Source: Zootoca vivipara
Taxonomy: Eukaryota
NCBI RefSeq assembly: GCF_963506605.1
Contig: NC_083286.1
Location: 44,020,001 to 44,084,000 of the forward strand
Direction of reading: 5' to 3'
DNA: 64,000 nt
Both the position numbers and the translations under genes were made by a program. Below, piece after piece: positions 1 to 64,000 of this stretch. Below the pieces are notes generated by a model. The model was not told where the DNA came from. It saw only the letters and a list, made by a program, of their open reading frames with translations, and did no database searches. Position 1 is the stretch's first letter; each line of letters starts with the position of its first letter.

Positions 1-368
1 CTTCTTGCCCCACATAGAGATTTCTCAGGAGACAGATGAGGTGATCAGGCACTCCCATTTCTTTAAGAACTTGCCATAGTTTGCTGTGGTCGACACAGTC
101 AAAGGCTTTTACATAGTCAATGAAGCAGAAGTAGACGTTTTTCTGGAACTCTCTAGCTTTCTCCATAATCCAGCGCATGTTTGCTATTTGGTCTCTGGTT
201 CCTCTGCCCCTTCGAAATCCAGCTTGCACTTCTGGGAGTTCTCGGTCCACATACTGCCTAAGCCTGCCTTGTAGAATTTTAAGCATAACCTTGCTAGCGT
301 GTGAAATGAGCGCAATTGTGCGGTAGTTGGAGCATTCTTTGGCACTGACCTTCTTTGGAATTGGGATG
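1..368 (-). mobile_element. RTE-BovB LINE ORF (RT) fragment, continuing past the window start
   Basis: Minus-strand sequence resembles the BovB/RTE reverse-transcriptase region; the + strand ORF 86-274 is its antisense frame. Confidence 0.85.
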
Positions 369-535
369 TAATGATCCCCTTCATGGATCACTGCCTTGTC
401 GTGGTGAAGGGGCTTAAATAACTTAGAGAAGTTATGTTTTGACCAAACGTGATCCACCTGGAGAAGGAATTGGCAAGCCACTCCAGTATCCCTGCCAAGA
501 AAACTCTATGGACAAAGACAACAGGCATATAAAAG
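369..535 (+). mobile_element. BovB 5'-end/UTR-like segment, inverted relative to the adjacent ORF fragment
   Basis: catggatcactgccttgtcgtgg and ggagaaggaattggcaagccactccagtat (Bov-A-like) motifs typical of the BovB 5' end. Confidence 0.7.
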
Positions 536-617
536 TGTTTATATATATGCACATACAGATATGCAAATTTTGAAACCATAATTTAAGCAGAAACACAACA
601 CATCTCCCCATTCTAGG

Positions 618-816
618 CAGGGCCGTCTTGAGCAGATCGCGCGCCCTGGTGCTGAGGGGCGGAGATCGCTCCGCCGCCCGCCCCGCCCTCGCAGGGCACA
701 ATTGGTTTCCGCGCGGCTTTGCCGCGCGGCACCCTCCTTACCAGGCCGGCACCCAGCTTACCAGCCCCCCGCCGTGGTGCACTGCGCCACCGGGGGGCTA
801 TGCAGAGCCGGCCCTG
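618..816. mobile_element. GC/CpG-rich hAT-type MITE
   Basis: TIRs cagggccg...cggccctg; perfect 8-bp TSD attctagg (610-617, 817-824). Confidence 0.9.
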
Positions 817-1773
817 ATTCTAGGGAAGAACTGTGCCCAGGTGTACTTGCTCAGTCTACTGTCCTGGATTCAACTTTTAAATTGCACTTGAATCGGCCAC
901 CCCTTCAAATAGAGAGCTGACCTCTAAGAGCCCTTCAAATACATGACTGTCCTCTGTAACATAGAAGGCATACACACCCACCCTAGGGACCCCACAGAAC
1001 AGTGGTCTGGTATGAGCTACAAAGCAGTAGCTGTCGCCCCCATTGCTGTGGTGTCCTGGGATGAGGAGAAGCAAGGCAGGAGTGTGGTTTGCATCATGGA
1101 AACATGCCATGCTGACCACACCGCTGCTTTGACGGTCTCAGTCTGCCACACCAACCGCAGTGCGGGGAGGCCACTTTCCTATGTTCCTCTCTGTTCAGCT
1201 CATTTAGGAAAAATTTACCCCTCTCCCTGCGATGAATTAACGTGAAGCACGTCTAATACTTTTTAGAATTTTTGTTTTCCAGTTCCAATGTCCATTTGTT
1301 TTATGAAAACAACTTACTGACAATTTGATCTTTGTGCCTTTGTATAAAAGCTATTGATTAAAACGGGTTATTTATAAGAACTTGGTGTTATTCTAGATTT
1401 AGCTGTTCATGTTCTGAAGGGGATAAAATGATGGAAGTATGAAATCCTATATTTCTGCTTTCCACATAATACGATTTTTTCTGATTAGAAAATAAAATAT
1501 GCCCACCTGTCTCAAAAAGCTTTTATACGTGTTAATAGCGCCACTAGATGCAATTTTCTTCACAGTAAATAAGCAAATAAAATAATGAATCAATATCAAT
1601 TAATTGATTGATTGATTGATTAATATCAGGCTTCAAGCTCATTTCTTTTTATAAAAGGAGAATACACTCGGGGCTCCTTCAGGAGAAAAGGCAGGATATA
1701 AATGAAAATAAAAATAACAATAAACCCTTTATCATTAGGTTGTTCTTTTATCTACTTTTCTCAGGTTTACAAT

Positions 1774-1774
1774 T

Positions 1775-1834
<60 letters not shown>
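1774..1834. repeat. (TTTC)n microsatellite
   Basis: Direct reading. Confidence 0.95.
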
Positions 1835-2126
1835 TGAGATGGGGCTCCTAGAATGGTACTCCGTGTTTAAAATATGACTGAAGGCTAGATTAAGGACATT
1901 AAACACAGTTGTATTATGAACCCCTTTCCTGATAATCTTTTATTTTATTGAATTATCCACCATGTCCCCAATATTTGATTCCAGGTTGGGTACCGGCAGT
2001 CATAAGATTCCCCAAGCACTTAAAATATACAAAAACATTCTTTAAGATTCATATTATAATATATTTACAATCTATTTAGTTACTACCGTGTTCTTCTAGA
2101 GGCAATATAATCTTGCATAATAACAT

Positions 2127-2495
2127 TAAAGGTCCAGTCGTGTCCGACTCTGGGGTTGTGGCACTCATCTCGCTCTATAGGCCGAGGGAGCCAGCGTTTG
2201 TCCGCAGACAGCTTTCGGGTCATGTGACCAGCATGACTAAGCCGCTTCTGGCGAACCAGAGCAGCGCACGGAAATGCCATTTACCTTCCCGCTGTAGCGG
2301 TCCCTATTTAGCTACTTGCACTTTGATGTGCTTTCGAACTGCTAGGGAGCTCACCCCGTTGCAGGGATTCGAACCGCCGACCTTGTCTGTGGACAAACGC
2401 CAGCTCCCTTGGCCTATAGAGCGAGATGAGCGCTGCAACCCCAGAGTTGTCCGCAACTGGACCTAATGGTCAGGGGTACCTTTACCTTTTCCTTT
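2127..2495. mobile_element. Rearranged Sauria SINE: minus-strand body joined to a plus-strand 3' fragment
   Basis: 2127-2384 matches the minus copy at 5905; 2385-2495 is the 3' portion in + orientation ending acctttacc. Confidence 0.85.
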
Positions 2496-4868
2496 ACTGA
2501 AGATGCTAGGTGCACCTCTATGGGGAGAACTACGGTTTAGGGGCTGTCGGAGAGAAAGCTCCCTCTGGACCACCATTCTCCACACTTCTGGGGCTAGTGG
2601 AGTCCCCTCTGCCAAGTTTGTCATGCTACATTATAAACTGCTGTTGAATCTGAGAGGAAGTTAAAAAGCAACTGTTATCTGAAATTCAGAGGGGGGCGGG
2701 ATACTCAAAAATTCCATGGAACCAACACAAGCCCTTTATGTGAGCTGAGCATTTCTTTAGATGGCATTTTGAAGACAAAACTGTTGGTTTAGATGTATGA
2801 TTTATGATGCACTTTGAGACCTATTAAAATACGGCAAGATTTATGTTGCCCTCTAGTTACAATAAAATGAAAAGAGTAACTTTTCTGATCTTACTACAAC
2901 AACAAATGGAATGTATTCTAACCTTGAATAATGATTTGTTTAACCTATGGCGACATCTGGAGAGTGCAGCTCACCTCATTTCTTACAGAAAATCAGAGCT
3001 ATATAGGCCACAGGAATGATTAAAAATATGTAAGGGGGAGTAAGAGCTGACATGATCAGAATTTATTGAAACAATGAATGGCTTCAGAGAAAGTAAACAA
3101 TGTTATTATTGTTTGTTCCCATCCTTAAGTAATCTTAGTTTTTGCTTGTTAATGGAAATGAGAGAATAGCCATATCTAAAGAGTTATGGCCAGTAGCATT
3201 TTCTTTAGATAAGCGCATACAGCAAGGTTGGAAAATTTGAGGCCGTTCCGACGTCATTGGACTACAACTCCCATCTTTCCTGGCCATTGGCTGTGCTTAC
3301 TGAGCCTGATGGGAGTTGAATTCCAGCAACATCCAGAGGGCTACATGTTCCTCATCCCTGACATTGACAAAGAAAGTGCTCTCTTTTTGTACTGAGGAAA
3401 GATGGATAAGTGTGAAATGGTACAAAAAATAATTGGATTCATTCTCAGCCAAATACATTAGATTCCTGAAATTATTGCCAGCCAAACCTTTGAATGCAGT
3501 TAAAAGGTTTACAGGCTATTTTCTGTATCGCTCCAAATGTTGACTCATGTGGAACTCTCTGTAACAAGGGGCATTCCTCTGTTGCTCATTTGGCACTCAG
3601 CATATCCTTCATTGTCACAGTGAGTAATGTTCAGGGTAATTTATCATGAACCATGTTCCTTAATATTCCTGCAGCCCTTGTAAAAGGTTGGGAGACTTGT
3701 CCCTGTAGACTTGTTTAGATTCTGGCTTCAGCCGATAAGATTTTTTTGGAGCGACTTCTTGTTTTGCAACTCATGTTTAAACCATCCCTGGAATGTATCC
3801 ATTTTCAGGACATCTGGGTAATTAATTCTTGCAGTGCTGGTCACTAAAGTCATTGGCATTGTTCATGCCAGAGAGCAAGCACAGGCTGTGGGAGAGGAAA
3901 GACTATCGCTCCACATCCCTGAACTCTTGCTACTGGTAGAAAGTTAATCTGGGCTGCATCTTTCCCTGCAGTGGGAAACAGAGAGGGAAAATAGCACCAC
4001 TGAACTTGACCTGGCAATTGCCCATGTTATGTTTACACCCATTATTCCTTTATCTAGAATATAGCTCTGCCTGGTTTGTGGAACATAATAAGATGCCTTA
4101 TTCTGAAACAAGCCTTTGGTGTATCTAATTCAGTGTTGTCCAGTCCATCCTTTTTTTTTAATCTGGTGCCCTCCATATTTATTTATTTTTTGACTGTCGG
4201 TCCATCATGGCCAATGATCAGGGATGACTGGAGTTGTAGTCCAAAACATCTTGAAGGTACCATGTTGAGGAAGACTGGCCTTCCTCTGATGGGCAGTGGC
4301 AACCCAAGGTTTCAGAATGGAGACTTTCTCAGTCCTATCTGGACATGCCATGGATTGGACCTTGGACATTTTGCACGCAAAACATGTTTTATTCTACTGA
4401 GCTACCCCAGCCTTCCCCAACCTGGTGCCCTCCAGACTATCCCAGGTTCAATTCCCAGCATCTCCAGGTGGGGGCACTCATTGAGATCAATTTAAAAATC
4501 CAGGAAGCAGAAACTAGGAATAAATCCCCAGTTTCCCCAGTGAAGAAATGTAGAAAGTGGACAGTCATATAGTTTTTTGTTTTTTGTTTGCACTGCCCCT
4601 TGTATCAGACAATTTGATCTAAGTTTATTAATCAGTTGGTTGCTAGTAGGGAGTGGCAGTCAGACCAATGTAAGGCAGCCTTCCTAATGTTTATTCAGGA
4701 TGGGGATAAGATAGTTTCTGCAACAAACCATGAGGATTTGTGAATGTTATACAACAGTATTTTAATGTTAGATGCAGATTCTGTTAAGCTATTTTACTGT
4801 ACTGAACTTTTCAAAATTTTGTCTATATGCAAGTATATGAGTATAAAGGCAAGTCCCCCCCCCCCCCA

Positions 4869-5720
4869 GGATAGGTATTGGTACCTGTGCTTTTTAACTT
4901 GTGCATAAATGACCTGGTGTTAGAGATGCTTAATGAAGTAGCTATGTTTGCTGATGACACCAAATTGTTGTGGGTGGTTGCAAAAAGGGGGGATTTCAAG
5001 GAACTCCAAAATGATATTTCAAATTTGGGCGAGTGAGCATTGGAATGGCAAACGCTAATCAATATAAGCGAGTATAAAGTGATATACATTGGGGCAAGGA
5101 GTTCTAACTTCAAGTATGCCCTAATGCAGGCATCCCCAAACTTCGGCCCTCCAGATGTTTTGGACTACAATTCCCATCATCCCTGACCCACTGGCCCTGT
5201 TAGCTAGGGATCATGGGAGTTGTAGGCCAAAACATCTGGAGGGCCGCAGTTTGGGGATGCCCACCCTAATGAGTTCCGAACAGGTGGTGACGGTCCAGGT
5301 ATAAGACCTTGGGGTCATGGTGGATAGTTTAATAGAAGATACAACCCTGGGTGCAGCCTCTGTGAAAAAAGTTGAATTTCACATTAGGGATCATTAAGGA
5401 GGGGGTCAAAAGTAAAACAGCCAAAATCATAATACCTTTGCAGCCATGTTAAGAATACTTCGTACAATTCTGCTCAAAAAAGGACATTGTAGAGCTGCAA
5501 AATATGCAGAACAGGGCAACCAAAGTGTTCAAGGATCTCCCTATGATGGAGGGTTGCAATATTTAGGGTTTTCTGTGTAGAAAAAGGTGAGTAAAGGAGG
5601 CAGTGAAAGAGTATGGTACAGTATTGAAATGCATAGCATTGAAAAAGTGGGCAAGTCCGTCCCCCCTCATAATTCTAGAACTCAGGGTCATCCGGTGAAG
5701 CGGAGTGTGGGAAGAGTTGC
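4869..5720 (+). mobile_element. Degenerate CR1 LINE RT fragment (interrupted by a MITE)
   Basis: ataaatgacctg...tttgctgatgacaccaaattg (INDL...FADDTKL) plus typical CR1 downstream motifs. Confidence 0.8.
5127..5263. mobile_element. hAT MITE (caggcatcccc family), ~136 bp, palindromic
   Basis: TIRs caggcatccccaaact / agtttggggatgcc; perfect 8-bp TSD ccctaatg. Decayed relatives at ~3222-3360, ~4190-4280, ~10430-10550, ~26095-26230, ~32371-32492. Confidence 0.9.
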
Positions 5721-5904
5721 TTCACCATAGTAAATGGCTTACTGTTATTTCCAGATGAGGCCAACATGTGGAACTCAACTGTACACATCACTATTAACTG
5801 CCTCTTTGAGTGTGGTATCCCTGTGGCCAAATGGAACACTTGTTTCTTAATGAATCTTGTACTTCTCTCTGTATCTGTACTAATCATGCTTAATATTCAC
5901 CTTA

Positions 5905-6368
5905 AAGGTAAAGGTAAAGGGGCCCCTGACCATCAGGTCCAGTCGTGTCCAACTCTGGGGTTGCGGCGCTCATCTCGCTCTATAGGCCGAGGGAGCCGGC
6001 GTTTGTCCGCAGACAGCTTCCGGGTCCATAGCTGCCAAGTTTTCCCTTTTCTCGCAAGGAAGCCTATTCAGCATAAGGGAATTTCCCTTTAAAAAAGGGA
6101 GAACTTGGCAGCTATGTCCAGGTCATGTGGCCAGCATGACAAAGCTGCTTCTGGCGAACCAGAGCAGCACACGGAAATGCCATTTACTTTCCCACCAGAA
6201 CGGTACCTATTTATCTACTTGCACTTTGATGTGCTTTCGAACTGCTAGGTTGGCAGGAACTGGGACCGAGCAACGGGAGCTCACCCCGTCACAGGGATTC
6301 GAAACGCCGACCTTCTGATCAGCAAGCCCTAGACTCTGTGGTTTAACCCACAGCGCCACATAGGTCCC
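5905..6368 (-). mobile_element. Full-length Sauria SINE (Squam1/POM-type)
   Basis: (ACCTTT)n tail, tRNA-like head, 13-bp TSD aatattcacctta (5892-5904, 6369-6381). Confidence 0.92.
6027..6116. mobile_element. 90-bp hAT MITE (catagctgccaag TIR) nested in the Sauria SINE
   Basis: TIRs catagctgccaagtt / aacttggcagctatg; TSD tccgggtc / tccaggtc. Confidence 0.92.
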
Positions 6369-7989
6369 AATATTCACCTTACCTCTGCAATAATAGTGGA
6401 CTTGGTGAGTGTGTGTGTGTGTGTGCATGTGTCCGTTTGTTCGTTCACAGTCCATTTGGGGTTAGGAAGTCTTGCTGTGGAATAAATGAGGCCAGCACAA
6501 TGAAACTGAATGCCATACTCACTGAATTTGAGTTTAGAAAAAAATAACACATTCAAAGGGACGCAAAACACTGATTGCCTTCAACTCATGTTTTCCAGAT
6601 ACACGTTTGATTAAAATTAGTATGCACTTCATTAAATCTCTCTGGTGTTTTCCCCTTCATCATTAGTTTAGCTGAATTCAAGCTTCCTACACTCATTAGC
6701 AGCTTTGCATAAACCATGTAACCAGATTTAAAAGTCTTGTATATGCCTACCCACTTTTTCTTTTGCAGAAAGATTAGTTTCCCACATAAATATACTGAAA
6801 ATTAATCGTACATATAAGGATTCAGTTGAACAAACACTGCTGCCTTCCAGGTAAAATCAAATATTGCACTCAGCAGCTGTTTTACGTGCTCTTTGTTCTC
6901 AGACTCAGCTTCTATTTCACGCATAGCAAAGAGTTACAAACTATATAGGGCAATAGGGCTAGACTTGACTCTGCTGACGTCAATGAGAGAAGTCCATTTG
7001 TCTTCAACAGACGTCAAATCGGGCCAACAGTTTGCTATTGATCTTTTGCTGAGAACACAAGTGTCAACAATAGTTGCTTAGTTGACATGCCTCCTATCTA
7101 GAGCACAAGATGAGTCTGCTGAAATGGCTTCAGAGGATTCTTTGTTAACTTTTATAGCTTCTAGTGCATGGGTGGCAACGTGCTGTGACTGATTGTAGCA
7201 CACCTTGAAGAAGAGGCATGCCTGGATGGTCTCTCCTGTGCTCTTTGGTTGTCTGCTTCTTCCTCGACAGAAGCAAAATCATCTGCATAAAGTGCATAGG
7301 AAGTGTTAATTAACTTACTTGCATGGACAACAATAAAAAGACTTGCCTGGGCCCCATGGAGACGGTGGGTCCGTGCAAGATCACAGCATCTCAAATTGAA
7401 CTGTCAGATTAAAACTTGTCTGTCCAACTCATAGATCAGTAATTGTGGAGTGGCTAAATTCACTGTTATTGATATGTCCATTAGTAGCCTGGTAATCTCC
7501 ATTCTAATCTCATGCAATCATTATGAGCAATGTAGTGGCTCACTGTGGAACATGAGAAGGACTAAAGTTCAAGGGTAATGATCATGCTTTGATTCAAAGT
7601 CAGTCTTCTGCTCCGAGCATTTCAGGAAAGCCTGAGGTCTTGAAGATGTTTTGCAAGCTGCAGTAGTAGAATGCAATGGTCTGGGTAATCAGTGATCTGA
7701 CTTTTCAGATGTTGCTCCAACATGCGTAGGCACTACTGAAAACTTCAGATGGGGACAACAGCATGTATAAACCTGGTCCCTCTCTGCACATTGTTCATAT
7801 GTTCAGCAGCAAAATTGTGCTAGTATTTATTGGGGGGGCGAGGGGGTGAAAGTGCAGATATTAAAGACAATTAAAATGCACACATGTTTTATTCCATGTA
7901 TCTAGTTAGTTTCCACATCAGAGTGCAAGAGCTGAACAAATTTTGTACGGAATTATCGGGAGCCACAAAAAATTGACTTTGCTCATCAT

Positions 7990-8080
7990 TACTCATATTC
8001 AGAACAGACCTATTGAAATTTGGGGACTTGGGTAAGTTAAGTACATTGATTTCAGTGGGTCTGCTCTGAGTATGAATAAC
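7990..8080. mobile_element. Short palindromic MITE remnant
   Basis: tactcatattcagaacagacctattgaaat is reverse-complementary to atttcagtgggtctgctctgagtatgaata. Confidence 0.6.
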
Positions 8081-8655
8081 CATACAGTGTCATTAAGGAA
8101 CATGACTAATGCAAGGAGATATGTCTTTCAAATGAAGCCAAAAGATCAGGATGAGCTTTGCAATGTTTAAAGAATGTTAGGCACAAAGTGGCTTCCTTTG
8201 AATACCTATGAATAAAAATGGGATTATTAATCAAGTGTGAATGAAACTGATAATAGTGCAATGAACCTCTTTGACTTCAGAGGCCAATCCCTTCTCATAA
8301 CCATCAGCATCACTGCTGATCTGTTCTCAGCTTTTGCAGAAGTTGTTTTCAGCAAGGTAATATAAAGGAGTTACAATATACAGTAAGTAAGTTTATAAGA
8401 AAGGTCTAGTTTGCATGAGGAACACAATGTAAGGGGTTCGGCTTTAAAGTACCCCCCTCCCCAAGATTTTGCCTATCATAAGATAGCCGTATTTGACAAC
8501 TGTAATGAATGGTAATGAGTTATGCAGGAGCCAAGCTGTTGTTATAGTTTTTAAAAAACTTTATTGCTTTTTACAAATGTGAGTTATATCTTGCAATTTG
8601 AAAAATTAATTAGCCAATTTAATTAAATATATTAGAGTACCTCAGTGTAGCTTGC

Positions 8656-8656
<1 letters not shown>

Positions 8657-8683
<27 letters not shown>
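8657..8683. repeat. (TG)n microsatellite
   Basis: Direct reading. Confidence 0.9.
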
Positions 8684-8686
<3 letters not shown>

Positions 8687-10861
8687 TAGTAGGATTTATC
8701 TTAACACTGTCTTAGGTAACCTGTGGTTTCCCCCCTCCTTTTCTTTCTTTTTTCTGCAAATGTTCAGTGTAATGCTGAACTGAGCAACAGAATTATCTAT
8801 CACCGGGATGTTTTTCTGGCAATCAGCTCCTGCTCAAGGATTAAAAAAACAAAACCCATTCTAAACTGTCATTGATGAAACAATTGCTTGATACTGATCA
8901 CCATTGCATTGAGTGTTTATAGTTTCAATGAGTTAGGGCAGTGATGGCTATGTTATATAGAACTGTATATTGAGCAGTTTGTTGACCGTTTTGGAAAATT
9001 AGAAACTGGTGAGTTTCATTAATGGAAAATGGTCTCTTAAAACTACGTCCTGGGAATTATTTATTTATTTAAAGCATTTTCATAACAGCTAACAACCAAG
9101 ATTTGTTCCAGCGTGATTTGAACAACCTATATATAAGTGGCCTGGTTTTGTTTTATTTTTTCAAAGGTGCTCACCACCTGCAGGGTCTGACTTAAAGTTA
9201 AATAGGATTTGGAAAGTGTTTCTGAAATGCCAGCCACTTATATTTAAGTGCCTAAAAATGGACCAGACCAGACATTTAGGCTTCTAGGTTTAATAGTTTG
9301 GGCCATGAATGTCTTCTTGATGGGTCCCTTTAATGAGAAAAGATTTAGCCTCCATCCTCACTTCAAATATTAGAAAAATGTCATCACACATCCTTGGCTC
9401 AGATGTTATTTATTTACATGAGTTCTACGGTACCTGTTTCGGTCCTACCTGTTCACCTCTTTCTGATTGCTGCCCTCCCTATTTGAGGCTTTTAAGAGGG
9501 GGAAGTGGCTGTGTGGAATGGGGTTAGCCATAGGACCAAGAACTACACAGGGGCTGAAGTGGGTTTAAAATGACCAAAACTTTAATGGACACCACTCACG
9601 GTGTTTGGCATGGCATAGGGCCAGGGATTCAGGCATTAAGGAACCGCCAGTTTGCATTCTAGGATAATGTTGGGGCAGGGCAGGAATGTCAGGCTTACCA
9701 GGCAGGGCTTTGGGTTTGGTGGCTCAACCACCAGTACACTTGCCTCTTCCACCCAGTAGGATTGCTCTGTTAGTAAGTTTTGTCATCCGCAAAATGGCTA
9801 TATTACGGTACTTACTAGTCACGTGAAGCTGTTGCTGGGCTGAACAAGATGAAGGCAGTGTGTGTGCATCTCTATTTTTTCTTTGGAAGGTAGGGTGTGA
9901 ATACATTCAAGCTGCTTTCTCCTTAGCACTTAACACTGCGCTTTGGATAGACATTTGAGGCAACCGCAATCGTACAACCAATAAATAATATGTGCATGTT
10001 GTCAAGCCCCTCCCTACCGGTAGCTATTGGCTTGGGGGGACCTACACTGCGGTAGCGTTACAGAAGCTTGACAGGAAACCCCAACAAAAATAGTATCAAA
10101 TTCACAAGACAAACAATAATATTTGTAAAAAATACTTTGAAATCATCAGTGATACATTTGATAACAGCAGAATGTTTTGCTGTTTTTGTTAAACAAAATG
10201 TGTTATAGAATTTAGTGCTTCTACTGCTTATTCTTCTGTGTTTAGGATCATGCCTCTGGTAACCATGTAGCAACTCAGCAAATTTTGACCGCACGGCACC
10301 CATATGAAGTTTGTGTCATTCCCAAATTGGAAATGGAGGACTGTGTGAATGGAGCATGCTGATATTTGCACCTGTGCATCTAGTTAATACTGGGAGAGAT
10401 GGAAGTTTCCATTCAACCATACTTTTGTTACAGCAGGGAACTTGTGGTCTTCCAGATGTTGTTTCACCCCCCCCCCAGCCCGTATGGCTAATGGTCAGGG
10501 ATGCTGGGGCTTGTAGTCTAACAACATCTGGAGGGTCACAGCTTTCCCATCACTCCTTTAGTGCATACACAAAATACTTTCCAGGCCAATTTGTCTACCA
10601 AAGAAACTTCAAGTATTGTAAAAAAAAAAAAATCTGAATGGCGGACATCATCAAGGCCTCTTGAGCTGCCTGGCTCTAGAGGATTTTCTTTATTTTCTGT
10701 TGATTAAATATGCTGCTAGACCCCGCTTCATCTGCCAAGATATCAGGGCAGCATGCAAAGCTAAAGGAAAATCGAAACAGATTCAGAGTGATCACTTGCC
10801 TTGACAAAGAGAGAACTCATCAAGTTGCACGGTTTGGGTCTCATTGTCATACAATTTCTAA

Positions 10862-11137
<276 letters not shown>

Positions 11138-12325
11138 TGAGTTTGTTAGTAAGGTTTTGAAGGTTGTTCTTTAGCTGGTGTTGTTGTTGATAATGATGAT
11201 GATGATGGGACCAGACATCAGCAATAGACAATCAAGTGGCAAGTGCAGTGAAATGTTGTGATGTGTCCCTGGGCACCCGTGCTGGGAATTTCTGTGTGTT
11301 TCCTCTGAGCCAAGAGGGAAGCAGGGGAATCTGCCAGACCTGTCAGTCAACCCACCATTTCTCTTTGTCCTGCCTCCTTTTCCTTACCTGCCACACCGGT
11401 TCTGACTCCCTCTTCCTGCTGAGCCTGCCATTCCACCCCTTTTCTTCTCCCTCCTTCTCTTTTCTCTGCTGCTTGTTCCGATTTCTGCCTTTCCCACCCA
11501 CAATGCAACTGGAACAATGTTATGGCGCAATGCAGAGAGATTCTGACAATGCATTGTGGAAGAACATTGCTGTCCAGCTGTCTGCCGACTGCTGCTATTC
11601 CAGGGCACTTCAGTGGCTGCTGTTCCTAGGCAGGAAAAGTACTGTGAAAAAAGAAAGAGAGAGGGAGATAGAGAGATAACCTATTTAGAATAGAAGCAGC
11701 TGCCCTGGCCTCTCATAGCAACCAGGGATGCGGAATCTCAAGCTCAAATGTAGTTCTCCAGTCCATTCTGTCCATCCCTGCGGACTTTCTTTGGGCCATA
11801 ACTCTCACTGACCTAACTATGCCCTCCTTGAGTGCTTTTGCCTGGCTGGGATGAGTCCTTGGAATCTGATAATGTCTCTATGCACCTAATACCTAGGTGG
11901 AGGGAGGATGGGTGTAGAGACTTCAGTTGTTGTGGCTGAAACGTAGCTTACTGTGCACTGTAAGCTGTAAGAGTCACATCTTTTGCTCTGCTCATGTCTG
12001 CTTCTGTCCCCACTCAATGCTGTTGCCCACGAGACAATGCAACTCTGTTTTGAACCATCACCTGCCTCCCATTAAAATGGAGATCTTTTGTCAGAAAGCT
12101 CCCCATCGTCACCACCAAAAACATAAAGGTGAAATGCTCTGGCATGTCTCTAAGAATCTGAAGCACCTGAGGATCTGATGAAAATGACATATAGTTCCCA
12201 GGAAATTGATGAAGAGAGATGCATGGGTGCTGGGTTGCAAGAGGCCAGCTGAGAATGACAGAGAAGCCCATAGGCTTGAGGAAACAATGGGTAGTGGAGA
12301 GATGCAATTGTAAAACTGACATAGC

Positions 12326-12936
12326 TGAAAGTAACCAGGAATGTCATAACCAGGCATTGGCGAGACCTGTCAGGAATAGGCATGGACCAATGGTACCAAG
12401 TAGTATGGGAAACAGCCTTACTAGAAAAACTAACCAACAAGCTGAAATTGGCACGGGGACAAATAGAAGAGGATGCCTTCACCCCTGTATGGTTCCCCTT
12501 TATCACACACAGAGCCCAACAAGATAATGACAAAAATTTACCGCCAGCATACAAATCAGTATGGCTAACCTGACCCAAAACACCCACCCACCCCACTCAC
12601 ACATGAAAACAAAGACCATCATAGTCAATCACAAATGAACAACTACACCCTTGGCCAACCCAAATCTCTCTCACCACCAAAAGAACACAAGCGAATAAAG
12701 GAGTACCAACACAAACAAAGCTGACATCAAGCCCTACATATATTAAGCAAGACAGAAACATCGTCACCTACTCTCACCCCCATCCACCCATCCCATCCCC
12801 TATCTACCTCGTTTTCCTTCTTTCTTCTTAGTGTCTTAACAAATGAAACTGATTTGCAAAAATGATACATGAGAGACACTGCACACACCTTTGTAATTCA
12901 AGAAATCTTTAATAAAAATATTTTTTTAAAAAACAA
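12326..12936 (+). mobile_element. 5'-truncated L1-clade LINE (ORF2 C-terminus, 3'UTR and A-rich tail)
   Basis: ...RNVITRHWRDLSGIGMDQWYQVVWETALLEKLTNKL...FTPVWFPFI resembles the L1 ORF2 C-terminal W...EKLT...W.PF pattern; AATAAA at 12911; approximate TSD aactgac(tt)atagc. Confidence 0.7.
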
Positions 12937-13621
12937 CAACTGACTTATAGCACCTAAAGCAAAAAAAAAAAAAAAAGAGAAAGAGAAGCTCTGCAGAAGC
13001 AGATGGCTCAGGTATTTGTCTAATTGTGTTCTCACCCAAGGTAATTGATGGCTTGCCCCTAGGAACTGCTGACCACTGTGCCACATGGTGAGTCATGCAG
13101 CTGCAAGCTCTCAGGAAAGAGACTTCTGGGTTTGGTTTTGTTCCACCCATCCAGGCTGGCCAGTGAGGTTGGTTGCAGCAGCAGGGCAATTAATCAAGGG
13201 CGGGCAGAGGTGAAGGGAGCCAGGGAAAGAAAGGAAGTTTCCAGCTGTGAGTGCAAATATATTGTCTGGATGTCAGGTTCATCAGCAGATGGCCTCAGGT
13301 CTACCCATTGAGAACCAATAGAGAGGTAGACCTGGAAGCTTCTCAGAGATGAGGCCCACCCAGTCATCAGATCTTCCAGAAATGGGAGACGGGTTCTCAG
13401 ATGTTAGTTATGCATGTTTATGTATTTATTTGGAGTGTTCACCCACCCATCACAGCTCAGAAAATGTCCTGTTGGCACCCTTGTCAGATGCCCATATACA
13501 GGTACCTGTGTTATTTGTTTCGAGTTTTCTATGCAAGACACTAACAAAAGTTTTTACACAGCTTTTGAAAAACTTGGCTTCCCCCCCTCCAAAAAAGGAA
13601 AAGGAAACACTGAGTGGTATA

Positions 13622-14156
13622 TTGTTGTTGTTGTTTAGTCGTTTAGTCGTGTCTGACTCTTCGTGACCCCATGGACCAGAGCACGCCAGGCACTCCTGTC
13701 TTCCACTGCCTCCCGCAGTTTGGTCAGACTCATGTTGGTAGCTTCGAGAACACTGTCCAACCATCTCGTCCTCTGTCGTCCCCTTCTCCTTGTGCCCTCC
13801 ATCTTTCCCAACATCAGGGTCTTTTCCAAGGATTCTTCTCTTCTCATGAGGTGGCCAAAGTATTGGAGCCTCAGCTTCACGATCTGTCCTTCCAGTGAGC
13901 ACTCAGGGCTGATTTCCTTCAGAATGGATAGGTTTGATCTTCTTGCAGTCCATGGGACTCTCAAGAGTCTCCTCCAGCACCATAATTCAAAAGCATCAAT
14001 TCTTCAGCGATCAGCCTTCTTTATGGTCCAGCTCTCACTTCCATACATCACTACTTTTCTTCCAAGAAGCAGGCATCTTTTAATTTCGTGACTGCTGTCA
14101 CCATCTGCAGTGATCAAGGAGCCCAGGAAAGTAAAATCTCTCACTGCCTCCATTTC
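13622..14156 (-). mobile_element. RTE-BovB 3' end with an internal deletion
   Basis: LRVPWTARRSNLSILKEISPECSLEGQIVKLRLQYFGHLMRREESLEKTLMLGK...; (CAA)n tail; lacks a segment present in the 60.2-kb copy after catcactact. Confidence 0.95.
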
Positions 14157-14972
14157 ACATCTGAATTTTTTTCCTTATGTACTTCTGACACTTTGACATT
14201 TCTGAGAGATGACACCAAATAATGAAAGGCATGCATGTAGGGGGAAGATCCTTGAAGAATTCTAAGACTGGCTGTTCTCCAAGTAGAATGTCTAATAATC
14301 AGTTATGCTTATGTGCCCAGATTAAATGTGGAGTGATTCATGTTTTGGCACAATGAGCCCTATTTTAAAAATGGGTTAAAAGAAAGTTCAGCATTTTCTA
14401 ATAAGAAGTAATCTGGAAATGTTGTTTTCCATGGGTAGAGCAATGAACTCCTTGAACCTGTTATCTTCTGTCTGTAAGTGATGATCAGTGATGGATGATC
14501 AGTTCAGGAAAAGTGAAATTTCCATAACTCACCTGCCTCTGCAGTATGCTGCCAATGGATAACATGCCTTCTTAGCCTAGCATATGTGCTATGAACCATC
14601 AACATTTACGACCCTATCAGTTGCATTTGATTATGTTACTGTTCATGCCCTTCTTACACAAAGTAATTATTATTTTATACTTCTGCAAAAATAAAAATCA
14701 TTTGCTTCCAAAATGTGCTAAATTGTTAATTTCTCTTTCATTGGGGCATTCCCCACAATTATTATTTTTTGGACAACTGAAGATAATGTGAATGATCATC
14801 CTGATTCTGCCAATTGGTGCTTGTATTGCTATGAAAGTCTTGCATAGGAGAATGGGAGGCACATCTTGAGGTTTATTTTCAAGTAGATGAAAGAGAGTTG
14901 GGCAGAGGACCTATAAGCTTGCCGGGGGGGGGGATTCTGTACTTGTTTCTTTGTAATGGTGTGAGAAAAGAA

Positions 14973-15329
14973 GGGACGCGGGTGGCGCTGTGGGTTAAAC
15001 CACTGAGCCTAGGGCTTGCTGATCAGAAGGTCGGCAGTTTGAATCCCTGTGACGGGGTGAGCTCCCGTTGCTCGGTCCCTGCTCCTACCAACCTAGCAGT
15101 TCGAAAGCACGAAGTGCAAGTAGGTACCCCTCCGGCAGGAAGGTAAACAGTGTTTCCGTGTGCTACTCTGCTTCGCCAGAAGCGGCTTTGTCATGCTGGC
15201 CACATGACCTGGAAGCTGTATGCCCGCCGGCTCCCTTGGCCAATAACACGAGATGAGCGCCGCAACTCCAGAGTCAACCGTGACTGGACCTAATGGTCAG
15301 GGGTCCCTTTACCTTTACCTTTACCTTTA
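14973..15329 (+). mobile_element. Full-length Sauria SINE
   Basis: gggacgcgggtggcgctgtgggttaaacc head, (ACCTTT)n tail, TSD agaaaagaa. Confidence 0.92.
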
Positions 15330-15412
15330 AGAAAAGAAGAAGAAAACAGTGGGATCGATTGTGAGACCAGATGCTTCTTTGCTCCCTGCCCCACTGCTGC
15401 TGCTGCTGCTGC

Positions 15413-15825
15413 TAGAATCATAGAATTGTAGAGTTGGAAGGGACCCCAAGGGTCATCTAGTCCAACCCCTGCAATGCAGGAATCTCAGCTAAAGCGTCCA
15501 TGACAGATGGCCATTCAACCTCTGCTTAAAAACCTCCAAGGAAGGAGAGTCCACAACTTCATGAAGGAGACCGTTCCACTGTCCCAACCATAGCTGCCAA
15601 GTTCTCCCTTTTTTCAAAGGGAAATTCCCTTATGCTGAATAGGCTTCCTCGTGAGAAAAGGGAAAACTTGGCAGCTATGGTCCCAACAGCTCTCTCTTTC
15701 AGAAAGGTTTTTCTTGATGTTTAGTCAGAATCTCCTTTCTTGTAACTTGAAGCCATCGGTTCAGGTCCTACCCCCCAGAGCAGGGGAAAACAAGCTTGGT
15801 CCCTCTTCCATGTGACAGCCCTTGT
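15413..15825 (-). mobile_element. CR1 LINE 3' end
   Basis: tagaatcatagaat octamer tail, gagttggaagggacc...catctagtccaaccc, ccgttccactg motifs. Confidence 0.88.
15589..15679. mobile_element. 90-bp hAT MITE nested in CR1
   Basis: Same TIRs as the 6027 copy; perfect TSD gtcccaac. Confidence 0.93.
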
Positions 15826-16289
15826 GATTAGCCCATTTTATTTTAAGAATTTCCTTCCATGTGAGTCTTAAGGTGATGTACATAAAAACAGACAAAAATA
15901 GCTTTTAAGATAGTACAGAAAATGACAGCTAAGTCTCAAAACAATACAGAGTAAACACCTAAGGCAGAAACCATTGCAGCATGGTTTTTTGTATTTGTTT
16001 TTTAAAAATTTATGACTCTCCTTCCACATGAGTATTAAGGTGTTTTACATAAAAACAAGTAAAAACTGCTTTATAAGCAAGCAACACAAAAATGACAACT
16101 GAAGAGAAGTGTTTATGCTATATTGTTTTTAAACGTAACAGACTCCCCGCCCCCATCTAGAAAAGCTTTTGGAAACAAAAAGGCGTTCAATTGTTTCCAG
16201 AAACCACAAACAGTGGGTCCTTATAGTATCTCAACAGAGATGCTGTTCCACAGAACAGAGGCAGTTCCCACACTGGAAGTCCTGCTGTG

Positions 16290-16620
16290 AGCTACTGAGG
16301 AGTGGGCTTCTGACATAGAACGGCTTCGACCCAGTATGCCTGAAGGTCTCCACCCCCATCGCTGAGCCCAGACACTAAGGTCCTCCTCCTCCTCCTTCTA
16401 GTGGTTCCCTCACCGTGAGAAGTAAAGTTACATGGAACCAGGCAGAAGGCCTTCTCGGTAGTGGCACCCACCCTGTGGAACGTCCTCCCTTCAGATGTCA
16501 AGGAGATAAAGAACTACACAACTTTTAGAAGACATCTGAATATGTATGTTGTACGTTGCCCAGAGTGGCTGGGGAAACCCAGCCAGGTGAACGGGGTATA
16601 AATAATAAAAATTAATTAAT
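16290..16620 (+). mobile_element. L2-like LINE 3' end, apparently within an older minus-strand L2 remnant (~15836-16900)
   Basis: gccttctcggtagtggcacccaccctgtggaac and cccagagtggctggggaaacccagcc...ggggtataaataataaa. Confidence 0.7.
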
Positions 16621-17676
16621 TAAAAGACTTTAAGAAGCAAATATCCTGTAGAACACAGTGGCCAACCAGTCATGTAAAGAGTAAGGTAGTCTCTCAAGTA
16701 ACTTGATCCCAAGCTTGGATATTAGTACCAAAACCTTGAACTTGGCCCAGTAGCAGATCGGCAGGTACCACTGACAAGATGTTACATGCTGGCTGAGTTG
16801 CCACTTTTGACGCTAGCTACATCCTCCAGACCAACCTTACTGATAACCCCACATAGCATGTGTTGCAGTAATACAGCCTTGAGGTTACCAAGGGGCATGC
16901 ACACTTGTTGATCAGTTCCGTTGGTACATTGTGACGTTTAAAAACAGAGCTGCGCAAAATGTCTGCTTGAAATTTTTTATCCTATTTGTGGGGAAAGTGA
17001 CAGGCCCATTTTACCTTATTTGTCAGGGAGGAGAGGAGAGGAGATTATCTGAAAGTTTCTGGTTAGGAGTGGTAGTAACGTAGTTAGGAGTTAGGAGTAA
17101 CAAAGTCAGGAGTGGTAGTAACGTAGCCTCTTTATTCGTTTCAAAGTTGTAAGTACATGTGGCAGCCTAACCACCATTTTGTGTCCTCCACAATGCCTAG
17201 GACCAGCAGAATTGTTGTTTCCATGCACAAAAATGATGGGGAATATGTGGATAAAATTCTGTAAAGGGAGCTACTTTTTGTGGGGGGGGGGGAGTTGATT
17301 TTTTTATATATATATTAAAAAAACACCCTCGGGTGTTTTCTCTGGGGAAATGTCTCATGAGACTTTTCCCCCTTCACATTACATTTCCAACAGACTCTAG
17401 AGATGAGCCCAACTAAATTATAGATTGGATATTTAATTGCATAATCAGCCCTCCTGATGATGGTGATCATTATAGCAACAACTACTGCAACAACATATAA
17501 GGCACCTTTGTTCACAGACCTTTGTGAGTGGAATACATTACATTGTTAAATTGTATTGACCTGCATGTAACCCTCAGGGTGAAGGGCAGGCCATAAATGT
17601 CTATAAATCAATAACAGCTAAAAACTAGTTATATTATTAGTTTACCCAAATTGCCCCAAGCCAACTCTTCTCATCC

Positions 17677-17678
<2 letters not shown>

Positions 17679-17719
<41 letters not shown>
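17679..17719. repeat. (CA)n microsatellite
   Basis: Direct reading. Confidence 0.95.
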
Positions 17720-17723
<4 letters not shown>

Positions 17724-19746
17724 ATTTAAAAAGAAGTGTTATATGTAAAAATAGATTTCTGCACCTGCATGTTTTCATCTGCTAGTTGTTGTTTTCTCTC
17801 TCTCTCTCTCTTGGAATATTGTTCCTGATGTCTCACTGTGACAATGCCAGTCTCACACAGCCAAGTGACTGTAGACATCCAGAAACATCTTTAATGATAA
17901 ATGGCATGTTTGCTGACGCTTCACAAGTGCAGCTTTCCTGACAAAATAGTGACATATCTTCAAAAATGTAATTACTCTAATAAAAAGTAGGTCACCGAGT
18001 TGCTGACTGGCACGTCTTGGCAATCTTTGTGCAGCTGCTTTTGTGGCTTCCGCTCCACATAGATTGGAAACTAAAAAGTGCATATTTCCTGCTGAACTGC
18101 TGAAGAAACCAAGTGCCTGAACCAAAGGAACAAAAGCACTGCCAAACCAGCTAGTCTGAATGAAAGGAGCAGATTTTGTATTGTGCTCAATAAAGAGCCA
18201 CAGAAAAGACAGCAGAAGTAGGCACAGCTCAGCTACCTTTGAAACTGCGTGAGAACTAGGAGTCTAACCTTCAGTTTGCAACTCCAGGCAGACTTGTGTG
18301 GAAGGCCAAGGAAACAACTGGGACTTATTTCCATTGAATGGCCCTGTTTGCATGTAATGCTAAGTTAAACCATGGACTAGCACAAGTGAGAAAGCATGTG
18401 GACTCCTGGAAGGGAGAGTGCTGCTACTTTTCTCCTCCTCCAATCACTCTGGTGATGTGTTACACTTAGCTAAACCATGGTTTGGCTTAGTATGTCATCT
18501 GAACTCAGGCTTGTGATTTAGCTTGCCCCAGATAAACTAGGAGCTGCAACCATGGTTTGACTTCGTCAATGAGGACAATGTCCACAAGACAGAAAAATCT
18601 CCAGCATTCAAGCAAATATCTGCACTTGTGTGGCAAACCCAGCATGCCCAGTGCTCTTTGAGGCATTTGTTTCATTTCAGAAACAAAACCAGCTAATGTG
18701 GATCTCCAAAATGCAGGTGGAGATTTGAAGCAGGAGAATTTTAGAAGCAGCCCTATTTATCTTGCACATTTTAGGAGTTTGTGTTAAAGAAATATTTAAT
18801 CTGTAACCTGGTTACAGATCATGTACATGTGATTCTGGAGGTCAACTATGACTTTGAAATGTATGTAATGGCAATAGCACCAATCAGTTCAGAGGACAAG
18901 GCTTCCATCAGCAGAACCTTTTATGTATATGGAAGTACTGTACCGTAGGTGGTTTTGGAGACGATGCTTATCCCAATGATTCTTGCACCGGAGTTAGGGT
19001 TAGCAAGATTGTTTTGCTTTGTGAAATAGAGTTGTGTGCAAATGGCCTCTCAAAATTTCCCTTTGTGTTCTAGGGGCATAGAAACTGGGACAACTTTGCT
19101 GAAATTCCCCAGAGGGAGCAGATATTTTCCAACAGTTTCTTAGGGTTGGGGCACTCGCTTGCAGTAGCTTAGCTTCACCACAGACAATCTCTTTTTTCTG
19201 TTGCTATTGGCAGCCTGGCCCCACAAACATAAGGCCCATTGAATTTAATGGGCTTACTCCCAGGTAATGGCTATAGCACTGCACTCAATGAGAGGAAGTC
19301 AAGTCCCTCGAATGCATTTTTCTCTTTCTCTGGGTAAAAGAGGCAGAATGATGGCTATAAAGAGAATAAACTGGCATTTTATGTACCTTCTTAGTTTCCA
19401 TATATGCTCTGTTTTTCTTCTTTCTTTAGTGATGGCTAAATAGCTCCCGGTGGAGAAATGCACCAACATATGTATCTCAGAATCCTACTTTTGCAACAAC
19501 TGTGGCTAGTTATCTGATGCATGGGACTGGGGTGTCAGAATTCATTTTGCAAAACTCTATTCCTGTGCAAGTCTCCTTGAAATGAAGGAACAGAAACAAC
19601 ATCATGATGAATTGTTCCTTAGATTGTAGGCCCGGGAGTTGTAGGTAGAATGCAGGTTTAGCAATTCCCCCAAGGCCTTGCAACAGCAGAATGCCATTTT
19701 AAATACAAAGAACACACAGTTCCTGAAATCGAAGAAAGCAACTTAC

Positions 19747-20160
19747 TGGTCTTGTTTGCGCGTAGCACTAAGCCAAATACAGTGGCTTAGCAAGAGCAAG
19801 CACATGTTTAGGTACTCAAAAAGAAATTTACAGCTGCTTTACTCCTCCTCCAGTCTTCCTGTTGCCACTATCTGGAGCTAAACCATGGTTTGGCTTAGTA
19901 TTCCATGCAAACCTGGGCTTGTGGTTTGTTTTCCCCAGACAAACCATGAGCAGTAAACCTGGCTTGTTGGGAGTGATACAAACCATGAGTCCAGGTTCAC
20001 GCATAACACTAAGCCAAACCATGGCTTAGTTTTTGGTAGAGCGATGACAGCAATACTGGAGGAGGAGGAAAATGAGTTGTGATTTTCCTTGTCTGTATCC
20101 ACATGCTTGCTTAATCTTACTAAACCATAGTTTGGCTTAGGGTAGCATGTGAACCAGGCC
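19747..20160. mobile_element. Palindromic MITE with repeated AAACCATGGTTT motifs (probably PIF/Harbinger-type)
   Basis: Ends resemble ggcctggttcac; many ctaagccaaaccatgg units. Relatives at ~18339-18560, ~27249-27600, ~35912-36092, ~36225-36335, ~44081-44500. Confidence 0.7.
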
Positions 20161-20233
20161 ACTAACTGCAACTGAAATGACACATGAACACAGAAGCATA
20201 GGTACACCGGGTGCTTGCTTTAGGAATGAGATT

Positions 20234-20384
20234 GAATCATAGAATTGTAGAGTTGGAAGGCACCCTGAGGATAATCTAGTCCAGCCCCCTGCAATGCAGG
20301 AATAAGCAGCTGTCCATTATTGGGAACGAACCTGCAACCTTGGTGTTATCAGCCCCATTCTCTAACCAGCTGAGCTATCCAGGC
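20234..20384 (-). mobile_element. tRNA-Ile-headed SINE with CR1 tail
   Basis: Reverse complement ggatagctcagctggttagag...ctGATaacaccaaggttgcaggttcg followed by ttcctgcattgcagggggctggactaga...ttctatgattc. Confidence 0.85.
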
Positions 20385-21707
20385 TATGTGAATTTTTCCT
20401 GGATATTTTCCAATCTATGATAGGGCATTCTATTTGTAGTCCCTAGAGATCTTTGCCTGGAATCCATTTTATTGTCCTTTTTTATTTTCCTGAGATTTTG
20501 AGGGGCAATTTTATTCATGCGGATTTTTATTTATTTATTTATCACTGCCTGTATAGTTTTTGTGGCTTTTACCTTTTTTTTACTTATTTATTTACATACT
20601 ATCTGTTTTATTCTATTTTTTTTATTTAAAAAAAACTGCCATAGGAATATGCTTGAAGAGCGGTATCAAATACTTAGAATAAACATTCCCTACCTTGTTT
20701 TCTTGCCCCCCAATTTTTGCTTCCTGTGAAATGGCTGAATTAAGCAACAACATTTACATCTTTACATTTTTAGAACTCCCAATGTAGTTTTCCTTTAAAG
20801 AAGACTAGCAGGTGGATTCTATATTTGCGCTGCAGAGTAATTTTGTAGATCATCCTGTAATCAGAACACCGTGGCTTAGTGCTCAGATGTGCATAGATAT
20901 GCTATGTTTCCATTCAGAAAGGTGTTTGAAATGATTGCTAAGCATCTCTGCACTTTCTAGCGGCATTACCATTATGCTATTTACACTGTGACTGGGGACC
21001 CTTTTTCTACCGGGGGGGGGGGGGCACATTCCTTTCCAGGCAACCTTGTAAGGGCCACATGTTAGTAGTGAGCAGGGCCAGAGTCAAATGTGAGTGGAGC
21101 AACAAATGTAAATTTGCCTGTGTATAGTAGACTAGTTTCTACGCGTCCCTCTCTGTCCTCCAACTGGGCAAGAAAGAGGCATTATCGGAATTCAAGGATG
21201 CAATCCAAGCTGGTGAAAAACATTTAGGGTGTAAAGCAGTGAAGGGTGTAGCCTGGAGAGAGTTTTAAGGGGGGACTAGAGGGCTGCATTTGGCCCCCAG
21301 ACCTGAGATTCCCCAAAGAGCATCTGTGCTATGTGTAATTATTGCAGAATTTCTTAAGGATTTGCTCTGATATATATAAATGATGCAAAGTGGATATTGG
21401 GCCAAGGTATCCTGTAGCCTATAATTTGAAGGGGGGGAGAGACGTGTATGGCACCCAGCTCAGGAGGGGATGGGAAACTACTTGGAAACAGTGGAGCAAT
21501 GGTGTGCATCACCCATGGAAACACCCGCAAAGTCCACCATGCTGTCCACAGGCAGAAGTAACCAGTGAACTCGGGTCAACAAGGAGACAAACAACTGAAT
21601 CAACATACGCACGCAGCACACACAATGATTTCAGAAAATTGCCTTTCCATGAGTCCCAGTAGCACAGGCAGCCATGACCCCACTAATCTCCAGTCATCTC
21701 TGCAGGC

Positions 21708-21895
21708 AAGGGTACAGCAATTGCTCAGTGGTAGAGCACCTGCATTGCATTGCATTTTAATTCCTGGCATCTTGCAAGCACGGCTGGGAATGCCCCCTGC
21801 CTGAAACCCTGGTGAGCCACTGCCAGCCAGAGTAGATAATACTGAACTAGACGGACAAAGAGTCTGACTTGGTGTAAGGCAATTTCCTATGTCCC
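21708..21895 (+). mobile_element. tRNA-derived SINE (Squam2-like), decayed
   Basis: gctcagtggtagagcacctgc head and cctgaaaccctgg...ctgccagccagagtagataatactgaactag body; relatives at ~42600-42760 (+) and ~58770-59250 (-). Confidence 0.65.
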
Positions 21896-22069
21896 AAAGG
21901 TCCACCTCCACTTAGTTGCTCATAACTAGAGTAAAACACGCCAAGGAAAGGGAGTACCCCCTGCACAGCACCCATGCAGGACCAGATAGAGGACAGGTAC
22001 ACAGCCCTCCCTGAGAAAGTAGTTCAGGACCCACAGTCAGGACTTACAACAGTCAGGACTTAAAACAAG

Positions 22070-22535
22070 GTGAATGGCTACATTTAAACTGGAAAGAGAA
22101 GTTGCTGGAAAGAGAAGTTGCTGAATTGCAACTCATTACCAAGCTTAAAACCATGGAGAGACCTGGTCTGAATAAGGACACTGGATTCTTATCTCATTAT
22201 GCATGATCAAGCTTTCTTTAGCACATCAGCCCTTGCTTTTTCCTGCAAGACCAATTGCAGTCGTTAACAGTCGTTAACAGTCATCAACAGGTTTACTACT
22301 CCTATCAGCCAATCAATCACGCATTCCCACCACCCTTCTGAGTAATACCCCTCCCCACCCTCTGACTATACATAGGGTCTGGTGGCTTCTGTTTCAGTGT
22401 ATCTGAAGAAGTGTGCATGCACACGGAAGCTCATACCTATGACAAACTTGGTTGGTCTCTAAGGTGCTACTGGAAGGGGTTTTTTTTTGTTTGTTTTTTA
22501 CTGCATCAGAGCAACACGGCTATCTACCTGTAACT
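22070..22535 (+). mobile_element. Penelope-like element 3' end (GIY-YIG C-terminus plus pLTR)
   Basis: Translates to LEREVAELQLITKLKTMERPGLNKDTGFLSHY once a 16-bp tandem duplication is removed; terminal ggtctctaaggtgctactgg motif. Confidence 0.85.
22399..22436 (+). ncRNA. Minimal type-I hammerhead ribozyme motif (PLE-type), variant core
   Basis: gtat-CTGAAGA-a-gtgtgcatgcacac-GGAA-gc-TC-atac: stem I gtat/atac, palindromic stem II, AGCT stem III; GAAA box reads GGAA. Confidence 0.75.
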
Positions 22536-24131
22536 AGTACATTTAAAACGTAAAGCAGATAGGATCACAGCATGCATAAAAATACCAAGGCTTGTGTTTA
22601 ACATGCTTCCATCTTGGCCAATTTCAAAACACACACACACACACACACACAAAACCAATTTGAGAATATAAGATTGCCCCTGTGTTCCTCTGATCCACTG
22701 GCTTGAGCATCGATGTTCACATTCAGCATCTTACTGCTGTGAATTCCTGGGGCATGGAAATGTAAATTTCCATAAAGACTGTTTCTGCACAGGAGGTGCT
22801 TTATACTTGGTGGTTTCCACATTGTACACTGAGTATTTCTGCAAAATGTGTTGTTTGCTGTGGAAAGTATGCATCAGCCGAGAGATGCCCCCCCTCCCCC
22901 CCGCCAACACACAGTTTTCTTGTAAACAGCTTCCATTGCCTTGGAGGTTCCATTTGCACTTCTTGGAGAGAGAACATGCCGTGGAATAGCTAGTCAGGTT
23001 TATATCACTTCACTCCTTCAACTGTCTGTCTCCAAGACTTGTTACTATATAAAACTTAGGAATCATCTGTTTTTATTTTCTTATCAGATCACCACTGTTA
23101 CCAAGTCAAAACTTGGCTTGGCCATAATCTTTCAGCAGTAGTCTGTTGTATAATGTCTCGGTTACTAACGACGTTCTATTTTCAATATTTTAATTAACAA
23201 AAGAGGACAAGGAAAGAGAAGCAAGCTAACTTTCTAACAAGTCACAGAGACATTCCGAGAGAAGGATTTTAATTCCACGAGGGGGAAAAATTCTGCAGAT
23301 TTCAGGGACTTCATTTTCTTAATTTCCTAAAGAGAAGAATTCTAGACTGAGGCCATGCATGTTACCATTTGTGCTAAATCCAGAGCACTCCCACTACTGT
23401 TTCTTTTAAAGCTGTGAACACACGTTAGCCACCATCCATAACTATTCTGTACTTTCTTGAGAAATACTACTGCCGAACCAGCTTCAGTTCAAAGGAAAAC
23501 CCAATATTCCTTAAAATGTTGCTTTGCTAATGAATATTGCAAATCCTTCTGTGAGAAAAGAATGAGGCGGCAGGGTCCAGAGCAAAAAACAAAATTCAAA
23601 GCATTTGTGCTCAAAATATCACTGGAAACAGCCAATAATTTATTTTCCCTTTTGCTGCAAAGCAGAAGCATCTGCTTTGGGGCAATAATTCTGCAAACCC
23701 GCACCACCAGGCTGTGACAGCTGGAACTAGCCTGCCGTAACAAGAGAAGGAAAGCCCCATTTAAGCAATAACCTTCAAGCTTCAAAATTTCTGAATCAAT
23801 TTATATCTGAATGCGGGTGTATGGATGAGTGATGATAAGCCTTGCCTAAGGGAGGAAGCTGCTGTGTGGCAACAGAGCTGATTTGCTTGACGAGAGAATC
23901 TCCCAGGAATAACTTCATCAAAACTTGAAAACACCATTAAACAACAGGTGGTTACCTGGGATGGTGGCTGCCTTGTAGTTTTGAGGGTGGCAAATGCACA
24001 TTTCTACCTGTGATGATGAATCAATCATCCATCCTCAAACTAGAAAGAGTGCATGCCTTGCCATCTGTCCTGGTTAAAAAAAAAGGTATCAGAGGGTGAG
24101 ACTGTGGATTAAAGAGCAATTTAAGAACAGC

Positions 24132-24532
24132 ATCAGAGGTCACCAAACATTTTAGGCCAGTGGACACATTTGGGGTTTTAAGAAGGTGTTGTGGGCACCA
24201 GTCCCAAATGCCTGCCTACCTGCCTCTCTCTCTCTCTCAGAAAATGGTTGCTGTGGGGTGTCACAATGCTTTCCACATGAAATAGGACTTACAAAATGGT
24301 ACAGGAATATCCTATCCACTCCCCGGGCAGCCCATCTGTTCAGAACAGCTGAGTGGCCAGGCTTGGCATCCAATGAAATGGGAGCATGTTTAGGGAATGC
24401 AGGAAGAGCAAGCCATCTCTTCCGTATTGTGGATTTTTGAGGACGGAGCATTTACACAGAGCTTTCACGGGCAGCATATCAGGTAGTGGCGGTCACATGG
24501 GCACCTGCTGGCACCACATTAGTGACCCTTAA
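24132..24532. mobile_element. Decayed hAT-type MITE
   Basis: cagaggtcaccaaac ... ggcaccacattagtgaccctt termini. Confidence 0.55.
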
Positions 24533-24751
24533 TCTATGTGAAAGATGTGCATTGCCTTTGGAGATGAAAGACAGGGCCAAAGAGGTGCTTTTCAGCCATT
24601 CCGGTCCTCCTGCCCTCCACTTCCTCTCCTGTCTCCCCTGTTTAACCATGTCCCTTTGCATGGTGGGATGGGAAAGGGCACTTACTTTAGTCCATTGCAC
24701 AAGGTGCCATACATATCATGCACCAATGTTTATGCTGAATACTGAAGGGGG

Positions 24752-24752
<1 letters not shown>

Positions 24753-24798
<46 letters not shown>
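24753..24798. repeat. (AAT)n microsatellite
   Basis: Direct reading. Confidence 0.95.
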
Positions 24799-24800
<2 letters not shown>

Positions 24801-25724
24801 TGATGTCCTGAGCTGCCTTGTTTCCTTGCAAGGAGGGTTGGAGGAAGCCCACTTCCCTGAACTTAGAAACCTAGCATGCCAGGAAGAATCGTTCTGTTTA
24901 TTCTTCTCAGTGACATACCCAGTGACTTTTTTTCAAACAGGACAATTTTGTTCCAGGAAAAGCATTCACACATGCCTGCCTGCAGCCTTGAAGTGGCACA
25001 GTATAAGAAAATGATGGTGTCGCTTTAGTTGATTGTACACTGCTTATTGGAAAAAGAATGTACTGTACATGTATTTTCAATAGAACAAGTCAGTTACAAC
25101 TGAATCGTACTGCTTGCTCTGCTAGTCGTTGAAATCTTCTGCATGCCTTTTCAGAAGTAAGCTCCATTGAGTTAGTGGATATTGGATTGCAGCTTAGCTT
25201 CATCCTGGTCATCTTTTGCTGTGTGGGACCTCTGTGTGGGAGGGAGTATTCCTTGACTAAGCAGCATAGAAAAGACCCTTAAACACAGGAGATGCACTGT
25301 ATTTAAACACTGATTACTAAGGAAGACCTATAAATTAAGGCTTAGAGTTGGTAGACTAATTGCAAATAATCAGCGACTGGTGCTTTTTACAAACGTGAAG
25401 ATTTCCTGACATCCTCAAGCTTTATTACATAATCAATCCTTGGATAAACAGCTTTCGTATTTGCCACAATTACTGTCTTTAATAGTTTATTTCCCCCCTC
25501 AAATTAATGTTATTCTATTTATATCAGTTAAAATGGATTACTACTAAGCTGAAGCCAGTGATAAACTCGATGTCAAATGAGAAATTAAATGCCCCCTTTC
25601 CAAGGTAGATGGCATGCTTCCTCCAGCATAGCCCTGTTTTAAAAGTCGACGTGGAAATAAAAGATTTACAGTTTGAATTACGTGTTTCTAAAAACCATCT
25701 GGTTTGGACCAAAGTGTACAGGGG

Positions 25725-25725
<1 letters not shown>

Positions 25726-25769
<44 letters not shown>
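25726..25769. repeat. (TG)n microsatellite
   Basis: Direct reading. Confidence 0.95.
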
Positions 25770-25771
<2 letters not shown>

Positions 25772-26237
25772 CACCTGAATCATAGAAAACCCACACTTAC
25801 CTAAACCTCAGTCCATACATCCTTTGCACACCATGGTGGAAATCCATGCATGATCTCTGACTGAGTAAATAACAAGAAGGTCAGATCCTATCCTGTGCTT
25901 CAGCAGTCGGAGGCATGGGGGGCTCTGGGTTACTGCGTTTAGACTCTACACACAGCGTTTAGACTCTGCGTTTAGACTCTTTTGCAGCCAATTCCCTGTT
26001 TAGAGGAGGAAGATGGAAGGGCTGGGGAGTCAGTTCACCCCTCCCTCTTTAGCCATGTAATCAGCACTGTCAGAGGTTTGCAATTACTTATTGCCAGCCT
26101 TCCCCATCCTGGTGCCCTCCAGATGTTTTTGAGTGCAGCTTCCATCATCCCCAGCCGGCATGGGAAATGGTGAGGGAGGATGGAAATTGTAGTTGTCAAC
26201 ATCCAAAGAGCATCAGGTTTGGGGAGGCTGGCTAATG

Positions 26238-26368
26238 TGGAGCTCAGTTGGTAGAGCTCCGCATTGGGGTTCAAGCCCCAGGTTGGGCAAAAGATTCCTG
26301 CATTGCAGGGGGTTGGACTAAATGACTCTTGTGGTCCCTTCCAGCTCTACAGTCCTATCATTCTATGA
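26238..26368 (+). mobile_element. tRNA-Lys-headed CR1-tail SINE with the anticodon arm deleted
   Basis: agctcagttggtagagc...ggttcaagccccaggttgggc followed by ttcctgcattgcagggggttggacta...ttctatga. Confidence 0.8.
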
Positions 26369-26400
26369 AGGGTAAAGCTATATTTCTAGTTTTCAAAATA

Positions 26401-26572
26401 CAGTCATACCTCGGTTTAAGTATGCTTTGGTTTGAGTACTTTCAGTTTAAGTACTCCATGGACCCGTCTAGAACGGATTAATCCACTTTCCATTACTTTC
26501 AATGGGAAAGTTCGCTTCAGGTTAAGTCCAGACTTCCAGAACCAATTGTGTACTTAAACTGAGGTACCACTG
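26401..26572. mobile_element. Tc1/mariner (Tigger-like) MITE
   Basis: TIRs cagtcatacctcggtttaagta / tacttaaactgaggtaccactg flanked by TA TSD. Confidence 0.85.
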
Positions 26573-26864
26573 TATTACCTTTTTTAAAAAAAATAATACA
26601 TTGATCCCAAGGCCTTGAATGTCTTCTTTTCTTTCCCTTTCACCCAGTGAGCTTAAGAATACAATATTGGTAAGGAAATCCAATGTGAAACAGTTTTCTA
26701 TGCAATTGTATCGATATCTGATATTCTCGAAGGCATTATTGTGACGATGTACAGATAATGAATATCCCTTTTAACATTTCTGCGTTATGTATTACAAGGA
26801 TGCTCCTTCAAGATAAGTTATCTTCTTCTGACATAGGCTCAGATTCCTTTGTTGCCCTAGCTGA

Positions 26865-27176
<312 letters not shown>

Positions 27177-28501
27177 TAAATCTTGGGGGGAAAGAGTTTT
27201 CACAGAATCTGTTCAGACAATAAAAAGAGAGAGAAATGATAGATAATTGCCTGGTTCACGTGTAACACTAATCCATGGTCTGTTGACCAAACCATGAGCT
27301 AACCACAAGTAGACCGTGGTTTATTTCTCCAAAGTTTGGCTTATTTTCTAGCTGCTGTCACCTCCCATGTTTGTAGCTTGGGGAACTGCTGAGGTGAAAT
27401 AGCCAAACAAACTATGGTTAAGAAAATTTGCAGCAAGCCATAGTTAAAACAAACTAAGGTTCATAAGCCAATGACAAATCATGGCTTCAGATCATGGCTT
27501 GTTGACAGAAAACAAAATATAGTTAAACCAGTGGGTATGGTTTCGATGATCAAACAGCCGTAGCTGAATAAACCATGGCTAAAAGTTATGTGCAAACCAA
27601 GAAGATAAAGCGACTGAGAATATTCTGGGGCAGGAAGAATAATACTGTCTGTGAGAATTTCTTTGTGTTGATAATCAAGTATTGTACATTACAAATGATT
27701 ATTAAACCCACGCTGTGACACTTAAGAAGAAGTTCTTGAACTTCATGTGCAGCTTCCTACTGAAACTCCCTGTGTGATTTGATCCTGTTGTCCTGTCATA
27801 TACCACTGTGTGACAAACAGCGTATTGTCTGCGGGGTGGGGATTGAGGCAACAGTGTATAAGTATCAGGAAAATGTCATTTCCTTCCTTAAGAATGTCAC
27901 ACTCTGTAGATTAGAAGGAGCAAAACAGCCACCAACAATTATACCTGCAATTTATTTTGCTTCGGTGCCAGGTATACAGTAGAAAATACTTATAAACAGA
28001 GGGAATAAATGTGGGCAAAACACCAGCTTTAAAGAATAAAGTGCATAATGCATTGCAAGGAGATTCTGCAGGGTGGGGATTGAGGCAACAGATATTGTTC
28101 GATCAACAAGGCTGCAGGAAATTCAATGAGGGGATGAGCTGAAAATAGGAAGGTAATATAAAACTTTCTGTTAACAAAAGGCTCCGTTGATCTAAATGGG
28201 GAGGGAACAGAAGAACCTAAAGCAGTAGGCATTTTGATCAGCAGTAGATGAAACCTGATCATAGTATCTTCATTGGGAGAGGGATGAAGTAATGAGGGTT
28301 TGTAAAGACAGAGGGTTGATGTAGAATTGTCAATGGCAGGTAGTTGAGTTGGATGTTGGCATTCCAAGTAAATATCTGAAAAAAGGAGAAGATGCTAGAG
28401 CTGAATCAAGCTTGGAGACCAGTTTCATGCTTTGTTATATTACATTTAGACTGCTGCATTGTTCTCCACAGAGCCCGCCACCCCGTGAAGAGTGTCTAGA
28501 T

Positions 28502-28720
28502 CCATGGTTCCCAACGTGGGGCACACGCCCCACAGGGGGGGGGCAATTCGATTTTTAAGAGGGGAAATTTGATAATGAGTTAGATCAAGTTAATGACCTT
28601 TTAGGCTTCCTCCTAAAAGGAGTTCACTTTTTGAATAATAAGAATTATATGTCATGGGGGGAATCAGGATTTTAGAGATGCTTAGGTGGGGCATGGCCAA
28701 AAAAAGGTTGGGCACCACTG
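28502..28720. mobile_element. hAT (Charlie-like) MITE
   Basis: Ends ccatggttcccaac / gttgggcaccactg; TSD gtctagat / gtttagat. Confidence 0.8.
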
Positions 28721-31654
28721 GTTTAGATGCTTCATTTGGTACAAAATGCAGCTGCCAGACTGCTAGGCAGCCTCAGGATTATATTCCTCCAATATTGAAA
28801 GATTGTGCTAGTTGCCAATGTTTCCCAGACTCCGTTTGAGATGTTAGTTTAGGATACTGCTACTGTAAGACATCCTCTTGATGGTGTGCATGAGAGGACG
28901 TCCTCCTGTGTGCCTCACAGATTGTGGAATATCCTCCCTTCAGAGCTATCTTTGGTCCCCGCCCTCTCTGTTTTAGAAAAGTTAACAAGACACGTTCTTA
29001 TTGGGCCTTTTAAATGTTTTTAGTGGTGTTGCTGTTTGAAACGTTTTCTATTGCTTGCAATGTTTATATTATGTTTTTTGTTTTTGATTTGATACTTTTC
29101 AGAAATGTGATTTTTCTATAAACTATAGTACACATGATTTTTGGCTTGAGAAAATCATGGATTTTAGAATGCTAGTATTGGGTGATTCTTTAAATTTTAA
29201 TACTCACCAGCTGTTACTTAAAAGATTACAACTTGACAATATAGATATGAGTTCATAGTGTAGTGGAAGAGAAAATGTAAATTTGTAGAAACATTTATTT
29301 AGAGTAAACTGTATTAAATACTGGCTTTCCCGTCTTTGTATGGAAGCTGAATTAATACCCATATGTTCAAACTCAGGTAGCATTTAACAATTGCATTTTT
29401 TTTTTGTACAAGAGCAAGTAAACCATTAAATTAGATTTTTCGTTGACCCGTTTCACTCACATAAACAAAGGAAACACTGAATTAAATGGTTATTTATTTT
29501 TCTTTGTTGTGAATAAGTATTCCCCCTCCACCCCAGAATTTTGAAAATCCTGTAATATTTAGATTTCCACAAGTCAACCCTTGGTGGCCACTTGTTGATG
29601 GAAGCTCATCATATATAAATTAAAACAAATGGCAATCATTAGGCAATTAAGATTTATGTTTGAAATCACCCCTATGCTTTTTGAAGGTCTTTGAGTGCCA
29701 GGAGTTCGTATTAGGTTTCTCGTACATTCTCTCTGCAATATCTGGCACTGAGAAATGGAAGACTCTTGCTATTAAGATCTGATAGGGCAGACTACCTCTA
29801 CCATGCCCATAGATTGCAAATCCAGAATTACATAATGCAAACTCTGCCTGCAGAAGATGTCCTTTTATTTGTGTGTATTTTGGCTGGGTTATCTTAAGAC
29901 ATTATCTATTTCAAGTCTCTTGGGCTCTACCGTTCAGATAGAAAAACTAAATATTAAAAGTTTAAATGATAGACAGAAGCCATCACCTGTTTCTTTGGCT
30001 CTAGTACTACTCTTTTTGTTTCACCCTGTGTCCCTTGCGGGGCTGAAAACTGAATGCACTGAATGATGCTGAATGAGTATCATGCAAGCCTCTGATAAGG
30101 ATTATTCTCTTTTGCTTGCAAAGAGGATAAATGGCTGTTTCAAAGACTATGTTTCTTCGCTTCCTGTTCTGTCACCACATTTCTGCATGTTAAAAATAGG
30201 CTTATTTTCCTGTAAACATTTATTTGACTAAAGGAGGATATAAAATCATCAGGCGAATTATCAGTATTTCTATGATAAAAGGGTGCTGGGATTCTTTTAT
30301 AGCTGGATCCATTTTTCTTGGTCTTGAAATCCAGATAATTTCAAAACGTACTAAGGAAGAGCGCTGCTGTTATTTTTCTGGTCTTGTTTCTGTCATTATT
30401 TTTTAGCGTTTGTATTTCATGCCGCATAATAGATTTCGACTTTGACAGATACTTGAGCAAAACTGATAGTAATAATCACTTTGGTGCCACCTGCTTTAGG
30501 GAAATAATCCATCAGATCCATTTAGTATTCAACTTATGTAGGCTAGCTTGCATGATGCAAATGTTAGAATTGCTGAACAGCTGCAACCAACAAAAATCCA
30601 CCTACCCAAGATTTTGATGGCTGTTTTCGGGACCCTTTGGTAGCAGGTGGCCCTAACAGAGGTCTTCTCTTCCCAACCTCCGATATTTCAGTGATTTAAA
30701 ATCATTGAACAGTCTGCTTGAACTTTTCGAAATTAGATGGTTTCAAATAGTTTGCAGAATGGACAAAAAGGCTGGAAGCTGTTCGGAATTGGCAGGAGAC
30801 GAAAGCAGATTAAAGGACAATGGCTGACAACTCAAATGGCCGCTGGACTAGAGCATGCTGAACAAAGGCGTTGTGGGCCACAGAAACATGCCTGTACACA
30901 CACACACACAACATGCAGAGTGCTCAGCCCTTTTCCACCAACATTCCTCCATACCGTCTCCCTTCCCCTAGTTTTTCAGATTCTTTTCATAGTCAGCTCT
31001 GAACAGCCAGAATTCTTGGCAGACTCATGATAGCCTTAGTTCATTGGAATGAGCAAGTGACTTCTGCTATGCTTGTGGTATTCTTGTAGAAGATCATTGG
31101 TTCTTTTTTCATCCCAAATATTCCCTGTATATTTGTTGCAATTCTCCAAATAACACTCCCAAAATATGGTACATTTAATACAAATAAAATACACATGCCA
31201 TGTATAAATACAGTTTGTTTTTCTCCTGGATTCCACTGGCTCTGGAGATGACAAATGACACAATCCTTTTCCCCCACCCCATTTCCTTTGTCATGGGAAT
31301 TTACCTGTAAAATGTCCTTTCAGCTTGAGTTATGCAGCTTGAGTCTCACAGTATTGCACAGGAAAATGCGCAGTAAACTCATTGCGAAGACAGCAGATTT
31401 TTCATAGCAAAATTAAATCAGTTTTGTGGGAAAGATGTTAGATGGGGAATCTAACTTTGCAGGCATCTTTTTGTGTCTGTGCTCGAACCTGTGGTGCCTT
31501 TTACTGAGATATTCCTAATGAAAGAAGCCCAAGGTTGCAATCCTGCCAATCTATGTGTGCACAGCCTGTTCTAGTACACATTACAAACGTTTAAAAACCA
31601 TGTTTCAGACTGCTGAGATTGGAGATGTTTGTGACAAGGATGGCCTATCATCTC

Positions 31655-31798
31655 AACCTGATAGCTCAGTTGGTAGAGCATGAGACTCATAATCTTAGGG
31701 TTGTGTGTTCGAACCCCACATTGGGGGAAAGAGTCCTGCATTGCAAGGGGTTGGACTAGATGACTCTTCTGGTCCCTTCAGCTCTATAATTCTATGAT
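31655..31798 (+). mobile_element. tRNA-Lys(CTT)-headed SINE with CR1 tail
   Basis: atagctcagttggtagagcatgagactcataatcttagggttgtgtgttcgaaccccacattggg aligns to tRNA-Lys-CTT; same CR1 tail. Confidence 0.88.
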
Positions 31799-31929
31799 GT
31801 TGGCCCAAGAAAAAGTCAGGGGAGAGCAATACAAAGTGAATAAGAGTTTAGAACCAATTTTCCGCTCTTATAGGGGGGGGAGCAATTGGGGGTATATCTT
31901 TGGTCATTTATCTATAATGGAAAGTTTAT

Positions 31930-32147
31930 TATTCTTATTCTTATTATATTCCACCTTTCCTCCAAGGAGCTCAAGGTGGCATACATGGCTCTCCCTGTTC
32001 CCGATTTTATTCTCACAACAACCCTGTAAGGTAGGTTACACTGAGAGGCAGTGACAGGCCCAAGGTCACAAAGTTAGCTACGTGGTTGAGTGTGGATTTG
32101 AACCATGGTCTTGGTCCAGTCCTCTAACCACTACACCACGCTGTCTC
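31930..32147 (-). mobile_element. Squam3-like (L2-tail) SINE, decayed
   Basis: ttctcacaacaaccctgtaaggtaggt...cccaaggtcac...ctctaaccactacaccac. Confidence 0.7.
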
Positions 32148-33297
32148 AAAGTTCCCCCGAAATCAGTTAGATTACCTACTGAAAACTTGGTAGCCCAGTC
32201 TGTGAGCTCTCTATATAATTCTCTGATGTACTGCTGAATATTTACATACAAATCATCATGCTTTAGCAAAATCTGTCCTGAAACTCTCCAGCCAGAAAAG
32301 AAATAGAAGAACTGAGTGCTCAGATATCAAACATTTGCTAAGACTGGAACCAGGGGTTCTGTGTACAGACCAGGAGTAGCTAACATGGTGCCTTTCAGAT
32401 GTTGCTGCACTATAAACCTTATTCTTCCCAATGATCAGGGATGATGGGAGTTGTAGTCCCATACTTCTGGAGGGTCCCAGGTCGAAGAAGTCTGGAATTA
32501 ACTGGTATCTGAGGCAACCTGAACATTGATAGTGCAATACTGAGAAATAAAGGAGCGCTTAAGAGTCCTTCATCTCTAACCCATACATAGCATGCCTATC
32601 ATTTGATTGCTCTATGCTAGAGAACTGTATACTTCATGATTCACAACTGCATACTGTATGTGGAACAATGAGAGTCAAGGTACTGGAAAGAAAACATTTG
32701 TGATAACATTGATGAAGGCTTGATCCATTTGTGCAGGTCATCACCATGCAATCATCAAGCGATAAACATGTGTGTGTTTACCAGCCCTCTGTGGGTTCCC
32801 TGCTGTCATTTGACAGGCTGAGAGATTGGTGGCAAATCTTGTGTTTCCCCTACCCCTTTCCGCTCAGTGTGCATGCACATGTAAAGCAACACTGTGATCC
32901 ATATCGTTGGGTTCACTGAAGTGTTCATTTGTTTTTTTTTCCCACTTCTGTATTTCAAAGCATTAGTTTGATTCTTGGTGTGCTTTGCTAGCTCTTGTTG
33001 ACTGCTGAGAGCACATAGTTAATATTTCCGGTAGAAGTGTTCCTTGGATAACACCTTTAGCCTGTGCCTTCTGTCCTACAAAGCGGAATCGAAGCTTTCC
33101 GATGCTATTGAAGCTGCCTGATGAAACAAAATATAATATTGCATGATCAATATTTGTGGCAGTTTAAGGGGTGGGAAACATAACAAAAGAAATCTGCTGA
33201 AAGCTTAGTAGAAAAAGTACAGTGTGTAAAAAATGATCTCTATGATAGTCTAAAGATTTTTACCCGGGAAGTGTTTTGATGCGTCTATTTTTATTTT

Positions 33298-33303
<6 letters not shown>

Positions 33304-33350
<47 letters not shown>
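33304..33350. repeat. (TG)n microsatellite
   Basis: Direct reading. Confidence 0.95.
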
Positions 33351-33354
<4 letters not shown>

Positions 33355-35582
33355 ACACAGTGAGCAAAGTAACATGACCCATTTCTGGAGGTCATGTCCC
33401 ATTGACGTCATTAGGAAGAGTGAATCAGATGTTTGATGTTGTCTGGACCAAACCTTATGCTAATTCTGAGACACTTGCATGAGATGTTGTAAAATAATAA
33501 CAGTTATTGGTGGGATTTGCCCATTGATGTGTAATGGACAAAATCTGGGTGACCGTAAAACACCCAGAAACAAAGGAAGCCCTAAAGTCTTTCCGCCAGT
33601 GGGAAGTTTGACCATTGAGCCACATGACAATGTCAGTGGGAAGCAATCTGTTACTTAAGTACGGCTGCATAATACTTTATAATTAACATGAAATGCAAGG
33701 AGAGAATACAAGGAAGGTGAGAAAGTGAAAGGCAAATGAGTTTGTTGTGTCAGCTTAGTTATGATAAATTACCTGAGGCAGTTTCCCTTATGCAAAAGCC
33801 CTACTGTAAGGAGAGTGTCTCATTAATAAGTAGGAGAAAGTGACAAGATGAGTTATAGTGGAGCAATCCACACTTAATATGGTACACACGTGTGATTATA
33901 AAGAATGCTATCAAATATCCCTAGAAGAGAAAAAGTTGCTTTAAAGACATATACTATCTTAAACCAACTCTTGAAAGCATGTAGGACGAATATTCATAAC
34001 GGAAAATACATCTGTGACTGTATACAAAGACTCACTCATTGCCAATAGTATCTTCCATTAAAGCAGGAGCCTTAGGTAGGCTTAGAATCAAATCACGGTG
34101 ACTAATTTCTTCTAACATAGCAGGATCCATATAGGAGGTGATTGGAGTGAGTTATAGTTGTACAGAATGGAAAACAGGTAAAATGGGCGAAGGCTGCAGC
34201 AAGAAAGTGCTGTCAACAAATCAGCCGCAATAATCTAGCTAGCACCAATCACACAAAATGCCTTCTCATGCTAGTGGTCTGTTTCCATTAGCAGTGTGAT
34301 GTCGGAGCAACTTAATTCACACTAGATTGCCCTTTCTTTTCCACGTACCAGAAAATCACAAGTCTCAATTTTCCAGTTCACAGAAGAAGAGCTGAGATCT
34401 ATTGTGAGTTAGTCACCGTAGTGTTTACAGTATTCCCACAAGGTGGCAATCATTTGTAAGAGTGAGCTTGAAGTAGAATATCTGAAGTCACTCGTTTTAC
34501 AAGTCTGCCATTCCCTATGTTGGTTTGGGGGCTGAGCGATGTCTGATTCTCAACGTCATGATAAGCCAGCTAAATGTCCTGGGCAACAGCTACTACTAAA
34601 ACTGACACATTTTTACTTTACTTTTAACTCATCATTACAACTGTTATTTCATAGTACAAAGCCACAAGGGCTGCAGGAATCACGATGACCCGCTTCGCAT
34701 CCCCGTCCCCTGTCCCCCGTCCCCCATTTTTACTTGGCACAAGGACACATCATGATTCACGATATATCGTCAGGTTGAATATTGTGAAGCCATTACCACA
34801 ATGTGGACTTCAAACCAATTTTTGTTTATGTATATTGATGCATTGTCCTCTAGCATTGCTAGGTGATGTTAGTCTGCAATGCTAGAGGACAAAGCTTAGA
34901 AACACAGGAACCTACTTCATACCTAATCTTTCCAATGGTCCATGTAGCTCAGTGTCTCCACACAAAACGGCAATAGTCTTCTGAAAAGGTTCCCAGCCCT
35001 ACCTGGAGATTTGGGGGATTGGAGCTCAGACATTGTTAAGATTTTAATATAAGTGGGTTTAGATCCGAGGCCATTGCTTTGCATAGCTCTGTATTTAAAG
35101 AACATAGAGAGTCACATTTAAATGGCATAACTATACCATTTGGCCAATAACAGTCCTCCTCCAATCAGTTCTTCATATAAAATGATTTTACTGATTCAGC
35201 CTAAGAAATAGCTGAAATTATAGTACATGCCACTCTGGGTGAAATAATGTGAGTAATCAAAACCATTTCATGGTGTGGCTGGGGCATGATCAATGTCAAG
35301 AAACCTCAGTATGATTTTAAAAGTTTGGGTTTTTTAGTCATTTGGGTTTAATGGGTGTTCTCTTTCAGTGCTATTTAGATACAGTTATTTAGCTTGTGCC
35401 TTGGGATTCTTAATTGTACCATCTGTTGAACAGTAAGGAAAATAAGAAGGTTGCTTGTATTTATTTACCTTGGTGATTGCTAGTAGTAGTAGTAGTAGCA
35501 AAAGCTTTCCCCCCCTCAAAAGTTTTTGAGCTATTTTAAAAGAATGTTTTTAGAAATTTCACCAAAAAACCAAAACTTCTAA

Positions 35583-35711
35583 TAAGAGCTGCCATACACC
35601 CAGATTTTCCTGCACATTTTAACCAATTTCTGAAAATTCCACCTGGGCGGTATTTTCAGCAGATGAATCCCGGATATGTCCTGGAAATTCCGGACATATG
35701 CCGGCCCTATG
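35583..35711. mobile_element. Decayed hAT MITE (tagggctgcc-type TIR)
   Basis: taagagctgccatac...cggacatatgccggccctatg. Confidence 0.55.
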
Positions 35712-38700
35712 TTTAGCGCAGGAGGGGTCATTTTCTTTAAATTGTGGGATATTTGTCAAGTATAGCCAAAACACCTTCTACTTGGTTTGATTAACAGCTT
35801 GTTCATGACTGACTGAATGTGAAATGAGGTATGTTTTCCCCCACCCCACTAGATGACTTCATGCCATCCGATACACAGACATATCAGGCAAACAGTTAGG
35901 CTATCACAGAAAGGCGTGGTTCTCACATAACACTAAACTATGGCTTAGCATTATGCACAAACCCATCACAGCAGCTTTACTATAGCTTATATAATAACTA
36001 TGGCCAAAAACCACTTGTCGACCAAGGTTTATAGCTGCTTTATAAAGCTTAGTTAATGTGAACTATAGTTTAGCATTATGTGCAAATCCAGACCTACTCC
36101 TTAACCATGGTGAAGGACTGTCACTGCCCCGAAGCTTCAAAGCTGCGAGTGAAGAATGGCAAAAGAATTAAACTGCTCTAAGGCTCAGCTGCTCTCATTG
36201 GTACTATTAACTATTCTGTGATGAGAACCAAGGTTTAAGTGCTTATCTTCCAAGTGTCTCGGTTTAACTGTGGTTTATTAACGATGGTCGACATTTTAGT
36301 TAGCCATGGTTTAGCATTATGTGTGAACCTATACCATGCGCTCCAAGTACTCCCCCCCCCAAAAAAAAATTAACCTTCACTTCCCATCCCTTCCCTTAGC
36401 AAAAGGGGTTCATCTTACTTGGTTTATTTTCTGCCAAGAAGGCTATACACATACTTAGAGCTATCAAGCTAATAATAATTGTAACTGTTTGTTAAAGGTG
36501 GTATGATGGCCTCACTGCCTTTTTCCCCTCAACAAAGAAATGCAGTTATTTTTAACATTCTGAGCAGTCTTCTGCTTGCCATGTTTGTCTGCTCATTTCC
36601 TCATCCAGGACCCCTTACTAATTACCTTCCCAGAATTTTTATAATACCATTTAACTTCTGCTCAGTAATTAAACATTTCATCTCAATAACCAGTTTATAC
36701 AATGTCTTACTATTGTTCATTTCAGTTACAATGATTGAGAAATTAATTAAGTTTGAGTGAATTTTTTGAAGAAGATTCATGTTCTTGGTTTGTTCCCATG
36801 GAGTCAGAGTCTTGCTTTATTTTTTAAAAAAATATAGAACACAATGATCATAACTTAATTTACTTTGATGTAATAATAATTGGAGGAAAAACCTCACACT
36901 GAAATTCCATGGAAGCGGGGCAATGTCTTCAGATATTATCCTCATCAGCTCTCCCACCTTCCATAATGGCCTACCTGGGGCCATTCAACAAAGCTCAAAA
37001 TCAGGGTTTGGCCTCTTTTTGGGTAGCCTTGAAAGAGGATCAGACTTTTTTTTTTTTTTTTGAAAAATAAGACTATCATTTGCTGTTATTCATTGTAGCT
37101 AGGTACAGGCCTTTGAGCACCAGTTGCTAGGGATCACAAATGGAAGAGTGCTGTTGTGCTCATGTCTTGCTTGCAGGATTTTTATAGATATCTGGTGGGC
37201 CACTGTGGGAACAGGATTTTGGACTAGATAGACCCAACAGGGTCCCATACAGTCTTGTAACCCATAACCTGGCAAATAGATGTTGTAGGTACTATTCCGA
37301 TACACCCACCATTTAACAACTTTGGTGCCGAGAGCCTTATGGAAAAGTGCTTAACTGGATTATCTCCAATGAAGAGTTGGCTGATTAAGAAAATGGAGCC
37401 ACAGTTTAACATTCAATTCTCTTCAAGTAGGAACACCTGCAAATTATGTGTAGCCAACACATAAAATCAAAGCATCCCACTTAGGCCCAACTCTGTACAG
37501 ATCTCCTTACTCCTGAATTGGGAGAAAAATTGAACATATATAACATCAAATAAACCTAGCAATTAAGGGTTTTGGGGTTGTTGTTGTTGTTTTACCAAAC
37601 AGCATACGAATTTGATGCTTACCAGGTAAGCAAACGAGGGTTTGTGTCATTCAGTAATCAGGGTGAACATACTGGGTTTCAAATGCTGTTCATTACATTA
37701 GCAGGGAACATTGCATTGCATTGCTAGCTAGCTCCTGGCCATAACAGGGCTGGTGATAGCTTGAGCAGCCGCAACCTCACAAACAAGAATGTACAAGCTT
37801 GCCATCAAATCAAACTGGTCTTCCAAAAGAAGACAACAACAAGTAGGTGAGCCATTTACAGTGTAATCCTGTAGATGCCAACTCAGAAGTGCATTCCATT
37901 GAGTCCAGCGGGACTGCTCCTGTATAGGATATAATTGAATATAAATATAATTTTATTTATATCCAGTTACTCACAAGCATGGACAAGCAGTGAGTGTGAA
38001 CTTGCAAACACCACCTCACAAACATCCATGCTGGATAAGGTGCGGGGAGGATCAAAAATCAGTCCCACCAGTCTGCAAAACATATCCGCAAAGAAGTAAA
38101 GAAGAGGAAATTGGAAAAGTAGCGAATTGTGAGAAAAAGAGAGAAAGAGACTTTGCTTGGTAGGGGACTTACTCAAAGTCTCTTCCTCTCTTTTTCTCAC
38201 AACTCGCTGCTTTGCCAATTTCCTCTTCACCTAATGTAGATTAAATTGCCTATTTGTGTCCATTAGGCAAATAGGCAACTCCCACAAAAGGAAAACAAGT
38301 GAGGCTTCTTCCCTAATGTTAGGGCCCAACCCACTGCCATCTGTACACCTTATCTCCTGAGAGGGCCTAGTATCCCCTATAATCTGACTTCGTGAGACAT
38401 ATACTAGAGCATTTGCACAGCAACAACAGCACCTGGCCTCACATCTGATGCTAATCATGTGTGACATGTCCTACTTTCAGTGCAGGATATTATCTTCATT
38501 CCCCACCTAACTGATACCTGGGGTAAGTGTTCACCTCTTAAACAGAACAATAGGGATATTAATTGGGCATTAAAATATCTGACTTGTTAGCCAGTTGAAG
38601 GCCATATACGGAGCTCTCACTGGGAGCTGGTTAAAGTCCTAACTATTCTCCCCAGTGAACAGGATGCGGGTTGTAAATTCTGTGAACACTAGACTTGTTA

Positions 38701-38982
38701 AAGCACAAATTAGCCAGTGCGATGCAGCTGCATATGTAGGGCATATACACCCAAGAATGCATTCACATTTTTATCCTGTATCTTCCAAGAGCAGGGAAAA
38801 AGTAGAGTTATGATCTTTAAAAAGTGTTCTGCAAAAACGCATTGACTGAAGTCTGGAAAACTCCTCCTAAATCCTGCTGTTAACATACCTTGGTATTAAG
38901 TAATGAAAGCACCATCATCGTGAACCAGGGAAGCAACTACAGTCATTAGCCATCAATACATTCAGGTCATATTGGCAGGATG

Positions 38983-39072
38983 CATAGCTGCCAAGTTCTC
39001 CCTTTTTTTAAGGGAAATTCCCTTATGCTGAATAGGCTTCCTCGCAAGAAAAGGGAAGACTTGGCAGCTATG
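38983..39072. mobile_element. 90-bp hAT MITE
   Basis: catagctgccaag TIRs; perfect TSD gcaggatg. Confidence 0.93.
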
Positions 39073-39349
39073 GCAGGATGTGACCTGGACTTATTGATGT
39101 GATTGTGTAGCCCCTTTGTTGTTGACTTGTCTCTGTGAACCTAGTGATCCATTTAAAGTAGAAGTGGCAAACCTGTGGCTTTCCATATGTTGTTGGAGTC
39201 CAACTCCCTTCAACCCTAGTCTTCAGCAGATTTTTTTTGGGGGGGGGGGACATAACCAATTGTTCTTTTAAAACCACCAAAAACAATAAAAGCTTATTGG
39301 GAGATTCAGGTCATATGTAGCACTTCTGAACAACGGATAGTATGGTAAA

Positions 39350-39351
<2 letters not shown>

Positions 39352-39391
<40 letters not shown>
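39352..39391. repeat. (TG)n microsatellite
   Basis: Direct reading. Confidence 0.95.
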
Positions 39392-39393
<2 letters not shown>

Positions 39394-39489
39394 TCATGCA
39401 CACACTCACAATGGAACTTCCACCCCTCTCCTCTCCCCCCAGAACAGATTTAGGGAGGACTGCAAGGTAGGAGGGGGGTGGGTTCCATT

Positions 39490-39579
39490 CATAGCTGCCA
39501 AGTTTTCCCTTTTCTCGCGAGGAAGCCTATTCAGCATAAGGGAAAATCCCTTAAAAAAAGGGATAACTTGGCAGCTATG
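39490..39579. mobile_element. 90-bp hAT MITE, inverted relative to the 38983 copy
   Basis: catagctgccaag TIRs; perfect TSD gttccatt. Confidence 0.93.
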
Positions 39580-40739
39580 GTTCCATTGCTCAAGTGGAAA
39601 TTGTTGCACTGATGGAACAAGTTAGCTAGATAGTGCCCTTAGTTTTCCTAGCAATTTACCCAAAAGACTTTGAACAGATAGCTGAAACTGGTGTCATTAA
39701 ATCTCAGGTTAATGTTTGAGGCTGATCAAAAGATTTTTAGGTTGGCCAACAAAGTAGTAAATGAGGTATAATACCTACAAATGTCTTTTGAGACCTGGCT
39801 CCGGCAAGTCGAATCGCTAGGTTCCAAGCTTTGTTACCTTTATTGTTTATCTTTCACCTAAGAATGTGGGTCGAAGGCTATTCAGTTGCAAAGCAGAGTG
39901 CAGTCAAAGAAACAAGCAACAGAGGAGGATTTGAACAGGTGACAGAAGATCACAGATCAATCCACAGGGGACTGGCTATCCGACTCATGCAAAGGATAAG
40001 GAAAAGAAATGGGTCAAAGCTAGGATTGGAACTTGTTAAAGTGTATTAATTCAAATCTCTTAGGTCAGTAATCTGCCAAGAGGCAGAAATGTGGATAAGA
40101 GTACAAAAGGCATGGCTTAAGCAGAAGCAATTAATTGGACTGTCATGTACTAGAATGCTACCAGTGCAGCTGAAAAAAGGCGTACATTGCCTTGTAAAGG
40201 TCAAATGCTGGGGAACCAAGCAGGGAAAGAAAAGTTACAAACACTAACTCTGTGGTCAAAGCTTGAATGTCATGGTGATTAGACCAGACACTACCTCCAC
40301 CAACAGATACAGGCTTTTCCTGGTCCTGTCCTATATGTTCTCATGCTGTGGTTCACCTGCTCAGTAGACTAATTGAATAATTTTCTTCAACATACCATGT
40401 GTTTGAAGTGTTCACATGTGTTGAAATATCAATTAATTGTTAGTTTAAGCAGGTATAACCAAACTATGAACTTTGGGGTGGCATTTTGCTCGACATTTTC
40501 TACCTGGGTATTGATACTGAGATATAAAAGACATGCGCACACCAATACGGGACACTTAAACAGAAGCAAGAAGGAACAGGTAGAAGGAGCCAGGCATGAG
40601 TAGCTGGGTTCCAGCAGCAAGATGATTTTGACTAAAATTAGCTGGGTTGTTAAATGGGTAGGGTAATGTGCGCTACAACCAGTGACAAGGTCTGAAGTAC
40701 CTGGGATAGTTCCTTGCAGGGGATCTGTGAATAAGAGTG

Positions 40740-41020
40740 GCGTTCTTGGTGTGAAGGCCAGCGTTAAACTCTGCACAGTTAAGCTGGAATTCGTTGTCAG
40801 AGGTTATAGTGATGGCCACCAACTTGGGTAGCTTCAAAAGCATTTTAGGCATGTTCATGAAGGACAAGACTATTGATGGCTGCTAGTTATGATGCCAACA
40901 TACTAGCTCCAGCAGCAGAGGTGGCATGTGTCTGAATGGCTGTTGCTGAGAAACACAAGCGAGGAGAGTGCTGTTGCATGCACGTCTTTGGTCTGATCCA
41001 GCATTGCTCTTGCTATGTAG
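40740..41020 (+). mobile_element. Old CR1 3' region
   Basis: gtgatggccaccaacttgg...ttcatgaaggacaagactattgatggctgctag...ggtctgatccagca; related ends at ~37100-37240, ~46760-46895 and ~53480-53697 (-). Confidence 0.65.
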
Positions 41021-42811
41021 TATCCAAAAGAGCCTTTAAACCTGGAGCCCCAACTCCCTAAGATTATAAGGCAGGGATGGGGAAACTTGTGCCCCTCCTG
41101 TTCTGGGGGTCTGATTCTGACTCCTCAGTTGGAAACATAGAAGTAAGGTGAGCTGATGTATCGGGGATATTTAACCAGTCTGGTGCTCACTGCTGACAAT
41201 CCATTCTTACTCTGAAAGATTGCACCAAGTTCTCTGCCTTGGACTCAGTTTTGGGTGGATTTGAGAATTTATTTTATTTCATAAAAATTTATATTGTTTT
41301 TTTTAAAAAAACACCAAAAACCTCAAAGTACTTTATAAAAAGAGAAGTCTCTGGGGCAGGTTTTTCCAGCTGGAGATCATCTCAGAAGGATCCAGGGGTT
41401 AGGCTGTTGTAGGACCCAATCCTTTCAGCTGGGAACTTTTCAAGGAAAATATTTCCAGACATTCTCTGTTTGCATAGATGAAGAGCTTTTAGGATCATAT
41501 GGACATACTCAACTGATTCATACAGGAAATGTTTGTACTTCTGTAGTGTAAAAGTATTCAGTTAAAGGTATTCGACAGAAGGGCTTGTAGCTGAAAATCT
41601 TACACCTTTGGTTATTTCACCTTCCCTTATATAACCTTGGTAGTAGGTCTCATGTGTTTTGCAAAAGGACTAGGTTCATCTTTCTGAATTAGCTACGCGC
41701 ACCAAACAAAAAAAAACCCTTTACCACAAAACATGGCTCATATGTACAAATCAAAAGCAGCCAGCTTTCCATCCCCAGTAATTAGTGCAATATCAGCCAC
41801 AATGTCCTGACAGCAAATATACTGCTTTTATAACATCTGGTGCTGAGGACGAAACAGTGACCTTCCTCATAATGACCTTTCGGTTTAATCCCTTTTGAAA
41901 ATAAATCTTATTATGGATGAGTCAGCAAACAGCTCTACGGTGTTTGCTGTTTACAGCTTGCATTTTTCAGGCAGCAGAAAATGCAGATCTTAATATATAT
42001 GTTTTAGCCTTTTCCTTTCTACAGCATCCCTCTGTGAGGTTAGTAATTTTTTTAGTCATCATTTTAGTGAGTACTCTACATGATCTGCTTGTGATCTTCC
42101 CCTGATGCTCTAAAATCTATAATGTTTGGACTAAAGCAGGATTGCTCCTTGAAATGCCATACCTCCTATGGTTGTTTTGGCATTAGGAATCTCAGATGTT
42201 GGGGGACGGTTAGGCCAGGGGTTGGGAACTGAATGCAACAGGCAGATAATCCTCCTCAGTCCTCACAGACTTAATGATGAACATTACACCTGCAACCAGC
42301 ATTTAATTCCAGCTACCGCTGGGCCAAGTTAAGAATGGATGGATCAGTCTCTTTCCATTCCATAGAAATATGTCCATTCACAAATCCATGTAATCCTATT
42401 TCTACATTAAATTTAAATATGTATTTTTAAAGGATTAAATATGTAATTTCAGCATTTTTGTCTCGATATACACATTTCTAACCATAGTTTATCCCAAATA
42501 TATACTTTTGTATTATATAATTATTATAATAGATGCATTTATGAGAATGCAACTATCCTTTTTATACAGATCTGGTATAACTTAGTGGCTAATGTAGTAT
42601 GTGCTGAAAGGCACAGCTCAGTAGTAGAGTCTATATGTGGCATGGAAAAGTCCCAAATTCAGTCTGCAGTTGGGAAAGATCCCTATCTGAAACCCTAGAA
42701 GAGATACTGTCAGCCAGTGGAGACAATACTGTGCTTGATCTGACTTCCTTCCTATTTTCTTATGAGTCAGGACACCCCAAATTCAAGTATCACATCAGCC
42801 ACGATCACTGA

Positions 42812-42953
42812 CATAGAGTTGGAAGGAACCCCGAGGCTCATCTAGCCCAACCCCATTCAATGCAGGAGTCCTACCTGCAGTTGTCCCTGGGTGGCCTCGA
42901 ACCACCAACCTTCTGGTTAACAGCCAGGCACATGGACCCATTGAGCCACAGGT
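42812..42953 (-). mobile_element. tRNA-Asn-headed SINE with CR1 tail
   Basis: Reverse complement gtggctcaatggg...ggctGTTaaccagaaggttggtggttcgaggccacccagggac aligns to tRNA-Asn-GTT, followed by cctgcattgaatggggttgggctagatga...ttccaactctatg. Confidence 0.85.
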
Positions 42954-43504
42954 CTCACAGAAGATACGTTTGCTTGAAGAACACATTATCCATCACTGCC
43001 AGTGTTCTCCTGTAGTGGTTTCAGCTGGTGGAAAAGACAACATGTGTTCCAGGTCATTTCTAGACTTCTAGTTAGGCCCAGCAGTTGTGGCTGGGATCCC
43101 ATGTGAACTGTGTGGCTGCTCTAAAACATGAACATGACTCATGTGAAGAGTGCTGGCACTCAATGGCCAATATTCAAATGGCCATGGGTCCAATGCAGGA
43201 GGCCATTGTTTCCCCCATGGGAAAAAGTTCAAAAGCCAGGCTATATAGAAAGAAGTTTTTGACCACACGGTGCGCTAACAAAAAGTCTTTCCTGATTTAT
43301 CCCCTCAAAACTTTGTGCAGTGTCAAAGCGAGGGAGAAACCACGGTTCTTATTATCCTTTCACTCCCTCTGCTAATAGCCACACATTAGCCTTTTTCTTT
43401 TATGATGTTAGTAATTCACTCATTATGGCTTTACCCCATTATTTTTTAAAAGCCTATTGCATTAATATACTCTTTTTTCCCCTTTACATTTCCTCTTTTT
43501 CTAG

Positions 43505-43762
<258 letters not shown>

Positions 43763-45329
43763 TGAAGTTTTTCTGAATGTGGCTTGGGTTGGGAGAACTT
43801 TGCTAGCTTGTCTCCAATTAGACCTAACAGGCAAACTAAAAAGTTATTGCAATGATATGTTTGTTTAAAATATGGTTTACTGTTCCTGTTTTGCTTCTAA
43901 ACAACTCAGTTATGGAATTTCAATTATTATGTAATGCATTGCTAAAAATCACCCTTCTTAAGAAGAGGATTGAAAAACCACCAACCTGGGAAAATTCAGC
44001 AAACTTATCTTCCCAGTTCCTCCACTCCACCCTAGTACCCAGGAAAACAATATTAAGACCAGATTTCTTTTTTAAAAAATAGGCCAGGTTCACAAATCAC
44101 TTTACAAGCTTAACGGTGGTTTAAAAGTGAACATACAGTGTGCTAGTGCAGAGGGAGAGAAAAAAATCTTAGCTGCTTTGCTCTTTGCTATGTGCTGCGC
44201 TACTGGGAACTAAGCCATGGTTTGGCTCAGCGTTACATCCACATTATGGTTTATCTCTCTGCAAACAAACCACAAGCTGTTTTTTCTTGGCCTACTACTT
44301 GTGGTTTGTTTGATAGAGACAAACCATGAACCTGAGTTTGGACAGAGTGTTAAGCCAAATCATGGCTTAGCTCCCAGTAGTGCTGCAGCAACAGGAGCGG
44401 AAGGAAAGTGAAGCAGCTATTCTTTCCTCCCTGTACATTTGCCTTTAAGCTACAGTTAAGCACAGCTGTGGTGGTTATAAGTGATGTATTAAAGAGGCTG
44501 GGGAATCTCAGCCCTTGCTGAAGAAGAATCAGCATAGCTTCTCTAAAAGAAAGTCTCACCTTACTGTAGCAGGGTTGGTCAATAGACTCTGAAGTCACAA
44601 AGTACTGAGAACCAAGTGGAACTGGGTCATCTCAACTTATCCAGCAAATAATGCACTTTGCAGCTTCGACAAGCTCAATATTTTTGCATTTTATCCAACT
44701 AATGGTGACTGCAGCATAAATTCCTTCTTTGTTTATAAGCATGAATTTGCTATTAGCATTATCAAAATGTCATGCTCATTAATTGTTAAGCTCTGATATA
44801 GAATGGCAAATGCTAAAACTTCCATGCCTGATAATGCTTAATGTCGACATTTTTTAACCTTTCCAAACTACGCTTTCCATGTACTGGATAACAAATTGCA
44901 TTTCTCTTGCACACGAGGCGCAACAATTCACATTCCCCCCCCCCAAGTTGAACCTAGGTAAAAAATATACGAGTGAGCTAACAAAAACACATGAAAATGC
45001 TTTACTCAAGAGGTGAACTTCTGAAAATATGAGCAGGAGAACTGAAATGATTATGCTGCACTAACTACAGTAGGTCATTGCTGTTCCTGTTGTAATTGCA
45101 TTGTGATTTCAGTTGTTCTAAAAAAATTCACTGCATAAAAACTTTCAACAGCAATCATTTGATGACAATGCATAATTATCTGATGGGAGATTTTAATTAT
45201 GTTTGTGGAAACTTGACAAAGCCGACTGTAGGAGCACGCTATGAACAGGCATGGCATTGATCAATTTACTTAAGAACAGGATCACAGAGAAGCTGATCTC
45301 CAATTAAGCCCTAGTTCTCACAAATAGCA

Positions 45330-45967
45330 GGTGAGGAGTGTGGTATCCACCTCTTACGCCCCCGAGGCCCCATTGCCATCTGAGGGAAGGGTGTTCCTGG
45401 CCAACACAGAGGCTCTGCTCAACCTAGTCTCCCGCTTTAAAGAACAGCTCCCACCAAACAAGGCTGTTCTTTATCAATCAGCCTGGGGTCCCCCTAAAGC
45501 TTCTTTAGTGTGGTATTATAGTATTAAGAGTTTGGGTGGGTAGGCTGTATGCCTGGGCCCCCCTTCTAATTCCTAAAATAGCAAGGCTAGCTTCCTGGTG
45601 GTGTAATAGCCTAGGTAATGGGCCATTAAAGGAACAAAGGAGGAGGTTTGGTGCCAGAGGACAAATGAGTGGGTCCCTCTCCCTCTCCTGGCTGGTAGTT
45701 AGAGAGACAAAGGCCTGAGTTGAGAATTCGTTGTTTTGAGCTAGAAGTAGGAAGAAAAGCTACATCCTGGGAAGTTTGAGAGTCAGAGAGATGCTTGATC
45801 TCAGAATCCAAGGCTGCAGCTATGCAGGAAAGAAACGCCCTCTCAGGTTGTTAATGCTGTGATCCCCCCCATCTTGGCTCAGGTTGTATATATGGGTAAA
45901 TAAACCATATATCACAAAGACACCACAGTCTCTGCTGGTTAACCACCTGAAACCTTGAAATCTCACA
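45330..45967 (+). mobile_element. Possible decayed solo LTR
   Basis: gtgag...ctcaca ends; gtaaataaac poly(A)-like signal at ~45896; no TSD found. Confidence 0.4.
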
Positions 45968-48579
45968 CCTCAACTCTCAGAAGCATTTTTCTCTCAAGGA
46001 GCACCCTTGCCTATCTCCCAGGCTTACCAAGATTTTCCTTCTCATGTTGAGTTCCACCTTGAACTGCCTGCTTTCCCGGTTATCCACCTGTTTATATAGA
46101 TTCCCTTTGTCAGTTTCCTACTGACAGCCACCTCCCAGCCACCCTGGGGAATGCCTGCGTTCACGTCAGCTTGTAGAGCCATGCTATATGAAATGTAATG
46201 GCCCATATTTGTCTTAGCTCTCTTTGCTGCTCTTCATAAAACAGAATGTAGCGCTTTGCAGAACTACACGAGTAAGCGGAATAAACGGTTGAGTCTGGAT
46301 CCAGGCTTTCCTAGCCATTGACGGAATGATTATCGTTGAAAACAATTAGATAGGTCCAGGTGCTAAGCAGGCATATCGAAAACACAGGTGACTTTGCTTT
46401 AAAAAAAGTCTGTCCTGTAGAATTGCTGGCATCCATCTGTCTTGGGAGACGATGGAGGAGTGCGTCTTTGCGGCTGAGGTCAAGCTATTGGAAGGTTGCA
46501 ACACCTGCTGTGGCTTTAGAGACTGATGCAGGACAGACATGTTTTGTTGCAGCTGGGGCAGAGGAAGGCGTCCAGTTGTGCTGCTGCAGATGCACTGTGG
46601 CATTTCTTCTCTCTGCGTTCCTCCCAGCAGCCATTTCTCCTCTGGTCAGTGCTATGGATACATGACTTGGCTGTCTGTCTCCAGGCACTTCAGTTGTCTG
46701 CAGTGGATTCCCACATGGCACGGTTGACAATTACTACGAACTTCTTCGAAAACAGGTCCTGCTGTTGGGCTTTCCATAGGCATCTGATTGGCCACTTTAA
46801 GAACAGGATGCTGCTATTAAGAACTTTAAGAAGTGGCTATTGGCCACTTTAAGAACTAGATGAGCTATTAGCAAGATCCAGAGGCTGTTCTTGTGCTCTT
46901 AACTGTTGAAAACAATAGAGCAAATGGTCTTCTCCAAATTAAACTTGTATGCATCCAAATATACACTTGCTGAATCCCATTAACATCTATTTTATAACTT
47001 CTGAAATGTTTATTGGTTACAGATGCAACTCATAGAAATAGGCTTCTCTTCTGGGTGGCCATACATTAAGTATTTCCTCATCATTTTTTTTTTAAATGAA
47101 AAAGTTCGCGTAGACCCCCAAAACCAGTTGCCTTCAGTTATCTTTGAAATCATTGGGACTTGAACTGACTTTAGAATAGTTTGTTTAAAACTGTTTAAAT
47201 ACTGCATTTTACATCACTGTGACCTGCCCTGGAATTTTTGGGTGAAGGGTGGGGGTAATAATATTTCATCCTACAAACGTTGGCACAAACGTCTCCCTAA
47301 ATTAAAAATTTCTATGTGCCATCAATGATGTTTAACAGAATGGGGATGAAAAAAAAAATCTGTTTTCTATTCCAAAATGAGGAAAACTGCACAATATGTT
47401 GGAGAAAAAAAAAAAAGGATGTTTGAGACACCCAGGTTATTATTTGAGCCCAGGAACAACCGTGTTGGTCATGCTGACAAGTTGGAAGCAGTTGAATGAA
47501 CTGCGGGTGGCTCAGTACCAGCAGATGTGTGGAGCCAAACATTGACTGAAAATGCCATACCAAGAATTGCAGCTAAATAAATGCTAATGCTAATGAAAGG
47601 ATTGATGGACAAAAATAAATAAATTAAAATCTAGGCATGAATCTGCAAAAGTAGATTTTTATTTCATACATTCCCTTCTGGGCTGGCAATGTTGGGAGCA
47701 GATGTGAATGTTCCCTTTGACACACAGAGAAAGACCAATCTCCATCTTTTGTGCCACCAAGAGGCATTCAAAGGATTCATTCCAGCCAGGCAAAAGATGG
47801 GCGTGAAGTGAAGCCCATGGGGGATGTAGTCCGGGCAGGATGTGAAGTCTTGGGAGATTACTTGAGGGCCATGGCTGGTCCTGAAATTCCTCACTCCCTT
47901 CCAAAAGAAGAAACCCAAACGCAGATGTGATTAGCAGTGGCACATTTAGCATCATGCACAGCTAATCCCATAGGTTTGTGTGTGTTGTTGTTTTTAATTA
48001 AGGGGGAAAGCCTAGGAGGAGGAGGAGGAAGCAACTGAGTTTTGAGGGACATGAAAAATAACACTGGGACAATAAGAGACTAGTGCCCCGTTGCTGAGTG
48101 ATAAGATTTCCAGACTCATGAATGCTAGGATAAAAAATGCCAGGGACTCTCTCCGGCGATGTGCCTTATTGTTAAACCGTCTGGAGAATAGCATTCCACT
48201 AGCTGACCTTGCTCACAGGGGTTTCTAGGGCATCATTACTTGCTTCTTGCAGATAATAACAAGTAATGCAGTGGGATGGCATCGGTCAGAGAAGTGTTCT
48301 TTGCAGTTCCTTAAAGCAGCTCCAAGTTCGTGTAAAAAAATATATGAAAAGAAAGTCTTGGCACTTTGAATATGATGAAAGATATTTGCGCCTGACTATT
48401 ACCCAGGCTATAATTGGTTCCATTAGTTTGTTTCATGGGGGTGAAGAAGAAACTTCAAAGCTGTGCAGGGAATCGTGTTTGCCACTGATCCTATGGATAG
48501 TAAGATAGTTATTTCATAGTACACAACACTACAGTATAATCCATTAAATTATAGCCAATTTATAGCAACAGAAAATTTA

Positions 48580-49145
48580 TTTATTTCCTCATTTCTATAT
48601 GGCTCTCCATAACAAAATCTCAGAGTGGCTTACAAAAATATATAAAATAACATTCGAAATACAGAAAACGGAAACCTACAGCAGGAAGAAAATACTCCTT
48701 ACAGACTGTTGACCAAATCAAGCTGTTCCTATAGCTTGAGTGAAAGGGTGTCTCTTAAGCAGCCTATAGACCCGACATGAGGAAGAAGCCCAATGCACCT
48801 TCAGAATCAGGGAGTTCCATAAAGAGGGTGCTACGTCTGAGAAGGTGCTACGCTGGGTCCCCACCCCCTGCACACTTCTCAGGTGCGCGATTATAAGGAG
48901 GGCCTCCTCCATAGATCCTTTCTGCCAGGCTGACACATATTAAGAGAGGCACTCAGTTGGGTCCTTGGATCCCAAACCATTTAGGGCTGTGTAAGACCAA
49001 ATAAGTATCTTAAAGTAGACTCCATAGCAAGTAGGCACCCAGATCATGGGAAATAACTCACTCAGTAACTGAGCAGAGTCATTCTGCACCAGCTGCAGCC
49101 TCCAAACCATCTTCAAGGGAAATGGGTTGAGGGCTGGATGCACCT
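48580..49145 (-). mobile_element. Old L2 fragment
   Basis: Minus frames RLQLVQN..AQLL and TFSDVAPSLWNSL are L2 ORF2 C-terminal motifs. Confidence 0.7.
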
Positions 49146-49299
49146 TGAGTCTGAGATCCAGCAGAGTTCTGTTTTCTAAGCAGTACTTGGATTCTCTGCA
49201 TGTCCAAGTAATAGAAAAATGATCAAAATCCAGTCTGCCTTATCAGCAGTTAGATGTGACTACAGAAGGTTAAATTGGTCAATTTTGGTTTCTCAATTT

Positions 49300-49435
49300 C
49301 AGGCATCCCCAAACTTTGGCCCTCCAGATGTTTTGGACTATAATTCCCATCTTCCCCGACCACTGGTCCTGTTAGCTAGGGATCATGGGAGTTGTAGGCC
49401 AAAACATCTGGAGGTCCGCAGTTTGGGGATGCCTG
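49300..49435. mobile_element. hAT MITE (caggcatcccc family) nested in an older repeat (~49265-49818)
   Basis: Perfect TIRs; perfect TSD ctcaattt. Confidence 0.93.
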
Positions 49436-50496
49436 CTCAATTTTATAACCTTCAGTTCTCCACATTTCCAAGTCAGCTGTGATTTTTTTTTGAAGTCCTC
49501 ATGAGAAGTCATCAGAATTTTAGTGTAGTGTAGCTTTATCTTTTAAATGTATGCATGCCATTTTGCCAAAACTGCACATTTTTTGCAAAGCAGTTCCCCC
49601 AGAAATAATGCATTTATGTATTTAATTTTCAATTGTATATGCGTGTTTATGAGCGCTTTACCCCAATGTATGCATTTATGTACTCATTACTTGGCTGGAG
49701 AATTACACTGCAGAATTCAAATAAGAAAGGATTTCAAAAGATGGCTGTGTTTCATTCCCGCTTTGTTTTGGAAAGTGCAAATCAAATGCGAACTGAATCA
49801 AATTTCTCCCCATCCTTGAGAAGTGACACACTAGAAGTTGGATGGTATTATTTCTGCATCACCATGACAAAGCCTTAATACATAGCATTGTAGGGGAGAC
49901 CTATTCTGAACACCTTACATTGGATACTTCAGCATCTCTCATTGCATGCCATTGCATGCTCCATTGTAGCTCTGCAGATCAGATCAGATCAGCCCCAGAA
50001 AATTATAGCCTGGTTGCTTTTTCAAGGTAGGAGACAGCTGCAGTTCTACAATGCAAGTTGCGACAGAGCTATAGCAGCACAGCAAACCCAACTTGTGAGA
50101 AAGAGGTTAATACCCTTTCTGAGCCATTATTTAAAGTTCAGAGCTGGCCTATTTTTAGATCGTAGTGTGAGAAGACGTTGGCTGAAAATAGATACAGATC
50201 ACGTCTCCTTGTAGAATATAGAACATTGGGACACTTCATTTTCAGAGAACATAATTGGTATTTGGGATATAACCTCCCTGCTTTCAACCTTTCGTGCACT
50301 GTAAAAGGAGATTTGTTATAAAAACCTCTCATCTTATGTGAGTATTCCTAAGAACACAGAGCACAGCAAAGGGTGGGGCGGGGGGGGGGCTTTAGTTAAG
50401 ATTCGGTTTTGCTAGCCCATTTTGGGTGTGGCTAAGGTCAAGTTGTCCCCAAGTTTCCTTTGTCTTGGTATTGTTTTGGCAGAACTAACGTTTAGC

Positions 50497-50737
50497 CATA
50501 CCTGCCAAGTCCCTGCCTGAGAAATAAGGGACTGGACCGGAAGTAGCAGACCGGAAGTAGCGCTGTCGCCATTTTGGAACTGGACAGAGCATGCTCAGAA
50601 GCGACTTTTGATGCTGCTCTGCCCTGTTCCAAAATGGCCGCCGCGTCAGAATAAACCGGGGAAAAACAAAAATTTTGGCTGGGAACAGCTGGAAAAACAG
50701 GGGTTTCCTGGGGAATACGGGAGACTTGGCAGCTATG
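50497..50737. mobile_element. 241-bp hAT MITE, longer relative of the catagctgccaag family
   Basis: catacctgccaagt / acttggcagctatg ends; approximate TSD gtttagc / atttagc; CpG retained. Confidence 0.85.
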
Positions 50738-51396
50738 ATTTAGCTCTGAAGCAGTACACTCTGTAGCAGCAGAATATGTTATCCATTGCAAAAGTAGAAA
50801 AATGAAAAATGCACAATCCCCCACCGTTGTCTTCTCCAATGCCCTGTGGTAGTCCCATCATGCTCAGAAGTTCTTACTTAATGGTGATTTCACTTATTCA
50901 TGTATTGGATGCCAGCTGTACCCAGCAAGAGCAACTCTCCCAGTTGCTCATATATTTTATTCATTGATTGACAAGAGGATTTCTAGGTTGTCGCCCATTA
51001 CACGATCCTAGGGCAGATTGTGCGGCAATAAAAGGGCAACAACAACAAAGAGACCAGTATGAAACCAGATTCAGCACAGCTTTATAAAAGCAATTTAAAA
51101 AACAAACAAACAAACAGCATCATTAAAAATACCCAGGAAGCACAACCTGGGCTTCTGATCTGCAGCAGCAAAATAATTCCTAATGTTTTTTTAAAAAAAA
51201 AAAGAAAGAAAAGCCTGGCCAAATGAGGGATTTGTCACCTAGTGTTGAAATGACCAAAGTCTTGGCACTACCGTAGTTGTGCCTCAAGGGCAGGGCTACA
51301 CAACCTTTCTCAGACCAAGAGCTGAACTTTTTTTCTTGACAATGTTCCAGGGGCTGCATCCCAGCAGCAGGCAAGGCCAAATGCAAAAGTGGGTGT

Positions 51397-51740
51397 GAAA
51401 TTGATTGAATTTATATACCGCCCTATAACTGCAGGTCTCAGGGTGGTTCGCAGAACAAAATCAAAACATAAAACTGCAAAATACATAATCAAAATAAATA
51501 CAGCACAATGACCCCCCCAAAAAACCCTCACATTTTTAAAGGGTATAGGATGTCAATCAAATCAACCAGAGGCCTGATTAAAAAGCAACGTTTTTGCCTG
51601 GTGCCAAAAAGTGTATAATGAAGGTGCCAGGCAAACGTCCTTGGGGAGAGCATTGCACAGACGGGGAGCCACTGCAGAGAAGGCCTGTTCTCGTGTTGCC
51701 ACCCTCCGGACCTCTCGAGGACGAGGCCCACGAAGGAGGG
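51397..51740 (-). mobile_element. L2-like LINE 3' end
   Basis: Minus frame QAFSAVAPRLCNALP; tail accctgagacctgc...agggcggtatataaattcaat. Confidence 0.75.
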
Positions 51741-53017
51741 TTTTACACAGTTCAACTTTACACAGCTGGTTAGTTTCTACCTGGACTCCCCCCCCCATCC
51801 TCCTTCAAGGCAAGAAAAGGGCACTATCAGCATCACAGAATTAGAAGTGTTCATGGACACATCCCAGCCAGACAAAAACTGGGTGTGTGAATCAGGGCTA
51901 GTGACAGATGTGGCTGGGGAGAAGGGAGAGGCTAGAGAGAAAGTGGGGCATTGGGAGAACACTGAGGACCAGAGAGAGAAGCTTGGAGGGCCACCTTTGC
52001 CCCCTAGGCCTGATGTTCCCCGCATCTACTGTAAGGGAAGGCTTTTCCATAGTCAGGGTGACACTATGCACATGAGGAAGGCTGACCCAAAAGCTTTTAG
52101 AGGATTCAGAGTGTGTCACCTGACTTACACTGGCCTGCTTTCTTGCCATTCCTTCCTTTGGCCAGAACTGGACAGTCCTGCCAGGAATTTCCAGATTTCC
52201 AGGTCAAGACTCCCTGTGTGTTGATACTGCTCTAGTGAACACATTTTAACAATTTGATTGGTGAAGGAAATAATACCAGAATGGACTTCCACTGTGCACA
52301 GAAGAGCTCAGGATGGCAGCCTCAATCATTTTGTAAAACTCTATTAGAACACAGTGTTTATCTGTCTAGCTCCAAAGTGTTACGTGCACTGTGCCTTGAC
52401 ACTTACAACATTTTTTGCATTGCCCCCTTGGGCAGTAAGTTCGCAAGGTTTGACATCATTCCACCTTGGCTGACACTAGGAGACCTGGTGTCCCCCCTTC
52501 CACAGCCAGGTGGTGGCACTTTCTCATTCTGGCGGATATGCCAGCATCCGAGTCACTGGCTTGAAGAGATTAGACCTCGTGTCCGGCACCCGGAGACCGC
52601 TCAGGCACTATAAAAATCAACTTCGGTGGAATCGCAGAGGTGGTGATTAACATGCAGGCGTGTTTCAAAATAATTTGAACCACTTCTTGGCGAAGGGAGA
52701 GGAGTCTTATTTCTTACAGAAATGATCTTCGGTTCATAATTAATTTATAAGGTAGGTGAGATAAACGTAATTGAAATGTTCTTCACCACAAGAGACATGT
52801 CAGGCTGTAATAGGCCCGTAAATTAGCCAGTCTTGGCTTTGAGTCATTTGAATGTTCTTTTTAAGATTCCCTGGCCACATGAGTTACTTAAGGAGATAGA
52901 GCCAGGCCGCATTGCCTCTTAAGCAAACTTCCAGGGCCACACACCAGTGGTGGTGGTGGTGGTGGGGAAACAAAGGCCAAAGTGAGCAGATCCATGGTTC
53001 TGAATTGGTTCAGACTG

Positions 53018-53153
53018 CAGGCTTCCTCAAATTCAGCCCTCCAGATGTTTTTGGCCTACAACTCCCATGATCCCTAGCTAGCAGAACCAGTGATCAGGGA
53101 TGATGGGAATTGTAGTCTCAAAACATCTGGAGGGCCAAATTTGAGGAAGCCTG
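53018..53153. mobile_element. hAT MITE (caggcttcctcaaa variant) interrupting a SINE head
   Basis: TIRs caggcttcctcaaatt / aatttgaggaagcctg; no clean TSD. Confidence 0.85.
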
Positions 53154-53285
53154 GGTTAGAGTGTGGTGCTGAAAATGCCAAGGTTGCAAGTTGCCCCTGT
53201 ATGGGACAGCTGCATAGTCCTGCATTGCAGGGGGTTGGACTAGAATATCAGGGTCCCTTCCAACTCTACAATTCTATGATTCTAT
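53154..53285 (+). mobile_element. tRNA-Ile-headed CR1-tail SINE (second copy)
   Basis: ggttagagtgtggtgctgaaaatgccaaggttgcaagtt followed by cctgcattgcagggggttggactaga...ttctatgattcta. Confidence 0.82.
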
Positions 53286-54997
53286 TACTCTTACCTTTGT
53301 GGTAGGCTACATTCCATTCATACAGAAGTCAGAGGCTTCTACCGTCCATGTATACACACCTCTCCACCCACCACCCAAGCAAACAAGAGACATTCATAAG
53401 GCTGAAGGACACAGGCAAAATCTCCTGAAGGACAAGAGCAGGGCTGGTGAGGGCTGTGGTCCTGGGAGAGTTCCGAGGACAGAAAAACACAAGAAGAAAC
53501 TGTTGGATCAGGTCAAAGGCCCCTCCAGTGTAGCATCCTGTTCTCACAGTGGCCAACCAGATGCTATGGGAAACCTGCAAGTAGGATTTGAGCACAAGAA
53601 CACTCTCCCCTCCTGTGGTTTCCAGCAAGTGGCATTCAGAAGCATTGTTGCCTCTCACTGTGGAGGCAGGACATAGTCATCATGGCTAGTAGCCATCATT
53701 TCAATCTGATTTGTTAGCAGTATACAACACTTTGCATGGGGATTTTTTAATCATCCACAGATTTCATATTTTTGGGTGTACTTCTCTATCACCTTCCTAC
53801 CTGCAAAAAAAAAGTCTGTCCCCCCCCTTCTTCTCTTTTAATGTGGATTTGTTGTCATTGGGCAGCAGATTGCATTAATTCACTTCAATTCCACAAACTT
53901 TGATTTCTGGGTATGTGCTTGAATCACTCCCACAAAAAACTGGCAGTCTGGAAGTGCCCCAAAATGGAATGAAGGAATGAAGATTCCCAACCTGAAACTA
54001 TACGCAATCTACACATTCACCAGTTTCTGGTTTCTGTGCCGTCACCAGGAATTCCATGTACCTTTTATAGCATGTCCCTTTCTTTAAAAATGAAATCTGA
54101 GAGTCGCGGGAAACTGGCACCCAGTGCCACATCCTGTGGTTTGCAGAATCATGACGAACACATTATCCTTGACCTTCCTTATCCAAGTGGCAGGGTTGTG
54201 AAAGAAGCATTTCCCACATTAGATGTCCTCAGGATGAGTGGCATGCCTCAACCCTTGTTGGCAACCCCATGTCCTCAACTCCATGCAATTTGGGCTTAGA
54301 ACGACTTAACTCCTGTTCTTCTTTTCCCTTTCATACCGCCGTGCCTTTTTAGCTCTGTTCTGTAGGCAAAAGGACTAAATTGACTGAAGTCCCACTGCTC
54401 CCACTTAACGAGCTTGTGGGATGCAGCCATCATCATAATTTAATCACTCCCCAGACTGCTTCTATCTTCTATCCACACACTGGTAATTGCTAAGGTAATA
54501 TTTGCTGCTTGTTTGATGTGGGGTTTTTTAAAAAAGAGAGAGAGTTTGCAGAGGTGACAAAATCCTGTTGGTCTTCCTGCCTTTTTTCTGAGCAACTTGC
54601 TTGTTTGGATCACCAATTATTTTTTTGAAAATATTTTCATTGATTTGCATTGAAATAAGTGCGCCTGCACATACACAGTCCAGGAAGTACTTCTGGGCAA
54701 ATCTGAATCAACAAGGCATGCACGAAAGCACATATTTGCTCCTAACACAGCTGCCACTCGTTTCTGTTGGGTGTATACACAGAAGACATTCCTAATGAAT
54801 CATTGTGTTTTTAGCTTCAACTTCTTCCTCGCCAGTCGACTAGCTGTGTGTATATAGTTTTGTGGTGCTAGATGTCTGAACTAGATTGCCTCTTGATCTT
54901 GCCGCATGATTCTGTGTCTTTCTCACTTTTCCATTTAATTTCCTTCCATCTGAACATGCCTTTCTAATGACCCAAATTATTTTTCTCCCCTTTTTAG

Positions 54998-55276
<279 letters not shown>

Positions 55277-56570
55277 TAGAGGGAGTGAATGCAGATTAAA
55301 CCCTTTGAATTCAGGAAGGTTATGAAGACAACATAGCACATCTGTTGGGTATATTTTCTCTTTCTTCCTAGAGGATTGTGGCAACAGGATACAGTAACTC
55401 CTCCAAAAGCTTTCGACAGCACTCACTGCTACATTGCCAAGAAGGATGGTCTATGTCCTGATTTGCTATTTTACTCACACTTCCACAGCATTTTGATTGT
55501 TCATTGGTTAATGGTTCACAGAAAAAATGTTTAAGCTAATGCTTGTGTTTTGGGGTGACAGTGGTTGATACGAAATGACTGGTTGTGGTCTTGATTGATG
55601 CTGCAGCCGTTGGCAAATGCATGCATGAACTCATTATGCTGTTCCTATGCAGTCACAGAGCGCATGGATGTCTATTTGGCACAAAAAGAAACATGGTAGG
55701 ACCTACATTGGGATATTTCCAACTGTATTTTATGTGCCACTGGAACATGCACAACGGTACTTCTTCTCCTTCCCCAGAAAGCTCTCCATGTCCCCTAATC
55801 TGCTCTGTAATGTTGGAGGGGCTCTCTGGAGCAGATTTGGGAGCTGAAGGGGCTGCAGGGGGAAGAGAAGAAAGGGAAGCTCCATTGCACAAGTATAATA
55901 CTGCCCATGTGATGTTCAGTACAACCAAATGGCTTCTTCATGATTGCTTGTATGCAGTGACCATACTTAATATTGCATATGCTGGTGCATGGCAGGAAGG
56001 AGAGTGGACCTGGACGCTCCCCAGAGCAGTAGGGAAAGATGTCATACAGGTATTGATGTTCTTGAGATAGTACTTTTGGCGGTCTCCTACGTCAACATGA
56101 TAATAACTTCTTCTGTGGGGGGGGGTAAAGAGAGCAATCTTGCAGCAACTTCTCTTTGGGTTTGATTATACTTAGGATTAATGACAAATAAATGTTTTCT
56201 ATGCCTTAGGAGAGACTAGGTGCACAAATATTCAATTAGCATAATATTACTTTGCATGGAAATAGCTTTAATCTTTGAATGCCTTCATTTTTATTAAACC
56301 TCAGAGATAGGCTCGCCATTTCCTGTCAAGTCTCCTATCCATTTGTGTTTATGAGTTTCAATAGCTTCTAAATAAGAGAATGGAGCAATATAACTTATCT
56401 AGCACATGCAAGCACCAAACCGCCCAATTTTGATAATGAATCTGATAAGTGTATGTTTAATTTTTAAACATCGCACAGTATTAGCCTTCCTTAGAGCATA
56501 ATCTCCTACACGGTGCCCATTCTAGTTTTGACCCCATCATCTCCCCTGCTGAATTCTACAAGGGCAACAC

Positions 56571-57515
56571 TGAGGCTGCGGGGGGGAAGAAACTGATAGG
56601 CAGTCAAGGAGCTGCCAGGCGAATACAAGTCATCCATGGAGCAGGAAAGAACTTGAGACATGGAATGCAATTAGCTTTGATTCACAGAAAGTAAACAACA
56701 CAGCAGAGTCTGTGTGGCTCATCTCACCTAGCTGAAGACGTTGCTGGAACTGACCACTGACTCCGCCTTCCGCCTCCAGCCTCTCACTCCTGATCCCTCC
56801 CAAGCAGACGTAGACTGTGGCGAGGGGGTGGACTTCTTCTCTGCGCCTGTCCTGCTTGGCCCGTTGCTCAGCAATGTGCAGGACTCTCCTTGAGCGGGGG
56901 TGTCAGAGGGGGAGGAGAGCCAGCAGGACTGGGAGTGTCCAACTCCTGAGCAGCAGGGGCAACCTCTGACTCCTCCCTGTCTGAGTCTGCACTCACACTG
57001 AGACTCTCTGCCTCCAACCCTGCCCTGGAAGGGCCTCCTTCTTCTGACGCCCCCTCCCTCCCTGATCGCTCAGGCCTCCTGCACCTAGCATCCCCCAGCT
57101 TGTCCCTTCTGCAAACTGGTCCCCTGTGTCCCACCATCACTGTCCTGGGTCTAGGTCGTCTTCTTCTGTGTCATCCCAGTGTGATGACACAGTGAGAGCC
57201 AGTGTGGTGTAGTGGTTAAGAGCGGTAGACTCGTAATCTGGGGAACTGGGTTCGCGTCTCTGCTCCTCCACATGCAGCTGCTGGGTGACCTTGGGCTAGT
57301 CACACTTCTTTGAAGTCTCTCAGCCCCACTCACCTCACAGAGTGTTTGTTGTGGGGGAGGAGGGGAAAGGAGATTGTTAGCTGCTTTGAGACTCCTTCGG
57401 GTAGTGATAAAGCGGGATATCAAATCCAAACTCTTCTTCTTCATCATCATCATCCCTGGGGGGCTCTTGGGCCGGCAGTGCCCACTACTTTTCCTCATGC
57501 AGCCAGTCCCTGACA
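56571..57515 (-). mobile_element. GC-rich LTR-like repeat (TG...CA on the minus strand) containing a nested SINE
   Basis: Minus strand begins tgtcagggactgg and ends gcagcctca; acidic/Pro-rich low-complexity ORF; no TSD confirmed. Confidence 0.5.
57193..57454 (+). mobile_element. Squam3 SINE, near full length
   Basis: gagccagtgtggtgtagtggttaagagc head, gggtgaccttgggctagtcac core, cctcacagagtgtttgttgtg, (TTC)n/(TCA)n tail. Confidence 0.85.
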
Positions 57516-58829
57516 GCCACCCTCTGAGCTGGTTGTAAGGAAGAAGGCAGATAGGTGAGGCCAGCTACGTTTAGTGGGACAGCACCCCATTTGCTCTAAT
57601 AGACCAGCTTCTCCTGCCCAGGATTCTGAGTGTCTTCACCACTAGAGATGTCAAATTAGCATAGTGCAGGTAGTACAATAAGCACAGCTTGTCTTGGTCA
57701 CCATAGTGACTGTTTAGGAATGGATCAATCTGTTTTTACCTTGTATGCATTTGGACTCTGCATAGTAATGTCAGACATTGGGTTTTTTAGCCCATTTACA
57801 AATTTCACTGTGCTTCCTTCTCTCAATTTGTGTGTTTATTCGTACAGCGCCATCTATGAAGATGGCACTTTGCAAATACCGGTAATAGCAATGACAGGTC
57901 GCTACCCTGAGGGGATTACAATCTAAAAATAGGCACAAAGGAAACCTGAGGGAAAGGAGAGGGCCATAGAGGCCGGAATAAACAAAGGGAGGATAAGCCA
58001 TTATTTCAGTTACATATACTTCAGTTAGTTATACCTAAAGTATTGAAATATACATGTACACGGGGGGGAGTGTCTTCCTTTGACAGCTTTGTATCTGATG
58101 GAAGTGCATTCTAGTGCATGGGCTGCAATATATGCTGCAATATATTTGTTTGCTTTGTAAGTCTTTTTTTATGGGTTTTTTTGCGATAAAGAGCCATTTT
58201 CCATTTACTTCCTGCTAGTTGAAATGCCCAGCGTAAGTATATGACCCTATGCTTCTGCATTTAATAACTAAAAGACACGTAACTATAGCAATGTTGATTT
58301 GGAATTCAGCAGAACAGCAATCTTGCCAGCAGGTCAACCCTATTTCCCCCCCACCCACAAGTATAGAGTGCTTTCGGATAAATACTGCAATTGTTTCATT
58401 TTGTTCCCCGCTGTGTCATTTGCTGCTGAATCCCCTCATTGCTTCTAGATGTGACATGCAGTCATATGTATTCTTCACCTGACTATTTTTTTAAAAAAAC
58501 TAAAGCAGCCTTGGGGAGGGTGGTTGCTAATCCTTTCCCCATAGCTATTTTTCTGTTGAAAATCACCCCACTTTCTCTCTCTCCCTCTCCCCCTCCCCCG
58601 CCAGCTTCTCCCCATATAGGGGGAAGCAGATGAAGAAAAAGAGACTCTTATAGCAGAAAATCCAACAAAGCAGGTTTTATGTTCTACAGTCTGCATACAT
58701 GACTACAGTCTGCATGCAGCGTAGGTCTATCTTTCCCATATCCTGGACCCAAACTGTTTGGGGCTTTGAAACATAGGAAGGGACCTAGGAAGCTGCCTCA
58801 AACCAAGCCAGACCGTTTCCTTCCTTGCT

Positions 58830-59090
58830 TGCTTTTTTATTTTTTAAAGAACTTCTTCATTGATACTTATTCGCAGCTATACAAAAAGACAAACCCATTA
58901 CAAAATATCCCTTTTATAATAGACTAAGATAACCAGCTACTTAGTCGGAAAAAAAACAAAGTCAGAAAGAAGAAAAAGGCAAGAAAAGGAGGAAGCCATC
59001 CCCCCACACACACACACACAAAAGAGAGAAAGCGGGAGAGAAAAGGGAGAGAAAGGAAAAAACTAAAGAAAAACCAAAATGAGTAAAAGG
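58830..59090 (-). mobile_element. Probable LINE 3'UTR fragment inserted in a Squam2-like SINE
   Basis: T-run at the left end, purine-rich body; the flanks reassemble into the SINE seen at 21708. Confidence 0.45.
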
Positions 59091-60201
59091 GCCATTTGTT
59101 GATCTAGCTTCATATTGCCCACATGGACTGGCAGCAGCTCTCCAGAGTTTCTGGCAGGGGACATTTCCAGCTGTAGTTGGAGATGCTGGGGATTGAATCG
59201 GGGACCTCCCACATACAGAGCAGGTTTTCTGCCACTGCTCTACAGCCCTTCTCCGTTATCGGCAGGATAACTACCACCTTGGACTGGACTTGTAAGCAGG
59301 TGGAAAGCCAGTGCAATTGTTAAAATACTGGTGCCATGAAGTCAGAATATGGGGCTGTTGCATTCAGTACCAAGGAATTCAGACACTTTCAAAGAGCAGT
59401 GCCATGTAATGTGTGTTGGAGTAAGCTAATCTCGAAACGACAAGCCCTTATCTACTCAAGAGCAAAGCCGGGCCAAAGAGCCTTACAAGAGAGCAAACCT
59501 GTTCCTTCAGGAGAAGGACAATATTTTGAGCATCCCCACCCAGTTGGGCCTTCCTTTTTACCACCAGTATTTCCATCGCACATAAAACGCTTGTTGGATG
59601 TTGCGGATTGCAGGGTTTTTTTTTATCTGAATACATCTGCATGCACCTTTCCAATCTAGCAAAGATGTCTGGTTTCTGAGCACATGATTCCATTGCAGGA
59701 TCAAGGGCCAGTGTATTGCAAAAGTCCACAGTGTTTCCTTATCCATACAGAAATACATAGCTAAATGATAAAGGAAGAATTAGCTATGTCTTTTAATCCA
59801 TGAATGTAGCCTGCCCCCAGCCACAAGTCCCAATAGGCATCTCCTCTTCTCTAATCTTGGGCCATGCTATAAAAGGAACAAACCTCTTGTGCTGTACACT
59901 TTCATTTTTATTTTAAAGGGATTATACAGTTGTTCAAGCCTTTACTATAAGTGACTTGCTAGTTGATGGTAACCCTTCTCCTATCCAGACTTGCTAATTG
60001 ATGATCATCCGATCTTTTCAAAGTTCAATGTATGTCTTTACAAAGGCTACCTAATTGCAGCTGCTTACACTAGACAGGGTGGTATGTATTGAGTTTCCCG
60101 ACAACAACGGCTAATTTCTGGTTAGCTTAAAATGAATGCTAATCTATCGCAATGTTTACTAAGTTACATCCTATTGCAGGAAGCAACCTGTTGGCAAAAC
60201 T

Positions 60202-60674
60202 GTTGTTGTTGTTTAGTCGTTTAGTCGTGTCCGACTCTTCGTGACCCCATGGACCATAGCACGCCAGGCACTCCTGTCTCGCACTGCCTCCCGCAGTTTG
60301 GTCAAACTCATGTTCGTAGCTTCGAGAACACTGTCCAACCATCTTGTCCTCTGTCGTCCCCTTCTCCTAGTGCCCTCAATCTTTCCCAACATCAGGGTCT
60401 TTTCCAAGGATTCTTCTCTTCTCATGAGGTGGCCAAAGTATTGGAGCCTCAGCTTCACGATCTGTCCTTCCAGGGAGCACTCAGGGCTGATTTCCTTAAG
60501 AATGGATAGGTTTGATCTTCTTGCAGTCCATGGGACTCTCAAGAGTCTCCTCCAGCACCATAATTCAAAAGCATCAATTCTTCGGCGATCAGCCTTCTTT
60601 ATGGTCCAACTCTCACTTCCATACATCACTACTGGGAAAACCATAGCTTTAACTATACGGACCTTTGTCGGCAA
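60202..60674 (-). mobile_element. RTE-BovB 5'-truncated copy, young
   Basis: Open frame LPTKVRIVKAMVFPVVMYGSESWTIKKADRRRIDAFELWCWRRLLRVPWTARRSN...TRLND; (CAA)n tail; TSD tgttggcaaaact / tgtcggcaaaact. Confidence 0.96.
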
Positions 60675-60983
60675 AACTACCAGGTGAAATTTCAGACTTG
60701 GCTGGCAATTAGGCATGGCATTAATGTCTTTCTTGAATCCCATGATTCAGAACTGCATCAAATCCTCCACTTTGGATTTTTTAAAAGCCTGGTCGGTGCA
60801 GGAAAATAGAAAACCGAATCAGACCACATTAAGCCCCTGATGCTGTTGAGGTCACTGCGGGAACTTGCTTCCCCTGTGAAATGCCTGCCTTCCTCCAAAC
60901 AAATGTGAACACTGCCATGAAAATGATATTTTCCATTGTACCTGGAACTTCTCACAGTCTTCACTGCATGCAGTACACTAGAG

Positions 60984-61326
60984 CAGGGGTGGCGAACCTC
61001 TGCTCAGAAGTCAAATGTGGCCTTTCATTCCTCTCACCTGCCCTTGGCACATTCCCACATGGCACTCTAGGCCTGACCTGTACCTTCAAGGATTCCCCCC
61101 CCCTATGAACTGTGATAATACCTTTCTTCGTTTGAGAGATGTAGGTATGTGGAAACCTCTGGCCTTTGCATGGCTAGAATGCAGCCTGCTGTTCAAAGCT
61201 AAGATTCACACCCATTGCTCTGCCTGCCTTGGCCTCTGGCCTCACTCTCCACTGGCACGCAGCCCCCGGAAAAGTTGCCTGCGAGGAAATGCAACAACCT
61301 CAGGCTGAAAAAGTTCCCCATCCCAG
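60984..61326. mobile_element. Decayed hAT MITE
   Basis: caggggtggcgaacct ... aagttccccatcccag; relatives at ~11722-12170 and ~20990-21315. Confidence 0.55.
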
Positions 61327-61370
61327 TGTTAGAGGCAGAGAGCAGGAGACAGACAGAATCACCGTCTAAG

Positions 61371-61801
61371 TGTTAGGATTTTCTGTACCCGCTGCTGGCT
61401 AGTGTGAAGCTAGTGTGATTAGTATAAATCACATGAGATGTCTGAGAAGAGTGTGGGAATGGAAGACTTCTTCATGTCTTATCTCTTCCGTCTGAGCGTG
61501 GTATTGTACTTTACTTTCACTTTTGTTGTATGCAACTGGCTTGTTCTGCCAGAGTTTGGCGAACACAGACGTGATTGTGGATTCTCTGTATAGACTGTAA
61601 ATAAAACGTAGCTTAGACCTACGGATGTTTCTTTCTTCTTGCTGCGTGATGCCAGAAGACTTGTGTGCACTTTCCATAAGAGAAGTGTCGCAGAAAGGCA
61701 TACCCCTGGAGTGAAGGGGCATGCCATTCCAGAGACGTGCCTATTAGGAGACGCTCGGAGGATCTGGGGGTCTGCCGTCCCCCCAGGAGCGTTTTCTAAC
61801 A
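61371..61801 (+). mobile_element. Solo LTR (431 bp)
   Basis: tgttag...ctaaca inverted termini; perfect 5-bp TSD ctaag; TATAAA at ~61423; AATAAA at 61600. Confidence 0.9.
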
Positions 61802-64000
61802 CTAAGTAGCAAGAAAGATACATGGGTGGGAGAGGGAATTTGGAGGTGTTTGTGTGTTGATAGATAGCAGCGGTGGCAGACCTTGGGGTCTAAAATTTCA
61901 GCAGTGCCCTGTGCAATGCCAAAATTCAGTGTGCCCCCACCTCTTGTGCTCCATTCCAAACAACAGTTGTGGCATCCACAAGGCTCTGCGCCCTCCCCTA
62001 AATCCACATCTGATAGCAGAGGGGCAGGAGTTCTCAATTTCCATTAAAAATCTGAGCCAGAGCAGAACTTTTAGAGCCTCAATTCTCATCTCATATTTAA
62101 GGCAAGTATTCCAAGCCACAAACATTCTTATTTACACAATAAGAAAAATGAAACTGTGCAACATCTGTAATTTCAGAAGCCACCCTGGACACAGACCACT
62201 ATTCATTGTCCAGTAACTTGATTTGCAACCCAACTATTGTTAATTGTTTTTAAGATGTTATCCTCTGTATTATTTTAAAGGATCCTTACACACAAGTTTG
62301 AGGAACACTTTTTTTTTTTACAGTGCAGTTGAGGTAGACACATTAAGCAGATAAGAATTCCTTTTGGATAAATAATGGAGTTAAGAAGTAAAAGAGCAGA
62401 AGTACAACGTTTGAATGACCCTTTGCATCAGTGATACCTTCCGTCTTAATAGACATCATAATGACCTTCCATTAAATATTTCCCTTTACATCGCATCTTG
62501 ATGCATGCATGGCTCACTGAGAAGGCTGTGTGATTAATTTTAAACAACGATGCATGTAAATTGCTTCCCCTTCTTTACAGCTAATTTAAATGGTGTGCTG
62601 TTTTAGAGTTCATTCATTATGAGCTTTCAATTTCATCCCCTCACACCAGTGCACACACTCTGGATAACGCAAGTATTTAAGAAGAACTTGTTCCTGGTCA
62701 GTTCCTAACCTTCTACTTTCTATGGGTGGGCAAATGGATACTTGGGGTCATTGATCCTACATCTGTACTTAATGAAGTTTAGCTCCTGCTGCTTGTTCAA
62801 TTCCTAATGACAGTTCCATATGAGGGGGTATACTTAAATTAACACCAGAGCAGTGAGCAGTTTGGTGTTGTTGTTTTTAAAAAGAGCCAGAATGCTATAC
62901 AGTAGTTTCAAGTACTTTTTTGTACATACACATCAGGGGCAAGAATGTTCACACAAGCTGTGTGCACCCATCACATCAGATTTCAACTTTACCAACAGTG
63001 CAATCCTATACAAGCAGTGGTCAGGCCTAAGCAGGTCTAAAAAAATAAATAAAAAGTAGTAAGCCTATTTTGCAAGATTTAGGGATTTGGGGAGAAGAGG
63101 AGATGAATTGACATTGACAAAGCTAAACTAGTGTAAAATCTAGTGTAGATTGCTGAAATTGTATACTGTGATTTTGGAACATTTTCCATACAAAAAGACA
63201 ATGGAGGCTGGTGCATTCTGCATGAATGGGCACTGTCCCACCAGCAAAATAATTCCCTCTCCCTTCAAAGGATTGGTTTGTGAATTATTACAGTTTTGCT
63301 TTTGTGGGTTGCTGACTAGGCAAAAGAGCCAAGTTTAAGCATTTTGCTGTTGCTTGCAGTATATCAGGGCACCAGCACTCCTCTTTTTGTATTATCTTTA
63401 ATGTTTTTATTGTGTTTGGATGGTTTCTGACAGTAATGTAGCCATACCGGTACAGGATATTGCCTTTCAGTCTGTTTAGGTTGCTAAAGACTTTGACCTA
63501 TCTTCTGGAGTTCTACCCTAGTTTAGAGGAGCAGCTGTCCGTGTTTTCTAGATCAGTACTGGAAAATTATGAACTGGGAAGCAGTGTTACATTGCATTAC
63601 GTACAAGAAAATCTCTTTTAATTGGGCTCTGTGTACTCTGAAGTCACCACATCATAATGCATAAGATTAGTGAAAACAAATTCAGCATTGGCTTGTTCTT
63701 TGTAATGCAATCTGCCATTCTGTGCTTCCTTTGCATACTTATGTATTTTTACACTTTGCCATACTGCAAAAATGGATTTGACGAAAGCTGTGACCCACCA
63801 TGTTAACTTTAAGCACATTGTATTTTGGCTGTGTGTTTCATTTTGTTTTTAAACCACTGCTCGGTCATATGAAACACATTGGACATCTTTGCTGCCTTTT
63901 CATGACCCCCCCAAATCTGCTGCCTGAGGTGGCCAGCTTACTCTGCCTAATGGTAGGGTTGGCCCTGGTGGCTCACCTCCATGAGGATAAAACAAGGACA

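Follow-up and report, generated by a model that had tools for sequence, protein, structure and literature searches.

The analysed window, 64,000 nucleotides of Zootoca vivipara (NC_083286.1, positions 44,020,001 to 44,084,000), holds five short SINEs in which a tRNA-like head is joined to a common tail, together with one CR1 LINE end that carries the same tail (Table 1). All lie where the first-pass annotation had placed them: a tail HMM recovers all six sites, and a 22-nt tail motif allowed up to three mismatches finds four matches in the window against none in 100 shuffles.

Table 1. Repeat features of the window, in order of position
Feature	Positions	Strand	Alignment or remark
CR1a LINE 3' piece, 5'-truncated (ORF2 end, stop, 3' UTR)	15413..15580	-	157/166 to CR1a consensus
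MITE in CR1, 91 bp	15589..15679		8-bp direct repeat on both sides; gap between CR1 BLAST pieces
The truncated CR1 copy, 5' piece	15680..15827	-	80-85% to longer CR1a copies L287, L091
tRNA-Ile-headed CR1 SINE, full-length	20234..20385	-	141/152 to Ile family consensus
tRNA-Lys-headed CR1 SINE	26238..26367	+	aligned 26241-26363, 111/123 to Lys consensus
tRNA-Lys(CTT)-headed CR1 SINE, full-length	31655..31798	+	aligned 31660-31798, 127/139 to consensus
tRNA-Asn(GTT)-headed CR1 SINE	42812..42952	-	aligned 42814-42952, 123/139 to consensus; Rfam tRNA 30.3 bits
Inverted-repeat MITE, 136 bp	53018..53153		terminal inverted repeats in sequence; weak hairpin match
tRNA-Ile-headed CR1 SINE without first 18 nt	53154..53282	+	116/129 to consensus positions 19-152

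Both Lys copies had been read as Lys-CTT. For the one at 26238 the Lys assignment stands by linker and tail (head scores: Lys 62, Ile 28, Asn 20), but the anticodon itself is absent, as 15 nt of the anticodon arm are deleted, while the one at 31655 (Rfam tRNA, 39.6 bits) belongs to the Lys family but has mutated to CAT, so that ARAGORN labels it Met. The 136-bp MITE directly adjoins the truncated Ile head of the copy at 53154. Two of the window insertions are common to three related organisms: contigs of related organisms continue from the flanks into the Ile element at 20234, and contigs of three of them cross the left flank of the Lys element at 31655 and run some 90 nt into it.

A CR1 3' end shared by all heads

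The shared tail, approximately 70 nt long and ending in ATTCTRTG, is the CR1 3' UTR, as had been proposed. Tail columns match those of the CR1a subfamily, and the heads are fused a few nucleotides past the ORF2 stop. CR1a carries the end of ORF2 and reverse transcriptase motifs, with an RVT_1 match (E 1e-4) that lies below Pfam's cut-off. In the window the CR1 copy spans about 310 nt in two pieces around the 91-bp MITE, and reads ...PSLEVFKQRLNGHLSWTL-stop directly before the tail shared with the SINEs. Its suggested role as the donor LINE found no support, since 1.04 CR1a ends are expected in any 64 kb and this one is an ordinary truncated copy.

Consensus tails of the SINEs have the same predicted hairpins as CR1a, and single-copy tail folds are no more stable than those of shuffled sequences (z between -1.56 and +0.24). 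Differences among the tails are private to single families, with T35 in Lys (74% of copies) and T29 (83%) together with a fixed CA in Ile. Among 29 copies of the young CR1b tail (2% diverged) no SINE was found.

Three tRNA heads and a fourth from 5S rRNA

Compared with the genome's own tRNA genes, with which they agree at 83-90%, the Lys head is closest to Lys-CTT (66/73, against 57/73 for Lys-TTT), the Ile head to Ile-AAT (63/76, next best 56/74) and the Asn head to Asn-GTT (64/74, next best 51/75). The three are distinct, as first described, and a single collapsed consensus is ruled out both by these different gene matches and by the 44-56 of 74-76 positions that the consensus heads share. 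An anticodon of CTT is present in 26/34 scored Lys copies and one of GAT in 29/36 Ile copies, the source gene of the latter being Ile-AAT; a 33-nt motif search for an Ile-GAT source gene returned six AAT genes and one rearranged GAT fragment. No head ends in CCA, and TTTT is absent inside every SINE consensus. ARAGORN labels many SINE copies as Lys, Asn, Met or Ile genes.

Head and tail are joined by a short linker, and the absence of a central body was correctly noted, but these linkers, fixed within each family at 7 nt (Lys), 10 nt (Ile) and 15 nt (Asn), cover 7-15 nt rather than the 10-15 nt first given. They resemble the trailers of their own pre-tRNAs no more than those of non-cognate ones.

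Each tRNA head represents an amplified and dispersed family, in agreement with the earlier reading. Every query yielded at least 39 further dispersed copies: near-full-length at 87-90% for the Ile copy at 20234 (among 40 scored), at 84-88% for the Lys copy at 31655, and at 82-90% for the Asn copy at 42812. Were these isolated chimeric retrocopies of tRNA and CR1, or heads and tails juxtaposed by chance, neither such dispersal nor consensuses with fixed differences from the source genes would be expected; this reading, refuted by the fixed, family-specific linkers, has a negligible probability.

Outside the window, a fourth family carries a 5S rRNA promoter head on the same CR1 tail. This body-less element of 161 nt opens with a 35-nt stretch that is not 5S (only weak matches to tRNA were found in this 5' part), followed by a head that matches the 5S gene at 41/56 over 5S positions 41-97 (score 67; the best of 500 shuffles reached 47). 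The head lacks the first 40 nt of 5S and keeps the region from the A box to the C box, with both boxes kept; its Rfam 5S score of 26.6 bits is below gathering. All 30 fetched loci of this type run on into the CR1 tail, with damage in three. The proposal that one CR1 lineage repeatedly created SINEs fits these data, and is strengthened by a head of this second kind.

Abundance, age and the search for further heads

The four families, 147-161 nt in length, contributed 25 copies to an evenly spaced 800-kb sample (Lys 11, Ile 12, Asn 1, 5S 1), from which about 45,000 copies are estimated for all four together (95% 29,000-66,000), the Asn and 5S numbers each resting on one sampled copy (46-10,000). 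Divergence within the SINE families is 7.9-12.3%, compared with 12.7% for CR1a; the copies are old, and all four families now look inactive. Among 147 near-full-length copies, 8-12% diverged, target-site duplications showed no excess over 200 permutations.

A B-box-plus-tail pattern gave 1,958 matches, and the first 100 of these, classified by eye, held no new tRNA head (29 Ile, 15 Lys, 6 Asn and 50 of a transposon-borne Lys fragment). Clustering of 99 weak or unassigned upstream regions revealed the 5S family as the only further head. In the random sample 15 of 61 matches were unassigned, by eye mostly CR1 stubs or halves split by a MITE.

Origin of the families

The heads had been described as interchangeable and the system as one of head swapping. 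This wording finds no support in the copies themselves, 174 of 175 of which keep their own head-linker pair (the remaining one is a borderline mosaic), nor in the tails, since no base common to the SINEs and absent from CR1 was found in the four families. Separate captures of a CR1 end fit better. It is somewhat more probable than not that each family was born on its own, the CR1 reverse transcriptase likely leaving the CR1 RNA and switching to a Pol III transcript. As every head lacks a terminal CCA, the RNAs so copied would be precursors, and the jump would be guided by 4-7 nt of common sequence; junction sequence shared with CR1a amounts to TGAGATT in 5S, AGATT in Lys and GATT in Asn. Pol III would then transcribe a master copy from its internal promoter, the CR1 ORF2 protein may bind the predicted tail hairpin, and the SINE RNA would be inserted by target-primed reverse transcription.

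Two hints of cross-talk among Ile, Asn and Lys nevertheless remain, and bear on a serial process in which one SINE came first and later families acquired new heads from it by template switching or gene conversion, as proposed for PittSINE. The best candidate is Ile, with an Asn 3' end and a Lys-type 5' start. Its head ends in an Asn-like GGGAC-R-GCTG where the Ile gene has GGGCC (the consensus ends GGGACAGCTG, against GGGACRGCTG in Asn and GGGCCA in the Ile genes), while Ile and Lys heads both start with GGATAG, unlike their own genes, and share an A at position -1 of the A box (95% and 92%), as do Lys-TTT genes. Ile is also the least diverged family (7.9%, against 10.7-12.3% for the others), and birds offer a precedent (PMC5729268, in its accessible text). 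Yet these hints amount to two or three bases, GCTG also occurs in CR1, one Ile gene trailer (L410) starts with GCTGTG, mosaics are limited to the borderline copy above, and the published mark of such descent, diagnostic bases common to the SINE tails, is missing. With a tail as short as about 70 nt, and with Asn and 5S tails identical to CR1a, one SINE could have descended from another without any mark of it in this part. On balance serial swapping is rather unlikely.

A third route would operate on DNA, a very short 5'-truncated CR1 landing just downstream of a tRNA gene or within a 5S copy, with Pol III read-through producing the master SINE and no RNA template switch. With a CR1 stub placed downstream of a tRNA gene, the resulting structure would be identical. 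The lack of CCA on any head agrees with this route, as do tail-only CR1 stubs cut near the same point, common among the unassigned matches read by eye, and the 5-7 nt in which certain trailers of Lys, Ile and Asn genes agree with the beginning of the CR1 UTR. However, these trailer matches are not significant, because Lys, Ile and Asn account for 20 of the 51 tRNA genes examined; in no case among those 51 does a CR1 tail precede the terminator; and four insertions into a target of a few kb would be needed in a genome of 1.44 Gb. This origin is considered unlikely.

Relation to known SINEs

The kind of element is already known, and the comparisons below follow the accessible portions of the papers cited. 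In passerines, TguSINE1 (tRNA-Ile) and PittSINE (tRNA-Asp) put different heads on one CR1 tail with its hairpin and ATTCTRTG repeat, and template switching was proposed (PMC5729268). Those two families share four diagnostic tail bases, indicating descent from one SINE, whereas the lizard set comprises four families, one of them with a 5S-derived head, and lacks any diagnostic base common to them. By description, the tortoise Pol III/SINE of the turtle lineage, given as a single family (PMC3747384), likewise pairs a tRNA-Lys head with a CR1 partner (PsCR1) in a reptile, and the tuatara tuaCR1-SINE1a/b, which overlap about 6,900 ncRNA-like elements (PMC7116210), are CR1-mobilised SINEs of a lepidosaur; one supplement of the tuatara study contained no match. 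SINE3/AmnSINE1, DeuSINEs with a central domain (PMC3747384), likewise combine a 5S promoter head with a CR1-clade tail; the 5S-headed lizard family lacks the body.

Abundant in lacertids are the tRNA-derived Squam1/Sauria, Squam2 and Squam3, about 190-350 nt with a body, of which Squam1 has a Bov-B end and an ACCTTT tail, and Squam3 (218-239 nt) a CORE domain, an L2 end and a TAAA/CTT tail (PMC7983390, PMC10702118, PMC13295347, in their accessible portions). Given their CR1 end and 147-161 nt, the four families are neither Squam1 nor Squam3, in line with the first reading, which did not recognise them as Squam1-3; Squam2 they probably are not, as its description implies a body and a length of about 190 nt. 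The same genome also has a ~190-nt tRNA-Ala family that carries a different tail, and Squam2 we take to be a tRNA-Ala SINE. No lizard tRNA-CR1 or 5S-CR1 family was found in the literature searched, some supplements and subscription papers (Grechko 2011) lying outside its reach.

Significance

It is quite possible, if tentative, that these elements represent four minimal, uncatalogued SINE families that radiated in lacertid-type lizards, both classes of internal Pol III promoter (tRNA, in three cases, and the 5S control region) having taken up one CR1 3' UTR, and Ile possibly having come from Asn through genuine head swapping. If so, they would form a natural replicate series for SINE birth, whose origins are usually inferred from single cases: as the four lack a body, carry one LINE tail and belong to a single genome and age band, the routes of template switch, insertion downstream of a gene and head swap could be compared directly across relatives. 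In practical terms, SINE copies would inflate tRNA gene counts and tail-based repeat annotation would miscount them as CR1, while the families would provide presence/absence markers in the tens of thousands.

Structure of the SINE families

The five tRNA-headed elements reported in the first-pass annotation are all present as described, body-less SINEs whose head is joined by a short linker to a shared CR1 3′ tail. A motif from this tail has four matches in the window vs none in 100 shuffles. In the window CR1, which contains the ORF2 end, the stop codon lies 7 nt upstream of CCTGC, the start of the shared tail, so that the SINE tail is nearly the whole CR1 3′ UTR. Identification as CR1 is based on the ATTCTRTG end, typical of amniote CR1 in the available portion of PMC5729268, on reverse transcriptase motifs upstream of longer copies, and on an RVT_1 match that is weak and below Pfam's cut-off. 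The donor role proposed for this copy loses its significance, since 1.04 ends of CR1a, the subfamily matching the SINE tails, are expected per window; SINE copies exceed expectation (five vs 2.0).

Coordinates of elements in the window (G000:C11:44020001-44084000) and of related loci (G000:C, genome contigs; L, fetched loci)
Feature	Location	Strand	Remarks
Ile SINE	20234	-	
Lys SINE	26238	+	anticodon arm missing
Lys SINE	31655	+	
Asn SINE	42812	-	
Ile SINE	53154	+	first 18 nt missing; adjoins MITE
CR1 end	15413-15827		~310 nt in two parts around 91-bp MITE with 8-bp direct repeat
Hairpin MITE family	3250-3333, 5153-5237, 49326-49409, 53044-53127		sub-threshold Rfam miRNA matches
tRNA-Ala SINE	59094-59249	-	
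tRNA-Ala SINE	21723-21870	+	
tRNA-Ala SINE, weaker matches	near 4325-4468, 34990-35034		
~2.6-kb element	L341:4009-6609, L342, L343, L344; G000:C1		
~140-bp MITEs in tail	L134, L135, L144, L172, L321, L360, L371		
CR1 with internal deletion	L093:122, L099:934		ORF2 joined directly to tail at GAGATT; deletion ends at SINE junction point
CR1b	L146, L184, L216 and others		
5S rDNA array	G000:C5:7.43-7.47 Mb		two genes per ~2-kb unit
Large tRNA gene cluster	G000:C13:44.0-44.6 Mb		

Each window head, used as a query against the assembly (1.44 Gb, 48 contigs), retrieved 39 more dispersed copies among the best 40 scored of 2,010–3,813 first-look candidates. Compared with genuine tRNA genes from the same genome, and leaving out a decayed Lys-type copy miscalled Asn, the consensus heads match Lys-CTT at 66/73, Ile-AAT at 63/76 and Asn-GTT at 64/74 positions, each clearly above other isotypes. 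The heads are indeed distinct, as had been claimed, with only 44–56 of 74–76 positions common between them. Linkers measure 7, 10 and 15 nt, and a CCA end is absent from all consensus heads. Separately, at loci L407 and L205 a tRNA-like sequence is followed within ~15 nt by a probable Sauria SINE; one is an Ile-GAT fragment whose CpGs are intact, the other a copy of tRNA-Cys.

Clustering of 99 weak or unassigned upstream regions yielded one new group, matched by the best 40 scored of 1,013 candidates. All 30 fetched loci continue into the same CR1 tail, three of them internally damaged, the query having held 10 junction bases that favour tailed copies. This fourth head agrees with the genome's 5S gene at 41/56 over positions 41–97 (score 67 vs a shuffle maximum of 47), a stretch that takes in the A and C boxes; the Rfam 5S score for one copy is only 26.6 bits. 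Non-5S sequence makes up the first 35 nt, with only weak similarity to tRNAs.

A young, dispersed ~2.6-kb element, with 94–96% identity between copies and G-rich similar ends, is likely a non-autonomous DNA transposon; it contains three ~520-bp tandem units, each including the Lys SINE 3′ half, and supplies 50 of the 100 first-listed B-box-plus-tail matches. Related ~140-bp MITEs are inserted in the CR1/SINE tail after GGACTAGA or a variant, and recurrence at this one site in at least seven separate loci suggests a target preference.

Abundance and age

Eighty evenly spaced 10-kb stretches contained 61 tail matches (Lys 11, Ile 12, Asn 1, 5S 1, CR1a 13, CR1b 7, transposon-borne fragment 1, unassigned 15), scaling to ~20,000 Lys and ~22,000 Ile copies, a few thousand Asn and 5S copies (from one sampled copy each), and ~45,000 for the four families together (95% interval 29,000–66,000). 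Non-CpG divergence, computed on copies not chosen by query, is 7.9% for Ile (n=18), 10.7% for Lys (n=26), 11.2% for Asn (n=6), 12.3% for 5S (n=4) and 12.7% for CR1a (n=38). The much younger CR1b (2.0%, n=29; ~12,600 ends) has a variant tail, and no SINE head was seen on it among 29 copies. In three other organisms, contigs 4–10% different from the window enter elements 20234 and 31655 from unique flank, without spanning them; these insertions are therefore older than those splits.

Origin of the families

The published head-swap test (PMC5729268, available portion) looks for diagnostic tail bases that the SINEs share but the LINE lacks. No such bases were found: the Lys tail has a private T35, the Ile tail a private T29 together with CA fixed at one CpG position, and the Asn and 5S tails equal CR1a. 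Together with head–linker agreement in 174 of 175 scorable copies and a retained CR1 stretch upstream of the tail that differs in each family, this favours separate captures of the CR1 end over the head swapping first proposed. Serial swapping could draw on the GGGAC-R-GCTG end common to Ile and Asn, the GGATAG start of Ile and Lys, found also in Lys-TTT genes, and the status of Ile as the youngest family, but these hints depend on few bases, GCTG being present also in CR1 and one Ile trailer (the sequence 3′ of a tRNA gene), and we consider it unlikely. Quite unlikely, too, is insertion of a CR1 stub behind a gene. In a comparison of linkers with the trailers of 51 tRNA genes, those of the own tRNA were no closer than others. 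Target-site duplications did not exceed permutation in 147 copies. Consensus tails are predicted to fold alike, but single-copy tail folds were no better than shuffles.

Beyond the anatomy, amplification, fixed linkers and age observed here, we lean towards the families having been born by reverse transcriptase jumping onto precursor tRNA or 5S RNA. Their SINEs would be transcribed by Pol III and mobilised by CR1 ORF2 via the tail, as established SINE–LINE biology implies (PMC3747384, available portion).

Relation to known SINEs

A separate tRNA-Ala family (~190 nt, with a body and an unrelated tail; 12 copies in the 800-kb sample) is likely Squam2, itself a tRNA-Ala family. Squam1 and Squam3 of squamates are distinguished from the present families by their length, their body and their partner (PMC7983390, PMC10702118, PMC13295347). 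Birds are already known to carry different tRNA heads on a single CR1 tail (PMC5729268), with further lineage-specific tRNA SINEs described in PMC8044555. A Lys-CR1 SINE is listed for turtles, and 5S heads paired with CR1-type partners are listed for fish and amniotes (both in the table of PMC3747384); tuatara has CR1-mobilised SINEs (PMC7116210). Searches of the literature yielded no lizard tRNA-CR1 or 5S-CR1 family, and none appears in the available portions of PMC3531059, PMC10670947, PMC4316615, PMC9498476, PMC13700897, PMC5381603, PMC8665684 and PMC11303007. It is about as likely as not that the families are undescribed. The finding is real and larger than first seen, and the families are additions to an already known type of SINE.
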